From Squalus acanthias (lineage: Eukaryota): DNA of 64,000 nt. The notes beneath the pieces were generated by a model that saw nothing but the letters and a program-made list of their open reading frames with translations, was not told the origin of the DNA and ran no database searches. Shown piece after piece: positions 1-64,000 of the stretch. Numbering within the stretch: the first letter of the stretch is position 1; each line of letters opens with the position of its first letter. The stretch covers positions 38,316,001 to 38,380,000 of the forward strand of contig CM059449.1 of assembly GCA_030390025.1 (NCBI GenBank). The letters are read 5' to 3'. A program made the position numbers and the translations under genes.

Positions 1-229
1 AAGTAACAGGTGCACTGCCTACAAAATTACATTTATTAATATCTACGGATGAAAAACCACAAGATGTTCCTCCACGGTTTTCTGATAAGTTGCCCACAGA
101 CTGTGAGGTCCTATTGCCGTTGCACAGCTCATGTTGCCACTGCACCCACCGCTTACCCACTTGCCCCTTTTGGCACGTCCGTGCCCACCGCAGCACTTTT
201 GTAAATTTGGCTCCATGGGACAGATTTTA

Positions 230-999
230 GTGCCCAGAAATTCGGGTCGTAGGCTTCCCGCGGGTGCAAGCCCCCGAACTGCAAATACATTGCGCGCCTG
301 CCGTTGTGCTGTGGGCCCGCGTGAGATTCCGATCCTGGGCCTCCTCCAGCTGCCGGTGTGCAGTGCTCGCGTATCCCAGTGGCGCAGTTAGTTCGAAGCG
401 TGGCCTGGGATCACGTGCACCGTCGGGGAGCCAATCAGAGCAGGGAATCTCCATTCATAGATTTGACAGGAAGACTTGTCAAATCTATGAATAGAGATTG
501 GCCCCAAAACCTAACTAAAACTTCAAATACATTTTTAAAAAAACATCACATTTTTAAAATAACTGTAAATTACAGAAATTAACTATTTTAAACAATAATT
601 TAAATTTTTGAAAAAATTAATCACATCTTTTAACGGGTCTAAAAATAAACTTACCTTTCTTTAAAGTATTTAAAAATAATAAACCTGTAGAAAAAATGTT
701 TTAATTTTACTTAATTCACCACTTACATTGTTAAAAGCAGGCCTTGCGCCTGCTTTTCTCCCCCGCGCAGCTGCTCGGGACTTACCTGCACGGAGAAACC
801 TGTAAAAACAAGCGAAAGTTCCAGGTCTACGCGCTGCCTCTCCTGCGCACGCATTTGAACTGTGAACCCCTTCCTTCAAAGAAATGAAAGTTTCGGTTTA
901 CAGCGCATGCGCAGTGCATGCGCGAAACCGGCACTTTCGTTGGGCCTACGGGTGAGTACACAGCGTGTACTCACCCGTGGAAACCCGAATTTCTGGTCC
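230..999 (+). mobile_element. ~770-bp non-autonomous TIR element (MITE family A), copy 1
   Basis: Termini (g)tgcccagaaattcggg...cccgaatttctggtcc are inverted repeats; GC-rich arms flank an AT-rich core; near-collinear copy at 49319-50065. Confidence 0.8.
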
Positions 1000-1114
1000 A
1001 GTATTAATCATCTGGACAAGATACAGACAGGAAAATCTGTTGGGGAGCATCGCAAGCTGAAATTACTCCCGATTTTCCATCCATTGCAATTAATTCAGTG
1101 GATTCTGTACGGGG

Positions 1115-3715
1115 TCATAGAGTTATCGAGTCATAACGGAACAGAAGGAGGCTATTCGGCCCATTGAGTCCATGCCGGCTCTCTGTATAACAATCCAGTC
1201 AGTCCCATTCACCCGCTCTATCCCCATAGCCCTACAAGTTTATTTCCCTCAAGTGCCTATCAAGTCTCCCCTTGAAAACATTGCGTGCCTCCACTTCCAC
1301 CACTTCCGTCGGCTGCGAGTTCCAGGTCATCATCCACTCGCTGTGTAAAAAGGTTTTCCCTCACATAAGAACATAAGAAATAAGAGCAGGAGTAGGCCAT
1401 TTGGCCCTTCGAGCCTGCTCCGCCATTCAATGAGATCATGGCTGATCTTCTGCCACAACTCCATCCACCCGCCCTATCGCCATATCCATTGATGCCCTTA
1501 CTGCTCAGAAATCTATCGACTTCTGTTTTGAATATACACAATGACTGAGCCTCCACAGCCCTCTGGAGTAGAGAATTCCAAAGATTCACCACCCTCTGTG
1601 TGAAAAAATTTCTTCTCATTTCAGTCCTGAATGGCCTACCCTTTATCCTGAGGCTGTGGCCCCTGGTTCTAGACTGCCCAGCCAAGGGAAACATTCTCCC
1701 AGCATCCACCCTATCAAGCGCTGTAATAATTTTGTTGGCTTCAATGAGATCCCCTCCTATTCTTCTGAATTCAAGAGAATACACGCCTAGTTTAATCAAT
1801 CTCTTCTCATACGACAGTCCCGCCATCCCTGGAATCAATCTCGTGAACCTTCTTTGCACTGCCTCTATGGGAAGTATATCATTCCTTAGGTAAGGAGACC
1901 AAAATTGTACACAGTACTCCAGGTGTGGTTTCACCTAGAGGAATATATGTTTGTTACATTCCCCGTGGATCTCTTGCCCAAAACCTTAAATCTGTGACCC
2001 CTAGTCCTTGTACCAGCAACTAGAGGGAACAGCCTTTCCCCGTCTAGCCTATCCAAACCCGTCATAATCTTGTACGCACCTATCAAATCACGCCTCAACC
2101 TCCTTTGCTCTAATGAAATCAAATCCAGCTTCTCCAACCTGCCCTTGTAGGTAAGATCCCCCATCCCCGGAATCATTTTGGTAAATCCAGTCTGCACCCT
2201 CTCAAGTGCCTTCACATCCTTCCCAAACTATGGTGACCAGAAATGGACGTAATACTCCAGTTGTGGCCTAACCAGCGCTTTATAAATGTTCAGCATAACT
2301 TCTCTACTTTTGTAATCAATACCTCTATTTATGAAACCCAAGATCCCATATGCTTGTTAACCACTCTCTCAATATGTCCTGCCATCTTCAGGGACCTATG
2401 CACATTAACTCCCAGGTCCCTCTGTCCCTGCACACTCTTTAAAATTTTGCCATTAAGAATATATTGCCTCTCCCTATTCCGACTGCCAAAATGCATCAAC
2501 TCACACTTCTCTGTATTAAATTCCATCGGCCACTTGTCTGCGCATTCTGCTAGCTTTTCTATGTCCTGTTGCATTCGATTGGTATCATCATCACTGTTTG
2601 CCACACCCCCAAGTTTGGTGTCATCGGCAAATTTAGAAATTCTACTCTGTATTCCAATATCCAGGTCATGTATATATATATCAAAAAATAGCAGTAACCG
2701 CAGCACTGACCATTGGGGAACAACACTGTCTACCATCCTCCAGTCTGAAAAACATTCATTTACCACAACTCGCTGTTTTCTGCCCTTAAGCCAATTCCTT
2801 ATCCAAGCTGTGACTGACCCACCTATTCCATGAACCTCAATTTTGTTAACCAGCCTTCTATGTGGTACTTTGTCAAACGCCTTCCGGAAATCCATGTAGA
2901 CAACATCCATTGCATTCCCTTCATCAATCCTCTGCTACGTCATCAAAAAATTCAAATAGATTTGTCAAACACGATCTGCCTTTTACAAATCAGTGTTGGC
3001 TCTCCTTAATTGGCTTAAACCTCTCCAAGTGCCAGTTAAATTTGTCCTTGATTATTGTTTCTAAAACTTTACCCACCACTGATGTTAAACTGATCGGCTT
3101 GTAGTTACTGGAATTGTCCTTACACCCTTTCTTGAACAATGGTGTCACATTTCCACTTTCTAATCCTCAGGCCCCTCCCCCACATCTAGGGAAGATTGGA
3201 AAATTATGGCAAGCCTTTCCTCTATTTCCTCCAACAATTCCCTTAGCAACCTGGGATGCAAGCCATCTGGACCAGGCGACTTCTCCACTCTGAGCATACC
3301 CAGCCTTTCTATTACATTCTATCTGTCAATTTCCACCCCTTCCTTTGCTTCTAACTTTTCCACTTCTACCGATATTTTGTCAGCATCCACCTCCTTAGTA
3401 AACACCGATACAAAGTACTCATTGAGTATTCTAGCCTTGCCCTGCGGCTCTAAGCATATATCAACTTCTTTGTCTCTAATAGGCCCCACCCCGCCTCTTA
3501 CTACCTGCTTACTGTTTACATGCCGGTAGAGGATTTCTGGGTTCCCTTTTTTGTTAACCGCCATTCTACGCTCATATTCTCTCTTTGCCAATCTTATTTT
3601 CTTCTTAGCATCCCCTCTCAACTTATTGTATTTGGCCTAGTTCACCCTTGAAGAATCCACCTGACATGCATCATACCCCCTCTTTTTTTGTTTCATCATC
3701 TTCTCTATCTTCCTC
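1115..3715 (-). mobile_element. CR1 LINE, 5'-truncated and degenerate ORF2 (RT), interrupted by a nested CR1
   Basis: ORF fragments DVVYMDFRKAFDKVPHRRL, KFADDTKLGG, KALERVQ..FTKMIPG; 3' UTR at 1115-1260. Confidence 0.92.
1363..1955 (-). mobile_element. Younger CR1 3' fragment nested in the CR1 above
   Basis: acataaga-repeat tail at 1363; PHLEYCVQFWSP..RRNFFTQRVVNLWNSL; host sequence resumes at 1956 with ACAT on both sides. Confidence 0.85.
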
Positions 3716-4034
3716 GTGTGTAAACCCCAACTCGCCCCCCACCCCAACTTCCATATTTCCTTTCTGTACTCTGCCAAATAATGCTTAACATGCAGATGTC
3801 AGCAACAAACATCCGTCCCACTATTTCACCTGCAGATGTTCAGTTCTACCATTAACTGTCGCTTCAGGAGCTCCAGTTGATGCAGAATTCTGCACCTATT
3901 GTCCGGAAAACGCTTCGGTCAAGATTCAGTCACAGCTTGTTTAATAAAAAAACAGCTTCCAATGTATTGTCACTGCATTTAAAGGGCCACCCAGCAAATC
4001 AAATTTGAAAGAATTAATTTTATACTGCCTTGGT

Positions 4035-4595
4035 TAGATCCGTCTGTGATACTACGTTCAATTCTTGGCATCACAACTCAGGAAGAATGTATTGGATTTG
4101 GAGGGATACAGAGTAGATTAATTATAATGATACCGGGGATTTAAGGTTTAAATTAAGAGGACTGTTTACATAAACGTGGCTTTTATCCCCGTGAGTTTAG
4201 ATGGTTGAGGGGTGGCCTACTCGAAGTAATGAAAATTATATTCTGTGAATTCGATAGGACAGATACAGATGAATTAGTTCCTCTGGTAGGCGAATCCAGA
4301 ACAATTGGGCATCATCTTAAAATTTAACCACGGTCATTTAGGAGGGAAATCAGGCAACACTTTTCCACACAAAGGATTAAAAAAAATTGGAACTCTCCCC
4401 TCACAAGACGAAGGATGTTGGGTTAATTGAAAGTTTCAAGAATAAGATTAACAGATTTTTGTTAGGTTAGGGTATCAAGAAATATGGATCAAAGGCGGCT
4501 AAATGGACATGAGGTTCTGATCAGCCATGGTCTAATTGAATGGTGGAACGGGCCGGAGGGGTTGAGTGGCCGACTCCTGTTCTTATGTTCCTTTG
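4035..4595 (+). mobile_element. CR1 3' fragment (degenerate)
   Basis: Similar to the 3' ends of other CR1 copies (gatcagccatg..aattgaatgg..gttcttatgttc tail). Confidence 0.8.
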
Positions 4596-4729
4596 CATTT
4601 CATTTGATTCACGGGTATTAGTGGGAACATTTGCAAACTGCAAACTCTGTGTATTCAATTCCGCTGCCACCCAGATATTCAAGTAACTTAATTTTCTGTT
4701 TAGTTGTGGAAAATAATTTTCCAAAAATT

Positions 4730-5510
4730 ACTCATTGAAGAATGGGAATTTGTGAAGGTGAGTTTAATTTTATGGAGGATGAAAGATGGGAGGCCGTCCA
4801 GGAGAGGATTGGAATAGTAGAGTCGGGGAGCACCAAGAGCATGGATGAGGGTTTCAGCAGCAGATGGGCTGAGACAGGAGGTCGATATTACGGAGGTAGA
4901 TGTAGGCGGTCTTGGTGATGGAGAGGACTTGAGTTCGGAAGCTCAGCTCAGGGTCAAATAGGACACCAGGGTTGCAAACAAACTGCGTCAGCCAGTGTCC
5001 AGGGAAGGGAGTTGTTGGCGCGGTCCCAAACCAATGGATCCAATAATTGTAAGCAGGTGGATTTATTTAAGTCTTTAATATCGAGGCCAATGTCTTCAGT
5101 CTTCGCCAAGTTTAATTGGAGGAAATTGCAACTCATCCAGGACTGGACGGACAAGCAGCCTGACAAAAGAAAGGCAGTGGACGAGAGGGGCGGTGGTGAG
5201 GTAGAGCTGCGTGTCATCAGGATACATTTGTGTGTTTTCGGATGATTTCTCTGATGCGCAGCATGTAGAGGAGAAATAGGCATGAGCCACGGATAGAATC
5301 TTGGTGGACTCCAGAGGTATCAGTGTGGGGTTGGGTAGAGGAGACATTGCAGGAGATTCTCTGGGAATGACTGGAGATGTAAGCATAGAACCAGGCGAGG
5401 GTAGGCCCACTCAGCTGGTCAATGGAGGAGAGGCGATGGAGCAGGATTGTGTGGTCAACCATGTCAAAGGCTGCTGATGGGTCAAGAAGCATGAGGCGGG
5501 AGAGTGCGCC
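4730..5510 (-). mobile_element. L2-clade LINE RT fragment
   Basis: LLDPSAAFDMVDHTILLHRLS, YPDDTQLY, WMSCNFLQLNLAKTE in shifted frames. Confidence 0.8.
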
Positions 5511-6441
5511 AGAGCCAATTCCAGTGCACCCCTGTCTTGCCAGGAAGGAGCACTGTTCCCTCCGCCTGATTCTCCTCAGGGTCCGCTGGAAGGGCGCCCA
5601 GAAACAGTCACAATTGAAGAAGCCGTCGTTCACCATTGTGGCTGACACTCGCCCCTCCCACAGATCAGATGCCCGGGAAACAAAGTGAAGAAGTCTAAAA
5701 ATGCATTGGCTTTTTTTTGCAAAAGGAACGCATTTAATGCTCGAGCCTGGAATCCTTCTGATTGTTGCAGGTTTCTCGGGCCTTCAGCAGTAGCTGCCAT
5801 TCTGCTGCCGATGGTGGGTGTGGGCAGCTGTCAAGGTGCCCATCCACACTGGGGGTCCATGCGGCATTCTAAAGACCTGACTCCACAATTGCTGGCATGG
5901 TCATGTCAGATGCAACTGACTTCAAGTGCACTGCAACTGACTAGCAGTCGGCACAGGGAGCCTATTCCTTTTGCACAATACCTAATATACACAAGCTTTT
6001 GTACATGTGTATGAATTTGTGAAAGTTTTTGGATGTCATGTGTACCGTGTGACACACCAACTCTGTAGAGGACACCATTAAAACATGGAAAATGTATTCT
6101 CTCTCTTCCTAATACGAAAATTGGACTCTAGTAGTATGAAGGGATAGCTTTATTTCTCCCAATACATAGTAATAATCTATTCCAATGTGAAATATATCAT
6201 GAAATAAGGTCCTTGTATTGGAATAGAATGCACCAGTGCTGTAGAAGTGAATCTTTAGAAATATTTTGAAACTAAAATACAGTCATCTTCAAGTCTATTA
6301 TTTTTTTCTAAATCTCAGTGGGAAATGTTACTAAAAAAATCTATTCTCAGATCAGTATTGCAGTACAGCAGTTGCCTAATCTGCTTGTTCAATGACTGTA
6401 ACTAATGCGAATTATTCTATACACTTGAGATTTCTCTCTGA

Positions 6442-6447
6442 TATAAA
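6442..6447 (+). promoter_or_regulatory. TATA box of GPCR copy 1
   Basis: TATAAA about 75 bp upstream of ATG 6519; TATA-like sequence at a similar position in copy 3 (tatata ~31136). Confidence 0.5.
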
Positions 6448-6518
6448 GGAAGGTTTGATCTGAGGGTGTTTGATCCGTGTGTCATCATACGGACGGACAA
6501 CGTCACCTCTCAGAGTAA

Positions 6519-6588
6519 ATGGAGCGGCCAATAATTGTTCAGATATCAGCAATTTACTATCCTATGTTGGCAGTGGTTGGTCTCCCTG
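6519..6588 (+). CDS. GPR139/GPR142-like GPCR copy 1, exon 1 (MERPIIVQISAIYYPMLAVVGLP)
   Basis: ATG, 70 nt, donor cctg|gtaagt, phase 1; homologous 70-nt exons at 19128 and 31214. Confidence 0.85.
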
Positions 6589-8352
6589 GTAAGTCACTAT
6601 TGTCATTAACCTTTTTCTGTGTTAACTGTATTATAGCTCTTGATGTTCGTCTAATAATGTCATTTGGTTGTTTAGAGGTCACTAGTTTCTGATATCAGTT
6701 AAAAGAGAAATCTGATCCCAAATTCCAGCATGTTCTCAATAATCAGATTCGTAACAGGATTTGTTTCTGAAGTTCCAAATTCGGCAACTGTATCATTTTT
6801 TTCTAGTAATAATATTGAGGAAGATTATTGCCTCCCATCTCCCAGTTCACAGAATCCCACAGAATCCCCACAGTGCAGATAAAGGCCATTTCGGCCCATC
6901 GAGCCTGCACCGACACATAACCCACCCTATCCCCGTAACCCCACGTATTTCGACAGAAGTAGCCCAACCAAACAGCACTTTTGCGTTACAGCTCTGGAGT
7001 CGCCACGCTTGGCTGTCCAGGCCGTTTAAATGGTCTGCGGACAGCACACAACAGGCGTGGTCCCGACGGTTAGGACAAGACAAGAGAGTCCTGCCGGACC
7101 TGCAGGTTTCTGGCCTCGGGCATCAGCCCTTCTGGCTACTAATCTACACTGACCGTCTACGGTTCTCGCTTAGGGTTCAGGATTCTGGCGACGGAGTAAA
7201 CTACCTTTGGAAGCCTAGTTTACAATCTTCAGTATTTCACCATCTTCCTGAGACTTGGGTCAGCAGGACTCTGCGGCAGAGCATGGTGCCACTTCCTGTT
7301 GTCTCAACCACCCAAATCCCTGCCCTGTGTTGTGGCACATGAGGTATACCAGGGCAATTGGGCGGCGCCTGGAAAATCCATTCCAGCCTCATTGCCATCA
7401 AAGCCTTGGTCATGTGGCGACTGCATGCGCGGGACAGGCTGCCTGGCACATCCCTGGGCAGCACTAAAGGAGCAGAAACGAGGCGGACCACGCCCCTGAG
7501 CAGAACCATCGTTCCGGGGTGGGGTCAGAGGCACGGATTTTGATAAACATCCCTATTGGGCATCACATTCACCTACGCGAATAGCGCGAAAAGGACTCAT
7601 TGTGGTAGAAATTCATCATAGGCAGTAATTCCAATCCATCGCCCGTATCCGCCCTACCAGATATTCCGTCCCATTAAATGCAAAGGAATTGAATCTCGGA
7701 TGAGGCGAATAACTGGTGACCAGTTCTATACAGTCCACTTTGCGCTACCACCTAAGACGGATCCCTACCCGTTAGTGAATCGCTGCCCGTGCGCTATCGC
7801 CCATTTCCCGTTAATGCCCAAGGTGAATTTCACCCCACGCAGCAGCGCAGCAACATTCTATTGACTTCCATCTGTTTTCTCACCGACTGTGTGAATAGTC
7901 ACATTGTGAGCCCTATTAGCACACAACTAAACGGTACATTGCTGTATCATTCAGGCTAAATCTAATAAAGGTGCCAAGTCTGTGTGCGCGGTGCTCATTC
8001 TCACTAAAGTTATTTACGGTAAAGATGCAGGGTAAGTATGGATGTTGCTCTACAATATCTGTACTTCCTACAACATTGTGTGAAGCGAGCTTTGCAACAA
8101 AACAGATATAGATTGAATAAGGTCCGGGAAATCACTCGGAGCATTACAGCACTTCACTTTTTCTTGGAGGGAATATATTAATGTCTCTGGAAAAAGAATT
8201 GCTTTGCTCTGGAATTATTCGGTTAATTAACGAACAGACAGAACAAGTTGCGTGAAAGCAAAAAACAATCCAACATAATGTGTATCCATTATAATACAAT
8301 GATGATCCATTTGTTGTGAGAATCACTGGTTTTAACATTTTTTCTCTTTCAG

Positions 8353-9257
8353 CGAATTTAATGACAATTGTGATTCTCTCCCGAGGAAAGTGCGGCCTCT
8401 CCAAATGCATAACTTGTTACCTGGTGGCCATGGCAGCTGCGGATCTACTGTTCATCACAGTTAATGTAATACTGTATGAGATTAATAATATTTATTTTCA
8501 AAATTCATTCGTGAACTACACTCCTGTCTGCAGTTTCAGTCTCGCCCTCAGTTTTGCTGCCATGGACTTTTCTGTCTGGTTAACAGTCTCTTTCACCTTG
8601 GATCGATTTGTCGCCATTTGTTGCCAGAAGCTGAGAGTCAAATATTGCACCGAAAAAACAGCAGCCATCGTTATAGCAACAGTGTGTGGGCTAATCTGTG
8701 AAGAAAACATTCCAATATACTTTACACTTGAACGTCAGGAACTAATTGACAACGAATCGTGGTTCTGTGATGTAAAGTCTAGCTTTTATACCTCACCCGT
8801 CTGGGTAGCATTCTTCTGGTTTGACATTGTTTTAACTCCATTCGCTCCATTTGTTTTAATTTTGATGTTCAATGCTCTGACCATCAGGCACATTCTGGTG
8901 ACCAGTAGAGTCAGGAGGGGACTCAGGGGCAATAACAATGCTGAAAATCACAATGATCCAGAGATGGTGAGCCGGAGAAAATCCATAATTTTATTGCTCG
9001 CCATCTCAGGGAATTTTATCCTGTTATGGTTGGTAACTTTTACATATTATATCTGTGTACAAATTACAGACATTCAGTTCTTGTTCGCCACTTCCAATAA
9101 CCCTCTCATCATAATGGAAGAAACTGGGTATATGCTTCAGAGTTTGAGTTCCTGCACAAACACATTCATTTACGCAGTAGCGCAGAAAAAATTCAGAGGG
9201 CAGCTGCTGAATATGATTAAGTGTCCCTTTGATCAAATTATTAAGTTACTGAAATGA
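8353..9257 (+). CDS. GPR139/GPR142-like class A orphan GPCR copy 1, exon 2 (324 aa with exon 1; intact)
   Basis: Acceptor tttctctttcag|; G+CG joins in frame (PANL); TM2 AMAAADLL, TM3 DRFVAIC, TM5 PF, TM6 FILLW, TM7 NTFIY; stop TGA ends at 9257. Confidence 0.9.
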
Positions 9258-9365
9258 TTGAAATAACTTATCTCAATTCTATCTTACTCAGTCCTTAGAT
9301 TGTGCAATACCAACATAGCATATTGTCTAATTCCATGTATAGTTTTGTGACACCTTAACATGAGT

Positions 9366-10005
9366 ATCTATCTGCTTTATCTGTTTCTCTATCTATCTAT
9401 CTGTCGATCTGTATATCTGTCTGTCTGTCTATCTGTGTATCTGTCTGTCTGTCTATCTGTCTATCCGTCTGTCTGTCTATCTGTCTATCTGTCTGTCTCT
9501 CTATCTGTCTGTCTATCTGTCTCTCTGCTATATATCCGTCTAACTAACTAGCTAAGTATCTAGCTAACTATCTATCTATCTCACTATCTCTCTATCTATC
9601 TATCTATCTCTCTCTCTCTATCTCTATCTATCAAACTATCTAACTATCTATCTNNNNNNNNNNNNNNNNNNNNNNNNNNNNNNNNNNNNNNNNNNNNNNN
9701 NNNNNNNNNNNNNNNNNNNNNNNNNNNNNNNNNNNNNNNNNNNNNNNNNNNNNNNNNNNNNNNNNNNNNNNNNNNNNNNNNNNNNNNNNNNNNNNNNNNN
9801 NNNNNNNNNNNNNNNNNNNNNNNNNNNNNNNNNNNNNNNNNNNNNNNNNNNNNNNNNNNNNNNNNNNNNNNNNNNNNNNNNNNNNNNNTCTATCTACTTC
9901 TCTCTATCTACTTCTCTCTATCTGTCTCTCTATTTCGCTCTATCTAACTATCTATCTCTCTTTCTATCTCTCTATGTCTCTATCTAGCTACCTAGCTATC
10001 TATGT
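9366..10005. repeat. (TCTA/TCTG)n microsatellite with N gap
   Basis: Visible tetranucleotide repeats flanking an N run. Confidence 0.95.
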
Positions 10006-11089
10006 ATTGGGCGCGATGTGAGGAGTCAGCTGCTGACGATTATTCATCGGTCGCTGTGGCCTTCTGTAGACATCGTCACCAATGAATGTGTTTTTATGCG
10101 TTGCTGTGGAGCCAGGAGGAGAAGGAATAATCTTCCCGGCTGCATAGCACCTGCCAAAACAAAATCGCGCCAGTACAGTTAGTTTTGACGGTCATTAGGA
10201 CAGCTGCTCCGAGCCAGAATGCACCAATGTTAAATCCTCACAATGGACAAGCAGCCTCTGAAGGTGCGATAGGCGCCGGCAGCTCGCCCATTTCTCGCCT
10301 CGTGACTGTCTGCTGTCTGCGTCCAGAAACGTGTAATGAACAATTTTTATCACAAAACTTTGTAAAGAGCTTGTGAATATCGAAAAAGAATGAGTATAAT
10401 CTGAATTCAGTTGCTGCATTTCGGATTCTGGTTCGTTCGGTTCAAAGGATGCATGGGACCACCATTGGACTTTGTAAAACAGGTTTAATACCATTCTGGT
10501 TTTACACTTGGTGGAGCATTTAACCCTATCCCGGCGAGCCTACACCCTTCAGTAACACTGACTGGATTCCTCTCTGGAGACAAGGTCCACTATGAGTCTA
10601 GATTTACAACGTCACTTTATATCAGAGCGAATTGCAAGTGCCCTCCAACTGCCGATGGGTTTGCGGTGCAAAGACATTCAGTCGGTAGGATTCAGCAGAG
10701 AGAGAGAGCGTGATAATGCTGTAAATTCTGACATGTTGCCGCTGCTAGATTCGCCCTTACCCGCCAATGTACCCGATCTGACTGTTGGTGGTATTCTTTA
10801 TCAGAGGCCCTCTGCCATTCCCCACCTGGCCCACCACGCCACTGGACCCACACTGTAGCTCACAGGTGCTTTCTCGGACCTTAACTGGTTAACATTCTGG
10901 ACCTGCCCCGCGCTGCCATTCCCTGCTTTGTTGTACACAAACTAGTCACTGTCTCCAAACTGGGCACAATTTGTCATCTGTTATCTGTTTGTAGTTTCGC
11001 GATTTATCATTGGTACTGTGAAAATAAATAAAGGTTGTAGACTTTAACTGCAATTTAGCAAATGATTGATTTAACAGACAAATATTTGA

Positions 11090-12110
11090 TGATATATAAG
11101 CCTACTTAAGACGATTAAAGGATGTGATAGATTAGATAGAGAAGAACTATTTCCTCTGGTGGAGGAGTCGAGAACAAGGGGGCATATTCTTACATGAATT
11201 ATAAAGTATTTAAAGATTCGATCCTTGTGAATCACCACTTCCCATTTTTAACCAGTCTGTGTCGCTGCCCTGAAACCTTACTCACTATTTCTGGTCAGTA
11301 ACCAGCTTGCTACAGATTCAACAACTTGTCCCCTGACTCCACATGCTCTGACCTTTATCATGAATCCAGTATGCGGTACTTCATCGAAGGCCAATGTAAA
11401 ATCCAAATATAACAGCTACTGCATTCCCCTATTCTACTCTTTGATTCAGTTCTTTAAAAATAAATAAGGCTGTTCAAGAATGAAGTTCCCTTTTGAAATC
11501 CGTGCTGATTATTCTTTATTATATTTTCGGCCCTTGGGTGTTTATCGATTAATTCTTTCGGTAAATATTCCATTATGTTCCTAGCATCGATGATAACCTA
11601 TTTGGTCTTCAGTTCCCTGAGCTTGTTGTGTTAAAATAGACGTGTAACTTTAGCTGTGCCCCAGTTCTCTGGGACTATTCTCTTTCCAAATGAATTCTTA
11701 TATATATGTGTTGGTGCCTCTGCTATCTCTTCCCTATCGTCTTTTAACATGCACGGATACAATCAATCCGGACCAGGGGCTTGAACTTCTCTAATTTTGA
11801 TTAGTGTATCAATTATCTCACCTCTTTGTATCTTACGTGTCTTTATATATTTTTAATCCGTTCTTCTAATGCCATGTCCACTTTGTTAATCTCCCTGGCG
11901 AACACTGAGACAAAGAAGCTGTTAAACATTTCTGCCATTTCGCGGTCATTGCCTGTGAGTTTAGCCGGCTCATCTGTTTGTGGTTTTCTCCCTGTCACGA
12001 AATTTATTTTGTTATTTATGCGTCTGTAGAATACTTTAATATTTATTTTTACATTCGCTAATAATTAGATGTTGTACGTTTTCTTTGCATCCCTAATTGT
12101 TCTTTTTCTG
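11090..12110 (-). mobile_element. Degenerate CR1 fragments (short + piece, then - strand ORF2 piece)
   Basis: Similar to the CR1 at 2800-3700. Confidence 0.65.
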
Positions 12111-13145
12111 AATTCTTAAAATCAATAAAAAGTGCAAATAATGAGACAGTGTGGATGATTAAAGACATAAGGGAAAAATTGAAACTAAAGGAAAACGCAT
12201 ACAGTAAATACATAGAAAACAAAGATAGGGCAACTAAAGGCAATACTAAAAGATTAGGAAAGAAGTTTGCGGATGATACAAAAATTGGTAAAGTAGTAAA
12301 TAGTGAGAAGGATAGTAGAAGACTTGAGGAGCATATAGACAGACTGGTGAAATGGGCAGACACATGGCAGATGCAACTTACTTTGGATCAATGTGAATTG
12401 ATGCACGTCAGGAGAAACAACATGCAGAGGCAATATAATCTAATTGATGCTATTTTTCGGGGGATGCAAGGGCAGAGGGAACTGGCGCTGCATATTCACA
12501 AATCTTTGAATGTGGCAGGGCAAGTTGATAAGGCAGGTAGCAAAGCATATGGGATACTTGGCTTTGTAAATAGAGGCATTGAATACAAAAACAAGGAAGT
12601 CCTGCTAAGCATTTACAAATTGCGTACAATTCTGGACACCACACTTCAGGAATGATGTCAAGGTGTTCGGGAGAGTATAGAGGAGGCTTACCAGGATGAT
12701 ACCAGCGATAAGGGACTTCATTTATGTGAAAAGATTGGAGAAGCTGAGATTGTTATCCTTAGAGCAGAAAATGTTAAGAGGAGACAGAATGGATGTATTA
12801 TGAGGATTTTCGATAGAGCAAGAAGAGAGAAACTGTTTCCTCTGGTAAGTGGGTCGGTAACCAGACGTCATCGATTTAAAATAATTGGAAAAAGCACTAT
12901 AGGGGAAGAGAGGGGATTTTTTTCCCACAGAGGTTTATTCAGATCTGTAACGCATTACCTGGACTATGGTGGAATCAGATTCCTTAAGAATTTTGAAAAG
13001 TAAACTGGGCAAGTAATTTGAATAGGAATAATTTTCAGAGAACAGGCTGGGACTAAATTGGACAGCAGTTTAAAAGAGGCGGCAGAGGCAGGACACGCTG
13101 AATAGCCTCCTTCTCTGCTATAGGTTTCTATGATTCTATGATGTT
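12110..13145 (+). mobile_element. CR1 LINE RT/3' fragment
   Basis: KFADDTKIG, LVKWADTWQMQ, GILGFVNRGIEYK; ttctatgattctatga tail. Confidence 0.88.
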
Positions 13146-13789
13146 ACCTATTTTCCACTATTAGGTGCTGTGTACAAAACTCCTATTATTGTGATCGATC
13201 CCTTCTTATCTTTTATCTCAATCCATATGTATTCTGTTTATATCTTTCTGCTAGTTGTGTCCCTTTTTTCTAATGCCATTTTGTCATGTCTAAGTTGTAC
13301 AGCTACACCACCCCTTCTTCCTTCTCCATCCTTTTTTCAATATGTTATAACCTGCAATATTTAATTGTCTGTCCTGGTCTTTTTGTAGCCATCAATCAGT
13401 TATCTCTACTGTACCTGATTCCTCACTCCGAATTATTGTCTCCAGTTACCCAGTTTTATTCCAGACGGTGTGTGCATTGCTTTACAGGCAATTTAATTAT
13501 ATTTTTTAGTCATTCCTCTCATTTTACTTTTAACATTCCTTTTATACTTCTGTGCTACAACTATATAGGTTCGCTGACCGTTTATGTTATCTTTATTCCT
13601 TACCTTGGTCTTAACTTTATTCTCATCTATGATTTCTTATCGCCCTCCCGCTGTCTTACTAGTTTAAAGCCTTATCCACAGCCCTGGTTATCCTTTCCCC
13701 GTGGATTCTAGTACCATTCCTGTTCAGGTGGAGCCTGTCCCAGTGCTCCAGCTCCTTCCTGTCACAATACAGAAAGTACAGATTAGCTG

Positions 13790-14040
13790 TTAATAGTTGA
13801 TGTCAGGAAGCACCTATTCACAGAAAGGGTAGTGGAAATCTAGATCACAAAAAAAACTGTTGAGCCTAGGCCAGCTGAAAATAAAAAAAAATGAGATTCA
13901 TAGATTTTTGGGGGTAAGTGTATTAAGGGATTCAGATCCCGGGTGGATAGATGGAGTTAAGACACAGATCAGCCATGATCTAATTGAATGGCGGAACAGG
14001 CTCGAGTGATTGACTGGCCTGCACCAGTTCCAATGTTCAG
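13790..14040 (+). mobile_element. CR1 3' end fragment
   Basis: gatcagccatgatctaattgaatggcggaacaggctcgag 3' UTR motif. Confidence 0.75.
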
Positions 14041-14067
14041 AGATGTTTTATTCTGATGACAGGTAAA

Positions 14068-14290
14068 GGAAAAAAAAGAAAGACTTGCATTGATACAGCA
14101 CCTTTCATGACCACCGGACGTTCCAAAGCGCTTTACAGTCAATGAAGCAATTTTGAAGTGTAGTCACTGTTGTATTGTAGGGAATGCGGCAGAAATTTCC
14201 GCACAGCAAGCTCCCACAAAAATCAATGTGATAATGACCAGATAATCTGTTTTTAAATATATTGGGCTGTAGACGTGGGCCAGGGAGCAC
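14068..14290 (-). mobile_element. DeuSINE/L2-type SINE 3' part
   Basis: Reverse complement matches 41590-41810. Confidence 0.7.
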
Positions 14291-14324
14291 CTTTCCAGTA
14301 ACATAAATACAATGCATATTACGA

Positions 14325-14465
14325 ATACAAAAGAACGATACTGTGGATGCTGGAAATCTGAAATAAAAACAGAAAATGCTGGGAATACTCATCAGGTCAG
14401 GCAGCCTCTGTGGAGAGAGAAACAGAGTTAATGGTTCAAGTCGATGACCTTTCGTCAGAACTTTA
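14325..14465 (-). mobile_element. Penelope-like terminal repeat fragment
   Basis: Reverse complement of 15785-15920; third copy at 22685. Confidence 0.7.
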
Positions 14466-15389
14466 CGAATGTTTGTTTCAGAAACTACAATAGTGCTGAC
14501 AATCGTCATGTAATATTTACAAATTATACAAATATAAACAAGACTGAGAGCAAGTGTTTCATTCAGTGATTTTGTTCCAAAACAGATTATCTTTATTTTG
14601 TAAAAAAAAATGTAGCAATTACTTTCCTGAACTATTGATTTCAAAGGAGTTCTTGAAATGATTTTTTCACATACTGTGAAAACAATGAGTTAGATATTCA
14701 CAGGGGAAAATACAATTCAGCAGATTTGAAACTAGCACACCTGGCGTGAAACAGAGGGAGCGGCTCGAGCGCCCATTTTACACCCAACACAAATTTACTG
14801 CACATGTGTGTAAATTGTGGGAACGAGGGAACCTGAGCACCTGAATTGTTCTTTCTGGGCTGTCGGTGAGACCAGCACACGATGAGTTAAAAGCTAAGAC
14901 CGTTTTCTGCTGAGCATGGGTTGTAAATGGTGTAAGGGGATTTCAAAACACGGAAAGTGGAATAGTAGAATGTGTAAGAGTCATTCAGACATATCTGTAA
15001 TGGTCTGGAATATGTCAGCTTCGTCACTTGTGTTTAGACAATTGGGAGGAGTTTATTACGGCAATAAACATATTAGAACAGTTAGGTGCATGTCTGTTGG
15101 GTTTTATGTTGTTATTCTGTTGGCATTTGTATGCATTTTTCAGGTGCTATGATTTATTGGTGGTATGCATGTCACGTGGTGATGAAAGGTGAAATTTGGT
15201 ATAAGAAATGTGAGCGAACGACTGTTTAGCAGCTCACACTGGAATCGTGAAATGTGATTCTCAGCAGCAGCTCATACTGGTTGTGGTGTGATATTTCAAT
15301 AAAGACTGATCTTGCATTGCTATAACTGTGTATGTGTGTCTGTAATTTGTCTTTTAACGTAACGGGACGAAAAATAAAAAGAAAGCAGT

Positions 15390-15920
15390 CCAACATAAAT
15401 GTGCGGTTCGGTCTCCTACACTGTGCCAATGAAGTTCAATGTAAACTCGAGGGACGGCTCCTCATCTTTCGATTAGGCACTCTACCGCCCTCTGGACTCA
15501 ACAACGAGTTCAACAATTTCAGATCATTACCTCTGTCCCCATTTTTCAGATGGCAATTGTTAATTAATCTGCTATTCCCATTTACACCTCTTCTTGACCC
15601 ATCTTTTGTTACTTTACTTGTCCCATTACCATCGCCTTTTGCCTTGTACAATCATACCTTTTTTTTATTTAATCTCTCCTGCATTCCACCCTATCACAGA
15701 CTTTCGCTTTTGTTCTTTCCTCTCCTCCCCACATTCCCTGCCTATGCACTTGCTTAAAGCCTGTTACATCTCTAACGTTTTTTCCAGTTCTGACGAAAGA
15801 TCATCGATCGAAAACGTTAACTCTGTTTCTCGTTCCACAAATGCTGCCTGACCTGCTGTTATTTCCAGAATTTTCTGTTTTTGTTTCAGATTTCCAGCAT
15901 CCGACGAATTTTGCTTCTGT
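15390..15920 (+). mobile_element. Penelope-like element 3' end (GIY-YIG C-terminus plus terminal repeat)
   Basis: LLHCANEVQCKLEGRLLIFRLGTLPPSGLNNEF resembles the PLE endonuclease C-terminus. Confidence 0.75.
15786..15822 (+). ncRNA. Minimal hammerhead ribozyme motif in the Penelope repeat
   Basis: AGTT-CTGACGA-aaGATCatcGATC-GAAA-ACGTT-AACT: core boxes, stem II, palindromic stem III, AGTT/AACT stem I. Confidence 0.55.
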
Positions 15921-16084
15921 GTTGCAATCTGGTTGACTCTTAACTGCCCTCTGAAATGGCCTAGCAAGCCATTCAGTTGTGCTAAACCTCTACGAAAAAC
16001 AATAATAAGAATAAAACCGGAAGGACCACCCAGCATCGACCTCGGCACCGACTTCGGACATGACAACGGCTCCAGTCGAATCAA

Positions 16085-17400
16085 CATAAACCTGCTCACC
16101 GATGCTCAGTTGGTGTTCCGCAAGGAACACGCTGCTCCAGACCTCATTACAGCTTTAGTCCAAACATCCCTAAAGGAATTTATTATGGAACCGTTCAAGA
16201 ACCAATTATATTCAGCTGCTTCCCAATGACTATCCCTCCATAATAAAGTCGCAATTGGGGCTGTTCGCTGATGACTGCATAGTGTTCAGCTCCATTTTCA
16301 ATTACTCCGACAATGAAGCAGTCTGTGCCCGCATACAGCAAAACCAGTAGTGATGTCATAAGCTGAGAGGATTGGCCTTCTACGACCAGAACCATCTACT
16401 TTTCTGTTAGGTATGACTGCAGCCAATGGAGTTTTCTCCTTTATCCCCATTGACTTCAATTTTACTAGGGCTTCTTGATGCCACACTTGGTCAAATTCTG
16501 CCTTGATATCAAGGACAGTCAGTCTCACCTCACCTTGAATTCAGCTCTTTTATCCATGTTTGGAATAACGCTGTAATAAGGTCTGTAGCAGTGTGGTCCT
16601 TGCAGATCTCAAACTCCAGGCTTAGTCTGGTTCGTGGCAAGTAACCTTCGCACTAAACAAATGCCAGGCAGCGACCATCACCAACAAGAGAGTTTAACCA
16701 AATCCCCATGACATCCACTGGCATTAACATCGCCGCGTCCCCCACTATCAACGTTCTGGGCGGCCACCATTGACCAGAAACTCAACTGGACCAGCCATAT
16801 AAATTTAGTGGCTACTGCAGCAGCTCAGAGGCTGGGCATTCTACAGCGAACGGGTAACCTCCTTACCCCCAAAACCCCTCCACCACCTGAAAGGCAAAAG
16901 TCAGGACTCTGATGGACTACTCTCCATTGATTCGATGTGTGCAGCTGACAGAAGATCGATACCATCCAGGACAAAGCAGTCCACTTGAATGACAGCCCAT
17001 CCAACACCTTAAACATCAACCCCTCCACCACCAGCTCACCATGGTTACTGTGTGTACTAACTACAGGATGCACCTAAGCAACTCGCCAAGACTTCTTCGG
17101 CAGCACCTCCCACACTCCCGACTTCTACCACTTAAAACGACAAGGGCATTAGTTGTATAGGAAAACCACAACCTCCAAGTTACCTTCCAAATCACAGACC
17201 ATCACGACTTAGAAACATAACGCCGTTCTTACATCGGCGCTGCGGCAAAATCCTGGAACTACCTATCCAACAACATTGTCGGAGTAACTGCACCACATGG
17301 ACTGCAGTCATTTAAGAAGGCCCATCACCAACTTCTCAAGCGCAACTTGGTATCGGCAATAACTGCTGGCCTTGCCAGAGATGCCATATCCCGAGAATGA
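16085..17400 (+). mobile_element. Degenerate non-LTR retrotransposon RT remnant with an internal inversion
   Basis: + strand DAQLVFRKEHAAPDLITALVQT and FADD-like region; - strand LDIKAEFDQVWHQEALVKLKSMGI at ~16350-16610. Confidence 0.7.
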
Positions 17401-17409
17401 ATGAAAAAA

Positions 17410-18160
17410 TGAATTTCAATCCAGTTTGCTACCCGTCCCCTAATTCCACGACTGTTAATCTTTTCTGCTAATGTCCTTCGTCGCATTTTCTCAAAGACCT
17501 TCTCAAACTCCCAGTATACCACATTCGCCCTCCGTGCCATGTCTGTTACCTCCTCAAATCAGTCTATGAGATTTTTCAAGCACAATCATCACTTTTGAAA
17601 TTCTTGCTGGCAACTTATAATTATTTTTCTTTATCTAGATACGTGACAATATCATCCTTAGTGAAATATTCTAAAATCTCCCTACCACAGAATTTAGTCC
17701 AACTGGCTTGTAATTACAAGGATTACCTCTGTGTCCTTCAAAAGAAAATAGGATGCTACATTTATGACTCTCCAGTCATCGAGCCCAAATCCACGCTCAA
17801 TGATGCCATGATGTATACGTTTTAGGACCTCTGCAATGTCCTCCCTCATCTCATAGGAACATAACAACTCAGGGACACAGGAACAGGAGTCGGCCATTCA
17901 GCTCTTTGACCCTGATCGGCCATTCAGTTAGATCGTGGCTGATATGTACATCTACTCCATGTATCTGTCTTTGCTCCATATCCCTTGATACCCTTATCCA
18001 ACAAAAATCTATCGATCTCAGTCTTACAATTATCAAATAACACCCAGCATCCACAGCCTTTTGAGTGAAAGAGTTCCAGAGTTCCACTACCCTTTGTGTG
18101 AAAAACTACACCCTGATTTCACTAGTGAATGGTCTAGGTCTAATTTGCGGATCACGCCCC
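17410..18160 (-). mobile_element. CR1 fragments
   Basis: NVVYWEFEKVFEK (degenerate RT motif); ELWNS..QKAVDA and 3' UTR. Confidence 0.75.
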
Positions 18161-19127
18161 TCAGCTTATCTACCTTAGGATCCGAGGATGTATTAATGGA
18201 TGGTGGTGCCATCTCATTTGAATAGAACCAGTGGTAACCTGCGGCTCAGTAGTCACATCTTGAAAGTTTCTAGGGGGGGAAAATAATTTGCAGGAACTGT
18301 TTGTGTAAGGAATTTTAGTAAGTTGCCGATAATAGTGTTGGCGCTAACAGTCCCACTGGGGGTCCAAGCCATAGGTTTGTCTCTCCAACTGGACCCCAGT
18401 TGCACTGCTGAGCAGATCTGTGCACCAGGCCCATTCAGCGTCCAGGTGTCTGAGTGATAGGGGAGGCCAGGAGCGAGGAGACTCCCATCATGAGAATTGC
18501 CTCCCTCCATCGCACCTGCTTCAGCGCATCCCATCCTATTTGAGGCGGACGGAGTTTCTGCCCCAATTGGGTTCTCTGAGAAATTCGCAGCCTAGTTCTG
18601 GAGCCCCAGTATTTGTGATTCACCCAATTATCCTGAGGTCGCACTGTAGTCGAGGATGACTTACACCACGAGTCTGCCAATCGCTCGGTGAAAATTCAGG
18701 ACCAGTTAGCTACAAACATTGATAGTGCCATACTTATCGACAAACAACCCATATAATATCAATACTACATATGCGTGATTGGTAATGTGAAAACATTTGA
18801 ATGAAACCCTCGCCTTAGATTGATATGACACATGACTCAGTAACTGCATCTTTCAAAATAACTAGAAATCCAAAAATAATTAAAGTAATATTATCGTGGT
18901 CATGTTCCTCATTACCACTGGGAAATGTGAATAACAAGGTTCTATTCCCGCTGAGCAGCGGAGTAGTATCAGCTGTTTAATCGTTGTTTTACGTGACTGC
19001 GACTAATATCAATTATTACCTGACCTAATTGTCCACTTGAAATGTTTCAAAAGTATAATTCGGTTTCATTTAAATACATCCCATCGGTGTAAGAATCACA
19101 CCAAGAGCTAACTTCGCCTCTAAGAAA

Positions 19128-19197
19128 ATGGAACGACCTATAATTCCACAGATAGAAGAAATTTACTATCCTATTCGTCCACTGGTTGTTGTTCCTG
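19128..19197 (+). pseudogene. Orphan exon 1 of GPCR copy 2 (MERPIIPQIEEIYYPIRPLVVVP); no exon 2 seen
   Basis: 70 nt, cctg|gtaagt donor, homologous upstream and intron-start sequence; R and P in the TM1 start. Confidence 0.75.
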
Positions 19198-20695
19198 GTA
19201 AGTTACTATAATCAGTTATTCCTTGTTTTCCAGAGTGTGATTCTATTACTGCTCTTGCTGCCGGTCTAATAATGTCATCTGTTCAGATGTACAGTTCAAA
19301 TTATTGTCAGTGAAATAGTTTAATACAATGTAATCGCTACGGCCTAATATATATGTAAACATCAGTTTGATTAATGTGTAGCCGGTATCACTCACTGTGG
19401 GTGAATATACTGAGTTGAGTAAACCTGTTACATAGGAGCCAATGGTCGTCCCACAATCCTATTGTTGTATTAGTTATTCAACATTATAACTCAACTTCAT
19501 TTCAAGCTGTAGTTATGTTTTGTTAAGCCAGGTTATTTAAACGTCAACAGTTTGCATTTATATACTGCCTTTAATGTAGAAAAACATCCACATCGCTGAC
19601 AACATCCATGTTCCCAATACAGACTTTGAAATAATGTTGTACACGGTGCACATCTGGTACATCTTCGGGAATTCCTTTTCCAAAGTTGCGAACAGAATGA
19701 TTTTCCGTCGTTTCGCCTGTCCCTTTAATGTAAATGATCCAGTGTGTTTGTAATCTTAGCTTTTTGCAAGTGAAATGTTTTCATACATTCCTAACATTTG
19801 ATGCAGGTGGTTCTTTCATCTAATGAGTCGGGATAGGAGAGCGGCCTCTCAAAACACACTTCTGGGAACAGCCTAATTCTGCAACAGCCAGTTCCATCCA
19901 AGGAACCCGAGATAGAGGAGCGCACCCTCAATAATCACTCAACAAACCCTCGCTCATCCTTGTGCCACGGCGATTATAAGCCTGACCAGTGGGAAGCCCG
20001 ATATATTAGGACTGTTTCCCCTGTTTGATCAGTTTGCACTTCTATTCTGATTAATTTATAAACCATTGCAGTGCCGCGAGATTCCTTCAGGGAAGATGCG
20101 CTCCTGTTACATTCCTCAAACAGCTAATTAACTTATCTGGAAAAACTCTAAGATCTGGGAGTAGTTTAAAATAGTGTTTAAGTTAACAATTAAATTCATG
20201 ATTTATGTTCTCGTATATTCTTTATTCCTTCTATAAAATTATGCCCCGAGCTGTACAATTTGAAAAAGAGATGTAATCCGCCCCACATAGAGCACAGGAA
20301 TGAGTGTCGGACAGACTCCAGTACAAATCATTGCAGTAAAAGAGCGACTGTTATTAAACTGTGGACTGAGTATTCAAGACGGTTCAATGGCGAGATAAAT
20401 TGGGCAACTAATAAAAATTAAACATCTATGGTACAAATTCGACGTAGTTCATATATAGGAAGCGAGGCAAAATAAAAAAGTTGTTCAAAGACCCTTAATG
20501 TATTTAGACTAACTGTGGAAATTTCAGACAATCGATTCAACGCACACACAAGACATATTCAGCACCTGCATTGCTATTTTGCAATGTTCTGAACATTGAT
20601 TGAAAGATTCGCTGATTTTTTGATTGATTCATTCATTTATTGATCGTTGATTCTTGATTTTTTGATTCCGGGATTCACTGATTCGTTGATTCATT

Positions 20696-20970
20696 GGGCT
20701 ATTTTGACTTTGGACGATAGTGTAAAGCAGGCGATTTCGGTTCAACCGCCTCTTATACATCTCTCCCGATGTTTACTTCCTTTGACTTCAATGGAAATGA
20801 ATGTTAGGAGAGAATTATAATGGGCAGCTGATCCGATATCGCACGTTTTACGCTATCGCCCAGTTTTACATCTCTCCCGATTATGAATTCTAATGGGAAA
20901 AGAAATCGGGAGAGATGTAAAATGGTCTGACTACTCGCTATCATCCCGTTACACTAATGCACAAAATCAG
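20696..20970. mobile_element. Short palindromic MITE (family B), composite copy
   Basis: Fold-back arms around a ccattgacttcaatgg-type core; many dispersed copies. Confidence 0.7.
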
Positions 20971-21279
20971 GATCAACCCCCTGGTCATCTCAGCTCGCCA
21001 CTTGTGTGTTCTCAGTAATTGCATAGACGATGCACTAATGTTTCTGATCACCGCATTGCCGATATCACAGTCCCAGAAATAAAGGATAACAGTCGAATCT
21101 CTGTAATCTATGGCTTGATTGGCCAAGAACACTCCCACTCCAACATTATGCAACTTCTGTGGGGCCAGCGCCCTGTTGTCTCCATTTATATTTAAATAAT
21201 CCTTCTCCGCGCATTTGGCATGGGATCGCCATCAGGTGAAATGAACAGTGACAGTGACATTGACACTCCCAGTACTAAT

Positions 21280-22120
21280 TTATTTACTGATTGGTTTCTT
21301 TCAGGGCGGATGCAGCTGAAGGCATTAACTGGAGTTCGGGTATTAATGCACTCGGCCATGTCTCCAAATTCATGGCCTACCTGATCCCAATACAGCGGAG
21401 CGAGCAGTTATTGCTGCCGCCCCAGGCCGCAACTGGTGGAACCTCCATTCAAAGGGAAGCCCCGTGTGTCCATTCTGTGGTTAAGAGGATGGTGGCGCGA
21501 TAGTGAATTGCACTGTCCAGTATTTGGCCCCCATGTATCTTCTTATACCCGCTCTTCATCAACTCAGGGATCAAACGAGCGATCGTTTTTCCAATCAGCA
21601 ACTGGGTTCGACTTTCCTTAGGGGGAATGGAGGTAGGCGGTAACTCCAGGATGACATGCCTGAGTGGAGGTGCAGAATCACGCTATTGTTCTGTGATCAA
21701 TTCAATAAAATGGTACCAGGACAAGACACATGTGCACTCTTCTGGTACCCTGCTGACGATTTGTCAGCCAGTCTGGATCACTGGTGGACCCCTGATGGGT
21801 CGATGTGTTGTTGGGAGTCACGATTGTTCCTCACTTGGCTCCAGATCACCTGGCATTGTAAAGCCCTAACAGGGGAGGATGTCATACTCTGACAGGCAGA
21901 AATAATCTTACTGCCTTGGTGCACTGGCAAAATGCCCGGATTTACTTGTTAAAATCCAGAAGTACCTCAGAAAGGCTCGTAAACCATGGCTGTGCTCACT
22001 CTGTGCCTAACCTTTCTGAATTTGGGTAAACGGGTGTCTTCCCGTGGGCAAACGTTGTGTAGGTTCTGTCAAGCAGCCAGATGTTCTGCAAGCATAGATA
22101 TTTTAGTAAGTTGGCTTGGA
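21280..22120 (-). mobile_element. Possible Tx1/L1-clade LINE remnant
   Basis: Degenerate; partial resemblance to the Tx1-like end at 50990-51410. Confidence 0.35.
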
Positions 22121-22684
22121 GACTCTTAGACATGATGACCGACTTTTGTGTCTGCCAATTGCGTTTCTTCTGTAGTTAAGTGTGGATTCAGTCTGCGTGC
22201 TGCAAGAACCCAATGACAGCAATGTGACGGAGGACCGGTTAAGCTGCGTTGGTGCTTTTGATTTAGGGACGTGTTTTGACCAGAAAATGGAGAGAGCTCA
22301 CCTCTCTTTTCATACTGCCATAGGGACTTTAACGTGACCCAAAACAGAAAGATGGCTCCTGGCTCAATGTATCGCTCTATCAATTGACCCGTGACAAAGT
22401 GGCGCTCCTTCAGTGGAACATCCGCTCAACTCCTGGGCCAAGTTTGAACCAACAGCCTTCTAAACCAGTACTGAGTGTTCTATCGGTTCTACAAAGCTGA
22501 TTTATAAACAGAAATGATGTGAGACTTTTCAGGATAATTCCAATGTTTAAGTATTTATTTTGTTCAACCTTTTTAAATTAATGATTAGGATATTCTGGGC
22601 AGATGCTGAATTTATGACAAGCAATCCCGCCCGGGCTAACTCGTATACTGAGGCACTGAGAAGAAATTGACCCCTTATAATTCA

Positions 22685-22856
22685 ACAGCAAAATACTGCG
22701 GATGCTGGAAATCTGAATTAAAAACAGAAAATGCTGGAAATACTCAGCAGGTCAGGCAGCATCTGTGGAGAGAGAAGCAGAGTTAACGTTTCAGCTCGAT
22801 GACGGAAGGTTATGGAGCTGCTGAGTATTTCCAGTATTTGCTGTTTGTATTTCAGT
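22685..22856. mobile_element. Penelope-derived fold-back repeat
   Basis: aaatgctggaaatactcagcag...ctgctgagtatttccagtattt inverted pair. Confidence 0.7.
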
Positions 22857-23604
22857 AATCCCCTTATGATTGTTTATCAGCCCCGACTGTTCTTTAGCAG
22901 TGATAATAGTTTCAGCTGTAATAGTTCGATTTTCGTCAAATTGACCGTTTGAATAAAAACTAATAAAACGGGTGCGGTGCCGCAATGTCCGGGCGTTTTT
23001 CAATTTTCCTTCATCAAATCTAATGTAAAACTGCGCCAGCAGCCGCAGTAAACTTCATATTCTTCATAAGGAAGTGTATATTTCACTCAGTCTCACAGGA
23101 AATATTAAAGATCAAATGATGTATTTGAGACATGACCAAGTGTTTTAATTCTCTATTTAACCAATCTCGTCTAATTCCATTTCCCTGCTTGAGCCCATCC
23201 CCATCAAATCTTCCCTTTCAAACAAGGCAATTTCAAATGAATGATGTGCTATTATTGATTTAAATGTAATTTTCAAACCAATTTACAAAAGTGAATGAAG
23301 CACGCATTTTACAACATGACTTATCATTTAATGTTGCTTCTGATTTTAAAGCTGTGAGTTTGATTACGGACATAAGAATAAATACACCCATTGCAATCTC
23401 ATCGATCTTTCTTTCAGTCTTTGGAAATCTGTAAATTAACTTGTCGTCATTTACAATCCGAGCAGAGATTTGAATAGCCAGCTTATAGTTGACTGGCCCA
23501 GTTTGAGGACCGGTGCACTGAAATACCCATCATCTGAAGATTCTCTCCCTTCCAGTGAAGTAACGCCTTGTAAGTTGTAAGTTCCTGCCCGGTATAAATA
23601 AATA

Positions 23605-25200
23605 CAACAACTTGCATTGATACAGCGCCTCTAACGTAGGGAAACGTCACACGGAGCTTTGCAGGAGCGTAATCAGGCTAAAATTGACACTGGGTCAAAG
23701 AACGGGATATTAGGGCGGGCGACTAAAAGCTTGGTCAAAGTGGCAAATTTTAAGGAGTGTCTTAAAGGGCGAGAGAGAGTTGGAGAGGTTTATGGAGAAA
23801 ATTTCAAAGCCTCGATAGCTGAGGGCACAGCCGCCAATGGTGGAGCCGATGAAGCTGGGGATGCGCAAGAGGCCAGATTTGGAGGGAGAGAATAAGGCTT
23901 TTATTTGGGACAAGAGCATTAAAGGTGATGATAAGGGTGTGACTGAGCTGATCGGTAGCTGCAGAAGCATCGCGATCAATGGAGCGTCAAAGGCTAGCCA
24001 GTTGGGAGTTTAAAAGTGCGATTGTAAGTGATTTTGAGGACAGTTTATTCTTGATGAACACAGAAAGAAGTGCGGTTGGAAGGGGTAGGAGGGTGTGAGT
24101 GGTGAGGGATACAAATAAGTGATTAGAGATGGTCTTGTCTGGGATTGAGATGACAGGAATAGAGAGTTGCAAAGTTCGAGGGGGTGGCCGTGAATATGCA
24201 TAGGAGAGTTTAAATGGAGGCAGAGGTTAAGGGAGGACAGGCGTGCAGTGTGCTCCAGGGAGAGAGGGCAAGGTGAGTTGAGATGGAGCTTGAAATCACC
24301 AAGGATCAGAATTCGCTCGGTGCCAATGCTGAGGGAGGAAAACAATGAGGATATCGAAAGGTGATTTTGGGCTTGTGTGGGCGATAGAGCAGGAGGATTA
24401 AAAAAGAGAGGCGATAGGGATGGGCTGCTGAAAGGGGGAGATGGTGACAGAGGAGTATTGGGACAGATCAAGGTGAGATTTAGTGACAAGGACCACACCG
24501 CACATGGCGGTTGGTCGAGACAGGTGTTGGAAGGTTTAGCTAGGCTGGAAAGCTTTAGGAAGGTGGAAGATGTCATCAACTATGAGCCAAGTTTCCATCT
24601 CGGTCATGATATCAATGTAATCATCCTCAACAAGGTTAAGGATATCAATGGCCTTATTTGCGAGTGAATGGACATTCTGGATGGAGATGCGGAGAATGGC
24701 GGTGATAGTTGATCCACTGGCAGAGTCCACGGGGTCAGCGCTGCGAGGAGTGAGTGGGACAGGAAGGAGGTGGGGAAGATTAACCAGCAGCCAACAAGCT
24801 GTGTGAGACGATCGAAGAGAGAAGAGGACGGGGAAGTTGGGGTTGTGCGCATGAGGCCTCGATTGGCCCTTCAGAGAATGTAGAGAGAGGCAAAGTGGGA
24901 GGCTTTTGGCTTATCCAAGAGGGTGTCAAGCCTGAGGGGCAGCAGGAGAGTAGAAAGGTCGAGGATTAGGGAAGGATGGGGGCAGAGATTAGGGGGTGAT
25001 TGTCAAAGTACCCGGAAGAGGAGAAATGAAAGGAAACATGACCAGGTAACAAGAAAGAGAGGAGACAAGAGAGAAGGTTCCGAGAGATAGAGAGAAGAGA
25101 AAGAAAAACGGGAGATAGAAATGACGGGCTCCTGGCCGGAGTAGCAACCAAAATACTCTGGCAAATGGACAGCAGTAAACTTAGGTTACACAGGCCTGGC
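23605..25200 (-). mobile_element. L2-like LINE: 3' tail joined directly to the AP-endonuclease region (RT apparently deleted)
   Basis: ISIQNVHSLANK..TEMETWL and ILILGDFKLHL APE motifs; tail resembles the SINE tails in this window. Confidence 0.72.
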
Positions 25201-26633
25201 AAAGGTTAGGATAGAAATGTCTTGATTGTAAATGGAGATTAGGGAGGAGACAATAAGACAGAGTCCAAAGGTAAAGTCAGAGGTCCCGTGGTGGGATGAA
25301 GTTGACTTGCTGATAGGGTGGAGTCACCATGGAGGTCCGACGAACTCATGTCCCGGTTCGGAGACAGGTGTGGAGGGCGAGTGAGTGTGTTTAACGGGCA
25401 GAGTATCAGTCGGCGCACTGCTAGAGGGGTTGTTGTTGAAAATGAAGCCAATGGCTGGCAGCGTTGGAGGACTCCCTGTCAGGACACGGTGCTGCAGATC
25501 ACAAAGTCAACTTTGTTAAAACAGATATTTTGCTCTGCTTCTGCCAATAGAATAAACAGACACCGGCAGATTTATGCCTCCATGAACTTCTATTCATGAC
25601 TGTTCTTATCTGTTTTATTCTTTTATATTAAAATTCCGTCACGATTGAACGTCATTGATTTGCTCTTCCGTAGAACAGACTTTATGTGTAAGATTCACAG
25701 TTTCCACAATGGGAATCAGTTTTACCTAAATAATCGGAAGTGATCTATCTCTGTTGTTAATCAATAGTCCTTTAATTGAATTCACGGGACTTTTCTATGT
25801 TATTTGTTTTCTTAGCCTATGTTTTACTGAAAGCATTTTGTCTCAGAATTACCAGCTTTCGTGGATTGTTGTCTGAAAGTACAGAGATATTACTGGCATG
25901 TTTTACAACATAAGAGAAAGTAATTCCATTCCAAATGATCTAACACAGAGTACAAGCATATTTACTTGTAAATTGCAGCTACATTTAAGTCATAAAATTA
26001 TATTAAACAAATGTACAAAACAACTACTTTAGCCGATATAAAATGTTATAAAATATAATCATACATCACAACATCCCTCTTATTCCATACACGTGTCAAT
26101 AAAATGGCAGGTGCAGCACTGCAGGTGTAGTCTGTGGATGGCCCTTGTTAGGTTGCAGGTCACCAGATGAGAAGGCCACGTCAGACAAAGCCACCAGTAT
26201 TTGGAATGTGTATCCAGCCACCTCGAGCACAACAGGCTTTTAGCAAGAATAATTAAGTTCTAGCCAAGTAGATAAGCAATTACAGGCACCAGAGGTGAAG
26301 CAAAGGAACTCAGATTGTATCTTCACTATTGTGCTCAGAGATCAAGGCGTGAATATTCACTGGCAATTAAATTCGGGAGGTGTAAACAAAAGGCGCATTA
26401 TCCCCGGCGGTAACCGTGACAAATGATATCTAAATGTTTGAATATCTCCCGGACTCTGATGATTCAGGCAGCGTTACTCATTGCTACTGTACATGTGTAC
26501 AGGTTGGTGAATGGGAGCTGTGTGTGCAAGGAAGGGTCACTTGATTGGATAAACAGTGTCAAATATCTGTCAGTGTCTCATTGGTATCTTAGATGCAAAT
26601 TAAGAGAAGATATTGCTTATTAGCTTACTTATT

Positions 26634-27611
26634 GGCCCAGAATTTGCAGTCAGCGGTGAAGCAAAGGCGCTCAGCTCTGCCTCCGAAGAAAGCTGCCCAC
26701 AAAGATCTAGCTATCTCTATGGCGAGAAGTTTGGCTTTTTCGTCGTGCAATTGAGATCGGTGTAGTCCAGTGGGATAGTGCGATGCTGCTGTAACGTCAA
26801 CAAACTGTCTCAGCAGCCAATCACAATGTAGAATTCTCACAGACGGGGAGACAGGATGTGAACAAGTTGTTTTCATTCTGACCTCTTAAAAATGTTATAG
26901 AGAGCAAAACAAAGATTGGGGCTCACTCATAGGGATAATCTAAACCTGAAATAATTATGAACAAACTAATAAAAGAAAAATAATTTCAAAAATGTCTTTA
27001 AAATTGTAATTTCTAGTATAATGAAGAATGTGATGCTCCATAAACTAAAATGTGTTTTTTAGGGCCTTATCGTTCTTTAACAGCCAATACGCTGTTTAAA
27101 CCCCAGTTACACCTAATCCAACAAGGTTTAACTTTTAATGGAGAACTTAACGGCGATATTATAGCGGAAAAGCTCAAGTTTTCATCAGTTTCACTGATTT
27201 TTCTGATTACATGCATTGCCGGTTATGGGAGCAGGTTGGGCCGCACAGCGCAGCCAGTAAATGACTGACCGCAAATTCAAGATTTCTGCGTTAGGATGCG
27301 CATGTGCTACAGGCTGAAGTTGCGGTTACTTTCAAAGTGATAATATGTTATTAAAAGGTCAGAATGAAAGCAACTTGTTCACTTCCTGGTTCTCTGTCTG
27401 TGAGAATGCTGCATTGTGATTGGCTGCTTAGACCGTTTGTTGACGTCACAGCATAGCCCACAATGAATTCCCCACTACACTGCACTGATCCCAACTGAAC
27501 GTCGAAGACGCCAAACTTCCCACCTCAGAGATCGGGAGATCTTTGTGGGCAGCTTTCTTCGGGGCCAGCGCTGAATGCCTTTGCTTCGCCGCTAACCGCA
27601 AATTCTGGACC
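26634..27611. mobile_element. ~980-bp MITE with ~260-bp terminal inverted repeats
   Basis: ggcccagaatttgc..gaagaaagctgcccacaaagatct at the left end; its reverse complement ends ..gcaaattctggacc. Confidence 0.85.
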
Positions 27612-27619
27612 TTTATGTT

Positions 27620-27741
27620 TCAGACTGTGGAGGAGTCGTTGACATCAGGCTTTTGTTGGTCTGCGAAAGGAAATCTTCTGCTTCTTCTTGTAAATAAATT
27701 TACGTTCTCAATGGCGGCTTTCAACTCGGCCGCATCCACAT
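27620..27741 (-). CDS. MHC class I-like gene, putative terminal cytoplasmic exon 7 (DVDAAELKAAIENVNLFTRRSRRFPFADQQKPDVNDSSTV*)
   Basis: Acceptor tttcacttcggttttctag|; phase 1 matches exon 6; open to TGA. Confidence 0.6.
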
Positions 27742-30244
27742 CTAGAAAACCGAAGTGAAACAGAACCAACACCCACTCAGCTCAGGGCAGCCTAGTTTCC
27801 CAGAATAGTCATAAAACAGGCGTTGGGACCTCATTAGCATATGGAAAGTGCCGAAAGCCTGTTTTACCAAACAGGACGCCTGAGAAATAGTTGATCCAAT
27901 TTCAGGAATGACATCCTTGGGGCGCAGGCCGTTAGTTCCTGAGATTGGCCCATGTTGCACCTCTGTTTTGCCCGTTAAATGCGCGCCACTAGATTCAATT
28001 GCTACACCTGGATCTACTTCTCGGCTGTAACTACTGGCAACTGGTTGTATAACATCACAAATGTCGCCGATAAAGACGTGGAATGATTCCGAGCCATTAT
28101 ATATACTTACTATCATGACTGTCACTGCTGCAGGAACTGTGGGGAGAGTTCAGAAGGTCAGGCGGAGGTTCTCAGGGAACAGACACCAACCCACTTGGAT
28201 TGTCTGTTTAGGGAAGTGAAGGCTCTAAACTCATTGTCCCGGGTCAGAGTCTGAAAGGGGCAACTTGTTCGGTATCTTCTGGTGTCTGGCCACTGACAGG
28301 TGAAAATAGATGTCTTCAGAGCAGCCGCACCCACCCTCTATTCCCTATTGCTCCTGGTCTTCACCCCATTGCCACCAAGTACAGGGAGATGCTCGCGGAG
28401 AATGCAATATCTAGCCAGAAACTCCAGTGGGAGCTGAGATGCAAAACAATTGTCTCCATTAAACTCACGATCCAAACCAAGCTTCCAAGGTAGCTCAGAA
28501 TTTTTTTACACACAGTTGCAGGGCTACCAATAGTAGGCTGTTAAAATCAAGGCCTGTAAGTGCACATAGTCACCTGCGGCGTTCCCTGGGAGCGGGGACA
28601 CATCTTTTATGGGTATCTCCAATATCAGGCAGTAATTCATTCATAACGGTGGAAAAATGACCTCTGTGATTTACAGGCCGGGGCCTTTTTGAATTACACC
28701 AGCTGCTAAGGGGCGCAGTTCGTTGGATTTGGCTCCCTGGAATGTCGCCTGGTTTCGACAACAGCAGCCGCTGTAAGTAGGTCCTGGGAAGGGTTTGAGG
28801 AGGCGAGGCCGAGGAGGGCCATTGCAGGCCGGCAGTACATTTCTTACACCCAGAGGAGCGCACTTTCTCCACAATGTGAAACGTACCTTTCCGGGACCTC
28901 GTCCGCTCCAACCCAGGTAGAACTGGTGGAAGGTGCCCGTCCAACTCTCGGACTAGTTCTCTCCAAAAATGGCAATCGGCTCTGATGTTCATTTTAAATA
29001 AGCCTGCCACCTGACTCAGTGACCACTCTGACCGTCCATCGTTGGCCCAGGGCAACATTGCTGCGGCCACAGTGACTGCGGTAATCAGCCGGTGGGTCAT
29101 TCCCAATCATTTTAGGGGCTCTTACCGTCTTATTTCAGCTGGATGGTAGGCCTGAATACTGAACCCTATGCAGTCTGGCATCCCTCAAGAAGCAAATGGC
29201 CATCAATTGCCTATCCCAACAATATTGCTCCAAGTTTGTACATTTTTCCACAGAACCGAATACCATTACCTCCTTTGGCAATCTATCCCATATGTTCACC
29301 CCCACTGTTAAATATGTAAATCTAAAATTTCAGTGAAATTTTCCTCTTCAATCCGGAGCTGAATTCAATGGAACGGAAAACTGGGGGTTGGGGTGGGGGG
29401 GGGCAGATTTACAATGGGCGGCTGATCTACTACCGCCCGTTTTAAGCCACCGTTGATATAGACAGTACATATGGGGCAGAAATTCATCTCAGGCAGAGCG
29501 CTAAACGGGCGAGATGATATCGGCCCGCTGTTTAAGGCCCCGCTTGATAGTTATATTGAAGGGAGGGTTACACTCAGACATATCTGTTTCTAAACAGTCC
29601 GTGTTCATGATAAAGATCATGTTTCATTTGGCAAGAATATTATGAACATTACCTCTAAATGATGTTGCATTAAAATCAGCTGTCATTGAAATACTGGAAT
29701 TTGCTGCTTGATATAAATGATGGAGTAAGTGGTGTCAGACCCATTTCCGCCGGTGAGGCCTCTCAGCAGCCGGCAATCTCCTGTCAGTAAATGCCGGCTG
29801 TTGGCCTGCGGGTCCCTTTCCATCAGTTGGGTGTGAAACCCCGCGGGTTGAGCAGGGTCTTGTCAAGTTTACTCCTATCTTATGTCACAGGCAGAATCAT
29901 AATTTCCTGCCATGTTTAGAATCAGAAAAGGGAGAAAGTGTAGGGCACAAACAGGGTAGAGAATTGAGGAAAAACTTACGGCTTAACTCAATGGCAGATT
30001 ATTGAAGTTGGTTGTGGGTACTGAAGTCCGCAATCTACAGAACAACACTCAATGATGAATTCGTTATTAAGCTGCGTCAATAATTCATATTTTATTCATA
30101 CTATTTGATACTGTTCGTTCACAAAAAGAATCAATATAATATGAAGGAACAATTTGATTGCTGCAGCTATAGGCGGTTTCTGCAAATTTAATCGTCAGGA
30201 AGATTGTTATAGGTATCAGAGATAAAAAAAAATACAACGGGAAC

Positions 30245-30400
30245 AGGTGGAGTTGCAGTGGTTTAGACACTGGCCTGTCACCTCGGGGACCTGGGTTTAA
30301 TCAGCCCGGTCTAATGGGGTGAAATTCTCTGATGTGTGCTGGCTGCACGCGTTTTATGTGAAATGAGTCCATCAGGTTCCTCATGGGGTCGGGAATACAG
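30245..30400 (+). mobile_element. Possible tRNA-derived SINE head
   Basis: A-box-like tgcagtggtttag and B-box-like gggtttaatc. Confidence 0.4.
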
Positions 30401-30629
30401 CAGAAATTTGAAGCCAATTCATCGGCAATTCCACTCAAAGAGGTCACCTGGTGGCTGGATTTGGAAATGGGAACCTGCTACACTGGTGCTGCCAGGATAC
30501 CCTCCTGTGTGTGGGTCTTTGTGTACCGCGGTGCTTTCCTCTGCACAAACCTTACCTGCGAGTGATTCGGGCTGACAATGGGTGCGTGAAATGAGAAGGG
30601 ATCCAGTCCCGAGTACCAGTAGCCCTCAC

Positions 30630-30661
30630 CTTGATCACCAAGATGAAGAAAACTTGAAGCA
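30630..30661 (-). CDS. MHC class I-like gene, putative cytoplasmic micro-exon 6 (S-ASSFLHLGDQ-D)
   Basis: tgtgttttag|32 nt|gtgagg; phase 2 in matches the TM exon, phase 1 out matches exon 7. Confidence 0.62.
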
Positions 30662-31213
30662 CTAAAACACACATGTCTTTTTTTCAATATGTATTTAAAA
30701 TTAACATTCAAGGGCGTGACCAAGAAATGCAAATCTTGTATTTATAAAAAAATCTAATAGACATACCATCAAATAAAATTCCGTTGTTTAATGTTTAGCA
30801 AAGTGAAGCCCAGTTTAGGATTACTCTGTTCATTGGTCTGATGTGACGTCGATGCCGACGGCACCAGTTATTACTGCACCACAAACAACAACTGTGAATG
30901 CTCAAGTCCGTGAAGGATCTGCTTCAGTTAATTTAGATCTTACAAAGACTATGTTCTAAAAATATCAACGTGGCATTCAAACTGTTTTTATTGTGATATT
31001 TGCATTACCATTGGGATGGAAAGTATCCCCTAACCACTATTGTTCCAAGGGCAGGTACTTAGTATGCTTATTCAAATAACTGGAACTAATGTCCATTACT
31101 GTGTGATGTAATTATCTCAGCAGACCCCTCTCAGATATATATGAGGGATTCATCTGAAGATATCTCGTCTGTGGGTCGTTAACACCAACAAGCTACGCTG
31201 CTTCTCATCCAAA

Positions 31214-34200
31214 ATGGGACGATCAATACTTGCACAGATAGAAGAAATGTACTACCCTATTCTCGCGCTGCTTGGTGCTCCTGGTAAGTCACTATTCTCA
31301 ATTACTGGTTATCTTTGCCAGTTGTTTAACTGTACTACTGCTCTTTCTTCCTATGTGATAATGGCATCTGATCATTCTGATCTATTCTCTGTATAGCTAC
31401 TTTTAATGGTATTGTTTTAAATGAATCACATCAGAGAAAATACGACTTGCTCTGATCTTTCAAAATCAGCATTCCTACCGATTTTATTCCATTGCAATTT
31501 TGTGCTGAATAGTCCTCTGGTTGGCAGGTTGAAGGGAGGAAGACTGGAGCCCGCCCACTGCACTGCCAACACTAACCTGCTGAAGCTTCCTCCTGGAGTC
31601 CTCATTGGTGATACAATGTTTATTGTGGTAACGCATCCCTTACTGGCTCCCCGCTATTGGGAGCGAGCGACATTTAGTGTTGATGCAATTTTTAAAAGGT
31701 TGAAACTAATTAAAGAGGGACATCACTTTTGGAGCTTCAGGAAGCACAACTGCCCAAGTGCCTTGAAGGGGCCGGAGGCTCAGGGCTGGGGGTCAACAGC
31801 AGGAAGGCGCTCAGATTGTCAGATGTATCTGTGAAGCTGTTGCTACTTGAAGCCATTGCGAGAAGAGATTTGAAGGGTTTTCTCCTCCCACTGGCGGGTT
31901 TGCGGTGGGCTGGTCCCAACGCTACTAGGGGGCATTTTAACTTTGGGCGATACTGTAAAATGAGTGTTATCGGAGGGGCCGCCCATTCTACACCTCCCCC
32001 GATTCCCCTTTGCATTGACTTGGATTTTGTCTGCAGGAGGTTGTAGAAACATTCCTTTGTGATGATTCACTGCAAGAGATTCCAAACTGGCCTCTTCTAT
32101 CTCCACCTCATAACATGGGAATAGTGGGATTCCCGTTGGGAAATGCATGTGCCCAGTCAATACTGTACATTCTGCAGAGCTGACTAAAAGGAGCACAAAA
32201 ACTCCAGACAGAACCTCCAGAGAACCAAACAGTTAAAATCAACAGGCAGGCAAAGTAACAGCAAACCTCAGCACTAGCAAACATAACGGCATGCTCAATG
32301 TGGAGTGGCCTCAGGGAACCAGTCTGCAGGTAATATCACCCTTATATAGTGCTGGTGACAAATGGGATCGCGGTTGGGGCAAATGATGCGGACAATGGGA
32401 GTCCTGTTGACTTTGGGTTATAATGTAAAATGTGTGATATCGAATTTTCCGCTAATTATAGGTCCTCCCTATTTCCAATCCATCGAATTCAATGGAAATT
32501 GAATTCGGGCCTGGCCTATAATGGGCGGTGAATCACATATCGCTCATTTTACGCTGTGCCCCAAAGTTAAAGTTACCTCCCAATTCAAAGGGTTTTTCAT
32601 CCCTGCTTTCCCCTATTTAAAGATAATCAAATGCCTTACAGGAGGTAGTAGAGGCGGGGACCATCACTGCTCCATTTTACCGAGTTTTTAGCACAAACAT
32701 GACCCTAATTCAGAATAAAATCCAGCCTCCTGCGGTTAGTTTATCTTTTGCCTCAGAGAAATGAAGCTCCTGGAGGAATGTATAACGGGCGGCCCATCCG
32801 ATATCATTACTTTTACACGAGCGCCGAAAGTCAAACCCGACCCCTTGTGTCCAGACCGAGTGTTAGAATCCCACCGGGAACAGATCATGCCGAGCTCGCA
32901 ATTTTTATAATTTTCAGGTTGGATGAGAAACAACAGTTTGCCTATGACTCCCCGGTACTAATCAGTGTGGATCATTGCACTGCAGCAAACTCGGAAGGTG
33001 TATATCTGTGGAATGTGCTACCTGGGCAGCGCCGATGCAGCGCCAGCAATCCGTGTCCCATCACTAGTTCTTTTACCAATCGCCCCAGGTTGTTTTTAGA
33101 TTTGGCAGCAACATTGCAAGTGAACTAACTGTTGGAAATTGATTAAAGCGTTTATACAGGTCATTCCTGAATTCCCACCTTTCAACTAATTAGAATGTAC
33201 TATATTTTATGGAGTACAAATCTGGTCTGGTACATTTCATGGATCCCGCTGCCGAGGTGTGGAGCGCTCTGACTCTCGGGCTATGTGTAGATACCCTACA
33301 ATCCAGTTTGAAATATTTTGATATCACTTTAGGCCAGAACAACGACTCACTCAGAAACTTAACTTATGGGCGTCAACACCAGGATAACACCTTGCTGGAT
33401 CTTTGAATATGTTTGCTTACAAGACAGGACTGAATATTACGTGGTGATTAATATTATTACACTATTACACATTACAATGCAAAATCACGAAGGTTATTTG
33501 CAAAAAAAGGAAAATAAAGATCTGTAAGTCCGATTTATAGTATCTTTGATGTAATCTGTAAACAAGACATCGAATCTGTACGGGTGGTGTTATGAAGTAT
33601 GTGTGTTCACTGATTTGTATCTAAAGTTGTTGTGTGCAAATAAATGCCAAATGATTGACTTAAGTTTTAGAAGTTACCGATTTCCAAAAGTTATTGGGGC
33701 AGATTTTGTGTTGGGTATGACAGCGTACTCTGACAGTATGCCATCACACCGCCTTTAAAATATATCACAAGGTCAGTATTTCCGCATGCACTTGCACTAA
33801 ATCCAGAATTTGCCATCTGTCAAGGTGCGCAACATACGGCCCGATATATGTGTGTACATATTGTCGATCGAGTTTCATTTTAATTACTTGGAAAGTTGGA
33901 TAAGAAACTTAAATAAAGCGAACACCTATCAGATTTCAGTAACGAATATGTCCTTATCGCTCAAACATGAACAACATAACAAGCAATATAATGCATTATT
34001 AACAAGAACATAAATTTATCTATTACCAGTCTAAATGAGGTCTGAATAATATATTTTAAGCCTGAAAGTTAACATTGAATATATGGCTGGTAATCTCTAT
34101 CTGAAATTCAGCAACATTACTTGTACCAGTGATAGATTGTTACTGAGTATCACAGCAGGAAGTTGTATAAATATCGACTAAAAATTTTTGAGTTTGGATG

Positions 34201-35587
34201 AAAAATAAAACAAAATGCTGATATATGAAACAAGTCCAAGTTTTTAGAAGTTTTTAAAATGTAATTTCAATAGAAGAGACGGAAAGCAGTTTCTGTGGGC
34301 GTGGCTTAGTTTGGGCAGCTTTTGTGGGCGTGTCTTCTCTTACGCACAGGCTGTCCGCTGCTCTCCTGCCCTTTGTGATGTCATTCGCTGCGCACAGCTC
34401 TGCAGCGCCGAAAGCATGTCTCCGTTCTGGGCCTTGCACAGGGTAAGATTGTACTCCGAGCTACACCGCCGATCGTAATTTTTGGGCCAGTATTTTACTT
34501 CGAGGCAACTCAGGAAAATAAGGATGTGCCGTGCATGGATAAATAGTTAGTCATCCTCAGGATTTCCACGTCTAGGTGGCACAGAGAGTGATTGATTTGA
34601 GTGAAGGAAAAATCAGCATTAATTAGTACACTTTTTTTGTTCCAATTACGTGTGATGTCCATAATCGTGATTTATTTACCCACACTCGCACTTGCAGCCA
34701 ACTTGGTCAAAATTGTGATTCTCTTCCGGGGAAAACGCGGCCACTCCATGGAAATCACTATTTACCTGGTGGCCATGGCAGTGGCCGATCTGCTGGTCCT
34801 GATATTTGGCGGGGTCCTGTATGAGATGAAAGCAATTTATTTCCCGGATTCATTCCTGGACTACACTCCGGTCTGCAGTCAGAATGTCTTCCTTATTTAT
34901 GCTTCTATTGAATGTTCTGTCTGATTAACTGTCGCTTTCACCTTTGATCGATTTGTCGCCATTTGTTGCCAAAAAATAAGAACTCAATATTGCACCGAAA
35001 AATCTGCGGCAGTGGTTGTAGCAACGATATCGGGGCTGAGCATTTTTGAAAATTTCCCAATGTACTTTATTTTAGTACCTCGCGCAATAATTGACAATAT
35101 ACCGTAGTTCTGTGAACTGAACTCAAAACTCTATACTGTACATATATGGGTTATATTCTTATGGCTTGACATAGTTTAAATCCCTTTTATTCCTTTTCTT
35201 TTGTTTCTGATATTCAATGGTCTGACCATCAGGCAATTTCTACTGAAAAGTAGAATCAGGAGGGATCTCCGGAGAATCGACAGTGACCCAGAAATGAACA
35301 ACCGCAGGAAATCCATCGTTTTACTGCTGGCCATATCTGGCAGTTTTATCATGTTATAGATGGTAAGTTTAATTCATTATATATCTGTACAAATTATGGA
35401 TATTCAATACTTGCACACAGACTGCAGTAATCCGTTCAACATTTTGGAACAAACTGGATATATGCTGCAGAATATGAGTCCTTGCACAAATACCATCATT
35501 TATGCAGTGTCCCAGACTAAATTCAGAGTGGAGTTAAAGAATCTGATTCAATATCCCTTGTCTGTAATTACTAAGTTAGGGAAATAA
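31214..35587 (+). pseudogene. GPR139/GPR142-like GPCR copy 3 pseudogene (exons 31214-31283 and 34698-35587)
   Basis: Collinear with copy 1 (AMAVADLL, FDRFVAIC, NTIIY); in-frame stops TGA 34922, TAG 35105, TAA 35177, TAG 35357; ICL3 is 15 nt shorter. Confidence 0.9.
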
Positions 35588-36564
35588 TTAGAAGGTCTGA
35601 GTCTAACCAGAGCTGACTACAAAGAATTGAGACTCGCTTCTATCTTATTTATTCAACACGGGCAGCAGCCGATCAGCCGCTTGTTATTCGCCCAACACCA
35701 TGTGCTTTTCGGTAGAGTTTAATAGAGAGGAAAGTCGCGCGGGAGTGTAATGAGCGTCCGACCTGCTCCCGCCTATTTTGCGCCGCACCTGAAGGTGAAT
35801 TTCACCCCTGGTCGGTGGAACTTTCACCTCTGGCGGGAGCGAGGTCAATGGAAGGAGATTCGGGCGGCGTTTATAGACAACAGACGATCCAATTCTCCCC
35901 ATTTTACTCCACGCCGAAGTAGAAAGTTCCCTGGAAAATTTTCCCTTTTTGCATTTGTGTGACATTTTAACTTTCAACTTGACTCTCTGGCGAAGATTTT
36001 CACCTTGTCGCTGGAGCCTGAAATCGATGTTGCAGATTGGCCACCGGTGCTAGAAATTCGTCTTATTCTCATTCCCATTGTAACCACAGGGTTAGCAGCA
36101 GAGTACTACACTGGCCTCGCTCCCTTCAGTTACAGAGGGAGAAGTGGCCTCGGGATTTGCTCCGGACAACTGTGTTGGCGATGCTGCTGGTGAAATGTGA
36201 GTGTGTGGACAGGATCGGGCGCGGCTGTGTTTCCAGTAATTGAACAGTGTTTGCAGTCACTGTTTCTGCTCACAGATGGAGACTGTCTACCTGAGGCCAA
36301 TGTCGGAGTCAATTGTACTAATTAGGAAGGTATAAATATTAACAAAACAAAATTTTAAATCCCTGGCGTGACATTATTCAGTGCGGCCGTTACGTAATGT
36401 CTAAAACGCCAGTTTGTGCAAATGCAGATGAGATTTGACAATGTTCCTTCAAAGTTAAACAAGTTAGTAATATTTGAATTAAGTGACTGAAACATAAGTC
36501 GGGGTGAAATGTTTATGCAAATTGAGTTGTTTCAGTAGTAAAGCAATTGCACTTAGATGAATAC

Positions 36565-37495
36565 ATGGAAATTCATATATCCAAATTTGCCGACGACACA
36601 AAATAGGTGGAATTGTAGGCAGTGTAGATGGAAGCATAACATTGCAAAGGGATATTGACAGATTAAGTGAATGGGCAAAACTGTGGCAAATTGATTTCAA
36701 TGTAGGCAAATGTGAGGTCATTCACTTTGGACCTAAAAAGGATAGAACAGGATACTTTCTAAATGGTGAATTCTACAAACAGTGGAGTTCCAAAGAGACT
36801 TGGGGGACCATGTACATAGATGATTAAAATGTCATCAACAGGTACAAAAAATATTCAAAAAGGCTAATGGGATGCTGGTCTTTATATATAGAGGTCTAGA
36901 ATACAAGAGGGTTGAACTTATGCTGCAGCTGTACAAAACCCTGGTTAGACCGCACTTGGAGTACTGTGAACAGTTCTGGGCACCACATCTTAGGAACCAT
37001 TTATTGGCCATGGAGGGAGTGCAGCGTAAGTTTACCAGAATGATATCCGGACTTCAAGGGTTAAGTTACAAAGAGAGATTGCACAAATTAGGGTTGTATT
37101 CCCTAGAATTTAGAAGGTTAAGAGGTGATCTGATCGAAATTTTCATGATATTAAGGGATACAGAAAGGGTAGACAGAGAGAAACTATTTCCACTGGATGG
37201 GAATTCGAGGCCTAGGGGGCATAGTCTAAAAATTAGAGACAGACCTTTTAGGAGTGAAATTAGCAAATACTTCTACACACAAAGGGTGCTGGAAGTTTGG
37301 AACACTCTGCCGCAAACGGCAATTGATGCTAGAACAATTGTTAATAGTAAATCGTAGATTAATAGCTTTCTGTTAACCAAAGGTATTAAGGGCTATGGTG
37401 CAAAGGTGCGTATATTGAGTTAGGTCGCAGATCAGCCAGGGTCTCATTTAATGGCGGAGCAGGCTTAATCCTCTTCCTATGTTCATATGTTCCTC
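36565..37495 (+). mobile_element. CR1 LINE 3' fragment
   Basis: KFADDTK region, RPHLEYCEQFWAP, FYTQRVLEVWNTLP, tail. Confidence 0.9.
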
Positions 37496-37899
37496 TGATT
37501 AACGATGATTATTTCAGCGTGTTCTTGGATCCAAAGCAATTCTCGCCTTTGACCCTCTCAGGTTCTGGTTAAACACCTTTGAAATCTAGGGAGTGAAATC
37601 CAAATGTTAGACAATCCCGAGATGATGGTGCAGAGCACAGTACAGAGAATGAAGTGACTTGTTCATTCTCTTTACATGGTCCTTCCCCTTCAATGTAGCT
37701 CAGTGGCAGTTCGTTTAGTGCACAGGAGCAGCGGGACTAAAGAGTGGTCGATTCTCACTGCTTTCGCCCGGCGTTAACGGGGCGGTAATGGCTTCCAAAT
37801 GGGGTCGGTAGCCTTATCTTCCCGGTAACGTTGTGCAGGTTCCAATCAGTTCCACAGGCGATGGAACCGGAGAGATTTGCTTGCACTCCGGACTGCCGG

Positions 37900-38106
37900 G
37901 CTGCCAAGTCACTATCGCCCGATTTGCTGCCAAGTCGCAATCGCCATTTTGCTGCCATGTCACTATCGCCCGATTTGCTGGCAAGTAGCTCTCTCCCATT
38001 TTGCTGCCAAGTCGCTTTCTCCCATTTCGCTGCTAAGTTGATCTCTCCCATTTTGCTGGCAAGTCGCTCTCTCCCATTTTGCTGCCAAGTCATTATCACC
38101 CGATTT
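37900..38106. repeat. Minisatellite, ~8 units of 25-27 bp (tttgctgccaagtcgctctctcccat)
   Basis: Visible tandem units. Confidence 0.85.
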
Positions 38107-38139
38107 GAACTACCGCCCAAGACAATTTTATACCCCAAT

Positions 38140-38320
38140 GGGTGTCATTTTAATTATTGGTGTTAATGTAAAACGGGCGATATTGAATTGGGTATCTGTT
38201 ATACACCTCTTCCGATTTTTCCATGAAGTCAATGGGAAAGAAAATTGGGGGAGGTGTGTAACGGGCGGCTGATCAGATATCGCCCGTTTTACCTTATCTC
38301 CAAATCTGAAAATGACTCCC
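38140..38320. mobile_element. Palindromic MITE family B, near full-length copy
   Basis: gtcatttt..gtaaaacgggcgatat...atatcgcccgttttac..aaaatgac. Confidence 0.75.
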
Positions 38321-39309
38321 AATGACTCTCCAACCTGTCTTTCCCCTATGAAGGTGCCATGATTGCAGTAGACACGGGCAATATTTGCCCTAAATGGGTA
38401 TTATTTTTAACACCTGGGAGTTCTAGTTCGCTTTGTGCTCTTCTGATTACATTTCTACCCTTTACCTTAATGTCACTCTGAAGCCATTTACATCACAACC
38501 TTAGATTTGGTGTGAAGGGATATTCTGGAGGAGGCAGTCTCCCTCTACTTCACCTGGTAGTCAGGTGGGGTCCTGGATCTGGACTTACACTTAAACATCT
38601 GGCGTTAAGCCAAACCAGCCCTTAGGGATCCTCAGGCTGCAGTGTGAATGTGGCCTATGGGAAGAGAAAGTACTCGCTCCAATGCAGAATCAGGAACGCT
38701 ATTAAACTTGCATTGTCACTGAGACAATTAGTGTGGATCTGTGTCCTGTCAGCCCACTTTCATTCACTTCTAGGAATTAAGGTTCGCCTTTAAAACGTTT
38801 CAGAGGAATTGACCCTTTCCATGAAGTGTGATGCTGACCTCCATTCTTAAATCTGGGTTCTTTTGATTGGCAGGTTGTGGGGTGCTGCATAAGGAAGTAT
38901 TTCAAGTATCCACCTTGTTCCGAAAAGACACACTTTCAGAGAGAACACTTGATGATGTTGGTAATAAAGGTTTTTTTAGCAAGTATGCTTCCCTCTGAAC
39001 ATATCAATCAAACATAAAATCATGTTGATTCTGATGGTGTTACCATGGGGAAAGTTTTCATGTGTGGGCCACCTGTTAGAAAACGTAAAGAGGTGACATT
39101 GGGCTCAGGGGGTAGCGCCAAATGGCGATAGCGAATCACCAGCCAGTTTCACAACAACCCCATGGGCTTTTCTATTGACTTCAATGAAAGGGCGGCCGAT
39201 TCACAAGTGGATATTTTGTGTTATCGTCGAAGACCAATTTCGCCCCCTAAATTGATTAACAAAGAACTGGATTTCAATTTCACTACACTTAGGGCACGTG
39301 CATATCGAA

Positions 39310-39940
39310 ATAAACAGAAGTTACAACATGGAAACAAATCCTTCAGCCCAACCAGTGCGTATCGGCATTTACTCTCCACACGAGTAAATATTACTAATCA
39401 CATTTACCCACCCTGTTCTCATATCCCTTCAACCCCTTTTCCCTTTGTCCAACTTCTCAATCTAATCTTAAATGTTGTGATAGTTTCTGCCTCAACTTCT
39501 CTCACTGGAAATGGATTCCACAGCCTCACAACGCTCCGTGAAAAGAATCGTCTCCTACCTTCTGTTCTAAATCTCTAACATTTAACCTGGTATCTATAAC
39601 CCCTCAATTTTGACCTTCAACTATTGGAAACCGTCTGCTTCTATCTACCCTGAGCCATCCGTCCATCATTTTAAACACTTGTATTATGTCACCCGGTATA
39701 GCATTGTTCAAATAAAAAGGCGCATTTTCCAAGCCTTTCCTTATATTTGTGTTTCCTTCTATCAGGCCGCATCCTAGAGAATTCACCTTGTAGCTTCTCG
39801 AAAGCTCAAGATCCCACCTATCGCGTGAAATTCAATACTGCACACAGTGCTCTAACTCAGGTCTTATTAAGGTTTTATAGAGGCTCATAGTTACGTCTTG
39901 GCTGCAATGTTCTGTACCTTTGGGGTTAAACCTAGAATTC
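39310..39940 (-). mobile_element. Old CR1 3' fragment
   Basis: GDIIQVFKMMDG..VDRSRRFP in the - frame. Confidence 0.7.
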
Positions 39941-39994
39941 CATTAGTAAGTTTGCCACGATAAGATACCATTTGTTCTCAAACAATTCAATAAA

Positions 39995-41812
39995 TGAACC
40001 ATTTTAATCCCACTCCAGAGAATTGAGCATTAAAATCTAGGCTGATAGTAGTAGGGAAAATGCTAGAGTCTGTTATAAAGGATGTGATAACAGGACACTT
40101 AGAAAATATCAACGGGATGAGACAAAGTCAACATGGATTTATGAAAGGTAAATCGTGTTTGTCATACCTACTGGAGTTTTTTGAAGATGTAACTGGTAGA
40201 ATAGATAAGGGAGAACCAGTGGATGTGGTGTATTTGGATTTTCAGAAAACCTCTGATAAAGTCCCACATAAGAGGTTAGTGTGCAAAATTAAAGCACATG
40301 GGATTGGGGATAATACACTGGCATGGATTGGAAATTGGTTAACAGACAGGAAACAGAGAGTAGGAATAAATGGGACTTGTTCGGGGTGGCAGGCGGTGAC
40401 TAGTGGGGTACCGCAGGGATCAGTGCTTGGGCCGCAGCTATTCACAATATAAATCAGTGATTTGGATGAGGAAACCAAATGTAATATTTCCCAGTTTGCT
40501 GACGACACGAAACTTGGAGAGATTGTGAGTTGTGAGGAGGATGCAAAGAGGCTTCAAGGCGATTTAGACAAGTTGATTGAGTGGGCAATTACATGACCGA
40601 TGCAGTATAACGTAGATAAATGTGAAGTTATCCACTTCGGTAGGAAAAACAGAAAGGTAGAGCATTATTTAAATGGTGATAGATTGGGAAATGTTGATGT
40701 ACAAAGGGACCTGGGTGTTCTTGTACACCAGTCACTGAAAGCAAACATGCACGTGCAGCAAGCAGTTAGGAAGTCAAATGCTATGTTGGCCTTCATTGCA
40801 AGAGGATTTGAGTACAGGAGGAAGGATGTTTTACTACAGTTATACAGGGTCTTGGTGAGACCACACCTGGAGTACTGTGTGCAGTTTTGGTCTCCTTACG
40901 TAAGAAAGGATATACTTGCCATCGAGGGGAGCAACGAAGGTTCACCAGACTGATTCCTGGGATGGCAGGACTGTCGTATGAGGAGAGATTGGTTCGACTA
41001 AGCCTGTATTCATTAGAGTTTAGAAGAATGAGAAGGGATCTCATTTAAACGTCTTAAATTCTGACAGGGCTAGAAAGACTGGATGCAGGCAGGATGTTTC
41101 CCCTGGCTGGGGGTGGGGGGGGGCGGTTTAGAACGAGGGTCACAGTCTCAGGATACGGGGTAGGACATTTAGGACTGAGATGAGGAGAAATTTCTTCACT
41201 CAGAGGGTGGTGAACCTGTGGAATTCTCTACCACAGAAGGCTGTGGAGGCCCAGTCACTGAATATATTTAAGAAGGATATAGATAGATTTCTAGACGCAA
41301 AAGGCATCGGGGGTATGGGGAGAGAGCGGGAATATGGTATTGAGATAGAGGATCAGCCATGATTATATTGAATGACGGAGCAGTCTCGATGGGCCGAATG
41401 GCCAATTCCTGCTCCTATTTTTCAATGTTTGTATGACACTCCAGTGCAGTACTGAGGGAGTGCCGAACTGTCGGAGGTGCCGTCCTTCAGATGAGATGTT
41501 AAACCGAGGCCCTATCTGCCCTCTCAGGTGGATGCAAAAGATCCCATGACACCAGCTCGAAGAAGAGCAGGGGAGATTTCTCCGGTTTCCTGGCCAATAT
41601 TTATCCTTCATTCACGATCATTAAAAACAGATTATCATTTTCACACCACTTTTTGCGGGAACTTGCTGTGCGCAACTTGAATGCCGCGTTTCCTACATTA
41701 CAACAGTGACTACCCTGAAAACGAAAGTACTTCATTGGCTGTAAAGCACTTTGGGACGTCCTGAGGTCGTGAAAGGCGCGCGATATAAATGAAAGTTTTT
41801 CTTTTTCTTTCT
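39995..41812 (+). mobile_element. DeuSINE-type SINE split by a CR1 insertion
   Basis: ..cccactccagag..aaaatctaggctga | cactccagtgcagtactgagggagtgc..aaagatcccatg..gaagaagagcagggg (Deu domain), T-rich tail. Confidence 0.75.
40046..41436 (+). mobile_element. CR1 LINE RT fragment (relatively young)
   Basis: SQHGFMKGKSCL, DVVYLDFQK, GVPQGSVLGP, FADD, RPHLEYCVQFWSP; few stops or frameshifts. Confidence 0.93.
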
Positions 41813-41927
41813 TTATAACAGATATTTACAATTCAAATATAATCCTGGGGCAGGCCAAAGGATTTTCTGCAAAGCCGCTGTGTCATACTTTTACAAACAG
41901 GGGTGTAACATTATACCCTCGCCTTAC

Positions 41928-42033
41928 CTCTGTTTTTTCCTCCACATATAGATTAAAACTATAACGATAGCCAGCGACACCAGTACACACACGACAATCA
42001 GCCCCACATGCTTGACTTTCTCTACTTTTCCTT
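41928..42033 (-). CDS. MHC class I-like gene, exon 5 (connecting peptide/TM: EGKVEKVKHVGLIVVCVLVSLAIVIVLIYMWRKKQ)
   Basis: tttttcag|106 nt|gtaagg; phase 1 in; hydrophobic span followed by RKK stop-transfer. Confidence 0.85.
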
Positions 42034-42939
42034 CTGAAAAATATTGGCAAGGGTTGTATAATTATATGTGCGGATTGACAGTTGTATATATAATCCGTGG
42101 AAAGCTATGGCCCTGCTCATGGTAAGTAGGATGATGCGCTGTTTTATATGGACAGTATCCCTACACCATATAATGCACAATGTATTATTTCATTAAGGTT
42201 TCTTTAAAGCCACAAACTTCACTTTTTGTGAATAAAGCACAGATTCTGGTCAAAGACAGGTGGTCAGGCTGTAAAGGTGACTGGGGGGTGGTGGAGGAAG
42301 AAGCAATGACTGTGAAGAATGAAGCATGGATTCTAGACTGATCGGGGCTGGGCCAGCGATAAGAATGTGCTGCTGGGAGGCCAGTGGAAAAAGGTTGTGG
42401 TCGTGGTGCTCAGCGAGGCAGGGGGAAAGCTAGCAGTCCTCTACCACGCAAACCCCCATGGATCGCTGTGTGAGGGGAGCCAGGTAGGAAAGTGGCAGAG
42501 GTCTGTGTCTGCGGGCCTGGTGAAAGGGGCAATATGAGGGGTAAGTAATGGCAGTTGAATAGATAATGCCAATGTGCCAGCTCCCAGGGCTGGGGGATCG
42601 AGCTTCTGACCGTCCCCGCAGCTCTGTGTGATGGGATGGGGCACAAGGTGCAAAGTTTACATTATATTCACACAGTTAAATCTTTGCTCCCTTTTACTTA
42701 TCTACAGCAATATCACTGCTGTCTCCAAAACCCAGACTGCTCCACAGTGCCACTCAGTGGTCAGCGTCTGTAACTGCTTACAGACTCCGTTTCTTTAATG
42801 CGAATTTTCAATGTACTGCAAGAGCAGGTTTGTGGTATCGTTCAACAATAGGCGGCACCCTATCATTTTCAATCTGTTACCTAATGTAATGTTAGATTGG
42901 TGCAGCAGCTTCGGAATCTTAACCACAGTCACCATTTTC

Positions 42940-44100
42940 AAAATAGACAGATAGAAATCGCGAGATAGATAGATAGAGNNNNNNNNNNNNNNNNNNNNNN
43001 NNNNNNNNNNNNNNNNNNNNNNNNNNNNNNNNNNNNNNNNNNNNNNNNNNNNNNNNNNNNNNNNNNNNNNNNNNNNNNNNNNNNNNNNNNNNNNNNNNNN
43101 NNNNNNNNNNNNNNNNNNNNNNNNNNNNNNNNNNNNNNNNNNNNNNNNNNNNNNNNNNNNNNNNNNNNNNNNNNNNNNNNNNNNNNNNNNNNNNNNNNNN
43201 NNNNNNNNNNNNNNNNNNNNNNNNNNNNNNNNNNNNNNNNNNNNNNNNNNNNNNNNNNNNNNNNNNNNNNNNNNNNNNNNNNNNNNNNNNNNNNNNNNNN
43301 NNNNNNNNNNNNNNNNNNNNNNNNNNNNNNNNNNNNNNNNNNNNNNNNNNNNNNNNNNNNNNNNNNNNNNNNNNNNNNNNNNNNNNNNNNNNNNNNNNNN
43401 NNNNNNNNNNNNNNNNNNNNNNNNNNNNNNNNNNNNNNNNNNNNNNNNNNNNNNNNNNNNNNNNNNNNNNNNNNNNNNNNNNNNNNNNNNNNNNNNNNNN
43501 NNNNNNNNNNNNNNNNNNNNNNNNNNNNNNNNNNNNNNNNNNNNNNNNNNNNNNNNNNNNNNNNNNNNNNNNNNNNNNNNNNNNNNNNNNNNNNNNNNNN
43601 NNNNNNNNNNNNNNNNNNNNNNNNNNNNNNNNNNNNNNNNNNNNNNNNNNNNNNNNNNNNNNNNNNNNNNNNNNNNNNNNNNNNNNNNNNNNNNNNNNNN
43701 NNNNNNNNNNNNNNNNNNNNNNNNNNNNNNNNNNNNNNNNNNNNNNNNNNNNNNNNNNNNNNNNNNNNNNNNNNNNNNNNNNNNNNNNNCAGAGATATAC
43801 AGACAGAGAGACAGACAGAGAGAGACAGTCAGACNNNNNNNNNNNNNNNNNNNNNNNNNNNNNNNNNNNNNNNNNNNNNNNNNNNNNNNNNNNNNNNNNN
43901 NNNNNNNNNNNNNNNNNNNNNNNNNNNNNNNNNNNNNNNNNNNNNNNNNNNNNNNNNNNNNNNNNNNNNNNNNNNNNNNNNNNNNNNNNNNNNNNNNNNN
44001 NNNNNNNNNNNNNNNNNNTGGGACGGAGAGAGAGAGAGAGAGAGAGAGACATAGTTAGAGAGACAAGGAGACAGATAGAGAGAAAGACAGACAGACAGAT
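42940..44100. repeat. (GATA/GACA/GA)n microsatellite with N gaps
   Basis: Visible directly. Confidence 0.95.
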
Positions 44101-45678
44101 CTGATTATAGGAAGCTGTGTATATGCAGCCCATAAAAGAGACCTTTAATGAACCGATTGTCTAATGGAAGGGATTGTATTAAACAACTGGGAACTGCGCA
44201 GGTTGGGCCGCAACATCTGGAACTTGCCCTCAGCAGAGGATCAGCGCAGTAACCGACCAGAAATACAATTCCAGGTCATAAGGATCATCCTACCTGTTCC
44301 CCTGAGGGAGGCACCTTTCCATGGAGAGACCTGAATGAGCAGCACCGTTATCTATTAAACAATTTGTGGTAGATTTTCACCGTGCCGCTCTGGTGTGAAA
44401 TTGTCGCTGTGGATCAGCCGCCTGTCACACAAACTGCCCGCTTTTCATTCCCATTGGAGGCAACTCCGGTTTTACACCCGGGCGGCAGGTTGGAAATCTA
44501 CCCCGCTGTGTCTAAACCAATAGCAGGAGGTTCCCCTGGAGACATTTGGTGAAACTGTTAATCACCAACAGCAATTTCTAGGCTTATCTCCTGGGGTCCC
44601 CCTACAGCTGTCCCAACCATCATTCTTGCTGCATCTCCTTGCTTTCTGGGCAAAGCCCACCGCCCCCACCTTCCCTGCCTGCAGCTCCCAGTGCACTTCG
44701 GCTCATCCCCGCCTCAGAAGCCCAGCCTCAGACTCACCCTTACCGCCAGGCCGCATTATTTTCACCCCTCCCCCCCACCCCCATTTCACTACATTTTAAT
44801 GACCTTTCCTCACAACACTTCCCCACTCCTCCTCTAATATCCCAAAGTGAACCGTCCTCTCATTCCCCACCTGAACAAAGAGACAAGAGAAGCAAAAACA
44901 CACTGAGGCTGAAAGGGAAATAGCTCAGCACAGAGCCAAAGTTCCAGCTCAGAAACCGAGCAGCTCCATCACCACAGTGAAAGGGAACAACAATGAGAAA
45001 GCAGAAACAAAGACTGAAGCAACAGCAAGTCGGGGAAATAAAGAGTCTGATGTCTGAGAGTGGGTGGTGAATGTAGATTAATCCATTCTCTAACCCAGAT
45101 AGACTGTGAACAGGGATTGATTTGTTATCTAACTCTGAGAACATGCAGTGTGTGTGAGGTGTGTGGGTATGGAGTGGAGATAGACAGCAAGAAGCAATGG
45201 GAAATATATCCAGATAAAGCAAGAGTGAGAAGCACACAATGAGGGGTAGGCGCAGATTATGGAAGTGTCAGAAGATAACAGGAATGGACTAAAAGAGAGA
45301 GCAAGAATGAAGAACAATCACAGACAGCCTGAAGTACAGAGATAATAAACGTGTTGTCTGATGTATGAAGAAATAGAGAGAAAGAAGAAGACAGAGAAAG
45401 TGATGGACAAGAAAATACAGTTACAGGGAGTGGAAGATTTCAATGTTCCTGTTCTTGTCCATCAGCAACAGCCCGGGAGAGTCAATAGTAACCAATAAAC
45501 ATCACTGGGAGACAGAATATCCGGTTCATTTGTAGAGGAATAGAGTAGTAAAGCAGGGAGGTAATGTGCAATTTGGTTCAGTCATTAATTTCATTGATCT
45601 CTTTCTGCTCTCTATCTCTGTATGGGTGAGTGTTGCTATTATTGATGGATTGTTCAGTATTGCTGCTCATGTCCTTAC

Positions 45679-45945
45679 CCCAGGAGACGGTTTGCCCACC
45701 CGGCAAGCTGCTGTGCTCAATATGACAGGAGTATTGTTTCCCATCATACGGATCAAATTCAAGGGTTGTCGTTAGTTGATACGTCCCATCGTGATTGGGT
45801 AATAACCCAGTAGATTTGTTCTCAGGGGCATGTTCTCCATTCTTCAACCAGGTCACGCTGATGGACTGTGGATAAAATCCAGTCACAAAGCAGTGGAGAA
45901 ACCAACGATCAGCAGCGCTGGCAATAACTGAGACCTCAGGGGAAA
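45679..45945 (-). CDS. MHC class I-like gene, exon 4 (alpha-3 Ig-C1 domain)
   Basis: LHCFVTGFYPQSISVTWLKNG, LLPNHDGTYQ, YSCHIEHSSL; 267 nt, phase 1-1, ag/gtaagg. Confidence 0.95.
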
Positions 45946-46173
45946 CTACATGATAGAACAACAGTTATTTTCAACTTCAATAAAAGTCACACATTTCAAA
46001 ACAGAATGAATGAAGTCATTTTAACTTTTGCCACTAATGTAAAACAGGTGATATCGGATCAGCCGCCTGTTAAAGGAGAATGGGGAGAGGTTCATAACGG
46101 AAGCTGATCCAATATCGCCAGTTCTACACTACCGCCAAAATTTAAATTTACCCCCAGTTTGTTCTGAACTTAC

Positions 46174-46449
46174 CTTGTCTGGTTAGTGAAGCATTTCCAA
46201 TAGAATAGTATCTCCTCCATAAATCCACACAGTAATTTTCTAATAAGCTCTTGAAATAAAGATTCATCTTTGTTTCCTTATCCCATTTCACTTTGAAGGT
46301 CTGAGCTATTGGATCATGTACGGTCCAAACCAATTTGTCTTTATCGAAACTAAATGCGTATCTTCCATCATAAGCGAATTTCAAAACCCCTACACTAGGA
46401 TTGGCATCATTCAGCTCACAGCCAAACAGTCCTTGAATGTAGTGAGTAC
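46174..46449 (-). CDS. MHC class I-like gene, exon 3 (alpha-2)
   Basis: THYIQGLFGCEL..FAYDG..KVKWD..CVDLWRRY; C101-C164 pair; 276 nt, phase 1-1. Confidence 0.95.
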
Positions 46450-47379
46450 CTGGAACAGTAATTGAATCGATCAATAGCTACATAATTATCTCATCTATAC
46501 ACCAAATCTCAGAATTTCAGTTATTTTTTAGTTACTCTTTCCATTACTATGTGTAGAAATGGAATTTAGTTTCTAAAACAAGGTTCATCACACAGGGACA
46601 TAGAATTTACAGCACAGAAAGAGAACAATTGGCACCAAAGTTAAACGGCAGCTGTCTGCTGTAATATTCCTGCTATATTAGGTGCTCAGACCTGCATGAA
46701 AAACCCCAACAGTGTCCTAACCAACGTCTTCTGTAAGTCAACATCAAGTCCCTGATGTTATACTCAATGACCCATTGAGCAAAATACAGACGAGGTGAAA
46801 TTGGTCTTTGCCAGTAGTGCGAAATGGACTCATAGCGAATCAGCACTCGTTTTACACTCCACCCATTGTTCTTCTAATAACTTCAAAGATATAAAATGGG
46901 CTGTCAATTCACCATGGCCCCAATGGAAGGGAAGATGGGGCGGAGTGTGTAATGGGTGGCCGATCCAATAGCACTCATTATACACTGTCACCAAAAGTTA
47001 AAATTACCCCTCACATATGCAACACCAGAGGACATTGAGTAGAAAATTTAAAACTCTTACATCTGTGTGTAATTCCTGTCCACAAAAGCATACTTCCTGT
47101 TGTCATATTTAATTTACATTTGTGTTAACAATTCCGTTTATAAATTCCTATGTCCACCTTAAAAGGAAGCTGCCACCGTCGGCTGGTCATGCTGCAATTA
47201 CACCCTCCCACCGGTGGCGGCACTGTCGGACTTAGCTTTGCATTTCCCAGAGAAACTGCGGTGCTCCAACCAATTCTACTTCTCTGCTTCCCAAATTGAA
47301 TAAATGTTGGTATTTAACTATAAATCTAGCTATATTAGATTAGAAATGTTATGTACTACCTGTCCACACCACCTACTAC

Positions 47380-48332
47380 GTACAGTTTTGGTCCCCTTAT
47401 TTAAGGAGGGATATACTTCCATTGGAGGCAGTTCAGAGAAGGTTCACTAGGTTGATTCCTGGGATGGAAGTGCTGTCTTATGAGGAAAGGATGAGCTGGT
47501 TCGGCCTGTACTCATTGGAGATTAGAGGAATGACAGGTGATCTTATTGTTACATATAATATTCTGAGGGGGTTGGACAGGGTTGATGCTGAGAGGGTGTT
47601 TCCCCTCGTCAGGCAATCTAGAACGAGGGGGCACAGTCTCAGAATAAGGGGTCGCCCATTTAAGACGGAGGTGAGGAGGAATTTCTTCTCTCCGAGTGTC
47701 AGGAAGCTTTGCAATTCTTTTCCCCAGAGAGCTGTGGAAGCTGAGTTATTGAACATATTTAAGGCTGAGATAGGCAGATCTTTGAGGAACAGGGGAATCA
47801 AGGGTTAGTGGGAGCGGGCAGCAAAGTGGAGTTGAGGCCAAAATTGGATCAGCCATGATCGCATTAAATGGCAGAGCAGGCTCGAGGGGCCGAATGGCCT
47901 GCTCCTGCTCTTATCTTATGTTCTTATGTTCTTACTTCCTGTTGTCACATTTTTATCAACCTTTGCCCAATATCAATTCCTCTGGATTCGTGTTCAAAAT
48001 CATAAAGGCCTTGGATAGAGTGAATAAGGAGTGAGGTCGTTAACAAGAGGACACAGATTTAAGGTAATTGGAAAACGTGCCAGAGGTGATATGACGGTTT
48101 TGTTTACGTGGTGGGTTGTTGTGATCTGGAATGTATTACCTGAGAGGGTGCTGGAAGCAGATTCAATAGTGACTTTTAAAAGGGAATTGGATAAATACTT
48201 GAAGGGGAATCGTTTCAGGGCAATGGGGAAAGGGCAGGGGAGTGGGTGTAATTGGGTAGCTTTCAAAGACTCGGCACAGGCGCGATGGGCCTAATGGCCT
48301 CTTTCTGTGATGTATTATTCTATGATTCTATA
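47380..48332 (+). mobile_element. Two CR1 3' fragments (47380-47933, 48000-48332)
   Basis: EAVQRRFTRLIPG..RRNFF; ttcttatg and ttctatga tails. Confidence 0.88.
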
Positions 48333-49318
48333 TGTCAACATTTGAAATGGGAGTTGCCGATGAAAAGTCAGCATGTTGCAATTGCACCCTCGCTGCAATG
48401 GTGGCGCTGTAATGCCTCAGTTTTTTGTTACCCAACTCTTCAGCCTATACTTCTGGAAAACTCCCGTGTATAAACCGACTCTACTTCTCACCTTCACAGT
48501 TTTCCAGCAATGTTGTTACTTAACTATAAAATAACATGCCAGAATATTAGCCAATGCTGTCACAATACATGCCAGAAATGATATTAAATTGGGGACTGCG
48601 TTATGTTTGCACAGCATAGGCTAACATACGCTGCCCTCCAAGCTTGTTACAATGGACTTGACTCCATGAAAGTAATTTTGACTTTGGATGAGTGTGTAAA
48701 ATGGGCGATATTGGATCGACCGCCCATTTTGCACCTCGCCTGATTCTCATGTCCATAGAGGTCAACGGAAGGGAAAATTAGACAGGGAGTATATTGGGTA
48801 GTCAGTTCGATATCGCTCATTTTACACTATTGCCCAAATATAAAATTGACCCCTAATGAATAGAAAACTGTGGGCAGTGCATTATGCTTTTCTGATAAGC
48901 AACCTGCGGGATATAAGATGGCATTGAAGCCTCAAACTTACACATCTACATTAAATATCAAATATGTGCTCACTAATATCACTGAGCAAATGCAATGATA
49001 TGAATAATAATCCTTCAATTTAATATTGCCAATATAATTCAATAAACACAATATTGCCAATATGATTCAATACATGTGTTATTTCCAATGTCATTTAGTA
49101 AATCTATTACGAATATTATTCATTAAAAGTAATATGACCATGCATGGAGGGGTTAATTTTAAATTGTGGTCATAGTGTAAAGCGGAAAATATCGGGTCAG
49201 TGGCTTGTTATAAACCTCGCACAATTGAAAGGGAATCCGAGCGAGGTGTAGAACGGGCGGTCGGTCCAATATTGGCCACTTTACTTATTTGCTGAAGAGT
49301 TAAAAATTACCCCATGAA

Positions 49319-50065
49319 GGCCAGAAATTCGGCTCTTCAGCTTCCCGCGGGTGCAAGAATCGTGCGCGTACTTACATACCGCGCCTGCCGTTGTGCTTCG
49401 GGCCCGCGTGGAATTCGGCTGCTGGGCCTCCTGCAGCTGTCGGCGCGCAGTGCTCGTGTATCCCAGGGGCGTAGTTTGTTCGAAGCGTCCCCTGGGATCA
49501 CGTGGGCCATGGAGAGCCAATCGGAGCAGGGAATCTTCATTCATAGATTTGACATGAAGACCTGTCAAATCTATGAACAGAGATCGGCCCCAAAACCTCA
49601 CTAAAACGTCAAATACATTTTTTTTTAAAAATCACATTTTTAAAATAACTATATATTACATAAATTAACTACTTTAAACAAAAATTTTAATTTTTGAAAA
49701 AATTAATTACACTTTTTAACTGTGCTAAAAATAAACTTACCTTTCTTTAAAGTATGTAAAAAAGATAAACCTGCTAATTTTTTATTAAATTGTACTTAAT
49801 TCACCACTTACCTTGATAAAAGCAGGCCTTGCACCTCCTTTTTCCCCACGCAGCTTCTCCGTACTTACCCTCACGGAGAAACCTGAAAAAAACCTGAAGT
49901 TCGAGGTCTAAGCACTGCCTCTCCAGCACACGCGTTCGACCACTGAACCCCTTCCTTCAGGGGAACGGAAGTTCCGGTTTCCAGCGCATGTGCAGTGCAT
50001 GCGCGAAACCGGCACTTTCGCTCGGTCTGTGGGTGAGTACCCGTGGAGACCCGAATTTCTGGCCC
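49319..50065 (+). mobile_element. MITE family A, copy 2
   Basis: Collinear with 230-999. Confidence 0.85.
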
Positions 50066-50117
50066 ATTATGATTAGTTACATGTAAACCACCAGCAAAAC
50101 AATTAAATAAACATAAT

Positions 50118-50879
50118 GGCCCGAAAATTAGACCTAATACGCGAGAGTACGCACTGTGTACTCTCACGTATTAGATCCCGAATTGCTGGTTTCCTGCATG
50201 CACTGCGCATGTGCGGGAAACCGGCACTTCGTGAATTGAAAAGGGGGCGGTTCCTAAGTGAACCACGTGCGCGCTACAGGCTGTGCGCACGCAGTGCACT
50301 TAGTTTTTTTTTCAGATTTGAATGCGCAGGTAAGTAGTGAAGATTTTACACACAAAGAAAGCAGGCGTAGGACCCCTTTTAACAAGGTAAGTAGTTAATT
50401 AAGTGTTATTTTAATTTTTTTTCAACAGGTTTATCTCTTTTAGAGACTTTAAAGAAAGGTAAGTTTATTTTTATAATTTTTAAAAAGATTTTAAATGTTT
50501 TCAAAAATTTTATTTTTTGTTTAAAGTGGTTAATTTATTTAACTATACTTATATTATTAATGTGATGGCTTTTTTTAAATTTAATTGAGGTTTAGCGGTT
50601 CTTTTGTGGGGGTGTAGTATTCATAGCTTTGACAGCTCTTGCCGTCAAAACTATGAATGAAAGATGGTGTGCTGCCATTGGCTCTAACTGAATCACGTGA
50701 TCCCAGAGCTCGCAAGAACTAATTGCGTCTCTGGGTCACGCAAGCACTGCATGGTTCCAACAGAGAGAGCCTTTGAAACTAAAGTTCGTGTGGGCCCGGA
50801 GCGAAAAGGTAGGCGCGGAATGCGATATCGCGGGGAATCCTTACCCCCGCGGGAACCATCCATGTTTAATTTCTGGGCC
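50118..50879 (-). mobile_element. Divergent MITE family A relative, inverted, with AAT target-site duplication
   Basis: aat|ggcccgaaaatta...taatttctgggcc|aat. Confidence 0.75.
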
Positions 50880-50989
50880 AATATTACAAATACCATGAAT
50901 TAAATGTAATAATACAAATGCCATTCAATGAACACTGGTGGTGGTGGGGAGGGGTGCATTTTTAACTGTTGGACCAGGTCAAATTTGTT

Positions 50990-51465
50990 CAATGCTGAAT
51001 CGGCCGCCCACTTTACACCATGTCCGAGCCTGGAGGAGTCCATGTTCCATGTATATATCGAATGTGCGAGGTTGCAGCCCCTCTTCCATTATTTGAAGGG
51101 GCTGCTCCTCGATTTTTCGCTGCACTGCAGGCCCACGCTCCTAATCTTTGGTCACTCCGTGCGGAGGGGAACGGGCAGATCGGGGGGCCTCCTTGTAGGG
51201 GCTGGCCAAAGTGGCCATCTACTGGTCCAGGCAGCAGGCGATCGAGGGGATCGTTCGGACCGACTGCCTGCCTCTCTTCCGCAGGCCACGTTCACGCCCG
51301 GGTGGCCCTGGAGATAGAGCACGTGGTGTCTGCCAGCATGCTCAAGGCCTTCCGTGACTGGTGGGCATCGCAGAGAATGGAGTGCATCATCACCCCCGTA
51401 AACAAATTTTAATTTAAGATGTTAAGTTTGCTTTAATGGTTATTTTTAGTTAAAGTTTATTTGTT
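50990..51465 (+). mobile_element. Tx1/L1-clade LINE 3' end
   Basis: PCPSLEESMFHVYIECARLQPLF zinc-knuckle-like motif, PTLLIFGH. Confidence 0.65.
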
Positions 51466-51766
51466 TATAATGTGCACCTAAAGAATTCAACATGTCCGAT
51501 TTTCAGAAAATCGATTAAGGTGTAAAACGGCAGCTGATTCACAGGCGCCCGGATTTTACATGTGATGAAAGTGACATTCAACTTTAGCAGGGTTGCTGAA
51601 CGGGTGGGAGCGGAAAAGCCGCCTGTTATAGATCCGGCCCATTTTACTGTGAAGGGAATGGGAAGGAAAATCAATCAGCATGTATAAAGGGTGGCCTCGC
51701 TGCTACTGCCCATTTTACACACACCAATACTGAATTTCGCCCCCTGTATGACCAATTTCATTCATT

Positions 51767-51945
51767 GGGGTTAATGTTACCTTCCAGAGATGGTGTAAAA
51801 TGGCTGATATCCAATTAGTTGTCCATTATACACCTCGCCTAATGTTCCCTTCCACTGAAGTCAATGGAAGGGAAAATCAGGCGGGTGTATATCAGGCGGT
51901 TCGATATCACTCATGCTACACTATCCTCCAAGTTTAAATGACCCC
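51767..51945. mobile_element. Palindromic MITE family B next to the alpha-1 donor
   Basis: gggg..tgtaaaatggctgatatc..ttccactgaagtcaatggaa..gatatcactcatgctaca..acccc. Confidence 0.72.
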
Positions 51946-51982
51946 TATCGTTCGCTGCATTCATTCAAACGAATACACTCAC

Positions 51983-52243
51983 TTGATGTTTGGTTGTTCT
52001 GCTGGCACCATCTATCAGCCGGTCCCTTGATGAGTCCGTGGAAACCAACTTGAGTGCTTGTGTATCCGTCCCAGTAACTCTTGGCAAATGCTTCCGCCAT
52101 CCATTGCTGTCTTGGAACAGTTATTTTCATATTTTTGTCGTAATAGCAAATCTCACAGCCATCCAATCGTGCCAGGAAACTATACTCCGGCAGATCAGCA
52201 ATCCCATGGTTCAGGGTGTAGTAATATAGCAGGGAGTGAGACT
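51983..52243 (-). CDS. MHC class I-like gene, exon 2 (alpha-1)
   Basis: ESHSLLYYYT..LDG..YYD..PRQQWM..YWD..NQT; 261 nt, phase 1-1, ctag|...|gtgagt. Confidence 0.93.
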
Positions 52244-53719
52244 CTAGGATATAATACAAAACAACATCATTGGCATATCAAATATCAGAAATGTCCGTTT
52301 GCAAAACAACTTGTGAAAAATTATTTATTCCGAAAAATGCGAGATCACTGGATATTTTGCCATCGATCCCGTATTAAACCATTGCAGAGAAGACAAAATG
52401 AGCCTTAATATTTAATGTTATCCATTTACAAGAATATTCCCATTTTCCAAATAAATGAAAAATGTGATGGGTCGAATAAATTACATCAGCTCATCTCATT
52501 TGTAAATCGTAACTTTAAGATTTTAGTCCCACGTCTGACCTGGGGATTCTTTGGTGAATTAGTGAGGAAGTGCATCCAGAATTATGGTACTAAGCCGTGC
52601 AGAATCCACCCCTGGTGCGTGCGCAGTGCTCTACTCCCAGCCCGCTGCTTGTAGCGACATTAAAATTGGCCTCAGATTTACTGAGCGAAAGAGGGGGAAA
52701 AGCAGCTTGAATATATGCAAATTGCGGTTAAAGGAGGTTATCAGGGCCCTCAGCAATATTTCCCTCTCTGCCTACATTGTTACCGCTAGTTCCTGATCCT
52801 GCCGACACACTGGAACCACTCGGGAGGCAGATATTACAGGGATCCTCAGTTGGTCTGAAATAAAATGCTGGAATATTTGGGAGACATTTTACTTCTATTT
52901 TGTTGTAGGATTTCACTACTTAATCTATTTAAATTGCTTGTACTGGCTGCTGAATATTTTGAACTGTTAATGGACTTCTCGTAATTTCACTCTGGAATGT
53001 AGTGGAGGGTCAGTTGTGATTGGAGGAGAGCCATGGGAAGTGTTGAGGGAAGGATTAGTAGTGCAGCGGCTAACTTCAGGCGGTGCGAGGCTGTGCAGAT
53101 AGTAAGAGAGACGTGAAGCCGAGTCTGACCTTGTCAGTCCTGGTGAGGTCATTACGTTTCTTCCTGCAATGCAGACAAATCCTTGGGAAAATGGAACATA
53201 AATTTGTCTTGGGTGGCAGCGCGGAATGGGCGATAGCGAATCAGCAGCCAGCTTTGCCCGCCGCCTGAATTTCTATTCGATTGAAGTCTTTGGAAAAGAA
53301 AATTGGACGATAGACCAAAACAGGCTGTCGATCTCCATCAGCCGCTCTCGGTTACCATGCACTTTATACCCAATGTTGCTGCAATTAACTTGCTCATCCA
53401 CCTCTCGCCATTACAGCTGACTAATTTGACGGGCCTATCGTTACCTATTAGAGGAGTCGAGGTCCTCAATACCGGTGCTAACTTGCTCTACAAGTGCCTC
53501 CACCGTTGCCCAGAGAATCGGAGGACACCTGACCATGTCATGAAAGCTGCTGCTCCAGTAAGTCGCTCTCCATTAACCACCCTTGAAAAGTGCACCGTCC
53601 CTTTAAGGGACTGCAGGCAGCCTTTAAATCAAAAGGTCTTGGCGCTAATTTCATGTAAATGAAGCCGGATCATGAAATTATACTGTCCCCACCAAGTTAA
53701 TCTATCAGACAGACGGAGC

Positions 53720-53940
53720 ATAGGTTTACCAACCCTCCAGAACTATCCCGGAGTCTCCAGGAATTAAAAATTAATCTCCTGGACACCGCTGCAAGAAACT
53801 AGAGAGAAAGATAACAACAACAGCACAACAATCACAATTACAATAATATTAGAGCTGGGAACAGAAGGCGGCTTGACTGGGCTGGAGGTCATGTGATGAA
53901 AGCTCCTGGAATGAGTCCAACCAACGTTGCCAACACGTCG
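53720..53940. mobile_element. Possible hAT-type MITE
   Basis: taggtttaccaaccctccag..ccggagtctccagga start resembles tagggttgccaac TIRs. Confidence 0.4.
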
Positions 53941-54106
53941 GCCTGAATCACCGCACAAATTCCCATCTATGATTGAGGGACATTACTTCAGTCCTGCAGT
54001 AACTCTCTGGCGTGTTTCTTAACCGTCCAACGCCACACGAGGCCCGATCGTCACCTCACCATTTCAACCAACACAGGAGCTCCCCCATGGCATCCGCAAG
54101 GTCCGA

Positions 54107-54320
54107 GGCAGTTAGTGTAACCCGGACTAAAAACGGGGGCAGTCAGTGTAACCCGGACTAAACAAGAGGGCAGTCAGTGTAACCCGGACTAAACATCGGG
54201 GCAGTCATTGTATCCCGGGCGAAACACGGGGCAGTCAGTGTAACCCGAACTAATTACGGAACAGGCAGTATAACCCGGACTAAACACGGGGGCAGTCGGT
54301 GTATCCCGGACTAAACCCGG
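54107..54320. repeat. Minisatellite, ~7 units of ~30 bp (ggcagtcagtgtaacccggactaaacacgg)
   Basis: Visible tandem units in intron 1 of the class I-like gene. Confidence 0.88.
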
Positions 54321-55259
54321 GTCAAATACTTTGTTCATGATGGCGGTCTAGTGCAATAATGAATATAGCCGCACAACTCCTGTCATTTGACTTACCAGGA
54401 ACCACCCTTTGAAAAAAGTAAAGGCTCACTAAAGCAAAGAGGAACATGTTTCAGGGAGTCACTCAGTGAAAACCCTGTACAGCGAGACGGGAAAGTTATG
54501 TCGTTGCCCGAACCTCTCCCACATTATTCTACTTATCTCGTTTAGTGAAACTCATTCTATCCAATGGGAAAGAAATCACCTCCCGTCACTGGGGAGGGAA
54601 TCTCTGGCTCTATTCCCAGCATTAGGAACAGCGGGCAGAATTGGATTAGAAAATAACACACTGGTCAATGGCAAAGACTTGAAACTGGAGGAAGACTGGG
54701 ACACAAATTGAAGGCATCGGCGAGAATATTACCCACTGAACCTGATCGTTAGCGATTATAGAGTTGGCTGTTAAAAGCAGCAGCAATCTCCAATCCTGTG
54801 TTTGCACCTTATCAGAAGAGGTGCAAACCTCACTGGCAAATACAGCCTCGCCTTGTTAAGGTCAATGAAAGGCCAATCACAGGCTGGTCACTTTCAGTGT
54901 TTCTGCTGGGTGATAGAAAGTTTACAAGCTACACAATCTGAAAATTCAACACTCCTCCGTTTCAGTGGCGGTGTAAGCCTATCTGCTTTGAACAGATTGA
55001 GGCTCTGCTAAAATAGTGGAAAGAGGAATTTCAGACCAAGGTACAAATACACTTGTTCATTGACCCTTATTACTCGCTGTACCGCCATACATGTTCTGCC
55101 TAAAATTACTGTTGGCAATATTAGTGAGACATGTTACTGTCCATTGCTGTAACACAGGTGATATCCCACTTGTTTTAAGCAGGCTACACCATTAAAATAA
55201 CAGGCAAAGCAATGTTACACCAATATGGTAAGCGTTTCACCTCCAATAACACCAACATT

Positions 55260-55600
55260 AATTTAGGAACAGGAGGAGGCCATTCATCCCCTCGAGCCTT
55301 TTACTGCCATTCAATTAGATCATGGCTGATCTGTATTTTAACTCCATCCAATCATGGAATAATATAGCACAGAAGGAGGCCATTCGGCCCATTGTGCCTG
55401 TGTCGGCTCTTTGGTATAACGAGCCAATCAGTCCCATTCACCTGCTCTTTCCCCATAGTCCTGTATTTTTGTTTTCCCTTTAATTATTTGTCCAATTCCA
55501 TTTTAAAAGTTTCTGTTAAACCGGCTTCCACCTGATGTCCTGTGCTGGTGAAAGGCGCTGTAGAAATGCAAGTCTTTCTTTCTATCTATCTTTCTTCCGC
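55260..55600 (-). mobile_element. Short CR1 3' ends plus a + strand SINE tail
   Basis: Two gaaggaggccattc 3' UTR motifs; gtgaaaggcgctgtagaaatgcaagtctttctttc tail. Confidence 0.65.
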
Positions 55601-56658
55601 AGCAGCTGTAACAGGTGCCGAAAGCTGCCTCTGGTGCTCACCCCGAACAGCTCCAGGCTGTGAGCAGCAGGCACTGATCAATTCCAACAGTCAGTGGGCT
55701 CGATCTTGAATTTGTGCGATAGTAAAACGGGCGATAGCCAGTCGGCAGCCTTTTTTATAGCTCTCCAGATTTTTACTGCCATTGAACTCAATAGAAGGGG
55801 GAAACGGGGAGAAATATGGAAAACGGGCGGCCGACTCGCTCTCGCCCTCTTTACACCATCGCACAGAGTCAACATGAGCCCGAATGGAACCGCACATGGT
55901 GGGAATCCGCTACAAACAGCAAATGTTGCAAATATGCAGCAGGTCAGTGTGAAAGAGACAGAGAGGTTAACTCTGGGGGCTCAATCTTCACCCGAACCTG
56001 CACGGATCGCCTCAAAGCTTCATTCTAAAGCGAGTCGGAAAGTGTAAAAGAGGTTCCCGGGTCGCTGGAACCCGTTTCCACCTGTGATAAAAGTGAACCC
56101 CTCCCTCTGTATTTTTAATGAATTGTCCGATTTATTGGGAGGTTTAAAAGGTTTTCCAAGTTCCCAGGAGGTAGAAAGAAGCTTTTAAAATGCAGCTTCC
56201 CGCCGGCTGGAGTTACACTGAAACAGGTGTGAACCCGAACCGACTGAGCCGCTTTCCTGCAGGAGTCTCGCCGCTGGGCTCTGGGTCACTCGGGGGTCAG
56301 GTCGGGACTGGGCTCGCGGTTATACTGACACTTCCGTACCCGCAAGCCGCTTAGCAGGAACAAACTGTCCGTCCCCCTCCTGCTTATCAGAGCGAACATA
56401 GAAGCTGTCACAGTAACTGAGCGGTAATGTCAGGCTGTCCGGACAGTAATGGACATCATCTAATCCAAGCAAAGGGATCAGCGAGCCTGAGAAGCAAGAT
56501 GGAGATTCCAATCCCGCTTCATCGCTTCACTTCCGCACACACTGTCCAGTTTCCCTGTGTGAAACACCTGATGTGACCGACAGGCCTGCCGGTTACAGTC
56601 TAAGATCAGAGGGTGAGCCTGGAGACATTCGATGATGCAGCGGGAACCGGCTACTCAC

Positions 56659-56710
56659 CAGACAGGGCCGCGTGTAGGCGGAAGAAACTCAGTACAAGTG
56701 ACAGAAACAT
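56659..56710 (-). CDS. MHC class I-like gene, exon 1 (signal peptide MFLSLVLSFFRLHAALS)
   Basis: ggcATG start, 52 nt, donor g|gtgagt, phase 1 gives G+AG=E of ESHS; CpG-rich surroundings. Confidence 0.82.
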
Positions 56711-56824
56711 GCCGTCCCTTCCGTCCGCCAACCTGCCGTCTCTCCCAGTGACAGAACAAGACTGAGCGCCTTGAATGAATCCGAGCCCAGCTTCACTCAC
56801 AAGTGGGCAGTGTGGGAGCTCACC

Positions 56825-56902
56825 GTCCAATCGCAGTAAAGAGACGTCACTGATTGTTCAGGGATGTCCCTGAACCGTGAGCAGCACCGAAACTGACTCA
56901 CA
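56825..56902 (-). promoter_or_regulatory. MHC-type promoter module: AP-1/partial ISRE, NF-kB-like site, X2/CRE, Y box
   Basis: Minus strand reads TGAGTCAGTTTCGG..GGGACATCCC..TGACGTC..GATTGG, 115-190 bp upstream of the ATG. Confidence 0.6.
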
Positions 56903-58974
56903 GTCCAAGGCCTGCGCCATGTGGCCATGGACAATACACGGCGAGCGGTTAGAAATATGTTTAAAACAGCGCTCCGAGGGTTATGTTGTATAATTGATAA
57001 CAATTAATATATTGTCTGAATCTAGCGGGAAACGCCCTCGTTGCCGCAGAGAGTCGAGTCATAAACTATTCAGCTTGTTGAACCTCAATACAGTGAACCA
57101 CCGAAGTTCATATCACGGCAATTAAACCCTTCCTGACCCCGTGGGGCTATTTTAACCTAACGCGCCCGGCCGAACAACTACCGGCATCGGGGGCAACGCT
57201 GATTTTACCCCGCGCCCAATTTTATTCTCCATTGAAATCAGTGGAGAGTAATATTGTGCGGGAGCGGGAAAGCAGCGTTCCACCCGCCGCGTGAGATCTC
57301 GCCCAGCCACTAAGGTTCAAATTGCCCCAAACTGCGGCTGTCATTGCAGCAGCGGCGTGTGGGCTAATATTTCATTTTTTTTTCATTCCAGCTCACTTTA
57401 CACTTGAACTGACATTACTTTGTGCTTCTGAGCTGTCAAATCAAACTGCAAAATATAAATTCAAAGTACTGAGTAAAAATAAGGACCGAATGACCTGACT
57501 TTCAAATGGGAACTGAATTATTCTAGGAAAAACACCCAATGCTCCAACCATCTCAATTATTACAATTCCTAAATTACCCTAAATCTTCTTATGTAACTAT
57601 GAGTTATATAAAACCAAAGGTTTCTATCAGTAAGGAGAGAAGGCAGGAATTATAGATAGATGGAGATGAATGATGTCTGGGCGCCTTGGTCCAGTTTTCC
57701 CCAAGCCTCGAACCCACCTCACTGGAATAATACACTCGGTGCTAGATGTTCAATAGAAGGGAATTCAGGCGGGTTCTGCAAATGGTGTGGGAGCCTCTCC
57801 ATCTGGTTTTACTCTGTGCTCCGCCAGGCGAGGCTTAATATCCAGGCGGTAAAGATGGGAATCTGCCCCATGGTCATCACCTTGTGAGCAATGTCAACAG
57901 CGACATCAGAAGCACTGGTTTCTTGGTTGCATTTTCACGGTTTGGAAACAGAACTCTAACCTTGATGAGTGGTTAGTGAAACAAGTTGCAACAGTTTGTT
58001 GTGAATACGCACAATATTCCTTCAAGGTGGGCAATTAAAAAATGTTGCTTTGTTGGTGCTTCCCGTCTCCAACAAAGAGTAGATGTGTCCCTCTGATCTG
58101 TGTTGACGTTGAGATTTTATCCAAGGCTGCGACCTGGTGGGATGTGGGATTAGAATTAGCCTCCCTGTTATGGGCTGGCAGATTCCAGGTACACATTGCT
58201 GCTCGATATTGAGAGAACAGCCGCTGGAAGATGCTTGGGCACCTATGTTGGATCGGTCTGTGCTGCGCTGCACTGCCCCTCACAGTGGGATATCCTGCTT
58301 ACTCTCATTCTATGGGCTCGCACCTGAAAGGTTATCTCATCAGAGAAATGAGAGAGGTCGCAGGAACCCGCAGAACTCTGTCTCAGCATCAGGTACCACC
58401 TTCCCTAGAGGAGGGCCAGGTCACAGAATGAGAGGGAAATTCAGAGAGAAAGTGTAAAAACCAAACCAGTGAAAGACGTCTGATTACATTTCTCCCAGCA
58501 ACTGTTTAAGTCTTTTTAAACTAGACTGTCCCACTAACTTATCTAACTTTCCCATGTTTCCACTTTTCCAAAGACTCTCATGTTCCCGTGGGTGAAATTG
58601 GCATTTTATCCATTTGCTAGTCTCTACATTTTACAATATTATTTTTAAAATGCGAGCACTGGGTTTTGTGACACCTGCGGGCCCCTAGAATGATTCACGC
58701 CTGGCGGCTCTTCCTCTTGTAGTTTCACTTCCTCTGAAAGAATTAGCATTGCATTTGAAGAATTATTCAATTCAAGATTCTGTAGAACTTCCAAGTTCCC
58801 TGAGAGCACAACAATCGTTTCATGATCACTTTAAACTGTAAACGTATTTCTTTATTTTTCTGTTATTTTATGTTCGTACAGAACCAGATTTGATATCAGA
58901 GAGAATCCAATTACTCCTCCGATACCTACTGCTCTACCGTGACTCCACCAAACTTCTGCATTGTTGTTTGAGTC

Positions 58975-60570
58975 AATTACATGGAATTACACATTAGAAT
59001 CTTCATCACAGGAACAAGCCATTCGCCTAACTGGTCTATCTGTTTGTTTATACTCCACAGGGGTGTTATCCTAATCTAATTACTGCTTCACACTCTGCCC
59101 CTATATAGCCCTATATTCCCTCCTCCCTCAGGTATGTATCAAGCCCATTCTTAAATATAGCAATGCTCTCTGCTTCAACCATTCCACGTGGCAGCGAGTT
59201 CGACATCTCAGCACTCTGTGTGTAAGGAAATGCCACCGAAATTCTTTACTTAATCTGTAAGTGTCTACAAGAAACCAGCCCCAGCCCAGCCCAATCTTTC
59301 CTCATAGTTGTGTCCTCCCAACTCTGATAACATCTTGCAAATATTTTCTGTACGTTCCCCAGTGCTTCAATATCCTTTTTGTAGCATGGAGTCCAGAACT
59401 GCCCAAAATGCTCCAAATCTGATCTAACCAAGACTCTGTATCAATGTAACATTACATAGAAACATAGAAACATAGAAAATAGGTGCAGGAGTAGATCATT
59501 CGGTCCTTCGAGCCTGCACCACCATTTAATGCGTTCATGGCTGAACATGCTACCTCAGTACCCCATTCCTGCTTTCTCGCCATACCCCTTAATCCCCCTA
59601 GTTGTGAGTATTATATCTAACTCCCTTTTGAATATATTTACCGAACTGGCCTCAACAACCTTCTGTGGTAGAGAATTCCACAGATTCACCACTCTCTGGG
59701 TGAAGAAGTTCCTCCTCATCTCAGTCTTAAATGGCTTCCCCTTTATCCTTAGACTGTGACCCCTGGTTTTAGTTTCCCTAACATTACCTCCCAGTGTTTT
59801 GTTATATTCTGCTCGAAATGAACCCCAGTACTTTGTTTGCAATTTTTATGGTCGTATCACCTTCCGTTGCTACTTCAAAGGATTTGTGCATCTGTGTTTA
59901 CAGATCTGTTTGCTCTTCTACCACATTTACTTTCTTACCTTCCAAGGAATAATTACACTCCTTATTCCTCCTACCAAAAAGAACCACCTCACTATTCGCC
60001 ATATTGAATTTAATTTGTCATTTATCTGCCCACTCTGCGAGCCTGTTTGTGTCTTCTTGTATTTTAGTGCAGTCTCCACATTATTGGCTGCACACCCCAA
60101 TTGGTATCGTGTGCAAATTTCCACACCAGGAGGGAAAAACCCCCCAGGAAATGTATAATGGATGGCTGATCACCAAATTCAAAATCATCCCCCATACATC
60201 GACACTGTGAGTCCAAATCATTGATGTTTATGGTGGACCACAGTGGTCCCAGCACAGATCCCCGCGGGACAACACTTCCCACTTGCTGACAGTCTGGGAA
60301 ACTTCCCTTATCACCCACACCCATGTTGTGTATTCTAACCATCTTTCAATTCAGTCTGATACCTGACCTCTGACTCCACAGGCTCTGACCCTTGCCATGA
60401 GCTTCTTATCGAGCACCTTATGGAAGGCCTTTTGAATGTCCATGTAGATCACACCTACTGCATTGCCCTTGTGTATTCTTTCCATTAATTCTTCAACTTA
60501 TTCAATAAGGTTGGTTAAACGTGGCCTTCCTTTTACAAACCCATGCTGACAATTTTATATTATATTCTCC
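58975..60570 (-). mobile_element. Old CR1 with a nested younger CR1 3' end (~59455-59775)
   Basis: VPRGSVLGPL, RSDLEHFGQFWTP; acatagaa-repeat tail and RRNFFTQRVVNLWNSLP. Confidence 0.85.
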
Positions 60571-61009
60571 AGGGGTAAATTGATCTCGGGCCCAGCGCAA
60601 AACAGGCGATGGTGAAGTGACTGGAAAACATTTAATTTAAGTGACATAAAGTGGGATGTCCAAAAATGAGTAAATTATATATTGCAACCTATATACTTCT
60701 AGCGTTTGATAATCAAGTCAAATGTGTTTTATTATAATTCTTCTACTGAATTCAAATCTGGCGACTGGGAAACAGGCGTCTGACACGAACTCACCCCGTC
60801 CCTGCCGGGTTAGGCTAAAATTACCACCAGATGATGTAATTCATCATCTGGAAGCAATATATGTCAGAAGGACGCAGAGAATTATGAACACAGATGTGTA
60901 CACTAAGGCTTCGTCTGATATTCCATCCTGCTCATCAACTTCGTAATATTTAATTTGTTTCCACTATCTATAGCAACAGTGACACTAAATATTATGTCAG
61001 TGATTCTGT

Positions 61010-61430
61010 GGGGAGACTAGAGAAGCTGGGATTGTTCTCCTTCCAGCAGAGATGATTAAGCTGTAATAGACATGATGAAAATCATGAATGGATTTGAAAG
61101 AGTAAATAAGGAGCAACTATTTCCACTGAAAGAAGGGTCATGTAATGAAAGGACTCAGATTTATGGTAGTTGGCAAAGGAACCACAGTTGAGATGAGGAG
61201 AGTTTATTTTACGCAGTGAGTTGCTGTAATCTGGAATGCACTGCATGAAAGGGTGGTGGAAGCAGATTCAATTATAACTTTCAAACGGGAAATGTATAAA
61301 TATTTGAAGGGAAGAGAATTGCAGGTTTTGGGGAACAAACAGGGGAGTACGACTAATTCAATAGCTCTTTCAAAGAGCCGGCACAGGCTAGATTGGCCGA
61401 ATGGCCTCCTCCTAAGCTGTAAAGTTCCAT
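61010..61430 (+). mobile_element. CR1 3' fragment
   Basis: Similar to 48000-48332. Confidence 0.78.
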
Positions 61431-62705
61431 AATTGTTCAGGTTATGACTATCGCTGTGCTATTGATTATGTACATTTTAGATAATCTCAGATTATATCTG
61501 ATGGTGTCCCAGTGGGGTGTCACAGTGCTTACCTGACATAACTTTAATTTTAAGACTTCACTACAAAACTTAGCCAATCCGTTCTTTATGTTCCACGTAA
61601 ATGAAGCTTTTTCCTGTTTGTGTATGAAGCAACATGTAATGGACATCTAATTCAACCCCTCAGTATCAGTCCTATAGATGCAGCAAAGAAGTATCATCAG
61701 GAACCCCTAATGGATTCTTTCATTCACATTAGATGGATGTGGGCCAGATGTTCCTGTCTCTGCACCTGGGAGCTGTTGAATTGTCTGTTGCAGTCAATAT
61801 TAGAAAATCTCCGATGGAGGAGAACGCTTTCCCCAAACGGAGCTTTCTGATTGTCCATTCATTCCTTTATATGGATGGAAGATTGGGCAGACCTCTGCAT
61901 AGTGTGTTCGCTTCCCCGCCCAATGTTGAACTGAGATGTGATTTCAGATTCCATAGTTATTATAACTAATAATGTCTAGAGATGGAAAAAAAACTAAGAG
62001 TGTAGACACTGTAGATTAGATCTAGTCGGTTTTGGTTAGGCTTGAGACAGACACGAAGAATTATCAAGGCACAAGTATCATTCATTAAATGATTGTTAAA
62101 TGTCTCTAAACTACAACTATTCATCAAATATGCAAAGAAACGGCTACTAAATCAGTAAACCAGTAATATATATAACTGCAAGCGTATTATAAGATGTTAT
62201 GATTTGTTCTTCCTATGTGACCGACTCAGTCAAGCCAGCATTTATTGTCCATTCGTTCTTGCCTTGACTGCATTAAGAGCAGCTATGTTGGGTGGGATAG
62301 CATCACTTGTAGGCCAGACCAGATAGAGAGTGTCAGGTCTCCTTCTCTGTAAGACATTAGTGAAACAGTGCGGTTTTTATGATAATCCGCCAGCTTCCGT
62401 GGTCATTTGTCTTGGTGGTAGCCCACAAATTATCAGACTTACTGCTTTCAATTTTACAAATTCCTATATTGGAATTTGGACTCAAAACCTTTCCGATGCT
62501 CGTCCAGTACTACCTTCACTAGGCTACTGTATTATCCCCCTCACTCGTTCTGGAACATTGCTAATGTATTTCCAGAATACTGCTTTCATAGTTCTCTGGT
62601 ACAGCTGAATGAATAGGCAACAGTAAATAATATAATTCAACTGGGATTGTGGGCTGTGCGTTTCACCAGGTGGATCCAGGGGGATTTTTTTACAAATCAA
62701 CTTAC

Positions 62706-62965
62706 TTGAACTGAGGTTCATCTGTTGTAACGTTCTGGAAACTTGCCCTTTCTGACTCCGTGGAAACTGGCTAGAGTAATTGTGAGTTCCTCACAGTAAC
62801 TGGTGTCACAGAAAGTCACCATCCACTGATTCCTTGGAACCGTTATGCACATATTGCTGTCACAATAGTCTATCTCACAGCCATCCACAATCTCCATTTT
62901 ACTATAGTCCGGAAGATGAGAACTCCCATGGTTCACTGTGTAGTGATGCATCAAAGAGTGAGAAT
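62706..62965 (-). pseudogene. Orphan, frameshifted alpha-1 exon of a second MHC class I-like paralogue
   Basis: DSHSLMHHYTVNHG..LPDYS..VDGCEI..VPRNQWM..FHG; ctag|...|gtaagt; 260 nt vs 261, giving TGA at 62720-62718; no a2/a3 seen before 56710. Confidence 0.8.
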
Positions 62966-64000
62966 CTAGAACACCATAATATATTGGTATAACATCAAGT
63001 GTTAGAAATCAGTTCACTGAGCAATTTGTGCAAGAATCTGAACTTATATTCTGACATCAGAAATATTAAATTAGTGGAAATTAATACACGTTTCCTGAGA
63101 AGATAAAATGANNNNNNNNNNNNNNNNNNNNNNNNNNNNNNNNNNNNNNNNNNNNNNNNNNNNNNNNNNNNNNNNNNNNNNNNNNNNNNNNNNNNNNNNN
63201 NNNNNNNNNNNNNNNNNNNNNNNNNNNNNNNNNNNNNNNNNNNNNNNNNNNNNNNNNNNNNNNNNNNNNNNNNNNNNNNNNNNNNNNNNNNNNNNNNNNN
63301 NNNNNNNNNNNNTTTGAAATTATGAAATCTGGCCACGGGTTCCCACAAATCACTCAAACATCTTTGTGTGGGTTTTTTTTCCCAATCGCTGTTGTCTGAA
63401 CGTTCTGTTGTCCACAATAAGAGATTAAATTTTAAAACGTCAACGATTATATTTTACAGTACAATCATTAATTCTATCCAGTAAATGGTCTTTTGCATCT
63501 TTTAATGCCTTCCTCAAGCTGTTTATCTGAAGGCCTCATCCTCTTTCAGAAGCTTGGTCTTTGAGTTGGATGGTGACGGTTCAATCTGGGATTGTTAACT
63601 AGGCCTAATTTCCCAGCATACAAATGTAGCGATCAGTGAGCGGGGAATGTTTTTCTTTACATTTTACCAGGTTTTTCTCAATGATGTTTCCTGAACTAAT
63701 ATTGAAGAAACCTGGACGACCAGTGACAAATCTTTATTGTGATAAAACATAGGCTACATTTTCTCTACAAGAAAAGGCCATTGGGCCCATTGCAACTCAT
63801 CCCTCCGGGGTTAGGACTGTCCCAGTAGATTGGAACTTCATTGGGAACACCATGCTTTCCTACTGAGGAATTCATCGTAGCTTTCATCATCCTTGAGGAA
63901 AGTTGCTCCTAATATTTGTTTTCAATTACCAAGCCATTAACCTAAATCTGTGTCTTCTGACTTACTTTAAAATTTTATACTGCAGTCTTGAAAGTAGCCT

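What the first reader, a model, noticed from the sequence alone, without database searches (positions are those of the whole stretch)
27620..56710. MHC class I-like gene interleaved with an orphan GPCR cluster; a whole GPCR (pseudo)gene is nested antisense in its tail intron
Seen: the TM exon exits in phase 2, the 32-nt exon at 30630-30661 is phase 2-to-1 with canonical sites, and the exon at 27620-27741 is phase 1. Together they give an unbroken 1116-nt ORF. This puts the + strand GPCR copy 3 (promoter, exon 1, intron, exon 2; ~31000-35587) inside an 11.3-kb intron (30662-41927). Two more GPCR units lie beyond the class I 3' end, and a second class I a1 relic lies upstream. Inference: this is a mixed class I/GPCR birth-and-death array, reminiscent of the mouse H2-Mv class Ib/V2R partnership and of MHC-linked odorant receptors. 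It could be a functional pairing (escort or co-expression) or just co-duplication; sequence alone cannot tell which.
Basis: partly seen in the sequence, partly recalled or inferred. Interest (0 to 1): 0.85.

Follow-up and report, generated by a model that had tools for sequence, protein, structure and literature searches.

The report
Shark class Ib gene beside GPCRs
This is a real, transcribed non-classical MHC class I gene next to orphan GPR139-like receptor genes in a shark, but the receptor pseudogene lies just past the gene's true end, not inside an intron.

Summary
The minus-strand MHC class I gene is real. Its exons are about 75-85% identical to PDB 9CH4, a shark class Ib molecule.

The tail model is wrong. 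Spliced contigs from public runs join the TM exon (42033..41928) to an exon starting at 37585. That gives a 990-nt CDS whose tail ends with a stop at 37560..37558.

The GPCR pseudogene (31214-35587, four stops) therefore lies about 1.8 kb beyond the class I 3' end, on the converging strand, and is not nested. In this window the GPCRs and class I sequences form two adjacent blocks.

The assembly gap lies inside the a3-TM intron, and no residues are missing across it.

The linkage itself appears old. In 9 of 12 elasmobranch species the orthologue shares a contig length with close GPCR relatives, and in little skate the two are fused in gene models. Nothing here supports a functional pairing. Earlier first-stage notes report similar neighbourhoods elsewhere in this genome.

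The parts
56659..56710 (-). Class I exon 1 (leader; ATG at 56710; 52 nt; exits in phase 1)
   Evidence: tblastn of P0121 residues 1-17 gives 82% identity.
51983..52243 (-). Class I exon 2 (a1 domain, 261 nt, phase 1>1)
   Evidence: Pfam MHC_I E 1.2e-4. PDB 9ch4_A E 1.9e-41.
46174..46449 (-). Class I exon 3 (a2 domain, 276 nt, phase 1>1)
   Evidence: Pfam MHC_I 4e-16. 9ch4_A 8.9e-44.
45679..45945 (-). Class I exon 4 (a3, C1-set Ig domain, 267 nt, phase 1>1)
   Evidence: Pfam C1-set 2e-20. 9ch4_A 2.9e-39.
42979..44018 (.). Two assembly gaps (42979-43789 and 43835-44018) inside intron 4. They break no exon.
   Evidence: One search lists the N runs. One search shows orthologues aligning contiguously across a3 and TM.
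41928..42033 (-). Class I exon 5 (connecting peptide, TM and basic stop-transfer run; 106 nt; phase 1>2). Reading through the donor gives an immediate TAA.
   Evidence: Contig pieces at 41932-42031 (records 10 and 24).
37390..37585 (-). Class I exon 6 (terminal). The acceptor AG is at 37587-37586. Coding runs 37585..37558, encoding FQRCLTRT after a split Arg codon, with the stop TGA at 37560..37558. The 3'UTR reaches at least 37390 and runs into a LINE-derived repeat.
   Evidence: joint 37587>41932 in 3 of 4 runs, and near-identical contigs (records 3 and 9) ending exactly at 37585.. P0121 tail match E 0.012. Repeat overlap 36943-37465.
30630..30661 (-).
   Evidence: Sequence. Acceptor tract 8/12 pyrimidines. 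No relative has this peptide. The transcript stop codon lies upstream at 37560.
27620..27741 (-). Its stop abuts a 265-nt inverted-repeat arm.
   Evidence: No Pfam family. Inverted repeat 26627-26892 / 27348-27618.
31214..31283 (+). GPCR copy 3, exon 1 (ATG, 23 codons plus 1 nt, GT donor)
34698..35587 (+). GPCR copy 3, exon 2: a pseudogene with four in-frame stops and a 5-codon deletion. It ends about 1.8 kb from the class I 3' end, on the converging strand.
   Evidence: 57% identity to P0001 over 300 aa, with stops shown; acceptor.
6519..9257 (+). GPCR copy 1: an intact two-exon gene (exon 1 6519-6588, exon 2 8353-9257; 975 nt, 324 codons plus stop)
   Evidence: (7tm_1 6.8e-19). Best relative is 78% identical.
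19128..19197 (+). GPCR exon-1 relic with conserved upstream region and donor. No exon 2 was found.
62742..62966 (-). Solitary class I a1 relic upstream of the gene (57% identity to P0121 a1). No a2 or a3 follows it.

Best explanation
The locus holds one complete, transcribed, six-exon non-classical MHC class I gene on the minus strand. It runs from 56710 to about 37390, roughly 19.3 kb as assembled, with a 990-nt CDS of 329 codons.

It belongs to a low-copy elasmobranch class Ib lineage whose orectolobiform member has been crystallised (PDB 9CH4). That may be one of the 'CD1-like' UFA/UGA lineages mentioned in reviews. This name is inferred, not shown.

The protein keeps the class I fold signatures and 5 of the 8 classical peptide-terminus residues. 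The three that changed are R/Y84 to Q, T143 to F and Y159 to L.

After the TM exon the mRNA splices to a short terminal exon at 37585. In most relatives this exon encodes a short tail with a Y-x-x-V/I sorting motif. Here the TM exon is 106 nt, so it exits in phase 2 and a different frame is read. The tail is then 8 residues after a split Arg codon, with no tyrosine.

The GPCRs are members of a very large, dispersed, elasmobranch-specific family of two-exon class A receptors, distantly related to GPR139. One subfamily of them is concentrated on the same chromosome as this class I lineage.

In this window the two gene kinds are neighbours in two blocks, tail to tail. The nearest GPCR is a dead copy 1.8 kb past the class I poly(A) region. 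The neighbourhood is best explained by long-standing regional linkage plus local birth and death. Nothing here shows nesting or a functional partnership.
For: GENE STRUCTURE
- Searches give the exon boundaries, phases and per-exon translations.

LINEAGE
- All three ectodomain exons hit 9ch4_A at E 1e-39 to 1e-44.
- Zebra-shark P0288 matches 9ch4_A at 6.7e-170 over residues 25-292.
- Only 18 proteins reach E<=1e-30 among 2108 candidates, from 13 species.

TERMINAL EXON
- One search shows a joint 37587>41932 (skips 4344, with 4 letters between) in X1, X2 and X4. X3 has none.
- Records 3 (X1) and 9 (X2), with 1 mismatch in 167 and 196 nt, end exactly at 37585.
- Total depth at both 37518 and 41968 equals the sum of the two contig depths (X1 14.1+8.26=22.3; X2 37.8+9.83=47.6). 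This indicates the near-identical contigs also cover the TM exon.
- Depth is zero over unique intron (37600-39000 and 42200-42978), which argues the runs are RNA.

HOMOLOGY OF THE TERMINAL EXON
- The P0121 tail matches 37585-37517, including the stop position.
- Read with a phase-1 entry, the exon gives x-FKGV-stop. This is colinear with D/A/E/G-Y-N-x-V/I-stop in five shark orthologues.
- 11 of the 19 proteins printed carry Y-x-x-V/I.

GROOVE RESIDUES
- Gapless alignments to a classical-type shark sequence, P0125.

GPCR FAMILY
- 2359 proteins at E<=1e-10 among 4193 candidates.
- GPR139 is the only PDB hit at E<=1e-6, at 1.9e-8.
- Copy 1 is intact and copy 3 is broken.

LINKAGE
- In Heterodontus francisci, 31 of 38 listed GPCR hits share the class I contig. 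The figures are 5 of 5 in Stegostoma and 7 of 8 in Rhinoraja (my count from the table).
- Little skate LOC129716032 isoforms join class I to the next GPCR.
Against: - The runs are only guessed to be RNA, and they are Logan contigs, not reads. They cannot show rare isoforms, transcript ends or expression levels.
- The explicit joint is listed only for a 91-96% identical copy (a paralogue or allele). That copy carries 2 more letters at the junction than the window's gene would.
- For the near-identical contigs, the joint is inferred from their exact end at the acceptor and from depth sums, not from a listed row.
- The UFA/UGA name rests on a review's personal communication and on the existence of a crystal structure. 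It does not come from a named sequence.
Confidence: 0.85

Rival explanations
1. The class I mRNA splices from 41928 to a 32-nt exon at 30661 and then to a last exon at 27741. This gives a 1116-nt ORF with a roughly 50-residue tail and places GPCR copy 3 inside an 11.3-kb intron.
For: The phases fit and the sites are AG/GT. The 27741 acceptor has a good pyrimidine tract, 10/12.
Against: - Contigs join the TM exon to 37585, where a stop follows after 9 codons.
- None of the 19 relatives printed has such a tail.
- The peptide matches no Pfam family.
- Comparable paths are frequent by chance.
- The supposed last exon abuts an inverted-repeat element.
Confidence: 0.03
2. Functional pairing. The class Ib molecule and the neighbouring GPR139-like receptors work together, for example through co-expression, escort to the surface, or shared regulation. 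This would resemble mouse H2-Mv with V2R receptors or MHC-linked odorant receptor genes, and selection would keep them linked.
For: - Linkage recurs across sharks and rays.
- Adjacency is tight in this window (under 2 kb), in little skate (read-through gene models) and in a 530-kb Heptranchias scaffold.
- The three GPCR upstream regions share TAAT cores, and copies 1 and 3 also share a TATA box at about -77. This fits a dedicated promoter type.
Against: - There are no expression data for the GPCRs.
- The nearest GPCR here is a pseudogene, and the orientation differs between shark (converging) and skate (same strand).
- Fusion models occur only in the little skate. Among the 120 rows listed of 215 hits, only one (P0298) carries both Pfam domains.
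- The family has thousands of members on many chromosomes, so some adjacency is expected.
- The strict O/E consensus is not conserved upstream.
Confidence: 0.08
3. The window's class I copy is a decaying paralogue. A 2-nt loss in the A-rich end of the TM exon shifted the tail frame, so it is on its way to becoming a pseudogene. A second, better-preserved copy elsewhere does the work.
For: - The divergent contigs carry 2 more letters at the TM/tail junction, which would restore a phase-1 exit, and they have higher contig depth (14-38 against 8-10).
- The tail lacks the tyrosine found in 11 of 19 relatives.
- An a1 relic lies nearby.
Against: - All six exons are open with canonical sites.
- The copy is represented in the transcript contigs.
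- Pristiophorus P0122 also reads an F-Q tail after a basic run, so the altered tail may be a squalomorph trait.
- Contig depth is a poor measure of expression.
Confidence: 0.15

Closest known systems
PDB 9CH4 chain A ('Ig-like domain-containing protein', 268 aa), a shark class I ectodomain
   Same: The a1, a2 and a3 exons all align end to end with it at E 1e-39 to 1e-44 and roughly 75-80% identity. The zebra-shark orthologue P0288 matches it at about 85% identity.
   Different: The window's gene comes from another shark order. Its best full-length relatives are from Pristiophorus (about 82-83% in a2). I found no paper for the PDB entry: a whole-word search returned 18 unrelated papers, so its ligand and lineage name are unknown to me.
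Elasmobranch MHC-Ib lineages (UBA, UDA, UEA, UFA, UGA)
   Same: It is MHC-type class I, non-classical and low-copy. Reviews say single- or low-copy UFA and UGA have crystal structures and are CD1-like (PMC12562908, passages). [quoted passage not shown]
   Different: No named UFA/UGA/UDA sequence was available to compare, so the lineage name is not established. The two primary lineage papers, PMC7002201 and PMC8454915, are not held. In the main text of PMC10751288, a find for 'gpcr', 'g-protein', 'gpr' and 'olfactory' gave 0 occurrences. Its supplements were not opened and might list such genes.
Mammalian CD1 (endosomal sorting by a cytoplasmic YXXphi motif; recalled knowledge)
   Same: Eleven of 19 relatives end in a very short tail with Y-x-x-V/I right after the basic stop-transfer run.
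   Different: By sequence the nearest solved structures after 9CH4 are MR1 and classical class I, not CD1. The window's own tail has F in place of Y and is read in another frame.
Mouse H2-Mv class Ib genes with V2R receptors, and MHC-linked odorant receptor clusters (recalled knowledge)
   Same: Class I genes and a multigene GPCR family share a chromosomal neighbourhood.
   Different: The receptors here are class A and GPR139-like, not V2R or OR. No co-expression, escort function or chemosensory role has been shown.
GPR139 (PDB 7VUG, 9M42)
   Same: It is the only solved structure matched by GPCR copy 1 at E<=1e-6 (1.9e-8). NCBI names most relatives 'probable G-protein coupled receptor 139'.
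   Different: The match is weak (37 bits). The family is hugely expanded, with 2359 hits at E<=1e-10. It has its own two-exon structure with a 23-codon first exon, and it carries assorted automatic names such as FMRFamide-, capa- and sex-peptide-receptor-like.

Membership tests
MHC class I heavy chain | a1/a2 peptide-binding superdomain (Pfam MHC_I) | tested here: met
   a2 scores 59.5 bits, above the 28.3 cut-off. a1 scores 22.2 bits, below the cut-off, but it matches 9ch4 a1 at 1.9e-41.
MHC class I heavy chain | Membrane-proximal C1-set Ig domain followed by a TM segment | tested here: met
   C1-set scores 73.3 bits. The TM exon encodes a hydrophobic run followed by a basic run.
MHC class I heavy chain | One domain per exon, with phase-1 boundaries | tested here: met
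   The leader, a1, a2 and a3 exons all end in phase 1. Only the TM exon exits in phase 2.
MHC class I heavy chain | Association with beta-2-microglobulin | not testable with these tools
   No binding data are available.
Classical (peptide-presenting) class I | Eight conserved residues that hold the peptide termini (Y7, Y59, Y/R84, T143, K146, W147, Y159, Y171). The list and numbering are recalled. | tested here: not met
   Gapless alignment to P0125 shows 5 kept. Position 84 is Q, 143 is F and 159 is L.
9CH4-type elasmobranch class Ib lineage | Much closer to 9CH4 and its orthologues than to any other class I | tested here: met
   For a2, 9ch4 scores 8.9e-44 against 2.3e-16 for the next hit. 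For a1, it is 1.9e-41 against 6.2e-11. The top three of 544 library hits are elasmobranch relatives at 70-83% identity.
CD1-like (functional class) | Cytoplasmic YXXphi endosomal sorting motif | tested here: not met
   The window's tail has no tyrosine. The motif is present in 11 of 19 relatives.
CD1-like (functional class) | Hydrophobic lipid-binding groove | not tested
   I only noted that two anchor positions became F and L. I made no structure model because the joined protein was left out.
Nested (intronic) gene arrangement | The inner gene lies between two exons that are joined in host transcripts | tested here: not met
   Host transcripts end in the exon at 37585..37390, and GPCR copy 3 ends at 35587.
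Class A (rhodopsin-type) GPCR, GPR139-like | 7tm_1 domain, with GPR139 as the nearest characterised relative | tested here: met
   7tm_1 at 6.8e-19. GPR139 is the only PDB match, at 1.9e-8.

The most novel reading that the evidence does not exclude
A subfamily of orphan GPR139-like receptors has stayed next to this CD1-like class Ib lineage inside the MHC since before sharks and rays split. On this reading, selection maintains the linkage because the two act in the same cells or pathway. That would make it an elasmobranch counterpart of MHC-linked odorant receptors or the H2-Mv/V2R pair. The little-skate read-through transcripts would then be a visible trace of shared regulation.
Probability: 0.08. 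Interest if true: 0.75.

Novelty: new member of a known kind. Interest (0 to 1): 0.3.

Why it matters
The eye-catching claim, a whole GPCR gene nested antisense in a class I intron, does not hold. The gene model should end at about 37.4 kb.

Two things remain of some value.

1. This is a clean six-exon annotation of a squalomorph member of the class Ib lineage that has a solved structure. Its cytoplasmic tail is read in a different frame from the Y-x-x-V/I tail of most relatives. That bears on whether endosomal (CD1-style) trafficking is conserved in the lineage.

2. The closest relatives of these GPR139-like receptors sit on the class I (MHC) chromosome in many sharks and rays, and directly beside the class Ib gene in at least a shark and a skate. 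I did not find this described. The searches were made, all on main texts only. It makes the old question of MHC-receptor linkage testable in the oldest jawed vertebrates.

Tried and rejected
- **Read-through of the TM donor as the gene's end.** In the window this gives an immediate TAA, so it was a candidate. I rejected it as the main form because contigs splice at 41928 and depth is zero just below the exon.
- **Skate- or Pristiophorus-type tails elsewhere below the TM exon.** A BLOSUM scan of all three minus-strand frames from 41930 to 15000 found only the 37.5-kb exon, scoring 63. All other hits scored 33 or less.
- **A third GPCR body.** tblastn at E up to 50 found none between 9.3 and 34.6 kb.
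- **Co-duplicated class I plus GPCR blocks.** Window self-BLAST gave only transposon fragments, one palindrome and the GPCR exon-2 pair.
- **The O/E-type promoter idea from earlier notes.** Matches with 2 or fewer mismatches occur upstream of two of the three units. The background rate is 3.7 per kb per strand, so this is not significant.
- **A paper for PDB 9CH4.** The search returned 18 unrelated papers.
- **Papers on GPR139-like expansion in sharks.** Nothing relevant turned up.
No families were found.

Full report
WHAT IS THERE

All internal boundaries are AG/GT. The phases run 0>1, 1>1, 1>1, 1>1 and 1>2, and each exon is open in its own frame.

Pfam recognises MHC_I on a2 (E 4e-16) and, below its cut-off, on a1 (1.2e-4). 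It recognises C1-set on a3 (2e-20).

The joined protein was never built or searched.

THE ASSEMBLY GAP

The N runs at 42979-43789 and 43835-44018 lie between the a3 and TM exons. Orthologous proteins align from a3 directly into the TM exon without a missing residue. P0122 residues 350-442 align to a3 and 441-471 to TM, and P0121 behaves likewise. Both exon edges are phase 1. The gap is therefore intronic, and only the intron length is uncertain.

WHICH CLASS I

Each ectodomain exon matches one solved structure far better than any other. That structure is PDB 9CH4 chain A, with E 1.9e-41 for a1, 8.9e-44 for a2 and 2.9e-39 for a3. The next hits are at 6e-11 and 2e-16 for a1 and a2, and for a3 are beta-2-microglobulin fusion chains that also match through their own Ig domain. 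Zebra-shark P0288 matches 9CH4 over its whole ectodomain at 6.7e-170, so the crystal is of an orectolobiform orthologue.

In the 1.84-billion-protein library the a2 exon has 544 hits at E<=0.001 but only 5 at E<=1e-30. The top three are two Pristiophorus japonicus proteins (82-83% identity) and a little-skate cluster (70%). With P0121 as query, only 18 proteins reach E<=1e-30 among 2108 candidates, one to three per species in 13 elasmobranch species. This is a low-copy lineage.

Gapless alignments to a classical-type shark sequence (P0125) show that 5 of the 8 residues that hold peptide termini in classical molecules are kept. Three are replaced: position 84 is Q, 143 is F and 159 is L. The list and numbering of these residues are recalled.

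A review states that single- or low-copy shark lineages UFA and UGA are CD1-like and have crystal structures, citing a personal communication (PMC12562908, passages). [quoted passage not shown] The gene may be UFA or UGA, but I could not compare it with a named sequence. The two primary lineage papers are not held.

THE 3' END

The arithmetic is right (962+32+122) and the sites are canonical. The evidence points elsewhere.

1. I laid Logan contigs of four runs of one study on 37000-42978. These runs hold 21-32% of the sampled words of the a2-a3 stretch.
   - Three of the four runs (X1, X2, X4; X3 has none) contain a contig that joins 41932-42031 to 37587-37474, skipping 4344 bases. These are records 4, 10 and 24.
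   - These contigs are 96% and 91% identical to the window on the two sides, so they come from a paralogue or a divergent allele. They hold two more letters at the junction than the window's gene would.
2. Two further contigs, with 1 mismatch in 167 and 196 nt, end exactly at 37585, right after an acceptor AG (records 3 and 9).
   - Total depth at 37518 and at 41968/41980 equals the sum of the two contigs' depths in both runs (22.3 = 14.1+8.26 and 47.6 = 37.8+9.83).
   - I therefore infer that the near-identical contigs also run from the TM exon into this exon. That joint was not among the rows printed.
3. Depth is zero over unique intron sequence (37600-39000 and 42200-42978) and enormous over transposon fragments. 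This is why I take the runs for RNA, although the tool only guesses so.
4. Splicing 41928 to 37585 gives a split Arg codon, then eight codons (FQRCLTRT) and a TGA at 37560..37558. The CDS is 990 nt.
5. The exon is homologous to annotated tails.
   - The last 23 residues of Pristiophorus P0121 match 37585-37517, including the stop (E 0.012).
   - Read with a phase-1 entry, the exon gives x-FKGV-stop. This is colinear with the D/A/E/G-Y-N-x-V/I-stop tails of five shark orthologues and with the start of the D/A-Y-x-x-I tails of rays.
7. In-silico paths are cheap. The 14.9 kb below the TM exon holds 906 AG sites, of which 88 have a good pyrimidine tract. Of those 88, 58 give phase-2 terminal ORFs of 8 or more codons and 10 give 40 or more. 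There are 224 open internal-exon candidates.

THE TAIL FRAME

Most relatives (11 of the 19 printed) have a very short tail with Y-x-x-V/I directly after the basic run. This is the form of a tyrosine-based sorting signal as in CD1 (recalled).

The window's TM exon is 106 nt and exits in phase 2, so the terminal exon is read one base off the frame that yields the canonical-looking tail. Even in that frame the tyrosine codon is now Phe. The divergent transcript copy has two more letters at the junction, which would restore a phase-1 exit.

Whether the window's copy is a variant allele, a squalomorph peculiarity or a decaying paralogue is open. In favour of a squalomorph trait, Pristiophorus P0122 also has F-Q after the basic run.

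THE GPCRS

tblastn with the best relative finds only two receptor bodies in the window.

- **Copy 1** is an intact two-exon gene. Exon 1 (6519-6588) has 23 codons plus 1 nt, and exon 2 is 8353-9257. Together they make 975 nt, or 324 codons, which is the modal length of the family.
- **Copy 3** has an intact exon 1 (31214-31283). Its exon 2 (34698-35587) carries four in-frame stops and a 5-codon deletion.
- **A third unit** is only exon 1 with its upstream region (19128-19197).

The family is very large: 2359 proteins at E<=1e-10 among 4193 candidates. These are mostly named 'probable G-protein coupled receptor 139' in sharks and rays, and the best is 78% identical, from Heptranchias. GPR139 is the only solved structure matched at E<=1e-6, and weakly (1.9e-8).

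ARRANGEMENT

With the class I gene ending near 37390, all GPCR pieces (at or below 35587, + strand) lie on one side and all class I pieces (at or above 37390, - strand, including an a1 relic at 62966..62742) lie on the other. Copy 3 and the class I gene converge tail to tail, about 1.8 kb apart.

Nothing is nested or interleaved within this window. No duplicated block carries both kinds of gene.

LINKAGE ELSEWHERE

Of the 12 species with contig data for the class I orthologue, 9 have at least one close GPCR relative on a contig of the same length. The other three are Chiloscyllium punctatum, Scyliorhinus torazame and Mobula birostris.

By my count from the table, the GPCR hits sharing the class I contig number 31 of 38 in Heterodontus, 5 of 5 in Stegostoma and 7 of 8 in Rhinoraja. 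Most of these contigs are 20-214 Mb, so this shows chromosome-level linkage only.

Close linkage is shown in three cases:
- this window;
- a 530-kb Heptranchias scaffold;
- little skate, where NCBI gene LOC129716032 has isoforms of 574-663 aa that run from the class I TM exon into exon 1 and exon 2 of the next GPCR on the same strand. Separate 334-aa class I and 288-293-aa GPCR products also exist in Logan assemblies there.

Such fusion models were not seen in any other species. Among the 120 rows listed of 215 hits, only one (P0298) carries both Pfam domains. The skate GPCR is 59% identical to copy 1.

The family also sits on many other chromosomes. Unchecked first-stage notes report it elsewhere in this genome, including next to other class I genes about 2 Mb away.

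LITERATURE

The main text of PMC10751288 has no occurrence of GPCR, G-protein, GPR or olfactory, and its supplements were not opened. Searches for GPR139 with shark terms, for 'GPR139-like', and in the catshark sensory-genome paper found nothing on this family. These searches cover only the held library.

VERDICT

The headline structure is not real. The interpretation as a class I/GPCR neighbourhood with birth and death holds, and the linkage seems old, but a functional pairing remains pure conjecture.

Noticed in passing
window 41928-41945 and 37558-37585: The TM exon ends in an A-rich run and is 106 nt, so it exits in phase 2. The terminal exon read from phase 1 would give x-FKGV-stop, colinear with the Y-N-x-V tails of other sharks. 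A divergent transcript copy has 2 more letters at this junction. This could be a frameshifted tail or a homopolymer assembly error.
   Followed up: partly
proteins P0272, P0273, P0275 and P0298 (Leucoraja erinacea LOC129716032): NCBI isoforms of 574-663 aa fuse the skate orthologue of this class I gene in frame to the neighbouring GPR139-like receptor through the receptor's 5' leader. These could be read-through transcription or an annotation artefact.
   Followed up: partly
window 6270-6518, 18880-19127 and 30965-31213: The three GPCR upstream regions align. They share TAAT-type cores at about -103 to -127 and a GGGA-containing element near -205, and copies 1 and 3 also share a TATA box at -77/-78. 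A strict O/E consensus is not conserved, and such matches are common in the window.
   Followed up: partly
window 26627-26892 and 27348-27618: An inverted repeat pair of about 265 nt at 81% identity, MITE-like.
   Followed up: partly
window 49342-50855, also 234-1004: A 1.5-kb self-inverted (palindromic) element lies inside the a1-a2 intron. An 82% identical partial copy lies at the start of the window.
   Followed up: no
window 56827-56900: Upstream of the class I leader lie a TGAGTCA site, an AGTTTC half-ISRE, a TGACGTC site and an ATTGG box, 120-190 nt before the ATG. The layout recalls the ISRE/X2/Y layout of MHC promoters. I saw this by eye, and the motif names are recalled.
   Followed up: no
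window 36943-37465 and 40060-41435: LINE reverse-transcriptase fragments fill the last intron (RVT_1 at 40060-40452). One fragment overlaps the class I 3'UTR, and the ATTAAA at 37452-37447 lies in it.
   Followed up: partly
window 62742-62966: The a1 relic keeps an open frame of about 75 codons but has lost conserved residues (for example, the YW pair is replaced) and has gained cysteines. No a2, a3 or TM exon follows within 6 kb.
   Followed up: partly
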